Of a stretch of 64,000 bases of DNA, positions 1-64,000 are shown piece by piece. Source of the stretch: Myxococcota bacterium (GTDB lineage: Bacteria; Myxococcota_A; UBA796; CAJQPC01). The translations under genes were made by a program, and so were the position numbers. The stretch's first letter is position 1; the number at the start of each line of letters is the position of its first letter. The stretch is from the NCBI GenBank assembly GCA_036229005.1, contig JAZAMN010000062.1, forward strand, positions 1 through 64,000, read 5' to 3'. The notes under the pieces were generated by a model. That model saw only the letters and a program-made list of their open reading frames with translations, did not search any database and was not told where the DNA came from.

Positions 1-375
1 GGCTTCGCCGCTTCTTTGGCTTGGACCGACCGCCTCGGCCGCCCGAACTCCCGGGTCTCGGGCGCAGGTCTGCGCACCGAGACCTCGGCGGTGGTGAGGG
101 TGGGAGTGGGTGGTCGTGTGCGCGACCCCCCTGAGCCCCGGCGGGGCCGGGGCCACCACCCCCGCGGGCTCTCCGGGGGGACATGAGCGGAAGCTGCCCT
201 CGGCGCGTCGGTGAGCCGGCCAGGGCCGACTCATCTTGGGTTTTTTGGAGGACTTTCTGTTTGACGCTCCAGACCTCGCGTCTACCTGTTGCCTGTCAGC
301 GGGCCCTGCGGCCCCAAACATCACCCAAGCCTCCGGCATCACGTGAGAAATCACCGCCGGATGAAGAGGATTCCA

Positions 376-2274
<1,899 letters not shown>

Positions 2275-2296
2275 GCCGACTCGGTCTACCCACAAC

Positions 2297-2327
2297 ACGC
2301 AGCCACCGGGTGTCCTGGTGGCTGCGT
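2297..2327 (+). terminator. GC-rich stem-loop between dnaK and dnaJ (weak terminator or mRNA-stabilising hairpin)
   Basis: ACGCAGCCACCGGG-TGT-CCTGGTGGCTGCGT forms a 14-bp stem with one G-U pair. No clear U-tract follows. Confidence 0.5.
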
Positions 2328-2376
2328 CTGCGTTCCGGGCCCCCGATGAAGCGGGCGGCCTTTGCAGGGAGATGCG

Positions 2377-3498
2377 GTGAGCAAGCGCGACTACTACGAG
2401 GTCCTGGGCGTTGAGCGGGATGCGGACGAGAAGACCCTCAAGAAGGCCTTCCGCAAGCTGGCTCTGCAGTACCACCCGGACCGCAACCCGGATGACCCCG
2501 AGGCCGAGGCCAAGTTCAAGGAGGCCGGCGAGGCCTTCGAGGTGCTCTCGGACCCCCAGAAGCGCCAGGTCTACGACCGCTATGGCCACCAGGGGCTCCA
2601 GGGGCAGGGCTACAACCCCGGCTTCCAGGACATGGGAGACATCTTCTCCCACTTCGGCGACATCTTCGGCGACCTCTTCGGCGGCGGCGGTCGGCGGGGT
2701 GGGGGAGCCCGCGGCCCGCGCCGGGGCGCCGATCTGGAGTACCGCATGGTGCTCGACTTCATGGACGCAATCAACGGCGTCGAGAAGGAGATCGAGGTCC
2801 CCAAGCACGCCTGGTGCGAGACCTGCGACGGCAGCGGCGCCAAGCCCGGCTCCGACCTCAAGACCTGCGCCACCTGTGGCGGCCGCGGCGAGGTCATCCA
2901 GCAGCAGATGTTCCTGCGTATCCGCACCACCTGCCCCCACTGTGGCGGCAAGGGCCAGACCGTCTCGGACCCCTGCGGGGACTGCAACGGCAAGGGCCGC
3001 AAGAAGGTGACCGAGCGCTGGACCGTCAAGGTCCCCGCCGGCGTGGACAACGGCATGCAGATCCGGGACCGCGGCAAGGGCGAGCTCGGCGAGAAGGGGG
3101 CGCCCCCAGGCGACCTCTACGTCACCATCCAGGTCCGCAAGCACGAGTTCTTCAAGCGCGACGGCATGGACATCTTCTGCCAGGTGCCCATGTCCTACCC
3201 CCAGGCCTGCCTGGGCGCTGAGATCACCGTGCCGACCGTCTACGGGACCGAGACCCTGGAGCTGCCCAAGGGCACCCCCTCCGGCAAGGTCTTCACCCTG
3301 GCCGGCAAGGGCGTGAAGGGCATCCATGGCCGCGGCCAGGGGGACCAGCACGTCCAGGTCGTGGTCGAGGTCCCCAAGAAGATGGGCGAGGAGGAGGAGG
3401 CGCTAATCCGTCAGCTCGGCGAGCTGGGGGACAAGCCCGTCGCCGACAAGGACAAGCCCATCTGGGAGCGCTGGATGGACAAGCTGCACGGGAACTGA
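2377..3498 (+). CDS. dnaJ: Co-chaperone DnaJ
   Basis: J domain ([11 protein letters not shown]), G/F region and four CxxCxGxG zinc-finger motifs. GTG start at 2377 after GGGAGA. Confidence 0.98.
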
Positions 3499-3499
3499 C

Positions 3500-4495
3500 A
3501 TGAGCACCGCACGCGAGCGCATCGACGCTGCCACCCCCAAGGTCCAGGCCCTCGCGCCGGTGCTCGAGGCCCTCCGCACGCAGATCGCCCGGGTGGTGGT
3601 CGGCCAGCTCGACATGGTCGACCGCCTGCTCATCGGCCTGTTGGCCGACGGCCACCTGCTGCTGGAGGGCGTGCCCGGCCTGGCCAAGACCACCGCCGTC
3701 AAGGCGCTGTCCCAGGCCCTGGAGCTGAGCTTCTCCCGCATCCAGTTCACCCCGGATCTGCTCCCGGCGGACGTTCTGGGCACCCAGATCTACGACCCCC
3801 GCACCCACGAGTTCTCCACCCACAAGGGTCCGGTGTTCGCCGGCGTGGTGCTCGCGGACGAGATCAACCGCGCCCCCGCCAAGGTCCAGGCGGCGCTGCT
3901 GGAGGCGATGCAGGAGCGCCAGGTCACCATCGGCGGCGAGACCTTCCCGCTGCCCAGGCCCTTCCTGGTGCTCGCCACCCAGAACCCCCTGGAGCAGGAG
4001 GGCACCTACCCCCTGCCCGAGGCCCAGTCGGACCGCTTCCTGCTCAAGCTGCGCGTGGACTACCCCAGCCGGGAGGAGGAGCTGATGATCCTCCGCATGG
4101 CCGGCCAGCCGCGCCAGGTGCCCCAGCCGGTGTGCAGCGTCGAGCAGCTCATCCAGGCCCAGGCCCTGATCCACGAGCTGTGGATGGAGCCCGTGGTCGA
4201 GGGCTACGTGGTCGATCTGGTGCGGGCCACCCGCGACCCGGGCGCCTACAAGCTGGGCAAGCTGGCCTCCCTGATCCAGGTGGGCGCCAGCCCCCGCGCC
4301 ACCCTCGCGCTCTCCGTCTGCGCCCGGGCCCACGCGCTGCTGCGCGGCCGCGCCTTCGTCACCCCCGACGACGTCAAGGCCATCGCCCCGGACGTCCTCC
4401 GCCACCGCATCCTCCTCTCCTACGAGGCCGAGGCCGAGGGCCAGAGCGCCGATCAGGTCATCGCGGCCATCCTGGGAGCCCTGCCGACCCCTTGA
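3500..4495 (+). CDS. moxR: MoxR-family AAA+ ATPase
   Basis: EGVPGLAKT Walker A, RIQFTPDLLPAD, LADEINRAPAKVQ, ATQNPLEQEGTYPLPEAQ, GASPRA. Confidence 0.96.
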   Translation: MSTARERIDAATPKVQALAPVLEALRTQIARVVVGQLDMVDRLLIGLLADGHLLLEGVPGLAKTTAVKALSQALELSFSRIQFTPDLLPADVLGTQIYDPRTHEFSTHKGPVFAGVVLADEINRAPAKVQAALLEAMQERQVTIGGETFPLPRPFLVLATQNPLEQEGTYPLPEAQSDRFLLKLRVDYPSREEELMILRMAGQPRQVPQPVCSVEQLIQAQALIHELWMEPVVEGYVVDLVRATRDPGAYKLGKLASLIQVGASPRATLALSVCARAHALLRGRAFVTPDDVKAIAPDVLRHRILLSYEAEAEGQSADQVIAAILGALPTP

Positions 4496-4499
4496 GCCC

Positions 4500-5366
4500 A
4501 TGCTGAACCCCGACGAGCTCAGAGCCCTCCGTCGCCTCAGCCTGCAGGCCGGGCGCAAGGTCGACACGCTGCTTGGCGGTCGCTACCGCTCGGCCTTCAA
4601 GGGCCAGGGATTGGTGTTCGAGGAGGTCCGCACCTACCAGCGCGGCGACGACGTGCGCCACATCGACTGGAAGGTCACCGCCCGCGCCCAGAAGCCCCAC
4701 ATCAAGCGCTTCCGCGAGGAGCGCCAGCAGACCCTGGTGCTCGCCGTGGACGTCTCCGGCTCCATGTTCACCGGCTCTGGGGGCGCGGACGGGCGCACCG
4801 ACAAGGCCCTCCAGCTCGCCCGACTGGCCGGCGGTCTGGCCTACGCCGCCACCGACTCCGGGGACCAGGTCGGCCTGCTTCGCTTCTCCGAGCAGCCTCT
4901 GGACTACCTGCCCCCCCGGGCCTCTCGGGCCCACGCCTGGGCCATCATCCGCAGCCTCTTCGACGCCGAGGCCCCCCGCGACCAGGGCACCGACCTGAGC
5001 GCCGCCATCCAGGCCCTCACCCGCCGCCTCAAGCGCCGCTCTCTGGTCGTGCTGGTCTCGGATTTCCTGGATCCGGGCCCCTGGCAACCCGCCCTCACCG
5101 CTCTGGCTGGCCGGCATGGCGTCCACGCCTTGTTGCTTCACGACCCCGTCGAGGTGCTACCGCCCGCGCTCGGTCTGGTGGAGCTCCAGGACGCGGAGAC
5201 CGGCGCCACCCAGCTCGTGGACCTCTCCAAGCTGCGGGCCCGCCGGACGGTGGACGCCCGCCTGTCCGAGCTGCGCCGCTGCGGCGTGCGGGCCGCCGCC
5301 ATCTCCACCGACCAGGACCCCTTCCAGGCCCTGCGGCGCCACTTCGAGTCCCGGGGGCAGCGGTGA
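4500..5366 (+). CDS. DUF58-family vWA-like protein
   Basis: SAFKGQGLVFEEVRTYQRGDDVRHIDWKVTAR, VDVSGSM, LVSDFL. Typical position after moxR. Confidence 0.92.
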   Translation: MLNPDELRALRRLSLQAGRKVDTLLGGRYRSAFKGQGLVFEEVRTYQRGDDVRHIDWKVTARAQKPHIKRFREERQQTLVLAVDVSGSMFTGSGGADGRTDKALQLARLAGGLAYAATDSGDQVGLLRFSEQPLDYLPPRASRAHAWAIIRSLFDAEAPRDQGTDLSAAIQALTRRLKRRSLVVLVSDFLDPGPWQPALTALAGRHGVHALLLHDPVEVLPPALGLVELQDAETGATQLVDLSKLRARRTVDARLSELRRCGVRAAAISTDQDPFQALRRHFESRGQR

Positions 5367-6220
5367 GCCTGCTGCTGCTCCTGGCCTGCGCCGGCCGCAT
5401 CAAGCCCCTGGACGCCCCTGGGGTGGTCGAGCTGGACAGCTCGCTGGTCAGCCGCCAGGTGCCCGCGGGCAAGCCCGCCACCCTGCGAGCCTGCGTGCGC
5501 GTCTCGGAGCCGGGCTGGTCCTGGGAGCCCCATCTGCCCCAGGTGGACGGCCTCAGCGCGTCCGAGCCCAGCGTGCAGGTGGACGGGGACGTGAGCTGCT
5601 TGAGCGTGGACTACCGGGGCCCCGCCGGTGCCTACGCCCTGGATCCCGTCCGCCTGAGCGTGACCTCGCCGATGGGGGAGGTGTCCGAGGTGGTGGGGCC
5701 GCCGCTGTATCTGGACATCGGTGAGCCCCTGGTGTCCGTGGACCTGGGACAGCCCCTCCCTCAACCCAAGCGCTTCCGGATCACCGAGGCCATCCCCTGG
5801 TGGGTGCCCTTGATCGCTGTTCTTGGGGCCCTCGCCGGGGGCTGGTGGGTGCGCCGCCCCAAGCCCACGCCGCCGCCTCCGCCGCCCACGCCGCCCCACG
5901 TCCAGGCCGAGAACGACTGGGCGCAGGTGCAGGCCGACGGCAGCCTCAGCGACCACGCCAAGGCCCTGGCGCTCTCCGGCATCACCCGCCGCTACATCGC
6001 CGCGATGGGCGTGCCCCAGGCCGAGAGCCTCACCACCGCGGAGCTCGACGCCGCCCTCCAGGACAGCGCGCGCTTTCAGCAGTGGCGCGCCACCATCCAG
6101 CAGCTCCTGGGCGCCGCCGACCAGGTCAAGTTCGCCGGCGGACAGGCCGGACCCCAGACCTTCGCCCGCTGGACCGAGCAGCTCAGCGCACTGCTCCGCG
6201 GCACCCGGAGGGGCCTGTGA
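5363..6220 (+). CDS. Bat-cluster membrane/lipoprotein, hypothetical
   Basis: MSLLLLLAC start, central TM (WWVPLIAVLGALAGGWW), Pro-rich linker, then LSGITRRYI...TTAEL...ADQVKFA as in proteins lying between DUF58 and batA. GTGA overlaps at both ends. Confidence 0.8.
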   Translation: MSLLLLLACAGRIKPLDAPGVVELDSSLVSRQVPAGKPATLRACVRVSEPGWSWEPHLPQVDGLSASEPSVQVDGDVSCLSVDYRGPAGAYALDPVRLSVTSPMGEVSEVVGPPLYLDIGEPLVSVDLGQPLPQPKRFRITEAIPWWVPLIAVLGALAGGWWVRRPKPTPPPPPPTPPHVQAENDWAQVQADGSLSDHAKALALSGITRRYIAAMGVPQAESLTTAELDAALQDSARFQQWRATIQQLLGAADQVKFAGGQAGPQTFARWTEQLSALLRGTRRGL

Positions 6221-7194
6221 GCTGGGGCCTCCAACACCCCTGGGTCCTGGCCGCCTGGCCCCTGATCCCCCTGGCCCTGTGGTGGTCGTGGCGGGGGCGG
6301 GCGCGTCTGCGGGTCGCCTCACTGGCCGCGCTGCGCCCTCAACGCAGCCTCCGGAGCCTGTTGCGCTGGCTGCCCGCCGCCCTCCGCGCCCTGGGACTGA
6401 GCCTCCTGCTGCTGGCCCTGGCCCGCCCCCAGACCACCCGCGAGGAGGTCGTCGTCGAGTCCGAGGGCCTGGACATCCTGCTCGCCATCGACACCTCGCA
6501 GACCATGGAGGCGCAGGACCTCGGCAGTGGGCGCACGCGCATGTCGCTGGCCCGGGAGACCGCCATGGACTTCGTGCGCGGCCGGCCCTACGACCGCATC
6601 GGCGTGGTCGTGTTCGGCGAGGAGGCCTTCACCCAGGTGCCTCTGACCCAGGACCACGACGCCCTGCTGCAGATCCTCGCCCACGTCGACATCGGCCTGG
6701 CCGGCAGCAACGCCACCGCCATCGGGCACGCCATCGCCGTCGCCGCCGGGGACCTGGCCGACCTGGACGCCCCCGAGAAGGTCCTGGTCCTGATCACTGA
6801 CGGCAAGAACACCGTCCCCCAGCCCCCGCAGCCCATGGACGCCGCCCAGGCCGCCGCCACCCTGGGCATCCGCGTCTACACCATCGGCGTGGGCGCGCCT
6901 CCCCGCCGGGCCGGGGGGATCGCCGGGATGATGGGCATGCACACCCGCGACGGCATCGACGAGCCCATGCTCCGAGCCATCGCCAAGGGCACCGGGGGCC
7001 GCTTCTACCGCGCCGCCAGCGCCGAGGACCTGCAGGCCATCTTCGAGACCATCGACCAGCTCGAGACCACCACCGCCCAAGTCAGCACCTTCGTCCACCG
7101 CGACGAGAAGCTGCACCTGGCCCTGCTCCCCGGCCTCGCCATGTTGATGGCCGAGCTGCTCTTGAGCCACACGCTCTTGAGGAGGCTGCCATGA
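6217..7194 (+). CDS. batA: BatA-like vWA domain membrane protein
   Basis: N-terminal HPWVL TM, LALARPQ, MIDAS-like DTSQT, DRIGVVVF, TAIG, LITDG, VYTIGVG, IA..TGGRFYRA. GTG at 6217 overlaps the upstream stop. Confidence 0.9.
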   Translation: MSWGLQHPWVLAAWPLIPLALWWSWRGRARLRVASLAALRPQRSLRSLLRWLPAALRALGLSLLLLALARPQTTREEVVVESEGLDILLAIDTSQTMEAQDLGSGRTRMSLARETAMDFVRGRPYDRIGVVVFGEEAFTQVPLTQDHDALLQILAHVDIGLAGSNATAIGHAIAVAAGDLADLDAPEKVLVLITDGKNTVPQPPQPMDAAQAAATLGIRVYTIGVGAPPRRAGGIAGMMGMHTRDGIDEPMLRAIAKGTGGRFYRAASAEDLQAIFETIDQLETTTAQVSTFVHRDEKLHLALLPGLAMLMAELLLSHTLLRRLP

Positions 7195-9155
7195 GCTTTG
7201 CCGCGGCACCCTGGCTGCACCTCTTGTGGCTCCTGCTCCCCCTGAGCGCCTTGCTGCTCTGGTCCCATCGGCGAGGACACCGGGATCTGAACCGCCTGAT
7301 GGGCGCCGGGCTGCTGGAGCGCGAGCTGGGCCGCGGTCTGCCTCTGCGCCGCGCCCTCCAGTCCCTGCTCCTGATGCTCGGGCTGTCCCTCTGCGCCTTC
7401 GCCTTGGCGCGCCCCCAGCTCGGCGAGACCTGGCGCGAGTCCCAGGCCGAGCACGCCGAGATCGTGGTCGCCCTGGACCTGTCCCGCTCCATGGACGCCC
7501 AGGACGTCGCCCCAAGCCGCCTGGCCCGCGCCCAGCAGGACGCCTGGGAGTTCGTGCAGGCCATGCCCGGCGACCGCATCGGGCTCGTCATCTTCGCCGC
7601 CGGGGCCTACCCGCGGGCCCCCCTCACCACCGACCACAGCGTGCTGGAGCACATGCTCCAGACCGCGCGCACCACCCAGATGCGGGCCCAGGGCAGCAGC
7701 CTGGGGGCGGCGCTGGAGCAGTCCGTGGACCTGCTCTCCGAGGAGGGCGCCGGCGCCCAGGCCATCGTGATCCTCTCCGACGGCGAGGACCACCGCAGCC
7801 AGGCCCTCGACCAGGCCATGGACCGCGTCCAGGCCCGCCACATCCCCGTGTTCGTGGTGGGCGTCGGCACCCAGGACGGCGCCCCCATCCCGCTGCCCGA
7901 GGGCGGCTTCAAGCGCGGCCCCGACGGCAAGGTCGTCGTCTCCCGCCTGGGCCAGCCCACCCTCCAGGCCATCGCGCAGGCCACCGGCGGCTCCTACATC
8001 GAGAGCGTCCCCGGCGGGCAGGACAGCCGGGCCCTGGCCAGCGCCGTGGGGACCTCGCTGACCCGACAGCTCGGGCAGGTGGAGCGCGAGCGCATCCCCA
8101 ATGAGGTGTTCCAGGGTCCTCTGGCCGCCGGGATCCTCCTCCTCCTCCTGTCGACGGGGCTGCGGGATCGCCCCGCACCCTGGGCCCACCGCTTGCCCTG
8201 GCCGGCCCTGCTCGTGCTCCTGATTCCATTGGCTGCCGCCGCCGAGGACATGCGGGGTCTGCTCGAGCGCGGACAGTACGGCGCTGCGCTCCAGCAGGCC
8301 GAGCAGGCGCTCCAGGACGACCCCCGCGACGTGGACGCCCTCTGGGCCCGCGCTGAGGCCCTCTACGGCCTGCAGCAGTACGAGGCCGCCGCCCAGACCT
8401 ACGGGCTCATCGCCGACGGGGCCCGCCAGCGCAGCGCCCGCACCGCCGCCCTGCACAACCAGTCCATCGCCGCCTACCAGGCCGGCAAGCTCGAAGACGC
8501 CCTCAGCGCGCAGCAGCGCATCCTGCTGGAGGACCCCCAGGACCCCGGCGCCCAGCAGGCCGTCGAGCAGCTCACCCAGGAGCTCAGCATGCGCCGTGCC
8601 CCCGAGCCCCAGGAGCCCCCCGAGCAGGATCCCCAGGAGCAGGACCACCCGGATCAGGGCGAGCAGCAGCCAGAAGGGGGCGAGCAGGGCGAGCCGCAGC
8701 AGGGCGAAGGCCAGGAGGAGCAGCAGCCCCAGGCCGGCGAGGGCATGGGCCAGGGAGACAGCGGAGATCCCGGTGCGAGCCCGGAGCGCAGCGGCCAGGA
8801 CCCCACCCAGCAGCCCCCCGAAGGCGGCGACCCCGACGAGCCCGACACGGGCCTCAGTGAGCAGGCCGGCGGTCGCTCCGGCGAGGGCACGCCCACCCCC
8901 GATGACGGCCTGCAGGAGGCCCGGCCCGAGGCCGGAGAGGGGGAGGGGACCCAGGACAGCGGCGACCCCAGCCAGAGCGGGGAGGCCCAGAGCGGAGAGG
9001 CACAGCCCGCAGAGGACCAGAGCGGTGAACCCGACGATGCGCCCGTCGGCCCCGGCGGCATGCGCCCCAGCCAGGCGCGGGAGATCCTGGACTCGGTGGA
9101 GGAGGGGAGCCCGCGGGCGGCCTACGGCGGCAAGGGTGGAGGGCGCGACTGGTGA
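7191..9155 (+). CDS. BatB/BatC-like vWA + TPR protein with Q/E/G-rich tail
   Basis: ALDLSRSMDAQDVAPSRL, PLTTD, LSDGEDH, TPR-like helices, long low-complexity acidic region, ends GRDW. Confidence 0.88.
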   Translation: MSFAAAPWLHLLWLLLPLSALLLWSHRRGHRDLNRLMGAGLLERELGRGLPLRRALQSLLLMLGLSLCAFALARPQLGETWRESQAEHAEIVVALDLSRSMDAQDVAPSRLARAQQDAWEFVQAMPGDRIGLVIFAAGAYPRAPLTTDHSVLEHMLQTARTTQMRAQGSSLGAALEQSVDLLSEEGAGAQAIVILSDGEDHRSQALDQAMDRVQARHIPVFVVGVGTQDGAPIPLPEGGFKRGPDGKVVVSRLGQPTLQAIAQATGGSYIESVPGGQDSRALASAVGTSLTRQLGQVERERIPNEVFQGPLAAGILLLLLSTGLRDRPAPWAHRLPWPALLVLLIPLAAAAEDMRGLLERGQYGAALQQAEQALQDDPRDVDALWARAEALYGLQQYEAAAQTYGLIADGARQRSARTAALHNQSIAAYQAGKLEDALSAQQRILLEDPQDPGAQQAVEQLTQELSMRRAPEPQEPPEQDPQEQDHPDQGEQQPEGGEQGEPQQGEGQEEQQPQAGEGMGQGDSGDPGASPERSGQDPTQQPPEGGDPDEPDTGLSEQAGGRSGEGTPTPDDGLQEARPEAGEGEGTQDSGDPSQSGEAQSGEAQPAEDQSGEPDDAPVGPGGMRPSQAREILDSVEEGSPRAAYGGKGGGRDW

Positions 9156-10729
9156 TCCTGCTCCTGTCCCAGCTCGCCATCGCCGGCGAGGTCAGCCTGC
9201 TGGTCGACACCCCCAAGCTCTCGGTGGGGGAGGCCGTGCGCCTGCAGGTCTCCGTGGAGAGCCCCCAGCAGCCCCCCAGTCCGGCGATCCCCCCGGTGGA
9301 GGGGCTGGAGATCCAGCTCCTGGGCCCGCCCACCTTCTCCCAGAGCTTCTCGTGGGTGAACGGCCAGCAGAGCCAACAGGTCCACTGGGTGTTCACCTAC
9401 CAGCTCAAGGGGACGCGGGAGGGGAGCTACACCCTGGGCCCCGTCACCGTCGGGTCCACCGCCTCGGAACCCTTGGCCATCCAGGTCGGGCCCCAGCAGA
9501 GCGCCGCCAGCGAGGACCTGTCGGTGAGCTTCGGCACCGAGCGCGCCTGGGTGGGCCAGACCCTGCTCTACAGCGGCGAGCTCCGCACCGAGCTGCGCGC
9601 CAACGACCGCCGCTGGAAGCTGCCCGCGTTCACCGGTCTGGCCGACGACCCCCTGGCCCAGGGCGTCAGCGAGGAGTTTGTCAGCAGCGTCCAGGGCGCC
9701 CGCGTGGCGACCTACCGGGTGCACATCCCGCTGATCGCCAGCGAGCCGGGCGAGCACACCCTGTCCAGCGCCGTGCTCACCCTCCAGATCCCCGTCTCCG
9801 GCCGCGGCCTCTTCGTGCGCACCGAGCCGCGCATCTTCACGGGCAAGAGCCCCACGCTCCAGATCCAGCCGCTGCCCGAGGGCCAGGACCCCGCCACCTG
9901 GAGCGGGCTGGTGGGCAGCTTCACCCTGGAGGCCGCCCTGGACCGGGATCAGGTCGCCGCCGGTGAGAGCGCCCAGCTCCAGCTCCGCCTGAGCGGGGAC
10001 GGCAGCTTCCGCGACTGGATCCCCCCCGAGCTGACCCTGGAGGGCGCCCAGGTCTTTGGCGAGGTCCCCGCCACCAGCGGGCAGATCGAGGACGGCGCCT
10101 ACCAGGGCCAGGGGCGCATCACCTACGCCATCCTGCCCAGCGAGCCAGGCGTGCTGGAGATCCCGCCCATCGAGATCCAGGTCTTCGACCCCGAGCTCGG
10201 CGCGTACCGCACCCTGAGCACCCGCCCCGCGCAGATCGAGGTGCTCGCCGGCGCCGAGCTGGAGCCCGAGGTCGTCGACTTCGGCCCCGCGCAGCCCCAG
10301 AGCCCCGAGGGCGAGCCCCTGCCCAGCCTGGAGCGCCGCCCCCAGCCCACCCGCTCCCAGGCCTTCTCCCTCACGCACCCGCTGGCCCTGCTGCTGATGG
10401 TGCTCCCGGTGCTCGGACTGCTGGTGCAGCTTGGTCGGGAGCTCTCCGGGCGCATGAAGCCCGAGCCCGACCCCCACGCCGAGCTGCGCGCGCGCATCGC
10501 TGGGCTGCAGACGGGTGACCTCGCCGGGGCCATGGAGCTGCTGCGGGCTTGTGGGGCCCTGGCGACCGGGCGGTCTGCCGGGGTGCTCCAGGGCCAGGAT
10601 CTGGCCTCCTTCCCCGACCCTGGGCTCTTCGGCGAGCTCCAGGCCGCTCGCTATGGCGCCGCCGACCCCGGGGAGCTGGTGGAACGGACCCGCCGCCTCT
10701 GCGTGGCCCTGCTGGAGGCCGCACCATGA
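9152..10729 (+). CDS. batD: BatD-family protein
   Basis: Repeated beta-rich domains (VGEAVRLQV, SQSFSWVNG, GSYTLGP, VGSFTLEA, GVLEIPPIEIQVFDP) and a late TM segment. Operon position fits. Confidence 0.85.
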   Translation: MILLLSQLAIAGEVSLLVDTPKLSVGEAVRLQVSVESPQQPPSPAIPPVEGLEIQLLGPPTFSQSFSWVNGQQSQQVHWVFTYQLKGTREGSYTLGPVTVGSTASEPLAIQVGPQQSAASEDLSVSFGTERAWVGQTLLYSGELRTELRANDRRWKLPAFTGLADDPLAQGVSEEFVSSVQGARVATYRVHIPLIASEPGEHTLSSAVLTLQIPVSGRGLFVRTEPRIFTGKSPTLQIQPLPEGQDPATWSGLVGSFTLEAALDRDQVAAGESAQLQLRLSGDGSFRDWIPPELTLEGAQVFGEVPATSGQIEDGAYQGQGRITYAILPSEPGVLEIPPIEIQVFDPELGAYRTLSTRPAQIEVLAGAELEPEVVDFGPAQPQSPEGEPLPSLERRPQPTRSQAFSLTHPLALLLMVLPVLGLLVQLGRELSGRMKPEPDPHAELRARIAGLQTGDLAGAMELLRACGALATGRSAGVLQGQDLASFPDPGLFGELQAARYGAADPGELVERTRRLCVALLEAAP

Positions 10730-11352
10730 GCGCTCTCTTGGCCCTGATGCTGCTGCTGAGCCCCGCCGCGCGCGCGCAGGAGCCCCCCGTGAACGCCGAC
10801 GCCCACTGGAACCAGGGCGTCCAGGCGCTGGAGTCCGGCCGCGAGGATCTGGCGGTCCTGGCCTTCCGCCGCGGCCTGATGCTGCGCCCCCACGATGGCG
10901 CCCTCAAGGCCCAGCTCGCCCAGCGCCAGGCCCACCCGGACAGCCCCCCGCTGCTCGCCCCCGACCGCGCCGGCTGGACCGGCGTCCTGCTCCTCTCCTT
11001 GGCCGGATTCTCCCTGCTGATCTGGCGGATTCAGGGTCGCCGGGAGCTGCTGGTGGCGGCGCTCTCGCTGGCCCCTCTGGGCGCGGCCCTCGGCCTCCAG
11101 GCGCAGCTCCAGGTCTCCGGGTGGGGGGAGCGGGCGCTGGTGTTGGCCCCCGGTGCCGTCCTCACCGCCCAGCCCGCTGGTGGCCTGACCCTCTTTGAGC
11201 TCCCTCCCCACAGCGAGGTCACGCTGGGCCCGACCGTGGACGGAGCCGTTCAGGTGCAGACCCTGGACGGGCGGCGGGGATGGACCTCGGAGGACGCTCT
11301 GGGTGTCCTGGACCCCCGGGTGTTCACTGCTCCCACACAACCAGCGCGTTAG
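10726..11352 (+). CDS. BatE-like TPR/TM/SH3 protein
   Basis: Signal peptide, TPR-like WNQGV...AVLAFRRGLMLRP, two TMs, C-terminal SH3-like DGRRGW. ATG 10726 overlaps the batD stop. Confidence 0.75.
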   Translation: MSALLALMLLLSPAARAQEPPVNADAHWNQGVQALESGREDLAVLAFRRGLMLRPHDGALKAQLAQRQAHPDSPPLLAPDRAGWTGVLLLSLAGFSLLIWRIQGRRELLVAALSLAPLGAALGLQAQLQVSGWGERALVLAPGAVLTAQPAGGLTLFELPPHSEVTLGPTVDGAVQVQTLDGRRGWTSEDALGVLDPRVFTAPTQPAR

Positions 11353-11377
11353 AGGCGCTCCAAAGGAGGACCCCCAG

Positions 11378-11902
11378 ATGAACGGCATGATTGCCCTGTT
11401 GGCCCTGAGCATGATGGGCGGTTGCTGGGAGAAGCGCGTCAAGCACCTCTCGGACACCGAGTTCGACCACTACTACGCCCTGCGTCCCTTCATGGACGAG
11501 GACATGAAGAAGACCTACCTCAAGCTCAAGACCCAGGAGGAGCGCGACGCGTACCTCAAGGAGCAGGGCCTGTGGGACCGCTTCTACCAGTACGAGGCCG
11601 ACGAGCGCGAGGCCATCGTCATGGGCGACGTCCAGGAGGGCTGGACCAAGGACAAGGTGCTGATGTCCTGGGGCTCCCCCTACGACAAGCGCAAGGGCGC
11701 CGACATGAGCGTCACCCGCTCGGAGATCCTGGTCTACCGCTTTGAGGGCCACGACTCCGACGACGACGGCAAGGTCGACACCCACATCGTCTGGGAGCCC
11801 AACTCCAAGACCGAGTACAAGGCCGAGGTCCTCTTCCGCAAGGAGGTCCACCTGGCCAACGACGTGGTCACCCTGGTGGAGCTCAAGGACGGCTGGTCCT
11901 GA
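11378..11902 (+). CDS. Hypothetical lipoprotein (BamE/SmpA-like or GWxTD-like motif)
   Basis: AGGAGG RBS, lipobox MMGGC, motif EGWTKDKVLMSWGSP, strong coding codon bias. Confidence 0.8.
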   Translation: MNGMIALLALSMMGGCWEKRVKHLSDTEFDHYYALRPFMDEDMKKTYLKLKTQEERDAYLKEQGLWDRFYQYEADEREAIVMGDVQEGWTKDKVLMSWGSPYDKRKGADMSVTRSEILVYRFEGHDSDDDGKVDTHIVWEPNSKTEYKAEVLFRKEVHLANDVVTLVELKDGWS

Positions 11903-11967
11903 GCCCCGATGGCCCCCCCGGGCCATTGTGATCCCCGGGGGACATCCCCGGAGAGAGGACGAACTCA

Positions 11968-11996
11968 TTGACGTTCCCCCAAGCCCCACGTAGCTT
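11968..11996 (+). promoter_or_regulatory. Putative sigma70-type promoter for the radical SAM gene
   Basis: TTGACG (11968-11973), 17-bp spacer, TAGCTT (11991-11996). Followed by GGAGAG RBS and ATG 12023. Confidence 0.55.
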
Positions 11997-12022
11997 GGGG
12001 GACGCGTCACTCTGGAGAGCGC

Positions 12023-13621
12023 ATGCACGTCACGCTGGTCAGTCCCTACCCGGACATCACCAACTACGGCCTCCGCACCCTGTCCGCCGTGCTCAAGCAA
12101 GCCGGCCACCAGGTGCGCTTCATCTGCATGCCGGACTTCGCTGGAGACGGCGAGTTCACCCACATCAACATGTCGGAAGAGCGCTACCCCGCCGAGGTCA
12201 TGGAGCAGTTCATCGAGCTGACGCGGGACACGGACCTTTTGGGCATCACCCTGATGACCCACTACTTCGACACCGCCAGGCAGCTCACCTACGCGGCGCG
12301 CGAGGCCCACGGGACCCCCGTGATCTGGGGCGGCTTCCACCCCTCGGTGCGTCCGGACGAGTGCGCCAAGCACGCCGAATACGTGGCCATCGGCGACGCT
12401 GAGGACCTGATCCTCAAGCTCTGCGAGCGCCTGGAGGCCGGCAAGGCCGATGACCTCCACGACATCAAGGGCCTGGTGTGGCGCAAGGGCGACCAGGTCG
12501 TGCGCAACGTGTCCGGGAGCCTGGAGCAGGACCTGGACCAGTACCCCTTCCCGGACTTCGGGCTGGACGACCACCACATCCTCTTCGAGGGCCAGCTCCT
12601 CCCGCTGACCTCCGACCTGCTGCAGCGCTACCTGCACAACGGCACGGTCAGCCGGATGTTCGGCAAGATCGGCTACCAGACCATGACCGGGCGCGGCTGC
12701 CCCCACGCCTGCACCTACTGCGGCAACAGCTTCTACCGGGACCTCTACAAGCGCCAGCGCTACGTGCGCTACCGCAGCGTCGAGAACGTCATCCAGGAGC
12801 TGGAGCAGGCCAAGGCGGCCTACCCCTTCATCAACTTCATCTGGTTCTCGGACGACAGCTTCTTTGGCCGGCCGCTGCCGGACATGCTGAACTTTGCCGA
12901 GCAGTACAAGAAGCGCATCGGCGACCCCTTCTACCTGCTGGGCTCCCCCGGCACGATCACCGAAGAGAAGTACGCCGCCCTGGTGGACGCCGGCCTGCAC
13001 TGCACCCAGATGGGCATCGAGCACGGCTCCAAGCGCATCCAGAAGCTCATGAAGCGCTCGACCATGGGCAACGAGAAGGTCCTGCGCAGCGCCGAGATCC
13101 TGACCAAGTACGCCGACCGCACCGCGCCTCCGCAGTACGACATCATCTACGACCTGCCCTACGAGACCATCGAGGACAAGCTGGACACCCTGCGTCTGGT
13201 CGCGGAGCTGCCCAAGCCCTACCGCCTGCAGGCCTTCTCGGTGATCTTCTACCCGGGCACCAGCCTGCACACGCTCGCCATGCGCGACGGCCTCGTCCAC
13301 GATGAGAAGGACGAGATCTACGACAAGATGTACTTCGAGAAGAACGACACCTACACCAACGTGTTGCTCTACCTCGCCAAGTCGGGCCGCTTCCCCAGCC
13401 CCCTGCTCAAGGTGCTGATCGACCGCCGCGTGGTGGACGCCGCGACCTCCGACTATGCCCGCCCCTTCGCCGCCATGGCCAAGGTGGGCGTCGGTCGTCT
13501 GCGGGCCCTGCTGCGCAACCCGGCGCTCGAGCGGGCCCGCGCTCTGGGGACCCTGCAGGCGCGCATGGAGGGCATGACCGGTGCCAACGCGGGCGCCGCT
13601 GCGCCCACGGCCGCCAAGTAG
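12023..13621 (+). CDS. B12-binding domain radical SAM protein
   Basis: N-terminal cobalamin-binding-like domain (VIWGGFHPS, IGDAE), CxxxCxxC motif GRGCPHACTYC, FSDDSF, MGIEHGS, YPGT. Confidence 0.92.
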   Translation: MHVTLVSPYPDITNYGLRTLSAVLKQAGHQVRFICMPDFAGDGEFTHINMSEERYPAEVMEQFIELTRDTDLLGITLMTHYFDTARQLTYAAREAHGTPVIWGGFHPSVRPDECAKHAEYVAIGDAEDLILKLCERLEAGKADDLHDIKGLVWRKGDQVVRNVSGSLEQDLDQYPFPDFGLDDHHILFEGQLLPLTSDLLQRYLHNGTVSRMFGKIGYQTMTGRGCPHACTYCGNSFYRDLYKRQRYVRYRSVENVIQELEQAKAAYPFINFIWFSDDSFFGRPLPDMLNFAEQYKKRIGDPFYLLGSPGTITEEKYAALVDAGLHCTQMGIEHGSKRIQKLMKRSTMGNEKVLRSAEILTKYADRTAPPQYDIIYDLPYETIEDKLDTLRLVAELPKPYRLQAFSVIFYPGTSLHTLAMRDGLVHDEKDEIYDKMYFEKNDTYTNVLLYLAKSGRFPSPLLKVLIDRRVVDAATSDYARPFAAMAKVGVGRLRALLRNPALERARALGTLQARMEGMTGANAGAAAPTAAK

Positions 13622-13628
13622 GGGGCGC

Positions 13629-14150
13629 TCAGTTCAGCTGGATCTTCGTCACCACGCCGTCCAGGCCCGCGCTCACGCTGATGTGCGGCTCCTTGAGGCG
13701 CAGGCTGGTGATGTAGAGCCGGCCGTCCAGCACCCGAACCTCGACCGAGCTCGCGCCGTCGCCGTAGTCCTGGATGAAGCAGGCCAGCGAGCTGCCCACG
13801 CCGTAGCCCTCGGGGCTGCGGTGCGCCGGGTCCTCCACGAACAATGAGCCCGGCCCCGTCTCGCCCTCGCGGTAGTGCCCGGAGATCCCTCCGGGCCAAT
13901 CGCAGAAGGTGGAGCCCTGGGTCACGGTGTCCTTGCCGCCCTCACAGGTGGGCTCGCCCAGGGCCTCGGTGAGCTGCTGAATGCTCATGCCCTCGCAGGC
14001 CCCCGCCACGCAGCTCTTCTGCAGGTCCAGCGTGGGCGCCGCGCTGGTCTTGGGGGTGCAGGCCGGCAGGGTCTCGATCAAGTCGGTCATGGCCAGGCCG
14101 GCCACGGGGGAGTCTTGAGCCAGCAGGGGCAACAGGAACAAGCTCAGCAT
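13629..14150 (-). CDS. Hypothetical exported protein
   Basis: Short hydrophobic N-terminus MLSLFLLPLLAQ, several Cys, GMSIQQLTEALGEP. Start trimmed to ATG 14150. Confidence 0.7.
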   Translation of the reverse strand: MLSLFLLPLLAQDSPVAGLAMTDLIETLPACTPKTSAAPTLDLQKSCVAGACEGMSIQQLTEALGEPTCEGGKDTVTQGSTFCDWPGGISGHYREGETGPGSLFVEDPAHRSPEGYGVGSSLACFIQDYGDGASSVEVRVLDGRLYITSLRLKEPHISVSAGLDGVVTKIQLN

Positions 14151-14226
14151 TTCAACGCTCCGGTGTCCGAACAGTGTACCGCTGCCACCCCCAGCGGATA
14201 GCTTCTCTGCCAACCAAGGAGCCCCC

Positions 14227-15354
14227 GTGCACATCTCCTCCAACTTCGACTCCGGCAACATCCAGGTCCTGGGCATCGACGGCGACACCGCCCGCCTGGC
14301 CATCCGCCCCGACGCCGGGGATGAGCACATGCAGTGGTTCCACTTCCGCCTCAGCGGGGTGGCCTCCCGCGCCGTGACCCTGCGCATCGAGAACGCCGGG
14401 AAGGCCAGCTACCCCTCGGCCTGGCCCGGCTACCAGGCACGCGCCAGCTCCGACCGCCAGGAGTGGCTGCAGGTCCCCACCAGCTACGCCGACGGCGTGC
14501 TCACCATCCAGCTCCAGCCCGAGGCCAACGTGGTCTGGGTCGCCTACTTCGCCCCCTACAGCCAGGAGCGCCACCACAACCTGCTGGCCAACGCCCAGGC
14601 CTGCGGCGCGCGCATGGAGACCCTGGGGCAGACCCTGGACGGGCGGGATCTGGACATGCTCGTGCTGGGCAGCGGCCCCCGCAAGCTCTGGGTCATCGCC
14701 CGCCAGCACCCCGGAGAGTCCATGGCCGAGTGGTGGATGGAGGGCTTCCTGGGCCGCCTGCTGGACGGTCAGGAGGAGGAGGACGGGGACCCCCAGGTCA
14801 CCGAGCTGCTCACCAACGCCACCCTCTATGTGGTCCCCAACATGAACCCCGACGGGTCCGCCCGAGGTCACCTGCGCGTGAACGCAAGCGGCGCGAACCT
14901 CAACCGCGAGTGGGAGAACCCCACGATGGAACGCAGCCCCGAGGTCAAGCTCGTGCGCGACGCCATGGACCGCCTGGGCTGCGACTTCTGCCTGGACGTG
15001 CACGGAGACGAGGAGCTGCCCTACAACTTCATCGCCGCCGCCGAGGGCATCGCCGGGTGGACCCCGCGCCTGGAGACTTTGACCCAGGACTTCTGCAACG
15101 TCTACGAGCAGGCCGACCCCGCCTTCCAGCAGGAGCACGGCTACCCCAAGGATGCCCCGGGCAAGGCCAACATGACCATGTGCACCAGCCAGGTCGCCCA
15201 GCGCTTTGACTGCCTGGCCATGACCCTGGAGATGCCCTTCAAGGACGACAACAACCACCCCGACGCCGAGCTGGGCTGGAGCCCCGAGCGCGCCATGGAG
15301 CTGGGCGCCAACGTGGTCTCGCCGATGGTGTCCGTGCTGGACGCGCTGCGCTGA
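14227..15354 (+). CDS. M14-type zinc (cytosolic) carboxypeptidase
   Basis: ISSNFDSGNI N-domain, ARQHPGE, PNMNPDG, NLNREW, LDVHGDE, TLEMPFKD. Confidence 0.93.
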   Translation: MHISSNFDSGNIQVLGIDGDTARLAIRPDAGDEHMQWFHFRLSGVASRAVTLRIENAGKASYPSAWPGYQARASSDRQEWLQVPTSYADGVLTIQLQPEANVVWVAYFAPYSQERHHNLLANAQACGARMETLGQTLDGRDLDMLVLGSGPRKLWVIARQHPGESMAEWWMEGFLGRLLDGQEEEDGDPQVTELLTNATLYVVPNMNPDGSARGHLRVNASGANLNREWENPTMERSPEVKLVRDAMDRLGCDFCLDVHGDEELPYNFIAAAEGIAGWTPRLETLTQDFCNVYEQADPAFQQEHGYPKDAPGKANMTMCTSQVAQRFDCLAMTLEMPFKDDNNHPDAELGWSPERAMELGANVVSPMVSVLDALR

Positions 15355-15478
15355 GGCCGGGCTGGCGCGGGCGAAAGTGTGTCGCTCGGCGCAAGGGTGA
15401 CCTCGCTGGTGGGACACAAGTAGCGAGCGGGTCCAGATGGGGGCCCGGCTCGTGTTGTGCCCTCAAGCTGGAGTCTCC

Positions 15479-15835
15479 TTGATCCTCTTCTTCCTCCTCA
15501 ATCTCGCCTGCGGCCCTGACTACAACGGCGTGTACGCCGCCTGTGATGTCCCCGATGACTGTTCGGGGATCGTCCCCGAGGAGGTCGACGCCGTCTGCCT
15601 CGACAAGTCCGGGCAGGGCTTCTGCACCTGGGACTGCGAGACCGACACCGACTGCGAGGGCGATCAGGACGAGGACGTGGACTTTGTCTGCGCGAGCTTC
15701 GAGAGCACGGAGGGGATGAGCTGCTTCCCTTCGTGCGAGGAGGGGGACACCGCTCAGGGCTCCTGCCCGGACGGCTACACCTGCCGCAGCACGGGTGGCG
15801 GCGAGGACAACCGCAGGGTCTGCTTCCCGGAGTAG
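15479..15835 (+). CDS. Small cysteine-rich lipoprotein
   Basis: TTG start after GGAG, ILFFLLNLAC lipobox, then many Cys in an acidic background. Confidence 0.75.
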   Translation: MILFFLLNLACGPDYNGVYAACDVPDDCSGIVPEEVDAVCLDKSGQGFCTWDCETDTDCEGDQDEDVDFVCASFESTEGMSCFPSCEEGDTAQGSCPDGYTCRSTGGGEDNRRVCFPE

Positions 15836-15857
15836 GGGCCCGGGTCGGGGAGCGGGC

Positions 15858-16397
15858 TCAGGCCGTGGCCTCGAAGAGCAGGCGCAGGACCAGGCTGGAC
15901 TGGCCGTCCAGGGCGAAGCCCACCCAGTCGTCGGCCTGAACGTCGGCGCCGAAGTGCTCCTGCGCGGCGAACAGGGGGATGTGGACCTTGGGGTTCAGGT
16001 CCTCCAGCGCCGGGCTGTCGGCGGCCACGTCCATGACCTGCTTGACCTGGTGCATCTCCCAGGCCTGGCCGTCCCACTCAAGCTCGACGTAGACGCCCTC
16101 GAAGTGGGCGCCGGCGGCCTCGCGCAGGGCCTCGACCATGGCGGCGGGGGCGGCCAGATCGGAGAGGCCCAGGTGGGCGGCGGCCGCGCAGAGGCGCTGC
16201 AGGGTGGGGAGCTGGAGCTGGAGGGCCTGCCCGTCCTTCTCCAGGATGTCCTCGCCGGGGTGGGCCAGGCTCAGGCGGAGCTCGGGCAACACGAGCTGGG
16301 CGCGGTGGGCCTTGGCGCTCTGAGGGGGCTGGATCCACACCCCCTGGATCGGGAAGTCCAGGGTGGCCAGGATGCGCCCCAGGCGGGGGTCGATCAC
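15858..16397 (-). CDS. Hypothetical protein with a NusA N-terminal-domain-like C-terminal half
   Basis: GTG start overlaps the enoyl-CoA hydratase stop. EALREAAGAHF...VKQVMDV...HIPLFAAQEHFGADVQADDWVGF resembles NusA_N (recognised by eye). Confidence 0.65.
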   Translation of the reverse strand: MIDPRLGRILATLDFPIQGVWIQPPQSAKAHRAQLVLPELRLSLAHPGEDILEKDGQALQLQLPTLQRLCAAAAHLGLSDLAAPAAMVEALREAAGAHFEGVYVELEWDGQAWEMHQVKQVMDVAADSPALEDLNPKVHIPLFAAQEHFGADVQADDWVGFALDGQSSLVLRLLFEATA

Positions 16398-17101
16398 CGC
16401 TTGCCCCCGAGCTGCGCGGCCAGGCGGGCCTTGAGCGCGGGGCTGGTCCACACGGGGACCACGGCGTCCAGATAGGTCTGCTCGTCGGCCTCGGAGATCT
16501 CCATCACGCCGGCGTGCAGGGTGGCCTTGGTCTCGGCGTAGACGGCGGCATCGTAGGCACGCAGGCGCTCCAGGGTGGCTCGGCCCGAGGCCAGGGCGTC
16601 GGCGCTGATCTCGTCGACCATGCCCAGGGCCTGGGCCTGCTGGGGGCCGTGGAGCTGGGCGCCGAGCAGGATGCGGTCGATGTGCTGCTTGGGCAGCTTG
16701 TGCTTCATCAGGTCCCAGACGCCGGGGGGGAAGAGCACGCCGACGGCGACCTCGCTCAGGCCGATGCGGATCTTGGGGTTGTCCTGGGCGACGCGGTGAT
16801 CGCAGGCCAGGGCCAGGATGGTGCCGCCCGCGATGGCGTGCCCGTCGATCACGGCCACGGTGGGGCGGGGCCAGTGGAACAGGCGTCGGGTGATGGCGTC
16901 GAGCAGGCGGAGGAAGTCCTCCATCTGCTGGTGGTCGAAGGCCAGGACCTCCTTGAGGTTGACGCCCGCCGAGAGGGCGCCGTTCTCACCGCGCAGGAGC
17001 AGGGACTGCCCCTCGAAGCGATCCATGCGCTCCATGAGGTCGGTGAGCATCGCGGTGCTCAGGGCGTTCTTGCCGGGCCCGTCGAGAACCAGCTCTTGCA
17101 T
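16394..17101 (-). CDS. Enoyl-CoA hydratase/isomerase family protein
   Basis: KNALS, LSAGVNLKE, PTVAVIDGHAIAGG, LACDHR, IGLSEVAVG. Confidence 0.92.
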   Translation of the reverse strand: MQELVLDGPGKNALSTAMLTDLMERMDRFEGQSLLLRGENGALSAGVNLKEVLAFDHQQMEDFLRLLDAITRRLFHWPRPTVAVIDGHAIAGGTILALACDHRVAQDNPKIRIGLSEVAVGVLFPPGVWDLMKHKLPKQHIDRILLGAQLHGPQQAQALGMVDEISADALASGRATLERLRAYDAAVYAETKATLHAGVMEISEADEQTYLDAVVPVWTSPALKARLAAQLGGKR

Positions 17102-17125
17102 GGGGAGCTCCTGTGAGCGGGGGAC

Positions 17126-17851
17126 TCAGAAGCTGTAGCGCAGCGAGGCCTGCAGGCCCAGCAGACCGCCGCTCCAGGCCTCGGCGCCGAGCTGCGCGGA
17201 GATCTCCGGGCGCCAGCGATGGACCACGCCGGCGGCGCCGCCCACGGCCCAGGGGGTGAGAAGGGGATCGCCCATTCGGCGGGCGCCCAGCAGCTCGGAG
17301 TAGGGGGCCCAGCTCTGGGGGCCCGGGCGCTCCAGGTGGAGGCCGGCCTGCCAGGTGCTCTGGTCCGGGGAGAGGCGGAAGCGGGTCACGCCGCCCAGCC
17401 AGCCGCGCTGCACGCCGGTGCCCAGGGTGAGCCCGAGCTGTCCGCTGCCGGCGAGGTTGCTGCCCAGGCCCAGCTCCAGGCGGGGGCTCCAGGTGGGCGT
17501 GGTGCTCTGCGCCTGCAGCTCGACCGGGGACAGGTCCAGGGTTGCGACGGCCACTAGCCCGGTGGGGCGGACCAGCAGTGCCTGGTGCGTGTCGGCGGAG
17601 CTCTCCAGGCCGCGCTGGGCGGTCGGAGGCAGCACGCTGTCGGCCTCTCCGAGCTCTTGCAGACGGGTGAACGCTCGCTCCGAGAGGGGCGAGGACGGGT
17701 ACTCCCGAATGAAGCCGCGCAGCGCATCGGCGTCGTCCTGGGGGAGCTCGCGCCAAGCCACGATGTCCTCGCCCGCGGCAAGCCGCGCCGAGTCCTGTGG
17801 TTGGGCCAGCGCCTCAGAGACGCCCGCTGCCGTGAGAAGTGCCAAAATCAC
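17126..17851 (-). CDS. Hypothetical exported protein, probable C-terminal outer-membrane beta-barrel
   Basis: Signal peptide, helical FIREYPSSPLSERA motif, amphipathic beta-strands, ends LRYSF. Confidence 0.65.
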   Translation of the reverse strand: MILALLTAAGVSEALAQPQDSARLAAGEDIVAWRELPQDDADALRGFIREYPSSPLSERAFTRLQELGEADSVLPPTAQRGLESSADTHQALLVRPTGLVAVATLDLSPVELQAQSTTPTWSPRLELGLGSNLAGSGQLGLTLGTGVQRGWLGGVTRFRLSPDQSTWQAGLHLERPGPQSWAPYSELLGARRMGDPLLTPWAVGGAAGVVHRWRPEISAQLGAEAWSGGLLGLQASLRYSF

Positions 17852-17898
17852 GACGGCCGGAGGTTAAGGCAGGCCTCCCCCCCGTGCAAGGCGATGAA

Positions 17899-18510
17899 AT
17901 GCTGACGCTCACCCTCCTCACCCTGGGTTCGGCCTGGGCCGCAGACGCCAAGCTCCGCGACGGCGAGATCGGCCTGCGCCTTGAGGCCCCCTTCACCGCC
18001 TCACCGAATGTCCAGGATCAAAGCCTGGGCCTGGGGCAGTCCCAGCTCCACTTCGGCTTCGAGGGGGAGTTCGCCGGAGCGGTCAACCAGCGCCTCTACC
18101 TGCTGGGTCGGGTGGGCAGCCGCCGGCAGTACCTGGCCTTCGAGGACGCGGACTACGAGCCCGATCAGGCCTTCGTGGAGTCGCGCAGCATGCGGGTGCT
18201 GGTGGGCGCGCAGTACAGCCTGCTGGACGCCCCCACCTTTGTGGTCCTGAGCGCCTCCGTGGGCATCTCCTCGTCCTACTGGGTCGCCCGGGTGGGCGCG
18301 GGCAGCGGCGATCGCAAGGGCTGGGGGCCGGCGGGCACCCTGGGCCTGGGGGTGGACCACTTCGTCAACCCGCGCTTCGCCATCACCGGCGAGCTCCGCG
18401 GGTGGGGGGAGCGCCAGCAGGCCGAGCAGATGAGCAGCGGCCCCTACGCCTTCACCTCGCCGTCCTACCGAGCGGGCGCCAGCCTGCTGGTGGGCATCAA
18501 GTTCCGCTGA
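17899..18510 (+). CDS. Putative small outer-membrane beta-barrel protein
   Basis: MLTLTLLTLGSAWA signal, alternating beta-strand pattern (LGLGVDHF, FAITGELRG), ends VGIKFR. Confidence 0.7.
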   Translation: MLTLTLLTLGSAWAADAKLRDGEIGLRLEAPFTASPNVQDQSLGLGQSQLHFGFEGEFAGAVNQRLYLLGRVGSRRQYLAFEDADYEPDQAFVESRSMRVLVGAQYSLLDAPTFVVLSASVGISSSYWVARVGAGSGDRKGWGPAGTLGLGVDHFVNPRFAITGELRGWGERQQAEQMSSGPYAFTSPSYRAGASLLVGIKFR

Positions 18511-18523
18511 GCTCCAAAGCCAC

Positions 18524-19198
18524 TCAGCGCTCCCCCGGGCAGATCTGCAGATCCCCCTCGGTGAAGCGGAAGCGCAGCCCCTGCTCGTCGCCCGCGCGGT
18601 GCAGGTAGCGCAGCTCGATGGGGTAGACGCCCGGCCGCAGCTCGATGCTGTGGAGCTGCGGGTCGTAGGGGCTGTCGTGGAGCTCGATCACCCGGGTCTG
18701 GCCGATGTCCAGCCACACATCGCTGCTCGCCCCCAGCACGAAGGGGTAGGTCGTCCGGTCGGTCACCCGCAGCCAGGCCCAGAAGCGCACCGCGAAGTAG
18801 CGGGGGTCTTCAGGCCACCCCTCGTCCACCGGCGCCCAGCCGGGCCCGTACTCCAGGCTGTGCTCGAAGGAGGAGAAGGAGACCTCGTCCCACCAGCCCT
18901 GATCCTCCACCGCCTGGGGCTGTGCGGTGTCCCCAGAATCCACGACAACCCCGGTGTCAACGAGGACAGGCTGAGGCAGCTCCGCCAGCACCCCGGGGTG
19001 GTCCACCGCCAGGTTCGAGTAGCTGGCCATCCAGCCCTGCGTGCAGCGCTCCCAGTCCGGGGGCTCGCCGAAGGGGTGGGGCTCCGCCTCCGGCGGGTCT
19101 TCGGGCGGGGTTGGGGGCGCCTTCTGGACGGAGTAGTCCGAGCAGGCCGCGAGCAGCAGCAGCCCCAAGAGGTGGGCCCCAGAGCGCGCAGGGCTCAC
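18524..19198 (-). CDS. PA14-like domain lipoprotein
   Basis: LLLLAAC lipobox. FAVRFWAWLRV...YPFVLGASSDVWLDIG...LRPGVYPIELRY fits the PA14 pattern. GTGA overlap with the upstream gene. Confidence 0.75.
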   Translation of the reverse strand: MSPARSGAHLLGLLLLAACSDYSVQKAPPTPPEDPPEAEPHPFGEPPDWERCTQGWMASYSNLAVDHPGVLAELPQPVLVDTGVVVDSGDTAQPQAVEDQGWWDEVSFSSFEHSLEYGPGWAPVDEGWPEDPRYFAVRFWAWLRVTDRTTYPFVLGASSDVWLDIGQTRVIELHDSPYDPQLHSIELRPGVYPIELRYLHRAGDEQGLRFRFTEGDLQICPGER

Positions 19199-19536
19199 TC
19201 GGCCCTCCTCAGGTCGCAGTCCACCCACTCCTGCAGGCGCTCCAGCTCCAGGGCCGTCGGGCCGCCCCCGGGGGGCATCTCGGGCAGCTCCGGGTCCAGG
19301 GTGCGCGCCTGGATGCGCTCGGTCCACAGCACCGCGTCCGCGTAGGTGTCCAGGTCCACCCCCACGGGGGCCCCGAAGCGCCGGCTGGGCTCCAGCAGGC
19401 TGCCGTGGCAGCTCGTGCAGTAGCGCTCCAGGAAGGGCTCTCCGAAGTTGTGATAGCTCAGGGCCGGATCCCGCTGGGCGCAGGGATCCGCGGTGTCTTC
19501 GGGCTGCGCACAGCCCAGCAGCAGGGCCAGGATCAT
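19195..19536 (-). CDS. Small c-type cytochrome lipoprotein
   Basis: MILALLLGC, heme motif YCTSCH, GAP.GV.LD, distal EMPP. ATGA overlap with the upstream gene. Confidence 0.85.
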   Translation of the reverse strand: MILALLLGCAQPEDTADPCAQRDPALSYHNFGEPFLERYCTSCHGSLLEPSRRFGAPVGVDLDTYADAVLWTERIQARTLDPELPEMPPGGGPTALELERLQEWVDCDLRRAE

Positions 19537-20810
19537 CGCAGCAGGCCGTCCAGCGCGGGGATGCCGGGGCGGTGGACCTCGGGATCCAGGCCGCCGAGTT
19601 TGAGCAGGGCGGCGCCCACGTGCTCGGTGCCCAGGGTCTCCCCGCTGTCGGAGGGCTGCCCGGTGCTCAGGTCCACCGGCAGGGCGATGAAGCGGTCGTC
19701 GGTCGCCCCGCAGACGTGGTTGCCGCGGATCCCGCTGCCCAGGGCCAGCATCGAGGTGTAGGGCCAGTGGTCCCGACCCATCGCGCCGTTGAACATGGGC
19801 GTGCGGCCCAGCTCGCTGGTGGCGACCACGGTGACCTCGTCGATCAGCCACTCGGCGTCCCGACCGGGGGTGGTCGCCAGGTGGGTCATGAGCTGGTCCA
19901 GCGCGTCAAAGAGCGTGTCCATCTGGGGGCCCACGTTCTGGTTGCCGCCGTGGGTGTCCCAGCCGCCGGGGATGCCCACCATGCCGCAGCGGGACAGGCC
20001 CAGGCGCATCAGCTCGGTGGCCATCAGGCACTGGTCCAGGAAGTCGCCGCCGCCGCTGTCCAGGCCGGCCTCGAAGCGGCGGCCCTCCAGCTCCTCGGCG
20101 CGGTCCAGGCTGGCCAGCAGGTCCTCGGCCCGGCGCTGGCCCAGGCCCTCGCGGGAGTCGGCGAAGGCCAGGGCGCGCTCGTAGACCAGCGCGTCGGCCA
20201 TTGCGTCCGAGGGGGTGGGGACCACCGGGGCAGGGGAGTCGGACTCACCGACAATGCTGCCGTCCATCAGGCGCAGCAGGGTGCCGCCGCCGCCGCGCAC
20301 CAGCGATGCGCCCTGGTTGCCGCCGAAGGCCGGCCCGGAGAACACCACGTGGGGCATGGGGTACTCCTGGGCCGCGTAGGCAGCCAGCAGGGTGGGCCAG
20401 TCCGCCAGGGAGCTGGCCGAGCTGCCGGTCATCATCCACTGGCGCCCGCTGGAGTGGCCGGCGCTGTGCACGTTGACCCCGCGGATCAAGGCGGTGCGGT
20501 TGATCCAGCGGGAGAAGAACAGGTCCATGGCCGGCCGGTCGGCGCCGGAGCTCCAGCTCAGGTTGCCCAGCTCCCCCCGCACGGTGTCGGGGTCCATGTC
20601 GGTGCCCTCGACGGGCGAGAAGCCATCGGCCGCGAACTTGGGATCCAGCGGGGTGGCGTCCCAGCCTCCTCCCGCAAAGAGGAAGAGGAACTTGCGCTCT
20701 CCGCGGTTGTTGGCGGCGCGCGCGGGGCGGGCGCGCACGGTCTCGCCCAGGGTGGCGGCGGCCCAGAGAGCCGCTGCGCCTTGCATCCATCGACGTCGGG
20801 TGGGGGTCAT
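19533..20810 (-). CDS. DUF1501-family protein with Tat signal
   Basis: TRRRWMQG Tat-like signal, FLFLFAGGGWD, GGWDTH, VVATSELGRTP, GRDHW. Confidence 0.85.
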   Translation of the reverse strand: MTPTRRRWMQGAAALWAAATLGETVRARPARAANNRGERKFLFLFAGGGWDATPLDPKFAADGFSPVEGTDMDPDTVRGELGNLSWSSGADRPAMDLFFSRWINRTALIRGVNVHSAGHSSGRQWMMTGSSASSLADWPTLLAAYAAQEYPMPHVVFSGPAFGGNQGASLVRGGGGTLLRLMDGSIVGESDSPAPVVPTPSDAMADALVYERALAFADSREGLGQRRAEDLLASLDRAEELEGRRFEAGLDSGGGDFLDQCLMATELMRLGLSRCGMVGIPGGWDTHGGNQNVGPQMDTLFDALDQLMTHLATTPGRDAEWLIDEVTVVATSELGRTPMFNGAMGRDHWPYTSMLALGSGIRGNHVCGATDDRFIALPVDLSTGQPSDSGETLGTEHVGAALLKLGGLDPEVHRPGIPALDGLLR

Positions 20811-20820
20811 GGGCGGCTCC

Positions 20821-22440
20821 TCAGTACATCAGGATGCGGGGGTCGCGGAGCACCACGGAGATGACCCCCGACCAGGCATCGACGGGGTCCTCCTGCACGC
20901 TCCACAGCTCGCGCCAGAGGGTGGTGAGCAGCGCGACCTCGGGGGCCTTGGGGCCCAGGGGGATGCCCGTGGCCTCCAGGTAGAGGCTGCGGATCTGGGC
21001 CTCGAAGGCCTCGGTGTCCTCTGGGCGGGTGCTCGCGTCCACGTGGTGCAGCAGGATGGTGGGCTCCGTGCGCTCGGCGTCCAGATCGTGGCGGGCCACG
21101 TGGTAGGCGGCGGACTGCGCCAGGCGCTCCTGGATGAACACGCGGGCCACCGAGGGGTCGTGGCTGGGCGCCGCCACGTCCTGGGAGTCGATGCCGCCGC
21201 CGAGCACCTGCAGGTCACCTCGCTTGAGCCCATCGGCCCCATCAAATGTCCAGCGGTACCCGGTCGTGTCGGTGATGATCGAGGAGAGCTGGTCAGGCTG
21301 GACCGTCTTCACCGTCACCAGCCGCTGAATGAGCTCGGCATCGCTGGTCCCGGCGGCGCGGTACTCCGGCGAGAGCACGATGCTGCGCACCAGGGTGCGG
21401 ATGTTCATGTCGCTGTCCAAGAACGCCTGCTCGTGGGCGGAGATCTCGGTCCAGTCGGCGTCCTGGAGCTCGCGCTGGGTCAGGCCCTCCCAGAAGGTCT
21501 GCACGGCGCACTGGGCGAAGCGGCGCTCGGAGGCCAGGCCCTCGGCCAGCTCGACCAGATCCATGGTGGGGCGGCCCTGCCAGGCGGGGGCCAGACCGCT
21601 GCCGTCCTGCCACAGCGGCTCGTCCTCGGGGCGGTAGAGCACCTGCAGCTCGGGGCGCGCGTCGTCGGCCTGGTCCCACCAGAAGCCGTAGAAGTGGCTG
21701 GCCAAGGGGTCCAGGCTGGAGTGGCAGTTCTGGCAGGCGGGGGTCTGGGCGATGACGTCTTCGGGGTCGCCGCTGGTCAGCGCGTCGATCTGGGTGCGCG
21801 AGAAGCTCACGGGGCGGCCCAGGTAGTCGTCGCAGAGCAGCATCATGGACACGGCGTTGGCCCGGTGCCGGTTCTGGTTGACCCCGGCGGAGGGGTAGCG
21901 GGTCCACACCGTGGTCATGCTCAGGATGCCGGCGTGGGGCCGGTCGTCGCGGTAGTGGCCCACCGTCCAGTCGGGGCTGTCGCTCTCCCGCTCGATGTCC
22001 CAGAGTGCGGCGGTGACCGGATCGGCCATCGTGTAGTCGGCCAGCACGATCTCGGACCAGGGCAGGTCATTGGAGATGATGTGGCGGGCCAGGGCCAGCG
22101 GCTCCTCGTTGGCGTGGGCGGCGGCCTCGGCCTGGGTCAGGTCGATGCCCAGCTCGCCGGGCTCGAAGGGGAGGGTGCCCGTGCGCGTGAGCATGCGGGT
22201 GTTCAGGATCACGCTGGCCCGGTCCAGAAAGCGCGGGTCCTGCAGGTAGCGGTCCACAAAGTCGGCGTACAAGGCAGGGTTCTGCTCGATTCGTAGCAGG
22301 TCGGCCTCGGTGGGGTGCACGCCGCGCAGGTCCACGCTCACGCGGATGAGCTGCTCGCGCGGGGTGAGCAGGTGCAGGTGCTCGGGGGGCCCGGTGTCCT
22401 CGACCTCGGACAGGGAGCAGGCGGCCAGTAGGAGGAGCAT
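20821..22440 (-). CDS. DUF1585/DUF1592-like CxxCH lipoprotein (partner of DUF1501)
   Basis: MLLLLAAC, LIRVSVDLRGVHPT, RPHAGILS, NRHRAN, heme motif CQNCH followed by LDPLA, RFAQCAV, LVRSIVLSPEY. Confidence 0.8.
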   Translation of the reverse strand: MLLLLAACSLSEVEDTGPPEHLHLLTPREQLIRVSVDLRGVHPTEADLLRIEQNPALYADFVDRYLQDPRFLDRASVILNTRMLTRTGTLPFEPGELGIDLTQAEAAAHANEEPLALARHIISNDLPWSEIVLADYTMADPVTAALWDIERESDSPDWTVGHYRDDRPHAGILSMTTVWTRYPSAGVNQNRHRANAVSMMLLCDDYLGRPVSFSRTQIDALTSGDPEDVIAQTPACQNCHSSLDPLASHFYGFWWDQADDARPELQVLYRPEDEPLWQDGSGLAPAWQGRPTMDLVELAEGLASERRFAQCAVQTFWEGLTQRELQDADWTEISAHEQAFLDSDMNIRTLVRSIVLSPEYRAAGTSDAELIQRLVTVKTVQPDQLSSIITDTTGYRWTFDGADGLKRGDLQVLGGGIDSQDVAAPSHDPSVARVFIQERLAQSAAYHVARHDLDAERTEPTILLHHVDASTRPEDTEAFEAQIRSLYLEATGIPLGPKAPEVALLTTLWRELWSVQEDPVDAWSGVISVVLRDPRILMY

Positions 22441-23465
22441 CAGTACCCCCGGCGGTCAGGGAGGAAGCCGGCGGGATCCGGCGGGGACAGCCGCGGATCG
22501 CTCCACAGCCAGGACAGGTCGGTGCAGATCAGCTGCTCCTGGGCCACGCCGCGCACGTACAGGGACGCGCAGCCGTCGCAGTCCGTGTAGGGGCTGTTGT
22601 CGTAGGCCTCGCCGGAGGCCACATCTTCTTCGCGGGGCTGGAAGACCAGGTGGAACCAGGTGGCGTCGGGGGTGCGCACGCCGATCCAGCCGCGGGGCTC
22701 CTGGGTGCACTCGTCGGGGCCCAGGGCTTCGGGCTCAGCCCAGGCCAGGTCCACGACCAGGGAGTCGAAGTTGCCCTGCAGCAGGGGCTCGAACAGGTAG
22801 ACGTTGCCCTTGAGGGCCAGCTCCAGGGTCTGGGACTCGCCGGCCTGCTCGCCGCTCATCTCCAGGGAGAGATCGGAGCGCCAGCCCTCGGGGTGGACGG
22901 TGCCCTCCATGGGGAGCGTGCCGCGCAGGGTGCCGTCCACGTCGCTGCGCCAGGTCCAGCGCGCGTAGTCCGTGTCGGGGTCGCTGACCTGCAGCAGGCT
23001 GTCCTCGGCCCGGCCGTCCCAGGAGAAGAAGGTCTGCTGGGTGTCGCGCACCAGGGCGTCGGCCTGCAGGGTGCGCTCCGCTTCGATGGACAGGCCACCG
23101 ATGTCCTCGCCGGCGATGTCGGTCTCCCAGCGCGCTTCACCCGCAAACTCAGCCCCGGAGGTGGACACACATGCGTCGACCCAACCCATCCACTCCTCCC
23201 CCTCGTCCGGCTCCGTAGGGTCACCGAAGTAGAGGTCGGGGCACCCCGAAGAACCCAGCTCCAACGCCGCGAAGTGCTGGGTCCATGCCCTCTCGGCGTG
23301 CACGCCCAGGGCCACGTCCAGGGCCTCGTTGGCGGCCACGGCCAGATCCATTCCGCTCATGTCGGGGATGGGCAGCAGCTCGACGCCCCGGGGAGGCCCG
23401 GTGTCGCCGGAGTCCACCGGCTCGGGGGTGCAGGCCACGGTCAAGAGAGGCAGAAGGGGCAGCAT
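22440..23465 (-). CDS. Hypothetical lipoprotein
   Basis: MLPLLPLLTVAC, acidic Cys-containing body (GCP, CxxEPRG, CDGC). Overlaps both neighbours. Confidence 0.8.
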   Translation of the reverse strand: MLPLLPLLTVACTPEPVDSGDTGPPRGVELLPIPDMSGMDLAVAANEALDVALGVHAERAWTQHFAALELGSSGCPDLYFGDPTEPDEGEEWMGWVDACVSTSGAEFAGEARWETDIAGEDIGGLSIEAERTLQADALVRDTQQTFFSWDGRAEDSLLQVSDPDTDYARWTWRSDVDGTLRGTLPMEGTVHPEGWRSDLSLEMSGEQAGESQTLELALKGNVYLFEPLLQGNFDSLVVDLAWAEPEALGPDECTQEPRGWIGVRTPDATWFHLVFQPREEDVASGEAYDNSPYTDCDGCASLYVRGVAQEQLICTDLSWLWSDPRLSPPDPAGFLPDRRGY

Positions 23466-24157
23466 CACTCCTCCTCCTCTTCGGGGAGCACGATGGCGAG
23501 CTCGGCGACCCACTGGATGGCCAGCAGCTCATCGGCCTCCATCGCGTCCCACCAGGGCAGCCAGAGGCCCGAGGACTGGTAGTCCTGGAGGATCAGCTCC
23601 TGCGCGGGGTCCCAGCCGAACCAGCCGATCTCGCCGTCCCGGGGCAGGTCGGGGTCGCGGCAATAGGCGGTGTTGCCCTCGACCACGGTGAACAGCAGCT
23701 CCCACGAGGCCGCGCAGGTGGGGCAGCTTGAGTCTTCCAGGGGGGTGCCGACGATCTCGTAGTGGACCAGGCAGCGCTCCTCTTCCTCCTCCAGGCCGGT
23801 GTCCCCGGTGTCGTCGCTGGGGCCTGCGCCGGTGTCCGCCCCGCTGTCCAGGGCCGTGTCGCCCGTGTCCGGGAGCTCGGGCCGCTCGGCGTTCAGGTAC
23901 TCCATCGCCAACAGGGTGCCGGTCAGGCCGCCGGTCTCCAGGTCCCGGGTCCACAGCCCGCGCTGCTCGAAGGTGATGGTGTCCTGGGGGACGAGATCCC
24001 AGCCGGTGTCCTGCGCCGTATCGACGACAAAGGGCACGCCGTCGGTGTCCAAGGGCACGCTGCCCGTGTCGACGGGGTCGGGGAGGGTGGTCGGCGCCGT
24101 GTCCTCGGTCGCCCCCAGGCCGCAGGCAAGCAATTGAAATGAAAGCGGAAGCAGCAC
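23465..24157 (-). CDS. Hypothetical lipoprotein with DTG-rich linkers
   Basis: LLPLSFQLLAC, many DTG/DSG/DTA repeats, CPTC motif. Start is uncertain (GTG 24157 chosen). Confidence 0.7.
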   Translation of the reverse strand: MLLPLSFQLLACGLGATEDTAPTTLPDPVDTGSVPLDTDGVPFVVDTAQDTGWDLVPQDTITFEQRGLWTRDLETGGLTGTLLAMEYLNAERPELPDTGDTALDSGADTGAGPSDDTGDTGLEEEEERCLVHYEIVGTPLEDSSCPTCAASWELLFTVVEGNTAYCRDPDLPRDGEIGWFGWDPAQELILQDYQSSGLWLPWWDAMEADELLAIQWVAELAIVLPEEEEE

Positions 24158-24262
24158 GGGGCCTCGGGCGTGTAAGGCTGGCATCATTGTCAAAGGGGAC
24201 CGCATCCCCTTGGTTCTCAAAGTAGTATGGACACATCTCGAAGTTCTTCGAAAGGTCTTGGG

Positions 24263-25645
24263 ATGTCTCTGAAAGTCTTGCTGCTGCTCGCCAACACCGC
24301 CCAGGCCGCCACGGTCGAGGTCTCCCCTGGGGACGATCTCGCGGCCCTCACCTCCAGCCTCCAGGCCGGGGACGTGGTGTCTTTCGAGGAGGGGATCTAC
24401 CCCCTGGACAGCCGCCTGAACCTCTCTGAGCTGCTGGGTACAGAGGACGCGCCGATCGTGCTTGAGGGCATCGGCGAGGTCTGGCTGGAGCTGTCCGGAT
24501 CCGGGCGCACGCTGGTGTTGAGCGACTCCGCCCACGTGCAGTTCAAGAACCTGGGCTTCCGCGGGACCCCCGGCGCCGAGACCCAACCCGAGGGTCTGCA
24601 GATCGCCCGCAGCGACGACATCCTGGTGGAGGACTGTCGCTTCGAGGACCTGGGCGGCACGGCCATCTACTTCTCGGGCGACACCGACAGCGCCGTCATC
24701 CGGGGCAACCGCATCCAGCGCCTGGCCAACAACCACGGCATCTACCTGGGCTGCTCGGACGCGAGCTGCTGGAGCACCGGCGCGCTGGTCGAGCAGAACC
24801 TGGTCACGGACCTCTCGGGGGAGTGGTCCCAGGGCATCGTCGTGGAGAACGGCGGCACGGACAACACCGTGCGCGACAACGTGGTCGCCGACATCACGGG
24901 CATCGGCATCCGGGTACGCTCCACCGAGTACTCCGACCCCAACGTGGTCGAGGGCAACGCCGTGTGGCAGACCTGGGAGGGCATGGTCATCGAGGGCGCC
25001 GCCGTGGTGCGCAACAACGTGGTCTTCTGCACCGAGCAGGAGGGCATCATCGCCCGCGCCACCCGCGAGGCCTTCGAGGAGGTGGTCATCGCCAACAACA
25101 CGGTGGTCGACACCGGAGAGTGGGCGATCTACCTGGAGGACTGGGAGCTTGGGAGCGGCCATGTGCTGGCCAACAACGCCCTGTCCAACCCCGTCGGGCA
25201 GGCCCTCTACCTGCGCGAGCCCGCGCCCGACGCGCTCTTTGTCGGCAACATCGTCACCGGGCTGGTCCAGGGCCTCGAGGACGGCTTCGTGCCCGGCGGC
25301 GGCTTCGGCGACTTCCTGGACGTCGAGCACGCCCAGCTCTACCCCTCGCAGAACTCTCCGCTGCTCGCCGCGGGGGAGGGGATGGCCGAGGCTTGGGTCC
25401 CCGCCCAGGACTTCAACGGCGTGGACCGGGAGGGCACCGCGCCCGGCGTGGGCGCCTACGAGTGGGTGCACCCCGAGAACCCCGGCTGGTGGATCCAGAA
25501 GGACTTCAAGGAGCTCGGCTACGACGAGACCCTCTTGGTCAACGAGCTCGAGGGCTGCGGGGGAGGCCGGGCCGCGGGGCTCGCGCTGGTGGCGATGCTG
25601 GGGCTTCTGGGGCTGGGTCGCTGGCGCGAGACGATGCAGCACTGA
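24263..25645 (+). CDS. Right-handed parallel beta-helix protein with MYXO-CTERM-like C-terminal anchor
   Basis: Signal peptide, SLQAGDVV..EEGIY, repeated V/I-x-x-N-x-V Asn ladders with GI strands, VGAYE, C-terminal GCG...LALVAMLGLLGLGRWR. Confidence 0.85.
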   Translation: MSLKVLLLLANTAQAATVEVSPGDDLAALTSSLQAGDVVSFEEGIYPLDSRLNLSELLGTEDAPIVLEGIGEVWLELSGSGRTLVLSDSAHVQFKNLGFRGTPGAETQPEGLQIARSDDILVEDCRFEDLGGTAIYFSGDTDSAVIRGNRIQRLANNHGIYLGCSDASCWSTGALVEQNLVTDLSGEWSQGIVVENGGTDNTVRDNVVADITGIGIRVRSTEYSDPNVVEGNAVWQTWEGMVIEGAAVVRNNVVFCTEQEGIIARATREAFEEVVIANNTVVDTGEWAIYLEDWELGSGHVLANNALSNPVGQALYLREPAPDALFVGNIVTGLVQGLEDGFVPGGGFGDFLDVEHAQLYPSQNSPLLAAGEGMAEAWVPAQDFNGVDREGTAPGVGAYEWVHPENPGWWIQKDFKELGYDETLLVNELEGCGGGRAAGLALVAMLGLLGLGRWRETMQH

Positions 25646-25664
25646 GCCCACTTGAAGGGGCGCC

Positions 25665-25909
25665 TCAGTCCTCCTTGGGCAGCTCCCGCAGGGTCATCAG
25701 CAGCGCGGCCTGCTCGACCTGGGTGTCGTTCTCCACGTGCACCTGGACCACCACGCTGGGGGCGCGGGCCGCCAGACGCTCCAGGGTGCCTTCGCCCTCG
25801 ACCTCGCACAGGCAGTCTCCGCGGCCCACCTGCTGGCCGGGCTTGACCAGGACCTCGACCCACCCGGGGATGTTGGCCCGCACGCGCACCTCGTTGTTCC
25901 GATCGGCGA

Positions 25910-25913
<4 letters not shown>
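25665..25913 (-). CDS. Biotinyl/lipoyl-like domain protein lacking the attachment Lys
   Basis: VRANIPG..VLVKPGQQVGRGDCLCEVE...V.VENDTQVEQAALL. GTGA overlap with the regulator stop. Confidence 0.7.
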
Positions 25914-27265
<1,352 letters not shown>

Positions 27266-27315
27266 GGGGAGCTCCAGGTGTGGTGTGCAGACAACTTGGC
27301 CGCAGTGGGACCGGG

Positions 27316-27331
27316 TGTCAAGCGGTTGACA
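27316..27331. promoter_or_regulatory. Perfect inverted repeat between divergent genes (back-to-back -35 boxes or operator)
   Basis: TGTCAA-GCGG-TTGACA in the AT-richer divergent intergenic region. Confidence 0.5.
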
Positions 27332-27388
27332 TTTTGTCTTGAGCAGGCGGGAGTGTGCAGGGATATGTTGCCCACATTGGAGGAACAC

Positions 27389-28057
27389 ATGAACCGGACC
27401 GCGCTCGCCATGAGCCTGTCTTTGCCCCTGCTGGTCGCCCTGAGCGCCTGCACCCGGGTCTCCGGGACCGTGGACGGGGAGTCCCCCGACGCTGTCGAGG
27501 CCATCTTCATCCAGAACGACGAGGCCTACGGCTCGGACGGTTCGATCCAGGTGTGGATCAGCGACGTGCCGGAGTCCTGCGATGCCTTCGCCGAGTTCTA
27601 CAACGACCTGCCCGAGGACTGGTGGGACTGGCTGGACACCGAGGAGATCGTCGACGCCTACGAGCGGAACCTGCCCGAGCAGCACTGGCTGACCAAGGTG
27701 ACCTTCCGCGTGGACGACGTGGACGACGAGCTGGGCGGCCTGGAGTTCAAGGGCGTGGACTGGGACGAGAGCCTGGCCGACGACGACGAGATGAAGGCCA
27801 CCACCTACTTCCAGGAGCGCTACCCGGAGGAGGACGAGCTGGACGTCGAGGGCCTGCTGGGCGGCGACCAGGACTGGGGTGAGACCTGGTACTCGGACGA
27901 CGGCGACGGCAAGATCACCGGGCACACCCCGGACGAGAGCCTGCGCGGGAACTTCGCCGCAGAGTTCGTGGACTCCGACGGCGACGACCAGGGGGAGCTC
28001 AGCCTGAGCTTCGCCGCGACCCGCTGCCGCGACCTGGAAGACGCCCTGGATCTCTAG
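27389..28057 (+). CDS. Hypothetical acidic lipoprotein
   Basis: GGAGGA RBS, canonical signal MNRTALAMSLSLPLLVALSAC, very D/E-rich, ends LSFAATRC. Confidence 0.82.
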   Translation: MNRTALAMSLSLPLLVALSACTRVSGTVDGESPDAVEAIFIQNDEAYGSDGSIQVWISDVPESCDAFAEFYNDLPEDWWDWLDTEEIVDAYERNLPEQHWLTKVTFRVDDVDDELGGLEFKGVDWDESLADDDEMKATTYFQERYPEEDELDVEGLLGGDQDWGETWYSDDGDGKITGHTPDESLRGNFAAEFVDSDGDDQGELSLSFAATRCRDLEDALDL

Positions 28058-28060
28058 GGC

Positions 28061-29497
28061 TCACTCGCAGCCGAACACCGCCCACTGACCGCCCTGTGCT
28101 TGGGCGACCTGGGCGCTGTCGTCCTGCAGGATGACAAAGTCGGGCGACTCGGAGCCCGTCAGGTGGACGCTCTTCCAGCGGAGGGTGCCCCCGTCCTGCA
28201 GGGTGTGCTTGCCCTCGAGGGCATCCCACACGGCGCCGCTCTCGGTGGAGGGGGGCGTCGGCAGTCCGTATTCGATGCCGGGACTGAAGCCCTCGCCCTC
28301 TCCGGTGTAGGCGAACCAGTCCTGCCGCTCGCTGCTGCTGTCCTCGAACACCAGCAGGTCCGGGTGCCGGTCCCCGTTCAGGTCCAGGGTGGTCCACTGG
28401 ACGGTCCCGCCTTCGACCTCGGCGCTGCCCTCCAGGGTGGGCCAGTCGTGCCCGGTCTCTTCGGGCAGCATCAGGTTCACGGGGTTCTCGGAGAAGCCGC
28501 CGCTCTCGCCCGGGTGCACCATCCAGCGCTCGCTGCCCAGGGTCTCGTCGGGGTCCGCGTGGGTGAGCACCAGGTCCAGCTCGCGGGTCCCCACCAGGTC
28601 CCTGGTGAACCAGGTGAACGCGGTCTCGCCGTCCAAGCTGAGCAGCGGCTCACCGAAGGTGCTGGGCAGGCTCCACTGCTCCACGCTGCCGAAGCCGTCG
28701 CCGTCCACGGGGAAGCTCTGCCAGAAGTCCTGCCCGACCTGCGTGTAGCCCTCGCGCATGGTGAACACGAGCTCCATCACACCGTCGCCGTCCAGGTCGG
28801 TGACCTGCCAGGTGTTGCCGTCCTGGTTGCCGGACAGCCCGTTGAGGTTGACCGTCAGGGGCGGGAGCGTCCACTCGGTCGCCGTCTCTGCGAAGCCGCC
28901 CGCGCCGCCTCGGTACAGCTTCCAGTGGTCGACGCCCACCTGGGGGTCGGAGGCGTCCTGGTACACCAGCAGGTCCTGCACCCCGTCGCCGCTCAGGTCG
29001 AGCACCTCCCAGGCGACCAGCGAGCCCTCTCCGCCGCGCTCGCCGCTCAGGGAGTCATAGCGGTAGTCCCCCAGGGCTGCGGGCAGGGTCCAGCTCGTCG
29101 GCGTCTCGGAGAAGCCAGACTCGCTGCCCAGGTACACCCGCCAGGACTCCGTGGGGACCGCCGCGTCGGCGGCGTCGTTGATGACCACCAGGTCCAGGTA
29201 CCCGTCGCCGCTCAGGTCCAGCGTCTCCCACTGCACCGCCCCGCCGTTCGCGTTGCCGCGCCAGAGCGTGAATGCGTAGCCCTCGGGCTCAGGCAGCTTC
29301 CAGGCCGTGGGCGTAGCGCTCAGGCCCGCGCAGGTGGTGGGGTCGCTGTCCGCATCGGAGTCCGCGTCGGAGTCGGCGTCCGCATCGGCGTCTGCGTCGG
29401 CGTCAGCGTCGCCCTCTTCGGGCACCGTGTCGTCCGGTGGGCTGGTGTCCGTGTCGTCCTTGGAGGTGCAGGCCAGGAGCAGAAAGAGCAGGGTCAT
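28061..29497 (-). CDS. FG-GAP/VCBS-repeat lipoprotein
   Basis: MTLLFLLLAC, (DA)n linker, about six repeats of W..LDL.GDG..DL+V...W..Y.G...GF......W.LP. Confidence 0.88.
   Translation of the reverse strand: MTLLFLLLACTSKDDTDTSPPDDTVPEEGDADADADADADADSDADSDADSDPTTCAGLSATPTAWKLPEPEGYAFTLWRGNANGGAVQWETLDLSGDGYLDLVVINDAADAAVPTESWRVYLGSESGFSETPTSWTLPAALGDYRYDSLSGERGGEGSLVAWEVLDLSGDGVQDLLVYQDASDPQVGVDHWKLYRGGAGGFAETATEWTLPPLTVNLNGLSGNQDGNTWQVTDLDGDGVMELVFTMREGYTQVGQDFWQSFPVDGDGFGSVEQWSLPSTFGEPLLSLDGETAFTWFTRDLVGTRELDLVLTHADPDETLGSERWMVHPGESGGFSENPVNLMLPEETGHDWPTLEGSAEVEGGTVQWTTLDLNGDRHPDLLVFEDSSSERQDWFAYTGEGEGFSPGIEYGLPTPPSTESGAVWDALEGKHTLQDGGTLRWKSVHLTGSESPDFVILQDDSAQVAQAQGGQWAVFGCE
29342..29410 (-). 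repeat. Low-complexity coding repeat encoding DADADADADADADSDADSDADSD
   Basis: 6-nt periodicity with synonymous variation inside the lipoprotein linker. Confidence 0.85.
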
Positions 29498-31062
29498 CCT
29501 ATGTTCTCCGATTGCCGGTTTCGGCCGGCGTGGGGGGCCCAGCTCCCCAGGGGCAGGCGCAAGGCGATGCGCGTGCCGGGCTCCAGGGTGGACCAGGCCA
29601 CGGTCCCGCCGTGATCTTCCAGGATCTGGCGGGTGATCGCCAGTCCCAGCCCGCTGCCCTTCGCTTTCGTCGAGTAGAAGGGGTCGAATGCGCGCTCGGC
29701 GGCTTCGGGGCTCAACCCTGGACCATCGTCTTCTACGCGCAGCTCCAGGAACTCCTGGGTGTCGGCGAGGCACACCCGGACATGACGGGCCCCCGCCTCC
29801 AGGGCGTTCTTGACCACGTTGAGCACCGCTCGGCGGAGCTGCGTGGCGTCCACCTCGACCGGGGGGCCCTCCGCGAGGTCCAGCTCCAGCGACACCTGGG
29901 CCTGCAGCAGCTCCTGCTCCAACAGGCGGGCCACGGATCGCACCAGGTCGGCCAGGTCCGTGGGCTTGAGGTCGGGGGCGGGGCGCCGGGCAAGGGTCAG
30001 GTAGTGCTCGGTGGTCTTCTCCAGGCGCTCGATCTCACCGGTGACGGTCTCCAGGATCTCCTGGGCCTCGGCCTGCCGGTCCGCCGGCAGGGCCTCGAAC
30101 TCCTCGGCCAGCAGCTCGGCGTTCAGGCTCATGGCGTTGAGGGGGTTGCGCACCTCGTGGGTGATCTGGGCGAGCATCTGACCCACCAGCGCCAGCCGCT
30201 CCGCGCGGGCCAGGCGCTCCTGATCCGAGAGGGCCTGCTCCGCGCTGCGCCGGAGATCCTCGTCCCGCTGGGCGATGGCGGCGGCCATCTCGTTGATCCG
30301 CCGGGAGAGCACGCCCAGCTCATCGTCCCGCTGCACGTCCAGGCGCCCGCTGTAGTCACCGCCCGCGATGCGCTCGACGCCGCGGGTCATCTCGCCGATG
30401 GGCCTCAGCGCGATGACGGACAGCGCGAGCATCACCAGACCCAGGCTCAGGGCCACCAGAGCCAGGCTCCCGGAGGCCAGCAGGGCCGCGCGCTGGGCCT
30501 CGGCCGTCTCGTCCGCCAGCCCCCGGATGCGGCCATCCACCTGGCGGGCGAGCTGCTTGACCCGGGTCTCCAGCTCGCCGCGGGTGCGCACCAGCTCGGG
30601 CTCCAGGGCCTTGGCGTCGTGGGTGCGCCCGGCCTCCATCAGGTCCAGCCAGCGCTCGCTCACGTCCAGTAGCTGCTGGTTGTACTCGGCGATCACCTGA
30701 AGCTGCAGGTCCAGGCCCTCCAGCGAGCGCAGGTCCACCTCGTCCATCGGCAGCAGCAGTGCCTCGTCGATGGACTGACGGCCGCTCTGTACGCCCGACG
30801 AGATGCGGCGTTGGTGGAGTTGGGCGTTCGACCGCAATCCAGCCATCGGCCCCCCGCTGCGATCGAGATCCAGCTCCAGGCGCACCAGGCTGGCCTCCAT
30901 CGTCGACACCGAGCGGGAGAGGGGGATGTAGCCCTCGTCCAGCAGGCGCAGCCCCTGGCCGATGTCGCCGAGCTTCCACAGCCCCACCGTCAGCGCCGCG
31001 AGGAAGCAGGCGAAGGAGAAGGCGAAGGCGGCGATGATGCGCAGGCGCAGGGGCAGACCCAT
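29494..31062 (-). CDS. Membrane sensor histidine kinase (HAMP-HisKA-HATPase)
   Basis: Two TMs, HAMP (DELGVL), H-box ITHEVRNPL, NVVKNA, DDGPG, FDPFYSTK, GSGLGL. Confidence 0.96.
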   Translation of the reverse strand: MGLPLRLRIIAAFAFSFACFLAALTVGLWKLGDIGQGLRLLDEGYIPLSRSVSTMEASLVRLELDLDRSGGPMAGLRSNAQLHQRRISSGVQSGRQSIDEALLLPMDEVDLRSLEGLDLQLQVIAEYNQQLLDVSERWLDLMEAGRTHDAKALEPELVRTRGELETRVKQLARQVDGRIRGLADETAEAQRAALLASGSLALVALSLGLVMLALSVIALRPIGEMTRGVERIAGGDYSGRLDVQRDDELGVLSRRINEMAAAIAQRDEDLRRSAEQALSDQERLARAERLALVGQMLAQITHEVRNPLNAMSLNAELLAEEFEALPADRQAEAQEILETVTGEIERLEKTTEHYLTLARRPAPDLKPTDLADLVRSVARLLEQELLQAQVSLELDLAEGPPVEVDATQLRRAVLNVVKNALEAGARHVRVCLADTQEFLELRVEDDGPGLSPEAAERAFDPFYSTKAKGSGLGLAITRQILEDHGGTVAWSTLEPGTRIALRLPLGSWAPHAGRNRQSENIG

Positions 31063-31162
31063 GCTCCTGTCGCTAACCTGCGTCTGGATTGATGGGGATC
31101 GCCCACGGGGTTAGGCGCTCCCGTCGCGTCCCGATGTCGGGCCCTCGAAACGGAGCGAGTTC

Positions 31163-32170
31163 ATGCGGAAGCTGTCCCTGATCACCCTGCTGACCGCCGG
31201 TCTGCTGGCCACCACCGGCTGCAGCGGCGACGCCACCTCCACTCCGGAGGGCGCCAGCACCGAGCAGAGCGCAGAAGACATCGGCACGGTGCTCGCCACC
31301 GTGAACGGGATGAAGATCGGGTCCGTGGAGTTCGAGAGCGTGGCCGCTCGCCAGGCGCCTGCCGACGGCAAGGCCCTCTCGGCCGAAGAGCGCAAGGAGG
31401 TCCTGGACCGCCTGATCAACGAGCGCGTCCTCTACCAGGAGGCGCTGCGCAAGGGCCTGGACAAGGACGACAAGGTCAAGAAGGTGATGGTGAACACCCT
31501 GTTGCGGGAGGACGTGTACGCCAACGTCCGCAACTCGGACTTCACCGACGCCGAGCTGGAGGCCTACTTCGAGGCCAACAAGGACGACTTTGTCGTGCCC
31601 GAGAAGGTGCAGATCAAGCACATCCTGGTCCGCATCACCGAGGAGCGCCCCGAGGCGGAGGCCAAGGCCCTGGCCGAGGACATCCGCAAGCGCCTGGGCG
31701 GCGACCCGGCCAACAACTTCCGTCAGCTCGCGATCGACTTCTCCGAGGACGCCTACGCCCGCCGCGGCGGCGACGTCGGCTTCGTCTCCCAGGAGGGCAA
31801 GCCCGGCCTGGACCAGAGCATCGTGGACAAGGCCTTCGGCATGGAGGTCGGCCAGCTCTCGCAGGTCTTCCGCACCGACTCCGGCTTCTCCATCGTCTAC
31901 GTCGCGCAGAAGCGCGACCGCATGGAGCGCACCTTCCAGCAGATGAAGGGCAGCGTGCTGCGCAAGGTCAAGAACGACCGCCTCAACGACGTGCTCGAGG
32001 AGTACGTGAGCAAGCTCAAGGCCGACGCCGCCATCTCCATCGACGAGGCCGCCCTCCAGGCCGTGGAGATCGACGCCCGCGGCGGTCGCCCCACGCTCCC
32101 CGGCTTCACGCCCGCCACCCCGGAGCTCTCCGGAGCCCCCGCGGGTGAGGTGAAGGACCTGCAGGAGTGA
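31163..32170 (+). CDS. PpiC/parvulin-type peptidyl-prolyl isomerase lipoprotein
   Basis: Lipobox ATTGC, VLATVNG, IKHILV, FRQLAIDFSED, RGGDVGF, AF.MEVGQLS. Confidence 0.9.
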   Translation: MRKLSLITLLTAGLLATTGCSGDATSTPEGASTEQSAEDIGTVLATVNGMKIGSVEFESVAARQAPADGKALSAEERKEVLDRLINERVLYQEALRKGLDKDDKVKKVMVNTLLREDVYANVRNSDFTDAELEAYFEANKDDFVVPEKVQIKHILVRITEERPEAEAKALAEDIRKRLGGDPANNFRQLAIDFSEDAYARRGGDVGFVSQEGKPGLDQSIVDKAFGMEVGQLSQVFRTDSGFSIVYVAQKRDRMERTFQQMKGSVLRKVKNDRLNDVLEEYVSKLKADAAISIDEAALQAVEIDARGGRPTLPGFTPATPELSGAPAGEVKDLQE

Positions 32171-33147
32171 AGCGCGCTCTGCTGGCCCTGGCGCTCCTGG
32201 CCCCCGTGGCCCTGACCGCGGCGCAGCCCGCGCAGGCGGAGATCGTGGACCGCGTGGCGGCGGTGGTGAACAAGGAAGTCATCACCCTGTCCGAGATCTA
32301 CGACTACGCCGGGGACTTCATCGAGCAGCAGGTGCTGGGGGCGCCCGCGAACGACCCCCGACGCCGGGCCATGGAGCTGGACGTGCTGGACTTCCTGATC
32401 CAGCGCCAGCTCATCAACCAGGAGATCCAGCGCCTGGGCATGGACGTCACCCGCGAGGAGCTCGACCGCGCGATGGAGGACACCGCGCGCCAGAATGGGC
32501 TCACCCGCGACCAGCTCCGGGTCGAGGTCGAGCGCAGCGGAATGAGCTGGGCGACCTACCGCTCCGAGACCGAAGACGCCCTGCGCCAGATGAAGTTCAA
32601 CCAGATCGTCCTGCTGCCCCGGGTGGCGGTCACGGACGACGAGATCCTGGACTTCTACCAGCGCCGCCTCAAGAACTCCGGCGCCACCACGGGCGCCCTG
32701 GAGCTGTCCGTCATCTTCCTGCCCCCCGCCGGGGATGAGGCCGCTCAGGAGGCCCTCCTGGAGCGCGCCCAGGGCATCAGCGATGCGGCGCAGGCGGGCG
32801 CGGACTGGACCCAGCTCGTCTCGGAGAACCCCGACAGCCTCTACGCCTCCCAGGGGGGCGACATGGGCGCGCTCGCCAAGGACGAGGCCGTTCCCGAGCT
32901 TCAGGTGCTCTTCACCCTCCCGATCGGGGCGGTGAGCGCACCCATCGTGCTGTCCAACGGCGCGGTCGCGGTGGTCAAGGTCATGGGAGAGGAGGCCGGA
33001 CAGGCTCCGCCCCTGGAGCTGGTCCGGGAAGACCTCTACAACGAGCTTGCCCAGCGAAAGCTGCAGGAGGAGATGGAGCTCTGGTACGCCCAGGCCCGTC
33101 GCACCGCATCGGTGCGCATCCTCCTGGAGTCCGCGGATGGCTTCTGA
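32167..33147 (+). CDS. surA: SurA-family periplasmic chaperone
   Basis: EIVDRVAAVVNKEVITLSE SurA N-domain, degenerate rotamase (QGGDMG), directly upstream of pdxA. Confidence 0.82.
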   Translation: MKRALLALALLAPVALTAAQPAQAEIVDRVAAVVNKEVITLSEIYDYAGDFIEQQVLGAPANDPRRRAMELDVLDFLIQRQLINQEIQRLGMDVTREELDRAMEDTARQNGLTRDQLRVEVERSGMSWATYRSETEDALRQMKFNQIVLLPRVAVTDDEILDFYQRRLKNSGATTGALELSVIFLPPAGDEAAQEALLERAQGISDAAQAGADWTQLVSENPDSLYASQGGDMGALAKDEAVPELQVLFTLPIGAVSAPIVLSNGAVAVVKVMGEEAGQAPPLELVREDLYNELAQRKLQEEMELWYAQARRTASVRILLESADGF

Positions 33148-34078
33148 GCGGCTGCCGCTGGTCATCACCCCCGGTGACCCCCTGGGCATCGGGCCGGAGA
33201 TCAGCGCCAAGGCCCTGCGCTCCCTGAACCTGGACGTCGTGGTGGCCGGTCACGGTCCCGCGGTGGAGAGGTGGACCGGGAGCTTGCCTCGGGTCGATGG
33301 GATCACCCCCGGAGCTGGGGTGCGTCTGCTGGACACCTCGACACTGGACGGCCCCTGCGAGGTCACCGCGATCCGCTTGGCCGTGGAGGCCTGCCTGGAC
33401 GGGCGCGCGGCCGCTCTGGTCACCGGCCCCATCCACAAGGCCCGGCTGGCGGCCCAAGGCTTCCACCACCCTGGACACACGGACTTCCTGGGGGAGCTCT
33501 GCGGCGTGGACGCGCCGGTGATGGGCTTCGTGGGCGGCAGCCTGCGGGTGGCGCTCGTCACGGTGCACCTGCCCCTCTCACAGGTGGCTCAGGCCGTCAC
33601 CCAGCCCCGGGTGCTCCACACCCTCAAGACCGCCCACGAGGCCCTGCAGCGGGACCTTGGCCTCGCTGAGCCCAGGTTGCTGGTGTGTGGACTCAACCCC
33701 CACGCCGGAGACGGTGGGCTGCTCGGGCGCGAGGAGCTGCAGATCATCCAGCCCGCCATCGCACAGGCCCGGGCGCTGGGCATCCAGGCCATCGGACCGG
33801 TGTCCTCGGAGGCGGCCTTCCGCATCGCCCAGCGGGGAGACGCCGACATGGTGGTGGCGATGTACCACGACCAGGGACTCGCCCCGCTCAAGCTCGTCGA
33901 CTTTGGGCAGAGCGTGAACTGGACCCTGGGGCTGCCCATCATCCGAACCAGCGTGGACCACGGAACGGCCGACGACATCGCGGGCCAGGGCGTCGCGGAT
34001 CCGCGCTCCATGCTCGCCGCCATCACCCTGGCGGAGGAGCTGGCGCGCTCCCGGGGGCTCAGCCAGAGGTCAGCGTGA
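33137..34078 (+). CDS. pdxA: 4-hydroxythreonine-4-phosphate dehydrogenase
   Basis: TPGDPLGIGPEI, TGPIHK, PGHTDFL, GLNPHAGD, AMYHDQGL, GLPIIRTSVDHGTA. Confidence 0.96.
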   Translation: MASERLPLVITPGDPLGIGPEISAKALRSLNLDVVVAGHGPAVERWTGSLPRVDGITPGAGVRLLDTSTLDGPCEVTAIRLAVEACLDGRAAALVTGPIHKARLAAQGFHHPGHTDFLGELCGVDAPVMGFVGGSLRVALVTVHLPLSQVAQAVTQPRVLHTLKTAHEALQRDLGLAEPRLLVCGLNPHAGDGGLLGREELQIIQPAIAQARALGIQAIGPVSSEAAFRIAQRGDADMVVAMYHDQGLAPLKLVDFGQSVNWTLGLPIIRTSVDHGTADDIAGQGVADPRSMLAAITLAEELARSRGLSQRSA

Positions 34079-34589
34079 GCACGTCGCAGCTATCGGTGTT
34101 CTCGAACACCCGCAGGTTCTGGTTGTCCGTGGAGAACACGGCGCAGTAGCCCAGGCGGCCCTCCGTGTCCCAGATGTTCAGGCGCCAGGCCAGGTCTCCG
34201 GAGGCGAAGTCCGAGCAGCGCAGCAGGGTGCTGCCGCCCAGCACGACGTCGTCTTCGTCAAAGACCACCTCCAGGGAGGTGTCGTAGGCCCAGCCGAGCT
34301 GTTCGCCCACGTAGTCCGGGCCGTTCAGGGGGTGGATCTCGGAGATCTGCTCGTCGATCGTGTCGCCCACGAGCACGGTGTGCAGCTCGGCGTAGTCGGG
34401 GTCGCCGTTGGCGCTGATCTCGTAGGTCCACAGGTCCGGGGACAGGCTGTCGTCGCACTCGATGCGGATGTCCGTAGGCCAGACCGTGTTGACGGCCACG
34501 CCGGTGTCGTCCACGCCGCCTGCGCAGTTTGGGAAGAGCACACCCAGGAGTCCGAAGAGCACGTTCGCCGTCCAGTCAGTCAGGGTCAC
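34059..34589 (-). CDS. Hypothetical Cys-containing exported/lipoprotein (paralog 4 of tandem array)
   Basis: Hydrophobic N-terminus ending FPNC. Shares the four-Cys pattern with its neighbours. Confidence 0.72.
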   Translation of the reverse strand: MTLTDWTANVLFGLLGVLFPNCAGGVDDTGVAVNTVWPTDIRIECDDSLSPDLWTYEISANGDPDYAELHTVLVGDTIDEQISEIHPLNGPDYVGEQLGWAYDTSLEVVFDEDDVVLGGSTLLRCSDFASGDLAWRLNIWDTEGRLGYCAVFSTDNQNLRVFENTDSCDVLTLTSG

Positions 34590-34640
34590 CTTAGCCGGTA
34601 GGGCCGGGGACCGCCGCTTTGGGGCTCAGGCCCAGATGCG

Positions 34641-34680
34641 ACAAACCCCCGAGCCGCCGAAGCGACCCGGGGGTCTGTTT
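34641..34680 (-). terminator. Intrinsic terminator-like hairpin downstream of 34703..35368
   Basis: Minus strand ACAGACCCCCGGGTCGC-TTCG-GCGGCTCGGGGGTTTGT: long stem with a C(UUCG)G tetraloop ending in a short U run. Confidence 0.7.
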
Positions 34681-34702
34681 CAAGGGGCTGCGCCCTGGGA
34701 GA

Positions 34703-35368
34703 TCAATCCCAGAAGGAGCAGTCGGAAGCGACGGAGTCGTAGTAGCCGGAGCCGGCCTGGCCCCACTGGACGCAGGAGTTGCTGGAGCCGTCCTCGGAGG
34801 AGGCGACCAGGTAGAAGTCCAGGGTGGACAGACGGCTGTCGTTGCAGACGAACAGGGTGTTCTCAGCGTCGACGGCGGTGTAGTCGTCGGTGGTGTTCAG
34901 CTCGAGGTAGTAGAAGTCCCACCAGCCCTCAGCGTCGTACACCTGGTAGCTGCCGGTGGCGCTGCCAGCGAGGATCTCGACGGCGGTGTGCTGACCGGAC
35001 TCTTCCCAGCCGTTGGACAGGTCCTGGTAGATGTTGATCTCGACGTCGGAGGCCCAACCCAGGGTGAACACGTCGAACCAGTAGCCGACCTCGTCACAGT
35101 TGACGGAGACGGAGTCGGTGCTTGCGTCCAGAGCGGTGCCGGAGCCGTCGGCCACGATGTCGCCGTCAGCGTTCTCGGTGGGGGCGCTGCAGGCGGCGGT
35201 GTCGATGCCCAGAGCGAAGCTGCCGTCGTAGTCACCGCAACCGGTGGTGCTGCCGCTGTCGTCGGTGTCCTCGCAGCCAGCGGTGTCGCTGCTGTCGCAG
35301 CCGGAATCCTTCACGCAGGCGGTGCCGAACACTGCCAGGGCGCCGATGGCGAAAATGTACTTGTGCAT
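34703..35368 (-). CDS. Hypothetical acidic lipoprotein (paralog 3 of tandem array)
   Basis: GGAGA RBS, canonical signal MHKYIFAIGALAVFGTAC, VNCD/TLFVC/SCVQWG/DC pattern. Confidence 0.82.
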   Translation of the reverse strand: MHKYIFAIGALAVFGTACVKDSGCDSSDTAGCEDTDDSGSTTGCGDYDGSFALGIDTAACSAPTENADGDIVADGSGTALDASTDSVSVNCDEVGYWFDVFTLGWASDVEINIYQDLSNGWEESGQHTAVEILAGSATGSYQVYDAEGWWDFYYLELNTTDDYTAVDAENTLFVCNDSRLSTLDFYLVASSEDGSSNSCVQWGQAGSGYYDSVASDCSFWD

Positions 35369-35517
35369 GTTGCGTCTCCATGGTTGGGCCGAACAGGACC
35401 CGGGGGCAAGGTAGTCGAGGCAGCCATGGGGTGGCCACTCCGATTCCCGTCCGGGTTATCGCGATGTCAGATCTTCATCAAGGCGGGCTGCACTGCAAAG
35501 CAGGAGGAATGTCAGCT

Positions 35518-35973
35518 TTACTCAAGGGAGGCGCAGTCCGGCATATCGAGCAGATCCGCCCAGCTTGTGGGCTGTCCCCACACCCGGCAGTCGGCCTCCG
35601 AATCCCCCCGCGAGGACTCCACGCCCAGGCGGAACGCCAGGTCCTCGAGCTCGCCGCAGACAAAGACCGTGCTCTCCCCATCCTGCTGGTCTCGGGGGTC
35701 GGCGACCGACTCCAGCTCCAGGGCCAGCTCCTCCCACGCCCCGTCGGGATCGGCCCGCTGGCTGCGCAGGCTGTGGGCTTCCACGCGGCCGGTCTCCGGG
35801 GCCAGCACCCAGAGCGTGGCGCCCGCGGTCCATCCCTGGATCCGGAGGTCGAGGAGGTAGAGGTCCTGTTCCCGATCACAGTCCACCACCACCGACTCGA
35901 TCTGCGTGGACACCTGAGAACCACTGTCCACCGGCGAGGTCCCCTCGGCGCAGGCCAGCAGCCAGATCAGCAC
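35518..35973 (-). CDS. Hypothetical lipoprotein (paralog 2 of tandem array)
   Basis: GTG start, LIWLLAC, VDCD/TVFVC/DCRVWG/DC pattern. Confidence 0.75.
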   Translation of the reverse strand: MLIWLLACAEGTSPVDSGSQVSTQIESVVVDCDREQDLYLLDLRIQGWTAGATLWVLAPETGRVEAHSLRSQRADPDGAWEELALELESVADPRDQQDGESTVFVCGELEDLAFRLGVESSRGDSEADCRVWGQPTSWADLLDMPDCASLE

Positions 35974-36326
35974 GGCTGGGCGTCCTCGTCCCAGCAGTCC
36001 AGCAGGGCGCCCTGGGCGTCGCGGAGCTCGACGCGCCAGCCCGTCAGGGACTCGCAGGGCAGCTCCTCCTCCAGGGAGAAGGAGAGCCTCCAGGCCTGCC
36101 AGGTCCCCGCGCCGTCGCTGTCGATCAGGGTGAGCGGGCGCTCGGTGGGGGCCAGGACCCAGGACGCGGCGCTGGCCTGACCGGCGCTGTCTGCGCTCAG
36201 GCTGACCGCGCCGTCCACGCAGAGCAGCTCCAGGCTGCTCCACGCCGGGGGGCGCGCCTGCAGGCTCGGCGGGCCGGAGTCCGCGGTCTCGGCGCCGCCA
36301 CAGGCCAGGAGCAGCAGCGGGATCAC
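35967..36326 (-). CDS. Hypothetical lipoprotein (paralog 1 of tandem array, shortened)
   Basis: MIPLLLLAC, GTGA overlap with the hflX stop, four further Cys. Confidence 0.72.
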   Translation of the reverse strand: MIPLLLLACGGAETADSGPPSLQARPPAWSSLELLCVDGAVSLSADSAGQASAASWVLAPTERPLTLIDSDGAGTWQAWRLSFSLEEELPCESLTGWRVELRDAQGALLDCWDEDAQPC

Positions 36327-38011
36327 GGGTGAGGCTCCCCGTCCAGGCGGGCGCGCTCCTTGGCGCGGGCCTTGGCCTTGGCGCGGAAGAGGCTCTGCTC
36401 GATGCGCTCCATGAGCTGGTGCAGGCCCTCGCCGCTGATGGCCGACACAAAGAGCGCGTCCGGGTGGTCCAGGGCCAGCGCGTCGCGCTGCTCAGAGGAG
36501 ATGCTGTCCAGCTTGTTGAACACCAGGAGCTGCGGGGTGCGTTCGCATCCCAGGCGCTCCAGCACGTTCTGCACGGACTGGATGTGGGTGGCGGACTCGC
36601 TGGAGCCGGCGTCGACCACGTGCAGCAGCAGGTCGGCTTCGACGACCTCCTCCAGGGTGGAGCGGAAGGCCTCGACCAGCTCTTTGGGGAGCTCGCGGAT
36701 GAAGCCCACGGTGTCGGTCAAGATGACCTCGCGGTCCCGGGGGAAGCGCAGGCGCCTGGAGGTGGGGTCCAGGGTCGCGAACAGCTTGTCCTCGGCGTCG
36801 ACCTCAGAGCGCGTCATCCGGTTGAGCAGGGTCGATTTGCCCGCGTTGGTGTACCCGACAATGGAGACCAGGGGCAGACCCACCTTCCTCCGCCGGTCCC
36901 GCCGCATGGCGCGCTGCTTGCCGCGCTTCTTGAGCTCTGCGCTCAGGCGGTTCTCGCGCTCGTCGGCGCGACGCCGGTTGATCTCCAGCTTGGTCTCACC
37001 GGGGCCTCGCCCGCCGATGCCACCGGTGAGGCGGGACATGGCGGTGGGCATGACCTTGAGGCGGGGCTTGCGGTAGCGGAGCTGGGCCAGCTCGACCTGG
37101 AGCTTGCCCTCCTTGGTCTGGGCGCGCTGGGCGAAGATGTCCAGGATGAGCTGGGTGCGATCCAGCACCTTGAGCTCGGTCTCCGTGGCCACGTTTCGGA
37201 GCTGGGAGGGGGAGAGCTCGCGGTCGAACACCAGCACCTCGGCGTCCAGGTGCATGGAGCGCAGCAGCGCGTCCTGGAGCTTGCCCTTGCCGATGAGGGT
37301 GCGCTGGTCCGGGCGGTCGCGGAACTGGACGATGCGGTCGGCCACCTGCAGGCCGGAGGTCTGGGCCAGGCGCTCCAGCTCCTCCAGGCGCAGGCGTGCC
37401 TCTTCGGCGTCCTGGCCGCCGACGCCGATGAGGATGGCCTTGACGCCGTCCTGCACCTTCTCGGGGCCGCTGGAGCGGGCGTGGCGGGCCTCCAGATCCT
37501 CGATGAAGGCGCCGTAGTCCTCCTCCCAGTCGTAGACGCCGTCGCGCTGCTCGACGCGCCAGATGTCCTCGTTCCCGTGGACCTCGTGCGGGGGGAGCGC
37601 GTAGGCGTACTCGATGGGCCCGGGCAGGCCCTCGGGGTTGGACTGCATCACGACCACGCAGTCCAGCGAGAGCAGGGAGAGGTCGGTGAAGTTGTCCTTG
37701 GTCAGGCCCTCGCCGCGCAGGTGGGTGACGACCAGCCGCAGGCCACGGAAGCGCCCCGAGCCGGCGCGGGAGCGGCCCAGATCGGGGATGAAGATGGAGT
37801 GGGCGTCGCCGACCAGGACGAACTTGACGTAGCCCAGGCGATCCACGAGCAGGCCCACCTGGCGGCGGGTCTCGCGGGAGATCGAGGCCATCCGGCGCGC
37901 GACGGGGACCGTCAGGAAGCGGCCCTGGGGCACGCGGGACCGGAACAGGGACTTGAGGGCCTTGACCTGCGAGGCCTTGAGCCCTTCGGTGTTTCCGCTG
38001 AGATCGGGGAT
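36323..38011 (-). CDS. hflX: GTPase HflX (long N-terminal form)
   Basis: GNTEGLK N-extension, IGKGK, LILDIFAQRA, GPGETKLE, VGYTNAGKSTL, LFATLDPT, DTVGFI, NKLD. Start uncertain (see findings). Confidence 0.96.
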   Translation of the reverse strand: MPDLSGNTEGLKASQVKALKSLFRSRVPQGRFLTVPVARRMASISRETRRQVGLLVDRLGYVKFVLVGDAHSIFIPDLGRSRAGSGRFRGLRLVVTHLRGEGLTKDNFTDLSLLSLDCVVVMQSNPEGLPGPIEYAYALPPHEVHGNEDIWRVEQRDGVYDWEEDYGAFIEDLEARHARSSGPEKVQDGVKAILIGVGGQDAEEARLRLEELERLAQTSGLQVADRIVQFRDRPDQRTLIGKGKLQDALLRSMHLDAEVLVFDRELSPSQLRNVATETELKVLDRTQLILDIFAQRAQTKEGKLQVELAQLRYRKPRLKVMPTAMSRLTGGIGGRGPGETKLEINRRRADERENRLSAELKKRGKQRAMRRDRRRKVGLPLVSIVGYTNAGKSTLLNRMTRSEVDAEDKLFATLDPTSRRLRFPRDREVILTDTVGFIRELPKELVEAFRSTLEEVVEADLLLHVVDAGSSESATHIQSVQNVLERLGCERTPQLLVFNKLDSISSEQRDALALDHPDALFVSAISGEGLHQLMERIEQSLFRAKAKARAKERARLDGEPHP

Positions 38012-38103
38012 GGCGTCCTCCAGGACGGGTGGGGTGGGCCGGGGAGCAATGCGCACAATCCCGCCCCTCGTCAAGGAGGGATTCGGGCGCTATGGCCTTG
38101 AAG

Positions 38104-39105
38104 ATGTCCTCGTCGATCTATCCCACAATGGCCTCCTTGGAGCTGCGCCGGGTGAGCTTCCTGTCCCACCCGGGCACGGGGGCGCAGGGGATGCTGGTGG
38201 TCGACGACCGCACCCTGGGGCCGCCGGTGATCGCGCTGCGGGTGGGGCTGCACGGCGACGAGCGGCACGCGCTGCAGGAGGCTGGTCGGCTGGCGCGCGC
38301 GATGACGCTGCGGGCTTCGCTGGCGGGGCTGGATCATGGCGGTGCGGCGCTGCTGGTCCAGGACCGCCCCACGATGGACCGCGCCCGGGCCTTTGAGTGG
38401 CTGGGCGGGGAGCTCTCCGATCTCGCGCGGAGCTGGGTCATCGGTGACCGCGGCGCGACCCGCCTGGACATGCGCGCTCTGGAGCAGGGCGGCGCCCGGG
38501 TGGACATGGAGCCCGACCTGCGCCGGGAGAGCATGGCCCGCGGGGTGGTGCGCGGACTCCAGCACCTCGCTCAGCGTCGGGAGCGTCGCCTGGAGGAGTG
38601 CTGCGTGGCGGTTCAGGGGGCGGGCCCCGAAGGGGAGGCTGTGGCCGCGCTGCTCTCGGCCATGGGCTGCGAGCTGGTCATCGCGGACCCGGACGCCCGC
38701 CGCGCGCGCGAGGTCGCGGACCGATTGGGGGCCCAGATGGTGCCTGCCCACGGCATCTGGTCGGCGTCCAAGGAGCTGCTGGCGCCCTGCGCGGCCGGGG
38801 GGCTGATCGGCCCCAAGACGGCGCCCCAGATCGAAGCCTTTGGCATCTGCGGTACCGCGACCCACCAGGTGGTGGATCTGGAGACCGCTCAGGCGCTCCA
38901 GGACCGCGGGATCCTGCATGTTCCGGGGGTGCTCTCGACCGCTGGGAGCTTGCCGGCCCACCCCTCGGAGCGGGCACCCGCTCTCAGCGACGAGACGCTC
39001 CTGTCCACCATCGAGGACATCCTGGACGAGGCGGAGGCCACCGGCAGGCCCCCCAGCCAGCTTGTTGATGAGCGGGCCTGGGAGCGCATTGAGCTCTCTG
39101 GCTGA
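38104..39105 (+). CDS. Glu/Leu/Phe/Val dehydrogenase-like protein, catalytic residues degenerate
   Basis: TLGP, RLARAMT, AGLDHGG, ARGV, VAVQGAG, APCAAGGLI collinear with LeuDH, but the conserved lysines are missing. Confidence 0.8.
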   Translation: MSSSIYPTMASLELRRVSFLSHPGTGAQGMLVVDDRTLGPPVIALRVGLHGDERHALQEAGRLARAMTLRASLAGLDHGGAALLVQDRPTMDRARAFEWLGGELSDLARSWVIGDRGATRLDMRALEQGGARVDMEPDLRRESMARGVVRGLQHLAQRRERRLEECCVAVQGAGPEGEAVAALLSAMGCELVIADPDARRAREVADRLGAQMVPAHGIWSASKELLAPCAAGGLIGPKTAPQIEAFGICGTATHQVVDLETAQALQDRGILHVPGVLSTAGSLPAHPSERAPALSDETLLSTIEDILDEAEATGRPPSQLVDERAWERIELSG

Positions 39106-39170
39106 CCTGCCGCAGGCAAGTCGGTGAATCTGTAGGCGGCGGCGGGATTATCTTGGGGGTGGAGGTGTGT

Positions 39171-41393
39171 ATGTGGTGGCTGGGAGCGCTGGCATTCGCC
39201 CAGGAAGCTGCTGTCGAATCCCCGGGGCTGGAGTCCCCTGTGGACCCCTGCGCGGAGGCGGCCTCAGCCTGCGAATCCGAGCGGCAGGCGCTGGAGCAGG
39301 AGCTCGCCGACATGCAGGAGCGCCTGAGCACCCAGGGGGCGGAGGGGCAGGCGCTGCTTGGCGCGGTCGCGCGCGCCCTCGACCCCAGCGTGGGGACCGC
39401 GCAGGCGCTCGATGCTCTGCGTCTTGTCGCGGCTTCCGGGGATCCGGCCGTGCCCTCGGTGCTCCGGGCGGCCGCCTGGTCACGCAGCGCAGCCCTCCGT
39501 GCCGAGGCGCTGGCGCTGGCCTTCGGGGTCTCTCCGGAGCTGGGCTTGGCCCTGTCCCAGGAGGTCGTGCGCAGCGACCGGCTGGCTGGCCCTGAGCGCA
39601 TGCAGGGCCTCGCGGCGCTGGAGCAGGCGGGGCAGCCCGCAGCGGGGCTGGCGCTGATCGCCCTCTCCAGGGAGTCTGAGCTCCCCAGGCCCCTGCGGGC
39701 CGAGGCCGGAGACGCAGCCCTGCGGGCCTACCCGGAGCTGGTCGCCGCCGAAGATGAGGGCGTCGGCAGCAGCGATCCCATCGGGGTCGGGCTGCTCACC
39801 GGCGCCGGAGCGCTCACCGGCGGCGTGATGCTGTCCTCCATCGGGGTGTGGGGACAGTCCGACGCGGCCACGGCGATCGGTGCGATCGGCGGCACCGCGA
39901 TCGGCGGCGCGTCTGCGCTGACCTATGGGCTGACCCAGCCGGTCACGCTGGGGCAGGGGGCGCGGGTGGCCTCCAACGTGAGCTGGGGCGTCACCGGCGC
40001 TGCGCTCACCAACGACTGGCTGATCGACGGCTTCGGTGAGACCCAGGACAACCAGCGCGCGCTGATCCGGGTGGTCGGTGTTGGGGCGGGCGCCGGGCTC
40101 GGTGTCTGGCGCATGCAGCACAACCCCACGGCGGCGGACGCCTTGGAGATGAACGTCGCGGGGCTGGCGGGCATGGGGATCGGCACGTCTGTCTACAGCC
40201 TGGCCATCCACAAGACCGTGATGGACTGCTACAACGCCGAGGTCTGCGACTACGACGCGATGGACGAGCTCAATCGGGGGCACGCTGGCGCGGCCCTTGG
40301 CGGCGCGGCGCTGGCGATCGGCGCCCAGACCCTGATGCGCGACCGCTTTCAGCCCACCCTGACGGACTACGCACTGAGCGCGGTGATCACCGGGCAGGCC
40401 GCCGCCAGCACGGCCATGCTGCACGACAGCGTGGCCTGGAGCGAGGACCGTGGCGGCGAGCGGCCTCGCTTCGGGACGGGGGACCTCGCGCTGCTGGCGG
40501 CCTCGGCGGGCTACGGCGCGACCTGGGTGCTCTCCGACATCTTCGAGCCCACCCCCGAGCAGGTGGCCCTGGGCACCTGGACCGCGCTGCTGGGCGATGG
40601 CCTGGGCGCCGGTGTGCCCCTGCTGCTCAAGGCGGACGGGGCGCAGGTGGAGCAGGGGGCTGCGCTGCTGGGGGCGGCCGGGCTCGCGGCTGGCGTCGGG
40701 CTGCACAACCAGCTTGATCTCTCCCGCGGGGACGTCGCGCTCCAGGCGGTGTTCGTGCCCATCGCGCTGGCCGAGGGCATCGCCCTGGGCAACTACCTGG
40801 ACTACGCCAACGCGGACTGGGACAACGACCAGGCGCCAGGCCTGATGCTGACGGCGGCCTCTGCGGTGGGCATCGCCGGGTTGGCCAGCAGCCCCTTCAT
40901 CGACCCCCAGGCCGACGACATGGCCTTCCTGGGCGCGAGCGCGGTCTGGGGCGCCTGGTACGGCACTCTGCTGCCGGTCTCCTTCTCGCCCGATGGGGAC
41001 GCCCGCGAGCTGCTCCTGACCGGCTCCATTGGAACGGACGTTGGCGTCGCGGCCGGGCTGGGCTTGATCTACGGGGTGGGCCTGGAGCCCCGCCGCACGG
41101 TGCTGCCCCAGCTCATGGGCGTCGCCGGCGCCACGATGGGCTCTCTCGGCGTCGCGCTGGGCACGCAGGATGGCCAAGCCATCGCCGCGGGCTCGGTGAT
41201 CGGCAGCACGGTGGGCCTGGGCGTCGGCTCCCTGATCGAGGTCAACCGGGAGAACAAGCCCCAGCCCGTCAGCCTGATGCTGCATCGGCCGCGCCTGGAC
41301 CTGCCCGGGCACTGGAGCGTCGCCGCGATGCCCACCGCGATGCCCGATGGGGCGCTGGGTGGGTACGTCGGCGTCAGCGCGATGGGGTTCTGA
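39171..41393 (+). CDS. Exported protein: coiled coil, HEAT-like repeats and long Gly/Ala-rich hydrophobic repeat region
   Basis: GGAGGT RBS, MWWLGALAFA, LRAEA repeats, numerous GxxxG helices, ends VSAMGF. Confidence 0.78.
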   Translation: MWWLGALAFAQEAAVESPGLESPVDPCAEAASACESERQALEQELADMQERLSTQGAEGQALLGAVARALDPSVGTAQALDALRLVAASGDPAVPSVLRAAAWSRSAALRAEALALAFGVSPELGLALSQEVVRSDRLAGPERMQGLAALEQAGQPAAGLALIALSRESELPRPLRAEAGDAALRAYPELVAAEDEGVGSSDPIGVGLLTGAGALTGGVMLSSIGVWGQSDAATAIGAIGGTAIGGASALTYGLTQPVTLGQGARVASNVSWGVTGAALTNDWLIDGFGETQDNQRALIRVVGVGAGAGLGVWRMQHNPTAADALEMNVAGLAGMGIGTSVYSLAIHKTVMDCYNAEVCDYDAMDELNRGHAGAALGGAALAIGAQTLMRDRFQPTLTDYALSAVITGQAAASTAMLHDSVAWSEDRGGERPRFGTGDLALLAASAGYGATWVLSDIFEPTPEQVALGTWTALLGDGLGAGVPLLLKADGAQVEQGAALLGAAGLAAGVGLHNQLDLSRGDVALQAVFVPIALAEGIALGNYLDYANADWDNDQAPGLMLTAASAVGIAGLASSPFIDPQADDMAFLGASAVWGAWYGTLLPVSFSPDGDARELLLTGSIGTDVGVAAGLGLIYGVGLEPRRTVLPQLMGVAGATMGSLGVALGTQDGQAIAAGSVIGSTVGLGVGSLIEVNRENKPQPVSLMLHRPRLDLPGHWSVAAMPTAMPDGALGGYVGVSAMGF

Positions 41394-41414
41394 GCCCGGG
41401 TGACCTCGCTTGGG

Positions 41415-43832
41415 CTACTCCCGCACAAGGACGCGCGAGGACATTGCGGGCAGGGAGATGGAGATGCGATCTCCGGAGGCCACGAAGCGCTCTCCCGACA
41501 AGAGATCCACGTAGCTGGCCTCGGGGTCGAGGTTGGCGAAGGAGAGGGAGTTGTCCAGGGTCCGGTCGGCCCAACTCCGGTTGATCATGGCCAGCACCTG
41601 ATCTTCGTCATGGACCCGGGCCCAGGCTAGGACATCGGCCTCCTCCCACCAGATGGTGCGCTCACCGATGGCCATCGCGGGGTGCTCCCGGCGGGCCTGA
41701 CCCAAGGCGGCCACGTGGTCGTGGACCTGCTGCTCCCGCCAGCTCCACTGTGACTCCCAGCGCATCATCTGGCGGTTGTCGGGGTCGTGGTAGCCGGGGA
41801 GGCCGATCTCGTCGCCGTAGTAGACCAGCGGCAGGCCCTCGTGGGTGAGCAGCCAGGTCCAGGCGAGCTGGAGGCGCAGGTAGGGCTCGTCCCAGTCGGG
41901 GCTGTCGTCGGGCCCGCGGATGTTGCTGCCGTCGGGGCAGGCGCCGTCGCCGTAGAGGCTCCAGACCTCGCCGGCGCTGTGGGCGATGAAGCGCTCCACG
42001 TCGTGGTTGCCCAGGAAGGTGGACATCAGGAAGCCGTCGTAGGCCGCCTCGCTGTCCTCGAAGGTGCGCTCCAGGTCCTGCAGGGTGCTCTCGTTGCGGC
42101 CGATGGCCGAGAGGATGGACCAGTAGAGGGTGAAGTCGAACTGGGCGTCCAGCTCGTCTTCGTTCACGTAGGCCTTGATGAGCCCCCGGTCGCCGGAGAA
42201 GGTCTCGCCGACGGTGTAGAAGTCCTCGTCACCGCCCGCGTGCACGTGCTCGATCTCGGCGTGGACGCGGTGCTGGAAGTTGTAGAAGAGGCTGTGGGGC
42301 ATGTGCTTGACTGCGTCCACGCGGTAGCCGTCCAGCTCGTACTCCTTGACCCACCAGACCGCGTCGTCGACGGAGACCACCAGCGGCTCGGGGTCGTAGT
42401 ACTTGAAGTCCGGCAGGAAGCTGTCGAACCAGCAGGTCTCGGGGTCGGTGTTCCACACGTCGCCGGCGCACACCAGCAGCTCGTTGAACCACTCGGGGTG
42501 CTCCTGGTAGTAGGGGTGGTCCTCGTGGACGTGGTTGCCGACCCAGTCGGTGAGCACGCGCATGTCCCGGGCGTGGGCCTGGTCGATCAGCTTCCGCAGC
42601 AGGTCGTCGTCACCGAAGTGGTCTTCGGGCATGAAGGGGTCGGCCGGCCAGTAGCCGTGGTAGCCCGAGTAGTTCTCCCCGCAGGAGGAGCCCCACGCGC
42701 CCTGGGGGTTGTCCTGGGGCGCGGTGAGCCAGATCACGGTGACGCCCAGCTCCTCCAGGTAGTCCAGCTTGTCGATGACCCCCTGCCAGTCGCCGCCCAG
42801 GTAGTCGGTGAGCGCGTGGGAGGTGCCCTCGTCGAAGTCCAGTCCGGTGTCGCCGTTGTGGAAGCGGTCGACGAACACGTAGTACATCAGCCCGGTCTCC
42901 CAGGCGACGTCGTCGGTCCAGAAGGGGACATAGAGCTGCTCGGCCTGCCCGCCTGCGTCGTCGTAGACGTCGATGCGCAGGGTCTGGCGCCCGTCCCCCA
43001 GGCCGTCCAGATCCAGGGCCTTGAGCTCCCCGTCGTAGACGGTCTGGTCGTTCAGCGTGGCGACCATCCGGGAGAGGCTGGAGGCGGCGGGGCCGGGGGT
43101 GCCGGCGATCTCCACGCGCACGGAGTTGTCGTCCCGGTCGATGTCCAGGGACTCCACCCAGGCCTGCGGCGGCCCGCACTCCGGCACGATGACCATGGAG
43201 TTGCAGCTCTCCTGGCCCAGGGTGCAGGAGGGGTTCCAGGAGTAGCCCTCGTCGCACTGCTGGGCGCTGGCGTTGGGGTCGCAGGTCCACTGCTCGCTGT
43301 CGCCGATCTCGACGAACTTGTAGGGGTGGTTGCCCGCAGGCAGGGCCAGGGAGATGGCGTAGCTGCCGTCGGACTGGCGCTCCATCACGTTCGCGGTGCG
43401 GTCCCAGTCGTTGAAGCTGCCGGCCAGCGCGACCGACTGCGGGTTGCCCTGGGGGGTGTAGGTGAACGTGGTCTCACAGTCGCTGGGGACCGTCTGCGCG
43501 CCGAAGATGACCTCGACCTCGGCCTGGGCCAGATCCACACATTCGTCGTCGGGGTCGGCCTCCGCGGCGGTGAGCGACAGAGTGGAGCTGCCCTCCCAGC
43601 CGCTGTCCGGGACCAGCCGGAGGGTGTCTCCCGAGATGTCCGCGACGAAGCCCTGGCCGGCGGAGACCTCCCAGTAGAGCGCGCTGGCGTCGTGGCTCTC
43701 GACCCAGGTGGACAGGTCGATCTCGATGATCTCGTCCACCTCTCCCTCCACGGACTCGGGAGGGTTCAGGGAGGGAGCGAGGGCGAGTCCGCGACAACAG
43801 GCGCAGCCCAACAACAGAAAGCTCAGGACCAC
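41415..43832 (-). CDS. GH13 alpha-amylase-family lipoprotein with CBM48-like domain
   Basis: VALAGSFNDW...YKF (CBM48-like), VDRFHNGD, GGDWQG, YHGYWP, DWVGNH, DGYRVDAVKH, VGETF, FLGNHD, YYGDEIG. GTG 43832 after GGAGGT. Confidence 0.93.
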   Translation of the reverse strand: MVLSFLLLGCACCRGLALAPSLNPPESVEGEVDEIIEIDLSTWVESHDASALYWEVSAGQGFVADISGDTLRLVPDSGWEGSSTLSLTAAEADPDDECVDLAQAEVEVIFGAQTVPSDCETTFTYTPQGNPQSVALAGSFNDWDRTANVMERQSDGSYAISLALPAGNHPYKFVEIGDSEQWTCDPNASAQQCDEGYSWNPSCTLGQESCNSMVIVPECGPPQAWVESLDIDRDDNSVRVEIAGTPGPAASSLSRMVATLNDQTVYDGELKALDLDGLGDGRQTLRIDVYDDAGGQAEQLYVPFWTDDVAWETGLMYYVFVDRFHNGDTGLDFDEGTSHALTDYLGGDWQGVIDKLDYLEELGVTVIWLTAPQDNPQGAWGSSCGENYSGYHGYWPADPFMPEDHFGDDDLLRKLIDQAHARDMRVLTDWVGNHVHEDHPYYQEHPEWFNELLVCAGDVWNTDPETCWFDSFLPDFKYYDPEPLVVSVDDAVWWVKEYELDGYRVDAVKHMPHSLFYNFQHRVHAEIEHVHAGGDEDFYTVGETFSGDRGLIKAYVNEDELDAQFDFTLYWSILSAIGRNESTLQDLERTFEDSEAAYDGFLMSTFLGNHDVERFIAHSAGEVWSLYGDGACPDGSNIRGPDDSPDWDEPYLRLQLAWTWLLTHEGLPLVYYGDEIGLPGYHDPDNRQMMRWESQWSWREQQVHDHVAALGQARREHPAMAIGERTIWWEEADVLAWARVHDEDQVLAMINRSWADRTLDNSLSFANLDPEASYVDLLSGERFVASGDRISISLPAMSSRVLVRE

Positions 43833-43962
43833 AGCACACCTCCGGAGACACCTTGGACCGGCGAGGTCACCATTTTGCACACCAGCGGGCGGATCCGTGC
43901 TCTGGACCCTTCCTTGGCAACTCGGCACTGGCCGCGGGGGGCGGCGCGCATATGCTCTTCCC

Positions 43963-44331
43963 ATGAACGCTCGCACTCTGCGCATTGGCGCGATCCTCAT
44001 GGCCCTGGCCGTCGCGGCGGGGGCCTTCGGGGCGCACGGCCTGGAAGACATGGTCACCCCCGAGCGGCTGCAGACCTGGAACACGGGGGCCCGCTACATG
44101 GTGATGCACAGCCTCGCGCTCTGCGGCATCGCGCTGCTGCCTCGGACCCCCCGGGCCGTCGGTGCGCTCTTCCTGGCGGGGATCCTGCTGTTCTCCGGCA
44201 GCCTCTTTGCGCTGGTGCTGCTGGACATGGGGGTGCTCGGGGCCATCACGCCGCTGGGCGGTCTGGCCTTCATCAGCGGCTGGATTGCCCTGGCCGTCCA
44301 GGCACCGAAACTCATCGAAACCCGGCAATAG
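43963..44331 (+). CDS. DUF423 (YgdD/TMEM256-like) membrane protein
   Basis: AVAAGAFGAHGL, TGARY, GILLFSGSL, GAITPLGG...GW. Confidence 0.92.
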   Translation: MNARTLRIGAILMALAVAAGAFGAHGLEDMVTPERLQTWNTGARYMVMHSLALCGIALLPRTPRAVGALFLAGILLFSGSLFALVLLDMGVLGAITPLGGLAFISGWIALAVQAPKLIETRQ

Positions 44332-44438
44332 CCGCAGGCATTCCCCGTAGAATTCTCGGGTGGTTCTCCCCGCCAAGGCGCCGAAATCGGTAGGCTTGGC
44401 GGAGCCCGACCGGTCCACCTCCAGCTCACAACCAGGAC

Positions 44439-45221
44439 GTGATGCTCCCCGCTTATCTCGCAGCTTTCGCCTTCGGTGTCGTGCTCATCGGCGCCTCTGT
44501 CTTTCTCGGTGGCAAGGAGATCGACGGGGACGGGGACGCGGAGTTCGACAAGGACATCGAGTTCGACAAGGACATCGACCTGGACGGGGAGCTCGATGCC
44601 GAGCTCGATGGGGATCTGGACGCCGAGCTCGATGGCGATCTGGACGGCGATCTGGACGCGGAGGCCGAGCTGGACGCCGAGGCCGATGTCGGCAAGGACC
44701 TCGACTTCGCCAACGCGGGCGACGCCGCCAACCTGCTGATCTTCAACCCGCTGCTCTCGCTGCGCTTCTGGACCTACTTCCTGGGCAGCTTCGGCGGGAT
44801 CGGGGCGGTGCTCTACCTGATGGGGCTGGACACCGTGGTCCACCTGCCGGCCGCCTCCGTGATGGGGTTGGGCATCGGCTACGGCGCCGCGGCGGCCTTC
44901 AACTTCCTCAAGCAGCGCACGGTCGTCACGGAGACCAGCAGCAGCTCGGTGGTGGGCGACGAGGCCGAGGTCGTGCTCAGCATCGGCCCGGACAAGGCCG
45001 GCAAGGTGCGCCTGCAGCTTGGCGGCAGCGTCGCGGAGTTCAAGGCCCTGTCCCAGGACACCCTGGAGCGGGGCGAGCGGGCGCTGGTGGTGGCCATCGA
45101 CGGCCACACCGCCCAGGTGATTCGGATGCCTCGGCTGGAAGACCTCAGCGACGCGGAGGCCGCAAAGGTGCGGCGTCGCGCGGCGATGCAGGCCCGCAGC
45201 CGACAGAAGGGGGCGCAGTGA
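44439..45221 (+). CDS. NfeD-like/YqiJ-YuaF-type flotillin partner with long acidic repeat
   Basis: TM, D/E repeat, SLRFWTYFL..FG, two TMs, OB-fold (VVG.EAEV..I.P...GKV). Upstream of flotillins. Confidence 0.85.
   Translation: MMLPAYLAAFAFGVVLIGASVFLGGKEIDGDGDAEFDKDIEFDKDIDLDGELDAELDGDLDAELDGDLDGDLDAEAELDAEADVGKDLDFANAGDAANLLIFNPLLSLRFWTYFLGSFGGIGAVLYLMGLDTVVHLPAASVMGLGIGYGAAAAFNFLKQRTVVTETSSSSVVGDEAEVVLSIGPDKAGKVRLQLGGSVAEFKALSQDTLERGERALVVAIDGHTAQVIRMPRLEDLSDAEAAKVRRRAAMQARSRQKGAQ
44522..44705 (+). repeat. Acidic coding repeat, (ELDG/DLDA)n-like
   Basis: Exact 18-nt tandem duplication GAGTTCGACAAGGACATC x2 (44541-44576), then 12-nt periodic units. Confidence 0.8.
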
Positions 45222-45267
45222 TTCAGCTTTCAACACAGCAAAGGAGCGACATGACAGGAGGTGTTCC

Positions 45268-46568
<1,301 letters not shown>

Positions 46569-46572
<4 letters not shown>

Positions 46573-47813
46573 TGGAAGAGCTCCTCTCAGCCCTGGTCGT
46601 CGGCGGGTTCTTCCTGGGCTTCTCCAGCCTCGCCGTCTACATCACCATCAAGAAGCTGCTCTACATCGCCGGCCCCAACGAGGTCCTGGTGTTCTCGGGC
46701 ACGCCCTGGATCGCAGGAGACCCCAACAACCAGGGGTACACCCTGCTCAAGGGCGGCCGCCGCATCAAGAAGCCCATCATCGAGTCGGTGTCCCGCATGG
46801 ACCTGACCAACATGACGGTGGATGTCGCGGTGACCAACGCCTACTCCAAGGGCGGCATCCCCCTCATCGTGCAGGGCGTGGCCAACCTCAAGGTGGCCGG
46901 TCACGAGCCCATCCTGGGCAACGCGCTGCAGCGCTTCCTGGACCGCCCGCGGGAGGAGATCATCCGGGTGGCCAAGGACACCCTGGAGGGCAACCTGCGC
47001 GGCGTGCTCTCGCAGCTCACCCCCGAAGAGGTGAACGAGGACAAGATCGCGTTCGCCGAGAAGCTTCTGGAGGAGGCCGAGGAGGACCTGGCCTCCCTGG
47101 GGCTGGTGCTGGACACCCTCAAGGTGCAGAACGTCTCGGACGAGGTCGGCTACCTGGACTCCATCGGCCGCAAGACCTCGGCGGAGCTGCTGCGCAGCGC
47201 AAAGATCGCGGAGGCAGACGCCAAGGCGGAGGCCATGATCAAGGACGCCGAGGCCCGCGAGCGCGCCCGGGTCACCGAGGCCGAGGCCGAGGTGGAGATC
47301 GCCCGCGCTGAGACCGCCCGCATGATCCGTGACGCCCAGACGCGCAAGGCCGCCCTGGTCGCCAAGGAGGTCGGTGAGGTCGAGGCCCTGGTCGCGCGCG
47401 CCACCTCCGAGCTCAAGGTGCAGGAGGCCCGCGTCGAGCAGGTCCGCCGCCGCCTGGAGGCCGATGTGGTCGCCCCCGCCCACGCGGACATGGAGGCCAA
47501 GCGCGCCGACGCCAAGGCCCGCGCCGCCAAGGTCATCGAGGACGGCAAGGCCACCGCGATGGTCCTGGAGGAGATGATCACCACCTGGAAGCAGGGCGGC
47601 GACTCGGCCCGGGACATCTTCCTGATGCAGAAGCTCGAGAAGGTCATGGGCTCGCTGGTCGGCACCATCCAGGAGGTCCATGTGGACCGGATGACGGTGC
47701 TGCCCAAGGGCAAGGCCGACACCACCGCCACCAAGGCCGTGACCCTCAGCGAGGAGATCAAGGCCGCGGTCGGGGTCGACGTGCCCAAGCTCCTGAACAA
47801 GCTCACCGAGTAG
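46569..47813 (+). CDS. Flotillin/SPFH family protein (second paralog)
   Basis: PNEVLVFSG, NAYSKGGIPL, TLEGNLRGVLSQLTPEEVNEDK, YLDSIGRK, EA-rich coiled coil. Confidence 0.93.
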
Positions 47814-47919
47814 TTTCAGGGGTCTGGCGTCCTCACCACGCCGCACCTCGCTTGCGCCAAGCAGCCCCAGGCAGTGTCCTGGGGTTGCCAGCTCTGGGCG
47901 ATGGGGGCATGGTGCCCGG

Positions 47920-48783
47920 ATGAATCTGAGCTCCCTTCTTCTCCTGCTGGCCTGTCAGAACGACAGCGTCGGCGACGACAGCGCCTCCTCCACGGTCGAT
48001 CTGGACGGCGACGGCTACATCGAGGACGACTGCGGTCCCAACGACGCAGGCACCTTTCCGGGGGCCCCTGAGCTCTGCGACGGGGTGGACAACGACTGCG
48101 ACGGGGCGCTCGCCTGGGGTGAAGGCGACGAGAACAGCGACGGCGCCTTGGACTGCCTGTCCTGCGAGGCCGCCGGCTACTGGAGCGCGCTTGCTGCCAG
48201 CGACGACCCCGTCGGGACCGCGCCCAGCCTGCTGGAGGGCGACGCCTGCGCCAGCGGTGAGTACAGCACCGTGACCACCTGGATGTTCGAGCGCCTGGAC
48301 GCCGTGGACGACCAGGTCGAGTGCGTCTACACCGGGCGGGTCGTGGACGTATCGGACGGCAAGCCCGACGGCAGCGACATGAACACCGAGCACGCCTGGC
48401 CCCAGAGTCAGGGAGCGAGCGAGTACCCGGCCCGCTGCGACCTGAACCACCTCTTCCCATCGGATGCCTACGCCAACGGCCGGCGGGGGAACCTGCCCTT
48501 CGGCGAGGTCAGCTCGGTGGACTGGGAGCAGGGCGGCTCCAAGCTGGGGACCGACAGCTCCGGCACCGACGTGTTCGAGCCGCGGGACGTCTCCAAGGGC
48601 GACATCGCGCGGGCCATGCTCTACGTGAACGCCCGCTACGACGCGGATCTGTGGGGCCAGCAGGCGCTGCTCGAGTCCTGGTCCCAGGCCGACCCGCCCT
48701 CGGCAGACGAGATCGCGCGCAGCTTGGCAATCGGCGACTACCAGGCCCAGGCCAACCCCTGGGTGGTCTGCCCCATCTGGTAG
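47920..48783 (+). CDS. Endonuclease I-family lipoprotein with MopE-like metal-binding motif
   Basis: LLLLLAC; DLDGDGY...PGAPELCDGVDNDCDG; CVYTG, NTEHAWPQS, DLNHLFPSD..NG.RGNLPFG, KGDIARAMLY, QANPW. Confidence 0.9.
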   Translation: MNLSSLLLLLACQNDSVGDDSASSTVDLDGDGYIEDDCGPNDAGTFPGAPELCDGVDNDCDGALAWGEGDENSDGALDCLSCEAAGYWSALAASDDPVGTAPSLLEGDACASGEYSTVTTWMFERLDAVDDQVECVYTGRVVDVSDGKPDGSDMNTEHAWPQSQGASEYPARCDLNHLFPSDAYANGRRGNLPFGEVSSVDWEQGGSKLGTDSSGTDVFEPRDVSKGDIARAMLYVNARYDADLWGQQALLESWSQADPPSADEIARSLAIGDYQAQANPWVVCPIW

Positions 48784-48806
48784 TTCCCTCGGGACCCGAG
48801 CCAGAC

Positions 48807-49733
48807 CTAGAGCGTGAGCTGACGGGCCTCCAGCCCCTGGGAGAGCTGCTCCCAGACCTTGCCCTTGTCGGGGCCGGCGATTCGGCAGGCCCTGCGGTCC
48901 ACCCAGGCGCGCAGGCTGTCCAGGTCTTCGATCGCGGCGGCGGAGAGGTCCAGGTTCAGCAGCGCGGGCAGGGTCTTCAGCACGCCGAGGTCCGTGAGCA
49001 GGCAGCGCTTGAGCGCCAGGTGCTGCAGCTCGGGCAGGCCCTGGAGGGGGCGCAGGTCGGCGGCGAGCACCATGTCGGAGATGCGCAGGGAGCGGAGGGC
49101 GCGGCAGTCGGCCAGGGCGTCGAGCTGGTGCAGGGCCTCGCAGTACTCCGCGGAGAGGGTGTGGACGCCGGGTCCCAGGCTGCCCAGGGAGCGCAGCCGC
49201 CGACACTCGGACAAATCCACGGTGCGCAGAGTGGGGGAGTCCAGTCCCCGCGCCGACTCCAGGCCGCTGCGGCGCAGGTTCAGCACCTCCAGGCTGGCGG
49301 GGATGCCGTCGGCGCTGCGCAGGGAGCGGGCCCCAGGGAGTGAGAGCTGGCGGAGGGCGGGGAGTTTGGAGATCCCCTCCAGGGACGCCAGCTTCACCGG
49401 CTGCCAGGCCACGAGCTCCTGCAGCGCGCTGAGGTGGGAGAAGGAGCGCAGGTCGGTGAGCAGCGCCGCGTCGTGATGATTCAGGTTCAGGCGGGTGGTC
49501 TGGGAGCGGAGGCGCTGGGCCTCTGCGGACTCGGTGGCACAACTCAGCCACCGCATGGCCATCCGCAAGCTCGCGTGATGCAAGGCGTCCGGCGAGGACA
49601 GGCTTCCGCCGGGCTGCGTGAGGCTTGGGCACCCCTGGAGCAGGTCGTCCACGGCCTGGGGGCCTTGGGCGCGGATTTCGGCGGCGGCGGCCTCGATCTG
49701 GGCCGGGTCCGAGCTGAGCAGGCGAGCGTCCAT
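48807..49733 (-). CDS. Leucine-rich repeat protein
   Basis: Multiple LxxLxL repeats (LRQLSL, LEVLNL, LRTVDLSEC, LRSLRI, LQHLAL, LLNLDLS). Confidence 0.85.
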   Translation of the reverse strand: MDARLLSSDPAQIEAAAAEIRAQGPQAVDDLLQGCPSLTQPGGSLSSPDALHHASLRMAMRWLSCATESAEAQRLRSQTTRLNLNHHDAALLTDLRSFSHLSALQELVAWQPVKLASLEGISKLPALRQLSLPGARSLRSADGIPASLEVLNLRRSGLESARGLDSPTLRTVDLSECRRLRSLGSLGPGVHTLSAEYCEALHQLDALADCRALRSLRISDMVLAADLRPLQGLPELQHLALKRCLLTDLGVLKTLPALLNLDLSAAAIEDLDSLRAWVDRRACRIAGPDKGKVWEQLSQGLEARQLTL

Positions 49734-49843
49734 GGGCCCAGTCTACGCCCTTCGGGGGCGCGACCAAAGCCCACCCGTGCCCGCGCAGTCCATCCCGGCT
49801 ACGTGTTCTCCAAATCTCCTCACTCCCTCAAAGGAGCCCTGAA

Positions 49844-50845
49844 ATGAAGCTCGGCACCCTCCGCTCCGGCGGCCGCGACGGCACGCTGGTCCTCGTCTCC
49901 CGCGACGGCAAGCGCATGACCTCCGCAGAGGGCATCGCGCCCACCCTGCAGCACGCCCTGGACAACTGGGAGACCCTCGCGCCCAAGCTCGAGGCCCGCT
50001 TCAACCAACTCGAGAGCGGCAGCATCGACGGTGAGCCCGTCAACCTGGCCGACTTCCACAGCCCCTTGCCCCGCGCCTACGAGTGGGTGGACGGCTCCGC
50101 CTACATCAACCACGTCGTGCTGGTGCGCAAGGCCCGCAACGCCGAGCCCCCCGCCACCCTCGAGACCGACCCCCTGGTCTACCAGGGCGGCTCCGGCGTG
50201 TTCCTGCCCCCCCACGGCGACATCCCCCTGGCTGACCCCGCCTGGGGCCTGGACTTCGAGTCCGAGGTCTGCGTGGTCCTGGGCGACACCCCCCAGGGCG
50301 TCAAGGCCAAGGACGCCGAGCCCTACGTCCGCCTGGTCATGATCTGCAACGACATCACTCTGCGCGGCCTGATCCCCAACGAGCTCAAGAAGGGCTTCGG
50401 CTTCTTCAACGGCAAGCCCGCCACCGCCTTCGCGCCCTTCGCCGTCACCCCCGACGAGCTGGGCCCCGCGTGGAAGAACGGCCGCATGCATCTCAACATG
50501 AAGACCGAGCTCAACGGCAAGATCGCGGGTGACCTGGCCAGCGGTCCGGAGATGCACTTCTCCTTCTTCGACCTCATCCAGCACATCGCCAAGACCCGCG
50601 CGTTCACCGCCGGCACCATCCTGGGCAGCGGCACCGTCTCCAACATGGACACCTCCAAGGGCAGCTCCTGCCTCTCCGAGAAGCGCATGCTGGAGATCAT
50701 CGCCGGCGGCGACGCCGACACCGCCTACCTGCGCCCCGGCGACAGCGTCCGCATCTCCGTGAGCGACGAGAGCGGCAACGAGGTCTTCGGTCACATCGCC
50801 CAGACCGTGGTCGAGGGCACCATGCCCGCCCCCGGTGCGCAGTGA
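49844..50845 (+). CDS. Fumarylacetoacetate hydrolase family protein
   Basis: MKLGTLR.GGRDG, SPLPRAYEWVDGSAY, DFESE, NDITLR, GTILGSGTVSN. Clustered with maiA and hmgA. Confidence 0.93.
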   Translation: MKLGTLRSGGRDGTLVLVSRDGKRMTSAEGIAPTLQHALDNWETLAPKLEARFNQLESGSIDGEPVNLADFHSPLPRAYEWVDGSAYINHVVLVRKARNAEPPATLETDPLVYQGGSGVFLPPHGDIPLADPAWGLDFESEVCVVLGDTPQGVKAKDAEPYVRLVMICNDITLRGLIPNELKKGFGFFNGKPATAFAPFAVTPDELGPAWKNGRMHLNMKTELNGKIAGDLASGPEMHFSFFDLIQHIAKTRAFTAGTILGSGTVSNMDTSKGSSCLSEKRMLEIIAGGDADTAYLRPGDSVRISVSDESGNEVFGHIAQTVVEGTMPAPGAQ

Positions 50846-51477
50846 TCCTGCACGGTTACTGGCGCAGCTCCAGCGCCTACCGCGTGCGCATCGCGCTCCA
50901 CCACAAGGGCCTGGCCTTTGAGAACCACCCGGTCAACCTGCTGACCGGTGAGCACAAGTCCCCCGAGCACCTGGCGCGCAACCCCCTGGGGGCCGTGCCG
51001 GTGCTCGAGCTGGACGACGGCACCATGCTCTCGCAGTCCATGGCCATCCTGGAGTACCTGGAGGCCACCTGCCCGGAGCCCGCCCTGATCCCCCAGGACC
51101 CCATCCTGGCGGCCCAGGCGCGCATGTTCGCCGAGCACGTCAACGCCTCCATCCAGCCTCTACAGAACCTGGGGCTGGTGCGCTACGTCGGGACCCGACA
51201 CGGGGCCGACAAGGTGGAGTGGATGAAGCACTGGATCGAAGAGGGCCTCGGCGCTCTGGAGATCCTGGCCCAATCCCTGGAGCGCCAGAGCCCCTGGCTG
51301 GTCGCTGACAGGCCCTCCATCGCCGAGGTGCTGCTGGTGCCGCAGCTCTACAACGCCCGCCGCTGGGGCTGTGACATCGACGCTTGGCCCACGCTGCTCG
51401 CCGCTGAAGCCGCCGCCCTCGCCCTGCCTGCCTTCGCTGCTGCCCACCCGGACCAGCAGCCCGACGCCGTTTCCTGA
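50842..51477 (+). CDS. maiA: Maleylacetoacetate isomerase (GST zeta)
   Basis: YWRSSSAYRVRIAL, NPLGAVPVL, IQPLQNL, PQLYNARR, AAHPDQQPD. Confidence 0.95.
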   Translation: MILHGYWRSSSAYRVRIALHHKGLAFENHPVNLLTGEHKSPEHLARNPLGAVPVLELDDGTMLSQSMAILEYLEATCPEPALIPQDPILAAQARMFAEHVNASIQPLQNLGLVRYVGTRHGADKVEWMKHWIEEGLGALEILAQSLERQSPWLVADRPSIAEVLLVPQLYNARRWGCDIDAWPTLLAAEAAALALPAFAAAHPDQQPDAVS

Positions 51478-51489
51478 GAGGAGCCGCCC

Positions 51490-52653
51490 GTGCTGGACTA
51501 CATGGCCGTTGGGGAGCTGCCCCCCAAGCACCACATCGCCCACCGTCAGCCGGACGGCTCGCTCTACTGGGAGGAGTGCCTGACTCGGCAGGCCTTTGAT
51601 GGCCCCTACAGCATCCTCTACCACCGGCACCGCCCCCAGGAGCACATGCCGCGGCCCACCCGCCACGGCTTCACGCTCCCCAAGGCGGCCGCGGACCAAG
51701 CGCTGGCCAAGCGCCACTTCCGCACCCAGGACATGGCGCCTGCCGGCGGCGCTCCGATCGACGCCCGCAAGCCGCTCCTCTTCAATGGGGACATGGTCAT
51801 CGGCGTGCTGCACCCCGACCGCAGTGATCCGGTGTATTTCATCAACTCCGAGGGGGATGATCTCTTCTTCATCTTCCACGGCGGGGGCTTGCTGAGGACC
51901 CCCTTCGGCGACCTGCGCTTTGAGCAGGACGACTACGTGATGGTCCCCCGGGGCGTCGCCCACCGCTTCATCCTGGACGAGGGCGTGGAGCAGTACTGGC
52001 TGTCCATGGAGTGCTTCGGCGACCTGGGCCTGCTCAAGCAGTGGCGCAACCCCGCGGGGCAGCTCCGCATGGACGCGCCCTACTGCCACCGCGACTTCAA
52101 GCGCCCCGAGTTCATCGGGCCCGTGGACGATGGCATCCGCGAGCTGGTGGTCAAGCGGGGCGGCGCCTTCCACGGCTTCGCGCTGCGCAACCCCCTGACC
52201 GACGTCGTCGGCTGGGACGGCACGGTCTACCCCTGGGTCTTCCCCATCCTGCGCTTCCAGCCCCGCGCCGGCCTGGTCCACCTGCCCCCCGACTGGCACG
52301 GCACCTTCGGCACGCGCGGCGCGCTGATCTGCAGTTTTGTGCCCCGGGCCGTGGACTTCCACCCCGACGCCATCCCGTGCCCCTACCCGCACCACAGCGT
52401 CGACGTGGACGAGTTCCTGTTCTACGTCCGCGGGAACTTCACCTCCCGCAAGGGCGTCGGGCCAGGATCGGTAAGCTTCCACCCGCGAGGGATTGCGCAC
52501 GGGCCTCATCCCGGCGCCTACGAGGGCAGCCTGGGGCACCGCGAGACCAGTGAGCTCGCCGTCATGGTCGACACCATCGGACCTCTGGTGCACACCGATC
52601 TCGCGGCTGGCGTGGAGGACCTCGGCTACATGGCCAGTTTCATTGAGGACTGA
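51490..52653 (+). CDS. hmgA: Homogentisate 1,2-dioxygenase
   Basis: PPKHH, DVVGWDG, VHLPP, ICSFVPR, PYPH, DEFLFY..GNF.SR, HGPHPG, ELAVMVDT. Confidence 0.93.
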   Translation: MLDYMAVGELPPKHHIAHRQPDGSLYWEECLTRQAFDGPYSILYHRHRPQEHMPRPTRHGFTLPKAAADQALAKRHFRTQDMAPAGGAPIDARKPLLFNGDMVIGVLHPDRSDPVYFINSEGDDLFFIFHGGGLLRTPFGDLRFEQDDYVMVPRGVAHRFILDEGVEQYWLSMECFGDLGLLKQWRNPAGQLRMDAPYCHRDFKRPEFIGPVDDGIRELVVKRGGAFHGFALRNPLTDVVGWDGTVYPWVFPILRFQPRAGLVHLPPDWHGTFGTRGALICSFVPRAVDFHPDAIPCPYPHHSVDVDEFLFYVRGNFTSRKGVGPGSVSFHPRGIAHGPHPGAYEGSLGHRETSELAVMVDTIGPLVHTDLAAGVEDLGYMASFIED

Positions 52654-52758
52654 GCCTTATACGAACCTGACATGGTGGGGGGCTGCAGTTGTAGCCAAAT
52701 GTCTCAGTCTCTACGGTAAACCCCGCAGGGGCTCTCCCTGAGCCTCGGGGAGCATGCC

Positions 52759-53877
52759 GTGACGGACCGCTTGCAGACTCGCCCCTCGAGAGGGGGGAAT
52801 GTCGTCGTCATCGTGGCGCTCTCGTTGGTCGCAGTCCTCGGCGTCGCCGCCGTTGCGATCGACGGGGGCTTCGCGCGATACCACCGGGTGGAGCTCCAGA
52901 ACGCCTCCGACGCCGCTGCGCACGCGGCTGTCCTGGCCTTTGACGGGACGGAGGAGGGGCTGTGGACCGCTCGGCAGGCTGCGGTCTCCATCGCCGCGCT
53001 CAACACGGCGGCCGGAGATCCCGTCATCCTCGACCCGAACGAGGACAACGATCCCGCCGGTGACATCGTCTCCGGGTACTGGGACGCGGAGACCGGCGCC
53101 TTCACGGCCTCCCTGGACCCCGAGCTGGTCGACGCCTTCCGGGTGACCGCCCGCAATGAGGCGCTCCAGACCTACTTCGCGGGTGCGGCCTTTGGTCGCC
53201 AGGACCTGGTGGTGTCGGTGGACACGGTCGGCCTCAAGCCCGAGGCCCTCCCGGCGGGCGCGGTGGACTGCTACCTGCCCCTGGCCATCCCGGCCTGCCG
53301 CATCGAGCAGTACGGCAGCGGCGAGATCCTGGACATCGACTTCGTGCTCAACCCGGACGGTGGGGACAACGTCGGGTGGGCGCTGCTGGGCTCCGGCTCG
53401 GTGTCCGCGTCCACGCTGGAGGAGCAGATCAACAACTGCCAGGCCTCCGGCGAGGTGCAGAATGCCTCCATCGTCTCCCTCAACAACGGCGCCATCAACA
53501 CCGTCCTGAGCGCCATGGCAGACGCCGTGGGGGACTCCGACACCGTCTGGCGGGACGAGGTCTGGGGCACCCAGGGAGCCCCCATGGAGAAGTCCCTGGT
53601 CGACAAAAACGGCGACTACGGGAACACCTTCGAGGGCCCCATCATCGTGTTCGACGAGCAGGGGCAGCCCTGCGACGAGGTCAAGTTCACCCAGGACTAC
53701 CCGGTCAAGGGCTTCTACTGGGCCGCGGTCTACGACGTCCGGAGCAAGGGCGCCGCCGCGGAGAAGAACATCCGCGTCCGCATCGACACCACCGCCGAGG
53801 TCGATGTCGGCACCCGCTCGGGCGGGGAGTACGACGACGGCATCCTCTACCAGCCCCCGCCGCGGATCGTGCAGTGA
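52759..53877 (+). CDS. TadG-like pilus assembly protein
   Basis: RGG/NVVVIVAL prepilin-like start, AVAIDGG, ELQNASDAAAHAA, large extracytoplasmic domain. Confidence 0.85.
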   Translation: MTDRLQTRPSRGGNVVVIVALSLVAVLGVAAVAIDGGFARYHRVELQNASDAAAHAAVLAFDGTEEGLWTARQAAVSIAALNTAAGDPVILDPNEDNDPAGDIVSGYWDAETGAFTASLDPELVDAFRVTARNEALQTYFAGAAFGRQDLVVSVDTVGLKPEALPAGAVDCYLPLAIPACRIEQYGSGEILDIDFVLNPDGGDNVGWALLGSGSVSASTLEEQINNCQASGEVQNASIVSLNNGAINTVLSAMADAVGDSDTVWRDEVWGTQGAPMEKSLVDKNGDYGNTFEGPIIVFDEQGQPCDEVKFTQDYPVKGFYWAAVYDVRSKGAAAEKNIRVRIDTTAEVDVGTRSGGEYDDGILYQPPPRIVQ

Positions 53878-54281
53878 TCACCCGCCGCCAGGGGCGCAGG
53901 GGCAACGCCGGCATCGAGATGGCGCTGACCCTCCCGGTCCTCCTCCTGCTCCTGGGGGGAATCGTGGACTTCGGGCTGTACTTCTCCGATGCCCAGAAGG
54001 CCAACCACGCCGTGCGGCAGGCCGCCCGGGCCGCTGCAGGCACGGACTACGACCTGGCCCCCCAGGCCATCGGCGAGGCCACCCTCAGCGAGCAGCTCGC
54101 GCTGTTCTCGCTGCCCACCGGGACCGACACCACCCGCTCGGTGGTGGTCGACAGCACCACCGGGCTCGTCACGGTGACCTACCACGCCCCCTACGAGGGC
54201 TTGGTGGGCCTGGTCGCATCCAGCGACAACCTCAAGCTGGGCGCGTCGATGACCCTCACCATGGAGGACCTCCACCCATGA
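53874..54281 (+). CDS. TadE-like pseudopilin
   Basis: RRG/NAGIEMALTLPVLLLLLGGIVDFG...AVRQAARAA. GTGA overlap. Confidence 0.88.
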   Translation: MITRRQGRRGNAGIEMALTLPVLLLLLGGIVDFGLYFSDAQKANHAVRQAARAAAGTDYDLAPQAIGEATLSEQLALFSLPTGTDTTRSVVVDSTTGLVTVTYHAPYEGLVGLVASSDNLKLGASMTLTMEDLHP

Positions 54282-54712
54282 GCCGTCTCGTCCGAAGTCC
54301 CTCTCGCCAGGGCAGCAGCTCCGTGGAGTTCGCGCTGGTCTTCTCCATGGTCCTCTTCCCTCTGCTCATCGGCACCGTCGAGGCCGGGGTCTACGTCCAC
54401 CAGATCGACGCCGCAGCGGACGCTGTGGTCGTGGCCGGCCGCGCTGCAGCCGGCGTGGCCCTGGAGGACGATCCCGCCGCCACCTTCGATGAGCGCATGG
54501 CCATCGAGCTCAGCGAGCGCGGCATCATGCCCAGCCCCGTCATGGACAACATGCTGCTCAGCTCCTCCGTCAGCGGGGAGTCGCCCGAGCGTATGCTGGA
54601 TGTCGAGGTGCAGTTCGACTACGGCGGCATCATCGGGATCCTCCCCACGCCCGACCACGTCCGGGTCAAGCGCCGCTTCCGGCTGGAGGACCAGGTAGAG
54701 TACGGGACATGA
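54278..54712 (+). CDS. TadE-like pseudopilin
   Basis: RQG/SSSVEFALV...LIGTVEAG...AGRAAA. ATGA overlap. Confidence 0.85.
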   Translation: MSRLVRSPSRQGSSSVEFALVFSMVLFPLLIGTVEAGVYVHQIDAAADAVVVAGRAAAGVALEDDPAATFDERMAIELSERGIMPSPVMDNMLLSSSVSGESPERMLDVEVQFDYGGIIGILPTPDHVRVKRRFRLEDQVEYGT

Positions 54713-55038
54713 GCTACGCCTACACCGTCCGCTGCCGCTTCGATGACCCCCAGGTTGCGGAGCGCTGGGCACGCTGGATGGAGGCGGAGCACTTCCAGGA
54801 CCTGCTGGATGCCGGCGCGCTCCGCGCCGAGCTGGTGGGGCTGCAGGGGGAGGGGACCACGCTCGAGTGCCGATACCTCTTCGCGGATCAGGCGGCCTTC
54901 CACCGCTACCAGGAGCAGCACGGGCCCAGGCTGCGCGCCGAGGGGCTCTCCCGCTTCCCGCTCGCGCTGGGGCTTCACTACAGCCGCAGCGAAGGCCCGG
55001 TGCGGCTCTCCAGGACTCCGGCTCCAGGCCAGGTGTAA
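54709..55038 (+). CDS. DUF4286-like small protein
   Basis: YTV...WARWMEAEH...Y...YQEQHGPRLRAEGLSRF. Confidence 0.75.
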   Translation: MSYAYTVRCRFDDPQVAERWARWMEAEHFQDLLDAGALRAELVGLQGEGTTLECRYLFADQAAFHRYQEQHGPRLRAEGLSRFPLALGLHYSRSEGPVRLSRTPAPGQV

Positions 55039-55084
55039 GTCCCGGGCCCTCTGCGTCGTACACTCAGGGCAACAGGGAGCTTGC

Positions 55085-56206
55085 GTGCTGGTCTTCACAC
55101 TGCTGGGTTGCTTTGGCATGGGCCCCGGGCTGGTCGGGATGCCCGAACCCTATGAGCAGCTCGCCTGGCTAAGCCGGAACGTGCCGCTGGTGAGCGTAGA
55201 GGGGGCCGAGGTGATGCGCCTGGAGGAGTTCCTGGTGCCCCAGCTCTGGTACGCCGACTCGGTGGACCCGAGCACGGTGCAGGAGTGCTTTGAGGGGGAG
55301 CGCGTCCACGAGTACATCCCGTCGACCTATGCGCACGTGGAGATCGCCTGGGACGCCATCCGCGTCGCCGATGAGTACACCGTCTCCATGAGCGGCAAGC
55401 CGGACGACTACGAGTGGAACGGCGCGCGCATCGAGAGTCTCTATGTGCGCCTGCTGGAGCTCAAGAGCCAGACCCGCCTGCTCTCTACGGCCTGCTTCCC
55501 GGACGTCGGCGACAAGCTGCTGGTCAGCGTGGACCCCGCCGCCCCCGCGCCCTTGGTTTGGGCGGTGCTCGAGAGCGCTCGGCAGGCGGGCTTCCGGGAC
55601 TTCTACCTGGCGGTGGATGACCCGGTCGCCAAGGCCGACGCCGAGCGTCACCCGGCCTACCCCCGCTTTGAGCCTGGCGCCGGCAAGGCCCGAGAGCGCC
55701 CGCCCGCCCTCAGCGCCGAGGAGCTCGCCGAGGCTCGGGATCAGCTCGCGCGGGGGCTGCGCGTGAACAGCGAACAGGGGTCGTGCAGAGACCGGGCGCG
55801 GCTGCAGATCGATCCGAGCGGCTTCCGCCTGAGCCAGGAGCCGGTGCACACCACCGCACGCTGGGAGGAGCAGGCTCCCAGCCTGGAGGGCCTCAAGGAT
55901 GGTGTCCCGGGCGAGGTCTCGGCGGTGTTCCTCTCGCCACAGGAGGAGGCCACCGCCACGCAGCTCCTGCAGGCTGCGGCCAACCTCCACAGCGCGGGGG
56001 AGACCCTGGCCCTCTCGCCCTTGGGGGAGGCCAACGTGGGCTTCCTGTGGGGGGGAACCCAGCCGCGGATCCCGGTGTGGACGGGCAGCAACAGCTACGA
56101 GTCGCTGGAGGCAGAGGCCTGGCAGCCGGTGATTCACCTGACCATGCCCCTGCGCGCCAGTAGCGTGCCTTGCGTCGATGAGAGCGGGATACGTTGGAGC
56201 CACTGA
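55085..56206 (+). CDS. Hypothetical lipoprotein with ExbD/TolR-like domain(s)
   Basis: LVFTLLGC after GGGAG; LLVSVDPAAPAPLVWAVLESARQAGF resembles the ExbD periplasmic domain. Confidence 0.65.
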   Translation: MLVFTLLGCFGMGPGLVGMPEPYEQLAWLSRNVPLVSVEGAEVMRLEEFLVPQLWYADSVDPSTVQECFEGERVHEYIPSTYAHVEIAWDAIRVADEYTVSMSGKPDDYEWNGARIESLYVRLLELKSQTRLLSTACFPDVGDKLLVSVDPAAPAPLVWAVLESARQAGFRDFYLAVDDPVAKADAERHPAYPRFEPGAGKARERPPALSAEELAEARDQLARGLRVNSEQGSCRDRARLQIDPSGFRLSQEPVHTTARWEEQAPSLEGLKDGVPGEVSAVFLSPQEEATATQLLQAAANLHSAGETLALSPLGEANVGFLWGGTQPRIPVWTGSNSYESLEAEAWQPVIHLTMPLRASSVPCVDESGIRWSH

Positions 56207-56218
56207 CAGGGGCCCTCG

Positions 56219-57049
56219 GTGACCGGCGGCGCAGAAGTCTTCCTCCCGGCCGCGCTCGCTGCGGCCATGGCAATCGCCGCCACCGTCGCTGTTGAGCGCT
56301 GGGGCGGCATCATCGGCGGAGTGCTCGGCACGCTCCCAACCACAATCGTCCCGGCGGCCTTCGGCCTGCTGGCGGTCTCTCCGGACGCGGAGGCCTTCCG
56401 GGACGCGATCTACATCACGCCAGTGGGCATGTTCCTGAACGCCGGATTCCTGTGGCTGTGGCGGGTGCTCCCGCCGCGACTCCCAGAGCGTCCGCTCCCG
56501 CAGCGCCTCGCCAGCATGGTGATGTTGACTCTCAGTGCCTGGGCCATCATGGCGGCTCTGGCGGTGGGCCTCTCCCACCTCCTCAAGGGACTGGGCCTCT
56601 CCTCCCTCTTCCTGGGGCTTGGAGCCACGCTGGTGACCCTGGGCGCTGGGCTCGCGGCCACCCGGGAGACCCACCCTGCGCCCCGAGGGACCCGCAAGGT
56701 CAGCCCGCTGGTGCTCATCGGGCGGGGGCTCCTTGCGGCGACGGCGATCGCTGTCTCTGTGCTGATCGCGCGGGTGGGCGGCAGCTTCCTGGCGGGGATG
56801 GCTGCGGTGTTCCCCGCCATCTTCCTGACCACGATGGTGGGGCTGTGGCTGTCCCAGGGCTCCGCGGTGCCCAGCGGGGCGGTGGGGCCCATGATGCTGG
56901 GCTCCTGCTCGGTGCAGGTCTTCTCGCTGATCTGCGGCTGGTCGATGCCGGCGCTGGGGAGCGGCTGGGGAGCGGCCCTGGCCTGGGTTCTGGCGGCGCT
57001 GGGGGTCAGCCTGCCTGTGGCCACCTGGCTACGGCGCAAGCGGGCTTGA
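56219..57049 (+). CDS. Integral membrane protein with internal duplication
   Basis: About eight hydrophobic segments; duplicated motif GGIIGGVLGTLP / GGSFLAGMAAVFP. Confidence 0.8.
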   Translation: MTGGAEVFLPAALAAAMAIAATVAVERWGGIIGGVLGTLPTTIVPAAFGLLAVSPDAEAFRDAIYITPVGMFLNAGFLWLWRVLPPRLPERPLPQRLASMVMLTLSAWAIMAALAVGLSHLLKGLGLSSLFLGLGATLVTLGAGLAATRETHPAPRGTRKVSPLVLIGRGLLAATAIAVSVLIARVGGSFLAGMAAVFPAIFLTTMVGLWLSQGSAVPSGAVGPMMLGSCSVQVFSLICGWSMPALGSGWGAALAWVLAALGVSLPVATWLRRKRA

Positions 57050-57096
57050 GGGCCGTCTGAGGGGCTCCTGGGGCCAAGCAAGGCCGTCCAGGGGGT

Positions 57097-58368
57097 TCAG
57101 TGGCGGAAGACCCGGGTGATGCGGCCAGGCGGGTTGGCCTGGTACTCGCGGACGATCTCGTCCAGGCGCCGGAAGCCCAGGGCGCTGGACAGGGACTCCA
57201 GGGCCGTGCGCTCCTGCCGGTTGAGCTGGGAGGCCTGGAGGACCATGGCGACGGCCAGGCGCACGACCAGCTCGATGTCGTCGGGGTGCAGGCGGTCGGC
57301 GCGGCGGCGGAGCTCGCCGGGGGCGCCGGAGACGAAGTCCAGCCGGTTCTTGACCGCGGAGTCCAGGATGTCCGAGAGCGGGAAGCTGCAGGAGAGCTTC
57401 ATGTGGACATCGGTGAGGGCGCTGCGCTCGGGGGGCGAGAGCTCGCCGTCGGCCAGGGCCACGTAGACCATGGCGATCAGCGCCACGGCCTGCTGGTTGG
57501 GGTGGGAGAGGGGGCGGCTGCCGCCAGGCCCGGGGCCGCTGCGCTCATCGAGCTTGCGCAGGATGCCAGCGATCTGCTTGTCGATGCTGCGGAAGCCGCG
57601 GGACGAGAACATCGCCGCGTTCTTGCGCAGCATCACGAGGTCCAGGGCGCCGAGCTCGATGGCCTTGAAGCGGATGGGGATCATGGGGTGGGTGCGCACC
57701 CACTCGTGGCCCTCGCCTTCATCGTCGATGTGGCTGACGAGCTCGTCGTACTGGCTGCGCAGGCTGTTGAGGATCCGGGTCTGGTCGATGCCCGGGATCC
57801 CACTGCTCGTCTTGAAGAGCGCAGAGGTGGCGGCGGCCAGGTTGCCGGCGCACACGAGGCCGATGCGGTCTGCGGAGACCTCGGCGGCGCGTGACCAGGC
57901 CAGCAGGCTCTGGGCGGTGCTCGCGTCCACCCCCTGCTCGTCGCGGAAGACCTCGTGGATGGAGAAACTGGAGTGCTTGAAGAGCACGTGGCCCAGCTCA
58001 TGGCCCATCACGAAGGTCAGCTCGTCCAAGGTGAAGTCCTTGAGCAGCGAGCTGTGGATGAGGATGTCGAAGCGGTCCCCGTGGGCGAACACCGAGGCGT
58101 TGTATTCAGGGGACTGCTGGACGTAGAGGTCGCCCTTGAGCTCCCCCCCCAGCAGGGAGAGGCACTCGATGTAGCGGGCGTGGACCTCGGGCAGCAGGTC
58201 GGGGGTGATGCGGACGGCGTCCCCGAGCAGGCTGCGCTTGCGCGCGTGGAACTGCTCCCGGATGACGGCCTGGCGCTTGGAGACCCGGTCGGGCCCCAGG
58301 GTGCGCTTGACGGTGTCCAGGAGCTCGGCCTCGTAGGAGAAGCGGAGCTGTTCCAGCTGCGCGCGCAT
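57097..58368 (-). CDS. M48-family zinc metallopeptidase with C-terminal TerB-like domain
   Basis: YNASV, ELTFVMGHELGH (HExxH), WSRAAEVSADRIGL, THP...R; C-terminal VALADGELSPPER. Confidence 0.88.
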   Translation of the reverse strand: MRAQLEQLRFSYEAELLDTVKRTLGPDRVSKRQAVIREQFHARKRSLLGDAVRITPDLLPEVHARYIECLSLLGGELKGDLYVQQSPEYNASVFAHGDRFDILIHSSLLKDFTLDELTFVMGHELGHVLFKHSSFSIHEVFRDEQGVDASTAQSLLAWSRAAEVSADRIGLVCAGNLAAATSALFKTSSGIPGIDQTRILNSLRSQYDELVSHIDDEGEGHEWVRTHPMIPIRFKAIELGALDLVMLRKNAAMFSSRGFRSIDKQIAGILRKLDERSGPGPGGSRPLSHPNQQAVALIAMVYVALADGELSPPERSALTDVHMKLSCSFPLSDILDSAVKNRLDFVSGAPGELRRRADRLHPDDIELVVRLAVAMVLQASQLNRQERTALESLSSALGFRRLDEIVREYQANPPGRITRVFRH

Positions 58369-58371
58369 CGC

Positions 58372-59568
58372 TCAGTCCTTGGAGCCAGCGGTCCACTTGA
58401 GGCCCCACCCGTAGGTGCGGTCGCAGTCGACGTGGTCCTCGTGGAAGGTCGCGGTCTTGGTGACCTTGACGGTGCCGTCGTCCAGGAAGTCGATCCAGCA
58501 GATCGAGCAGAAGGTGCGCTTGTCGGCGGCCTTGCCCAGCTCCACGATGAGCTCGGGGCAGCCGGGCGCCTTCACGGACACCACGCCGTCGGTGTGGGCC
58601 CAGTTGGCGGCGCCCTCGTAGATGTAGGTGAACACCATGATGCGGCGGAGGTTGTGCCGCTCGGCCAGGTTCACCTTGACGTTCTCGCCCGCGGAGGCGG
58701 AGCCCGTGCGGTCATCGCCCATGTGGTAGATCCAGGGCAGGTCCTCGAAGCGGCCCTGCTGGAGGAGGCCCTGGTTCAGGGGCTGCACACAGGCCCGGAC
58801 GGGCTCGTTGGTGCGGGGGTCGATGATCTTGGTCTCGAAGTAGACGCCCAGGTCCAGGTCGACGCTGTCGTCGCTGGAGAAGAGGCTGGCAAAGAAGCCC
58901 TTCTTCTCCTGGGTGGGGCCCTGGTTCCAGTTCAGGTTGATCAGCAGCTCGTCGCTGCTGCCCTTGACGACCTTGGGCTTGATTGCGAAGGAGTCGCCCT
59001 TCTGGGCCAGGGTGATCTTGGACTGGACCTTGAGCTCGCCGGCGCCGGGAACGCTGTTGCGGAAGCCCTCCAGGTCCATGACCATGGAGTCGTTGACCAA
59101 CTGGGCGCCCATGAAGGAGGCGGTGAACTTGGCCAGGATGGCCACGGAGCCGGTCTTGGAGGAGTCCAGGTTGATGACGTGGGACTCGCCCTTGTCGGTG
59201 ACGACCTCGACGCGGGCGTCGTAGTCGTTGAACACCTTGTTGGCCTGGCCCTGCGCGTCGGTGAAGTTCAGCGCGCAGATGTAGAGCTCCTCGATGTCGT
59301 CGAGCTTGGTGATGCGCAGCTCCTCGCGGTTGTCACCGCCGGTCGCGCCCACACCCTCGTCGCCGGAGAGCTGCATGAAGGGGAAGGCGTTCAGGTCGCC
59401 CAGGCTGCCCCCTGCGTAGTTGTCGCTGTAGACACCGCCGGTGCGTCCGTCCTTGGTCTTGTAGAAGGCCATCAGGTCCAGGTCGACCGCGCTGGTCCAG
59501 ACCAGGGAGACCTTGAGCTGCTTGAAGGCGCCGAGCTGGGCGCTGGCGCCCTTTTGCTTGAGTTCCAT
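58372..59568 (-). CDS. Two-domain TerD/TerA-like stress protein
   Basis: N-domain W...DLDL...LSGD...EELRI; C-domain LNWNQ..KKGFF...DLDLG...GDDRTG...GEN...YIYEG..NW...YGWGLKWTAGSKD (TerA-like end). Confidence 0.85.
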   Translation of the reverse strand: MELKQKGASAQLGAFKQLKVSLVWTSAVDLDLMAFYKTKDGRTGGVYSDNYAGGSLGDLNAFPFMQLSGDEGVGATGGDNREELRITKLDDIEELYICALNFTDAQGQANKVFNDYDARVEVVTDKGESHVINLDSSKTGSVAILAKFTASFMGAQLVNDSMVMDLEGFRNSVPGAGELKVQSKITLAQKGDSFAIKPKVVKGSSDELLINLNWNQGPTQEKKGFFASLFSSDDSVDLDLGVYFETKIIDPRTNEPVRACVQPLNQGLLQQGRFEDLPWIYHMGDDRTGSASAGENVKVNLAERHNLRRIMVFTYIYEGAANWAHTDGVVSVKAPGCPELIVELGKAADKRTFCSICWIDFLDDGTVKVTKTATFHEDHVDCDRTYGWGLKWTAGSKD

Positions 59569-59662
59569 GTGGACGGACTCCAGAAGTCGAAGGGGAAAGG
59601 GGCGGGTCTCGGTCCCGCGGGGCCACAACGCGCCCGGCGCTGAGGCCCTTACAGTGCAGGGC

Positions 59663-60793
59663 TCAGGCGATGCCCGAGACCTGGGCGGCCCGGTAGAGCA
59701 CAAAGCCCAGCCAGCCAAAGTAGAGCGCGAAGAGGGTGAGCGCCTTGCCGCGGCCGACCTTCTTCCCGGCCAGGAAGAGGGTCAGCACGATGCCGGTGAC
59801 CACCAGCAGGCCGATGCGCAGGACCTGGACGTCCGCGGAGTCGCCGAACTCGTGGGCGAGCTCGATGTTCCCGTAGACCAGGCCGTAGGCCAGCAGGGGC
59901 AGGCCCAGGGCCACGCAGATGTCGAAGATGTTGGAGCCCACGGCGTTGGCGACGGCGTCGTCGTAGTTGCCGTTCATGGCGTCGCGCACGGAGATCACGG
60001 TGTCGGGGACCGAGGTCGCCGCGGCCGCCAGGATGACCGTCGTGAAGTAGAGGGGCACGTCGAGCTGGTGTGCGGTCTCGACCACGGCCCAGGACAGGAA
60101 GTAGCAGGCGATGCCGATGACGGTGGTGGCCAGGCCCAGGACCACCCAGGCGCTGCCCGTGGTGAAGTCCTTGCCGCCGAAGAGCAGGGTGTTGAAGTCG
60201 AAGGTCAGCGCCGCCTTCCACAGCGGGGTGTCCTCGTCGTCGTCCTCGTCCTCATCGTCGTCGTCGTCCTCGTCGGGGACGGCGCGGCCGGTCTTGAACT
60301 GCCACATCAGGAAGGAGAAGTAGACCAGGTAGATGGCGATCAGCGCGCCGCCCATCCACCAGGTGAGCGTGGTGTCCCCCAGGAAGTAGATGAGGGCCAG
60401 CTCGGCGAGGACGAAGAAGGCGCCGTCCCGCAGGACCGTGCCCTTGTCCAGCTCGATGAAGGCCACCTTCTTGCGGGTGCCATCGGGCTGCTTGACGCCG
60501 ATGAACATCACCGCCATGACGCTCACGGCCGGGATGATGACCGCGTTGAACACGGCGGAGCCGGCGCAGGTGGCCACGCCGCCGGAGAATCCGTCTTCGT
60601 CCTTGAAGGCGAAGAGCAGGAAGGTCGCCGTCAGCAGCTCCGGCAGGGAGCTGGCGATGGCGTTGATGGTCGCGCCCTTCACGCCGGCTGGCATGTTCCG
60701 GCCGAGGTAGCCGCTCGCGTCCTCGAAGGGGTCGCAGGCGTACATGATCACGATGGAGGCGAGGACCACGGTCCCCAGTGCGGCGAAGAGCAT
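59663..60793 (-). CDS. Ca2+/cation antiporter (CaCA superfamily, NCKX-like signatures)
   Basis: Alpha-1 GATINAIASSLPEL...GSAVFN, alpha-2 AATSVPD...AVGSNIFDI, central poly-acidic loop, about ten TMs. Confidence 0.92.
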   Translation of the reverse strand: MLFAALGTVVLASIVIMYACDPFEDASGYLGRNMPAGVKGATINAIASSLPELLTATFLLFAFKDEDGFSGGVATCAGSAVFNAVIIPAVSVMAVMFIGVKQPDGTRKKVAFIELDKGTVLRDGAFFVLAELALIYFLGDTTLTWWMGGALIAIYLVYFSFLMWQFKTGRAVPDEDDDDDEDEDDDEDTPLWKAALTFDFNTLLFGGKDFTTGSAWVVLGLATTVIGIACYFLSWAVVETAHQLDVPLYFTTVILAAAATSVPDTVISVRDAMNGNYDDAVANAVGSNIFDICVALGLPLLAYGLVYGNIELAHEFGDSADVQVLRIGLLVVTGIVLTLFLAGKKVGRGKALTLFALYFGWLGFVLYRAAQVSGIA

Positions 60794-60901
60794 TCAGTCC
60801 TCAGCGCGGCGCGGGGCCGCGGGGGAGTCAGGGGAGGGGGGGCTCCCCTCGTCGGGACGCGGGCCAAGATCGGCCCTCGTCCCAGGCGCTGGGCCCACCG
60901 C

Positions 60902-61270
60902 TCAGGCGAGCAGGGCCTTGAGGGAGTCCGGCAGCTCGACCTTGCTGGCGAGGTGCTGCAGCAGCGCCTTCTCCAGGGGATCGACCTGCCCGTCTCCGCG
61001 GATGGACAGCTCCAGGAAGGCGGCCTCCTCGGCGTCGATGCTCCCGTTGGAGAAGTCGTCGTCGAGGACGTGGCTGGAGATGGCGTCGATGAAGAAGGGC
61101 CCCCAGCTCTCATGCGCGCTGGTCTTGGCGTCGTTGAGGGCGAAGAGGAACTTGGCCTCGTCGCGGTCGATGACGCCGTCCTCGAAGAGGATGGTGGAGA
61201 TGCGCTTGACCTCGGCGGCGTCGATGACGCCGTCCTCGAGGATCTCGGCCTTGAGCTGGTTCAGGTCCAT
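60902..61270 (-). CDS. Small acidic TerB-like protein with four DGxID..E repeats
   Basis: EDGVIDAAEV, EDGVIDRDEA, SNGSIDAEEA, GDGQVDPLEK. Confidence 0.8.
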   Translation of the reverse strand: MDLNQLKAEILEDGVIDAAEVKRISTILFEDGVIDRDEAKFLFALNDAKTSAHESWGPFFIDAISSHVLDDDFSNGSIDAEEAAFLELSIRGDGQVDPLEKALLQHLASKVELPDSLKALLA

Positions 61271-61277
61271 GTCTTCC

Positions 61278-61808
61278 TCAGCCGTTGATGATGTCGAGGA
61301 GCTGCTGCAGGTTGGTCAGACCCTTGAGCGTGCCCGCGCTGGAGGTGTTGACCAGCTTGGATCCGACGGGGCCGTTCTCGATCATGGCGATGGAGGCGAC
61401 GTTGCCGAAGGTGCCGGCGTCCAGGGTCACGCTGTGGCTGTTGCCGGTGTCGTCCATCACGGACAGGCTGATGTCCGAGTCCTGGAAGCGAGCGGGCTTG
61501 CCGGCCTGCACCTGGCCGTAGTCCCAGGCCAGCAGCCAGATGGCCTTCATGTCGTCGAGCTTGGTGATGCGAAGCTGCTCTTCGTTGTCGCCGCCGGCGT
61601 CACCCTGGCCCTCGTCGCCGGAGAGCTGGATGTAGGGGAAGTCGTTCAGGTCACCCAGATCGCCGAAGTACACCAGCCCGTAGCTGCCGTCCTTCTTCTG
61701 GTAGGCGGCCGCCAGGTCGAAGTCCGCTGCGGTGGTCCACTTCATGGTGACCAGGAGCTGCTTGAAGCTGCCGACGTTTGCGGAAGCGCCCTTCTGCTTG
61801 AGTTCCAT
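61278..61808 (-). CDS. Single-domain TerD-like stress protein
   Basis: MELKQKGASA...WTTAADFDL...LGDLNDFPYIQLSGDEG...DNEEQLRITKLDD. Clear paralog of the N-domain of 58372..59568. Confidence 0.85.
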   Translation of the reverse strand: MELKQKGASANVGSFKQLLVTMKWTTAADFDLAAAYQKKDGSYGLVYFGDLGDLNDFPYIQLSGDEGQGDAGGDNEEQLRITKLDDMKAIWLLAWDYGQVQAGKPARFQDSDISLSVMDDTGNSHSVTLDAGTFGNVASIAMIENGPVGSKLVNTSSAGTLKGLTNLQQLLDIING

Positions 61809-61931
61809 TCTTCCCTCTCTGTGGGTGACGTTTTCCGGGTGGCGCCGTGCCATGGACGCGCACCGGGTGAATCTGCCTACCACCCTGGGGTTTTGCGGAC
61901 AACTCCGATCCCCCGCTGGGCGCGGGCGCGC

Positions 61932-63053
61932 TCAGAACTCCTGCTTGCGCCGCTCCGCCGCCAGCCGCTCCGCGTGGGCCAGCCGCCGCTGCCGAGCCCG
62001 GAAGGCCACCACGCCCATGGACAGCAGCCCCAGCCCCATCGCGCCCGAGAGCATCAGCCAGGTGCTGTCGCCGACGGGGGACGGCCGCCGCTCCTGCAGC
62101 CACTGCTCCGGCTCCTCCCGGCCCAGGCGCTCCAGGCGCCGCAGGGTGCGCTCCTCCCAGTCCCAGCGCTCAAGCTGGCGCAGGATGTCTTCAGGGTCGG
62201 CGCCGCGGCGGTCGCTGGTCTGCCGGCTGGGGAAGAAGTGGTTGTCGTTGTTCCAGGCGCGCAGAGGCAGGTCGCTGTCCAGCAGCGGGTCGTCGGCGGC
62301 GACCACGGCCTCCAGGACCATGCCCTTGTCCAGCCAGCCGTTCCAGCCCAGGTCGGTGCAGCCCCGGGTGCAGCCGCCGATGGTGCCGGTGCCGTCCACG
62401 TGCAGGAAGACCCGCCCCTCAGGGCCCTCGATGAGTGGGGAGCCGGCCGGGGGCTCCACGCTGCTCAGGTCTCCCACGGAGCGCAGCAGGGCGGTGCTGA
62501 GGTGACCGCCGGGGCCCTCCTGCTTGCGCCAGCGCATCAGGTAGGGCGTGTACCCCAGCTCCAACAGCAGCGCCGACATCAGGATGGCGGCGTCGTCGCA
62601 GTCGCCTTGCTCGTCGACCAGCATCTCCACGGCGTACTTGGGGTACTCCGTCCAGCCCGTCTCCGCGTCCAGGTGGTAGTCCAGGGACTGCGAGATGCCC
62701 TGGACGTACCCGACCTTGACGGCGTCGGAGGTGATGCCCTGCTCAGTGAAGAAGGCCTCCAGGGCGCGGGCCAGGGGCTCCAGGTCCTGCTGGGAGGTCG
62801 CGATGAGCTCACTGGCCTGCGCGTGGGGGCCATTGCGCCGGGCCACGTAGGCGTCCACGGACACGCCGATCTCCACCCAGGCCAGCTCCTGGCAGGAGAC
62901 CTGGTAGCTGGGGCAGAAGGGCCAGGACAGCACGTGCACGCTGGGGTCGATGCTCTCCACCTGCCCGTGGGGCTGGTCGTCGTGGAACACCGCCGCGCTG
63001 CGGATGGCCGTGGAGGCCTGCGCGCTCAGCAGGCCGGAGAGCAGCAGCCACAT
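61932..63053 (-). CDS. Transglutaminase-like (Cys-His-Asp) exported protein with C-terminal TM
   Basis: MWLLLSGLLSAQA, EYPKYAVEMLVDEQGDCDDAAILMSALL..LGY, GHLS, VDGTG, TM and basic tail. Confidence 0.82.
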   Translation of the reverse strand: MWLLLSGLLSAQASTAIRSAAVFHDDQPHGQVESIDPSVHVLSWPFCPSYQVSCQELAWVEIGVSVDAYVARRNGPHAQASELIATSQQDLEPLARALEAFFTEQGITSDAVKVGYVQGISQSLDYHLDAETGWTEYPKYAVEMLVDEQGDCDDAAILMSALLLELGYTPYLMRWRKQEGPGGHLSTALLRSVGDLSSVEPPAGSPLIEGPEGRVFLHVDGTGTIGGCTRGCTDLGWNGWLDKGMVLEAVVAADDPLLDSDLPLRAWNNDNHFFPSRQTSDRRGADPEDILRQLERWDWEERTLRRLERLGREEPEQWLQERRPSPVGDSTWLMLSGAMGLGLLSMGVVAFRARQRRLAHAERLAAERRKQEF

Positions 63054-63054
63054 C

Positions 63055-63972
63055 TCAGAACTCCTCGCGGGCGCGGTCCCGCTTTCGCTTGGCGAGCACC
63101 TGGGCGCCCCGGCTGCGGTTCCGGAGCACCAGCGCCCCCATCCCGAACAGCACGGAGCCCAGGCCGACGCTGCCCAGCCACCAGGCCGCGTTTCCTTGCT
63201 GGGGGACAGCCGCGGGGGCCACTCGGGGCCTTGGGGCCGGCGTCGTGGGCTCCGGAGGGGGCAAGGGCCGGGCCTCCGATGCGCCGCCCGGATCGAACCC
63301 CGGGGCCTTGGCCTGGGCGAGTGACCAGGAGGCCAGCTCCGATGCCGCCGCCTCGGGAGCCAGGTGGGCGTTGGGGTGCAGGGTGTAGAGCACGCCGCCG
63401 CCGGGCAGCCCGACAAGGACCGTGTCCGGTGGCGGGGTCCCGCCGCTGCGCAGCCCGAAGGCCACACCGGCGGTGGTCGTTGGGCAGGGGTAACGCACCA
63501 GCTCCGCCTCCAGGCCCAGCGCGTCCACCAAGGCCAGGCTCACCAGCGCGGCCGACAGGGTGTCCGCGGACTCCGGGTCCAGGAGGAGCTGCCAAGGCTG
63601 GAGCAGCTCGGGGCCCCGCGCCAGGGCGACCTCGTGTTCGAAGCTGCCGTTCTGCATCAGCCCGACCACCTGGGCGATCTGCAGCGGTGCGGTCTGGGCC
63701 GAGGGCAGCCCGGCTGCCCGGAGCGCGTCCAGCAGCCCCTCGATCTGCTCGGCCTGGAGCTGCTCTGAGGGGGAGGTGGCGGCGGGGGGCGCCTGGGTCC
63801 AGGAGATGGGGACCTGCACGTGCACGGTCCACGGGGTGGTGTCCGGCGGCAGGACGCGCGCGAGCTCCTCGACCTCGTGCTGGGGGACAGCGACCTCGCG
63901 GGCGGTGACGAGCCCCGGGTCCAAGCGCACAGAGAAGGCGGCGGAGGAGGTGGGGATCAGGGCCAGCAGCAT
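63055..63972 (-). CDS. Transglutaminase-like paralog, probably inactive, with C-terminal TM
   Basis: Collinear with its neighbour but ADTLSAA replaces GDCDDAA; Pro/Ala linker, TM, basic tail. Start is ATG 63972 or GTG 63984. Confidence 0.68.
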   Translation of the reverse strand: MLLALIPTSSAAFSVRLDPGLVTAREVAVPQHEVEELARVLPPDTTPWTVHVQVPISWTQAPPAATSPSEQLQAEQIEGLLDALRAAGLPSAQTAPLQIAQVVGLMQNGSFEHEVALARGPELLQPWQLLLDPESADTLSAALVSLALVDALGLEAELVRYPCPTTTAGVAFGLRSGGTPPPDTVLVGLPGGGVLYTLHPNAHLAPEAAASELASWSLAQAKAPGFDPGGASEARPLPPPEPTTPAPRPRVAPAAVPQQGNAAWWLGSVGLGSVLFGMGALVLRNRSRGAQVLAKRKRDRAREEF

Positions 63973-64000
63973 CGAGATCCCCACCTAAAGACACGCCTCC

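Follow-up and report, generated by a model that had tools for sequence, protein, structure and literature searches.

Very short, uncharged predicted export signals in one order of Myxococcota and a candidate accompanying change in SecY

How proteins might be exported and lipidated when their N-termini offer little beyond a few hydrophobic residues and a cysteine is the question raised by a 64,000-nucleotide stretch of DNA (the window) from an uncultured Myxococcota bacterium. Textbook export signals are about 20 residues long and begin with a basic n-region, two features on which prediction tools rely. A positively charged n-region is given as a feature of lipoprotein signals in the available portions of PMC8048626 and PMC9360617. 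A first-pass annotation of the window had listed twelve predicted lipoproteins with the lipobox Cys at residue 8–12 and no Lys or Arg before it, together with four N-termini of SPI type (9152, 17899, 39171 and 63053); all twelve and all four were found to read as described. Three canonical signals in the window were likewise confirmed, with Cys20 at 31163 (a SurA/PrsA-like PPIase with a K/R lipoprotein signal, 31163..32170, +, used as control), Cys18 at 35368 and Cys21 at 27389.

Several of the lipoprotein starts are tied to a neighboring gene. The predicted Cys9 lipoprotein of the bat (MoxR/vWA) operon (5363..6220, +) starts on the stop of the upstream gene, the upstream ORF ending at 5366; the Cys9 protein with a CxxCH haem motif (19195..19536, −) and the Cys10 FG-GAP repeat protein (28061..29497, −) also start on an upstream stop, in the latter case that of a histidine kinase gene; and the predicted lipoproteins with Cys8 (35518..35973, −) and Cys9 (35967..36326, −) overlap the end of the upstream gene and the hflX stop, respectively. 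No earlier in-frame ATG, GTG or TTG is available at 5363 or 36326, nor for the DUF1585/DUF1588 protein with Cys8, the minimal form (20821..22440, −), the Cys12 endonuclease I protein (47920..48783, +) or the BatD-like protein (9152..10729, +), as had been claimed for these five. The assigned CxxCH, FG-GAP and endonuclease I passengers were confirmed. A strong Shine-Dalgarno sequence precedes the Cys12 protein at 22440..23465 (−), which would have Cys13 if it started one codon earlier at a GTG, and one with normal spacing precedes the Cys9 protein at 55085..56206 (+). In the alpha-amylase-family lipoprotein candidate with Cys10 (41415..43832, −) upstream starts exist and the Shine-Dalgarno sequence favors the short one. 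Two of the twelve are ambiguous, with an upstream ATG that would give an Arg-containing extension: the small Cys-rich protein with Cys11 read from a TTG (15479..15835, +), where the ATG lies 14 codons upstream, and the Cys12 protein at 23465..24157 (−). A further candidate, absent from the earlier list, has Cys9 from a TTG (18524..19168, −), and upstream starts exist for it as well. The SPI-type signals are uncharged and comprise 11 residues in the BatD-like protein, whose start overlaps the upstream stop; 14 in a predicted secreted protein with no Pfam match (17899..18510, +); 10 in another (39171..41393, +); and 13 in a transglutaminase-like predicted secreted protein (61932..63053, −). A short one is also found at 63055..63972 (−), with an in-frame stop 4 codons upstream.

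Extension of the first-Cys survey to the genome returned 347 of 5,310 genes in which Met, about six hydrophobic residues, Ala or Gly, and Cys at residue 7–13 form an uncharged N-terminus even from the farthest possible start; the signals were called by pattern, with Asp, Glu, Lys and Arg absent before the Cys and the small residue at −1 built into the filter. Short starts with support were found in about 195 further genes, for a combined share of about 10% of the genome. The pattern is far above chance, an uncharged lipobox signal being present from the farthest start in 423 of 5,309 genes compared with 18 of 21,658 non-gene ORFs. A single expanded paralogue family was ruled out, as the 347 genes form 275 clusters, of which 246 are singletons. 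Among genes with a Met-plus-hydrophobic head, 299 of 459 have a small residue and Cys at 7–14, compared with 3.9% of 4,275 control genes, at a background Cys frequency of 1.06%. This enrichment of Cys, unlike the small residue at −1, was not built into the filter.

The short starts are the true N-termini. An in-frame stop lies within 15 codons of the Cys in 129 of the 347 genes, so a longer signal is impossible there with any start codon. Shine-Dalgarno 4-mers identified de novo lie ahead of short starts about as often as ahead of reference starts (61% of 212 non-overlapping cases and 58% of 529, respectively), compared with 14% for 4,190 internal ATGs, and their spacing matches that at reference starts; in 64 of the 347 genes the short start overlaps the preceding stop codon, at −4 or −1. 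In each of the 20 BatD orthologue loci retrieved, the start overlaps the upstream stop, and 14 of them have no K/R in the signal; BamA has a K/R-free signal of 15 residues that begins directly after an in-frame stop. The first-pass annotation had itself raised the objection that true starts might lie upstream at unusual codons, to which we add fusion of the genes to upstream frames. There is a precedent in Bacteroides thetaiotaomicron, where, according to the available part of PMC11554821, lipoprotein signals of about 10 residues without positive charge failed to secrete and four of five ineffective signals lacking an n-region were mis-called starts. The two ambiguous starts in the window point the same way. 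Here, however, stops and Shine-Dalgarno sequences pin the starts in hundreds of genes, the BatD overlap is conserved in every orthologue and coding density is 90% under translation table 11, making this objection extremely unlikely to hold. An artefact of high GC content was also ruled out, because a genome of the order at 48% GC has the trait and outsiders at 68–70% GC do not.

In composition the signals resemble those of canonical Sec/SPase II substrates (E. coli Lpp type, lipobox [LV][ASTVI][GAS]C), with [GAS]-Cys and Leu or Val at −3 (Leu in 68%), Ala (83%) or Gly (14%) at −1, Cys at +1 and a hydrophobic core. They differ in that Leu occupies −2 in 70%, a position with small residues in the textbook box, and that the h-region and lipobox are fused into one stretch of 7–11 residues. 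The 347 pinned signals have neither a positively charged n-region nor an h-region of ordinary length. The Cys of the short signals, at 8–12, lies ahead of the peak at 16–22 among the K/R signals of the same genome. The uncharged run has a median of 9 residues, compared with 13.5 in same-genome canonical signals, and the core is both more hydrophobic (KD 2.65 versus 2.30) and richer in Leu (fraction 0.52 versus 0.40). A sharp floor is apparent, with Cys7 in 2 of the 347 genes and Cys8 in 78, and signals of the Cys8–10 classes have a median of 6 strongly hydrophobic residues. Hundreds of natural signals with such a seven-residue floor may indicate what the Sec-Lgt-Lsp pathway minimally needs, and export tags this short could serve protein production.

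Signals of SPI type are shortened too, with predicted cleavage after residue 9–17. They share with canonical Sec/SPase I signals (n-h-c) a hydrophobic core ending in Ala-X-Ala, and LepB is present, but they lack the n-region, as seen in BamA and in most BatD loci. Ala-X-Ala follows the core in 80 of the 459 hydrophobic-head genes and is found in 53% of 159 non-lipoprotein hydrophobic heads, compared with 12% of controls.

The cargo is predicted by homology to be extracytoplasmic. Pfam matches were obtained for 45 of 91 scanned short-signal proteins and include three c-type cytochromes, two solute-binding proteins, SCO1, an HlyD adaptor, an S41 protease and sulfatases, while a further TM segment is present in 7 of the 347. 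Two of the 45 matched proteins belong to families that we take to be cytoplasmic; one, HMGL-like, is a clear false positive of the filter (1 among 91), and the other, Memo-like, has a real lipobox. Much of the surface proteome of the order (hydrolases, cytochromes, binding proteins) may be annotated as cytoplasmic or mis-started.

Assignment of the genome to Myxococcota is based on the labels of homologues and on SecY similarity; the assembly contains no 16S gene, and BatD matched no named relatives among the genome contigs searched. The range of the trait was sampled in 20-kb stretches rather than whole genomes, 1.7 Mb in total from 29 genomes. Within the order, 25 short signals were found in 800 kb from 11 genomes, eight of which were positive; the other three had none in the 40–80 kb sampled. 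Elsewhere in the class, 12 genomes (515 kb) had none, nor had six genomes of other classes (380 kb); canonical signals numbered 26, 16 and 14 in the three sets. Among the sampled genomes the trait was thus seen only within the order (8 of 11 inside, 0 of 18 outside). The flanks of named secY genes (1,537 kb) gave two short matches, though these regions are rich in ribosomal operons and form a weak control. A literature search returned no report of such short uncharged signals. The central proposal of the first-pass annotation, that this lineage relies on a minimal signal for export and lipidation, is therefore likely right, in that the starts are real, the trait is lineage-wide and the cargo is predicted to be extracytoplasmic; its suggestions on machinery fared unevenly, as described below.

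The genome encodes SecA, SecY, Ffh, FtsY, SRP RNA, Lgt, LspA, Lnt, LolA and LepB. Among 120 homologues of the DUF1585/DUF1588 gene at 22440, the same lipobox is preceded by a K/R signal in 63 and by a short uncharged one in 37. The family tree (107 rows) carries 15 changes of signal label, 10 of them forced by well-supported branches, and by this reconstruction the family switched between short and canonical signals at least 10 times, which favors the ordinary Sec-Lgt-Lsp route over a novel pathway. A dedicated branch, either a divergent Lgt or LspA paralogue or the separate export route that had been suggested, is very unlikely. The genome does have four Lgt and two LspA genes, and two of the Lgt copies score below the TIGR00544 cut-off and form a divergent pair; however, the divergent Lgt type is shared by genomes outside the order (12 of 12 in f8, 2 of 2 in f9 and 2 of 2 in f10), LspA copy number is 1–3 both inside and outside, and the in-order genomes G019, G028, G029 and G030, with one LspA match each, carry short signals. 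Copy number of neither enzyme tracks the trait, and a lipoprotein enzyme cannot explain the shrinkage of SPI-type signals. Both signal types occur in in-order genomes with one LspA match.

Our preferred reading, to which we give a probability of roughly 60%, is that these are minimal Sec signals on the ordinary route, with lipidation by Lgt and cleavage by LspA (LepB for the SPI type), and that a laxer translocon tolerates them. The Leu-rich core and a retained initiator Met would suffice for recognition by SRP or SecA and for opening of SecY, and a short signal placed within the outer half of the bilayer, with its Cys on the periplasmic side, would provide all that Lgt and LspA need. Once tolerance had arisen, n-regions were likely lost repeatedly, mainly in accessory surface proteins.

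A candidate for the laxer translocon is SecY position 187 (E. coli numbering), one of 16 alignment columns that distinguish the order from neighboring groups. All 30 genomes of the order have Ala (19) or Ser (11) there, and all 26 compared outside it have Ile; among 79 named SecYs from outside the order, however, 17 also lack Ile187, most of them from Alphaproteobacteria (with Thr in 11, Ser in 4, Val in 1 and Ala in 1). Ile187 presumably belongs to the pore ring; no paper found in our literature search names it as a ring residue or position 187 as a prlA site. The ring residues named in the available part of PMC13537251 are Ile86, Ile191, Ile278 and Ile408, all intact in the order, and substitutions in the pore ring are said there often to make SecY super-active. 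The prlA alleles of E. coli, which map to the pore ring, plug and gate, permit export of proteins with defective or missing signals (PMC7530735, available portion). The change may be a functional analogue of alleles such as prlA4, in that a smaller residue replaces Ile in the channel-lining TM5 and the signals of the order would count as defective in E. coli; it differs in being natural and fixed order-wide. Position 187 lies one helix turn from the pore-ring Ile191, and without the Ile side chain the barrier to opening would be lower. The SecY187 change may be linked to the short signals, and the link is a single clade-level coincidence; of the adapted Sec recognition proposed at the outset, this one position is what emerged. 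Such signals are ready substrates for the question of signal proofreading by SecY, with one named residue to start from. More tentative, and in our judgment doubtful, is the stronger view that an order-wide, prlA-like translocon (Ile187 to Ala or Ser) takes a seven-residue, charge-free and probably formylated N-terminus as a complete signal, that this defines the physical minimum for Sec, and that n-regions were lost in many independent events across about a tenth of the proteome. Two other SecY positions were rejected as causes: Phe64Tyr is class-wide and does not track the trait, and Phe192 is replaced in the order yet variable outside too. SecA, where lineage-specific changes had also been envisaged, has 15 order-diagnostic columns among about 820, and the balance of acidic minus basic residues in its preprotein-binding region is unshifted (6.2 versus 6.7), so no lead was found there.

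Cotranslational targeting by SRP, with YidC, might make the SecY change unnecessary: SRP would bind the Leu-rich core and block deformylation, and the uncharged formyl-Met would let the signal sink into the membrane. Loss of SRP was ruled out, as Ffh (domains confirmed), FtsY and SRP RNA are all present; two SRP54-family genes were identified in G000, and all 31 genomes examined have one or more. No SecB was found in the genome, which is 94% complete. The Leu enrichment of the cores fits such targeting. Initiator Met is removed when residue 2 is small, and residue 2 is small in only 1 of the 78 Cys8 genes, so the Met would be kept. In the available portions of the respective reports, SRP binding prevents deformylation (PMC5454389) and Lpp uses SRP and YidC (PMC8048626). 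SRP is near-universal, however, and the trait stops at the order boundary, which SRP by itself does not explain; we consider this reading unlikely.

The remaining alternative leaves the machinery unadapted, with such signals weakly active in any bacterium and the order having drifted to them on low-demand accessory proteins. The continuum of lengths inside families and the unchanged SecA acidity agree with it, but BamA has a K/R-free signal in this genome, the trait affects about 10% of genes here and none in 895 kb outside the order, and the similar Bacteroides signals failed, making drift of this kind quite unlikely. Also in its favor, BamD and LolA in the order mostly retain K/R signals, as do SurA-like proteins, and from the first two it follows that long signals may still work better.

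The 12 lipobox and four SPI-like N-termini reported for the window in the first-pass annotation were re-read identically, as were its three canonical control signals, and five of its starts lack any earlier in-frame start; at 15479 and 24157 an upstream ATG would add an Arg, leaving these starts ambiguous. We extended the count to the source genome (6.4 Mb, 70% GC, 94% complete), whose homologue labels indicate Myxococcota and for which a purpose-built dicodon caller gave 5,310 genes at 90% coding. With the farthest possible start always used, an uncharged hydrophobic stretch plus lipobox Cys was found in 423 of 5,309 genes vs 18 of 21,658 non-gene ORFs. The strict set, defined by Cys at 13 or earlier, no Asp, Glu, Lys or Arg and no further upstream start, numbers 347 (Cys7, 2; Cys8, 78; Cys9, 84; Cys10, 89; Cys11, 55; Cys12, 30; Cys13, 9). 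In 195 of the 501 remaining lipobox genes, a short Lys/Arg-free start has either a Shine-Dalgarno site or a stop overlap in its favor, the rest being longer with Lys/Arg (153), longer and Lys/Arg-free (49), short with Lys/Arg (10) or without a supported start (94). The short form therefore occurs in about 540 genes, or one gene in ten, and is commoner than the canonical form. As to the histogram of first-Cys positions proposed in the annotation, lengths in this genome are bimodal (Cys 8–14 without Lys/Arg, about 16–22 with), and sampled stretches of other genomes hold no short lipobox signal outside the order.

Their consensus begins with Met and five to seven residues that are mostly Leu, continues with Ala/Gly and Cys, and leads into an acidic Pro/Asp/Glu/Thr-rich linker. 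Among 459 genes with Met and a hydrophobic head, 299 have a small residue plus Cys at 7–14, 80 have Ala-X-Ala at 9–17, 6 are long hydrophobic and 74 other; the two motifs occur in 3.9% and 12% of control genes, respectively. Length has a floor at Cys8, with only 2 genes at Cys7. Residue 2 is bulky in 77 of 78 Cys8 signals, a small residue 2 being seen only in longer short signals, and the number of strongly hydrophobic residues holds at about six throughout. Compared with 90 canonical signals, the last seven residues have higher hydrophobicity (KD 2.65 vs 2.30) and more Leu (0.52 vs 0.40). As a general rule the initiator Met is retained before a bulky residue, and selection appears to keep a minimal core that counts this Met as part of it. 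These signals would work like canonical lipoprotein and SPI signals but fail their n-region and length features, making them a variant rather than canonical members; SignalP 6 labelling, as described in PMC9287161, assumes an n-region of at least two residues. A literature search on short lipoprotein signals, with subscription journals little covered, returned no lineage-wide form of this kind.

Mis-called starts are one rival explanation. In Bacteroides, as far as the account in PMC11554821 extends, lipoprotein signals of about 10 residues without charge did not secrete, and start-codon errors explain four of five ineffective ones. That explanation is shut out in this genome. An in-frame stop within 15 codons of the Cys, found in 129 of 347 genes, rules out a longer signal whatever the start codon. 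Shine-Dalgarno 4-mers identified de novo lie ahead of 61% of 212 short starts without overlap and 58% of 529 reference starts, as against 14% of 4,190 internal ATGs; in short-signal and reference genes alike, the top motif sits at −9 to −11. Of the 347 short starts, 64 overlap the preceding stop codon, at −4 or −1. BatD, matched in 29 of 31 genomes, starts on the same stop overlap in all 20 loci fetched, 14 of them with Lys/Arg-free signals, and the BamA start, with its 15-residue Lys/Arg-free signal, has an in-frame stop directly 5'. The short starts are thus almost certainly real. Drift to short signals without adapted machinery is a further rival, against which stands the failure of similar signals in Bacteroides (PMC11554821, in the part describing these signals).

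Range was assessed by a gene-caller-free count in sampled 20-kb stretches, in which related genomes are not independent of each other. Within the order, 25 short and 26 canonical signals were found in 800 kb from 11 genomes. Short signals occurred in 8 of the 11 (one at 48% GC), covering six of the seven order families of the BatD search plus family f2; the sampled stretches of G006, G052 and G025 held none. The counts were 0 short vs 16 canonical elsewhere in the class (515 kb, 12 genomes) and 0 vs 14 in other classes (380 kb, 6 genomes). Short SPI-type signals in the same samples numbered 7, 1 and 0, respectively, and the same count on the source genome gave 394 short and 134 canonical. The trait is real, large, order-limited and directly testable by experiment.

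The 347 proteins form 275 sequence clusters (246 singletons), and 7 have a further TM segment. A Pfam scan of the 91 proteins in the 20 densest 20-kb stretches matched 45: three c-type cytochromes, two solute-binding proteins, SCO1, an HlyD adaptor, three sulfatases, S41 and M15 peptidases, glycosidases, phospholipase D, and FG-GAP, lamin-tail and Ig-like domains are included, and one HMGL-like match is a false positive of the signal filter. A Memo-like protein (L302, 4276-5214, + strand) has a pinned, clean short lipobox and an acidic linker, and may be an exported variant of a family that we take to be cytoplasmic. Lys/Arg signals are mostly kept in conserved envelope proteins, namely BamD and LolA (30 loci each) and the window's SurA-like proteins. 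BamD of the class (TIGR03302, L234-L263) mostly lacks a lipobox Cys and ends in an Ala-X-Ala-type site, with Gly-Cys in just 3 of 30 loci (L239, L248, L257); as judged from these sequences, this suggests a soluble, non-lipidated BamD.

Homologues of the DUF1585/DUF1588 lipoprotein at 22440 bear on the route taken. Among 120 of 328 listed, automatic labels, a few of them wrong or from truncated gene calls, gave 63 Lys/Arg signals, 37 short uncharged, 10 longer calls with an inner Met giving the short form, 3 longer without Lys/Arg and 7 without a lipobox. On a FastTree phylogeny of 107 (13 unlabelled rows dropped, signal peptides excluded from the alignment), labels change 15 times, 10 of them forced by starred branches, vs 29.6 for shuffled labels. 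One lipobox can thus carry either a short or a long signal, a pattern that a single pathway with a relaxed requirement would give, and the distinct route suggested in the first-pass annotation is disfavored.

The genome encodes one SecY, one SecA, Ffh, FtsY, SRP RNA, LepB, four Lgt, two LspA, Lnt and LolA. No SecB gene was detected in the 94% complete assembly. A dedicated enzyme branch, for which the annotation proposed inspecting Lgt and LspA for extra paralogs, is not supported by their distribution: the divergent Lgt type also occurs outside the order, and LspA counts are 1–3 on both sides of the boundary, with one match in four in-order genomes that have short signals. The four Lgt paralogues (L027-L030) lie on contigs C8, C20, C21 and C52; two are of the divergent type, below the TIGR00544 cut-off, which families f8-f10 share and f11 and f12 show weakly or not at all. 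On C8, lspA, an unknown gene, lspA and lgt form one cluster.

We infer that short signals most likely follow the ordinary Sec-Lgt-LspA-Lnt route with proofreading loosened, and give a probability of about 0.85 to the ordinary enzymes exporting and lipidating them. Ala-X-Ala short signals would be cut by LepB. A seven-residue core would need no bilayer span, because Lsp cleaves inside the membrane, with catalytic residues in its upper half, and the h-regions of lipoprotein signals are in any case shorter than those of SPI signals (according to the relevant parts of PMC8048626 and PMC9360617). SRP-led targeting with formyl-Met retained is a rival account (cf. PMC5454389). For the ordinary route, a permissive translocon in the order is somewhat favored. 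Portions of PMC7530735, PMC3101351 and PMC3164448 describe prlA alleles of E. coli SecY, which allow export of proteins whose signals are defective or absent and lie in the ring, plug and gate of the channel.

For the adapted Sec recognition proposed in the annotation there is one candidate, in SecY. SecA has 15 order-diagnostic columns, and its preprotein-binding region showed no acid-balance shift in a comparison of 22 in-order with 20 outside sequences. SecY Ile187 (aligned to the E. coli chain), which we take to be one of six ring Ile, reads Ala/Ser in 30 of 30 in-order genomes, and all 26 outside the order have Ile, yet it is one of 16 columns separating the two groups. It precedes Ile191 by one helix turn; PMC13537251 gives Ile191 as a ring residue and describes ring substitutions as often resulting in super-active SecY. 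Residue 187 as a main cause is a tentative idea, somewhat against the odds. It is not Ile in 17 of 79 named outsiders (L045-L123), mostly Alphaproteobacteria with Thr, Ser, Val or Ala, and these are a natural contrast group. The SecY of L044, in a record titled Enterobacterales, is 71% identical to that of the source genome and has Ala187/Thr192; by sequence it is likely a mislabelled member of the same order.

Several features of the window accompany these genes. On the + strand (376-11352), dnaK-dnaJ lead directly into a bat-type operon (vWA BatA/BatB-like, BatD) that holds the short lipoprotein 5363. Four short-signal lipoproteins form a tightly overlapping operon at 19195-24157 (− strand) around a DUF1501 gene and the DUF1585/1588 gene, with a CxxCH protein at the operon's end. 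The lipobox of the FG-GAP protein at 28061-29497 (− strand) is followed by an Asp-Ala repeat linker, and Asp-Thr-rich linkers recur 3' of many short lipoboxes. The genes at 58372-59568 and 61278-61808 (both − strand) share a near-identical N-terminal sequence, a paralogous domain, with no NCBIfam match at 1e-10. A tandem pair of flotillin-like genes (45322-47813, + strand) lies immediately 5' of the endonuclease I lipoprotein, and 11378-11902 (+ strand) encodes an intermediate-type lipoprotein candidate with Cys16 and no Lys/Arg.
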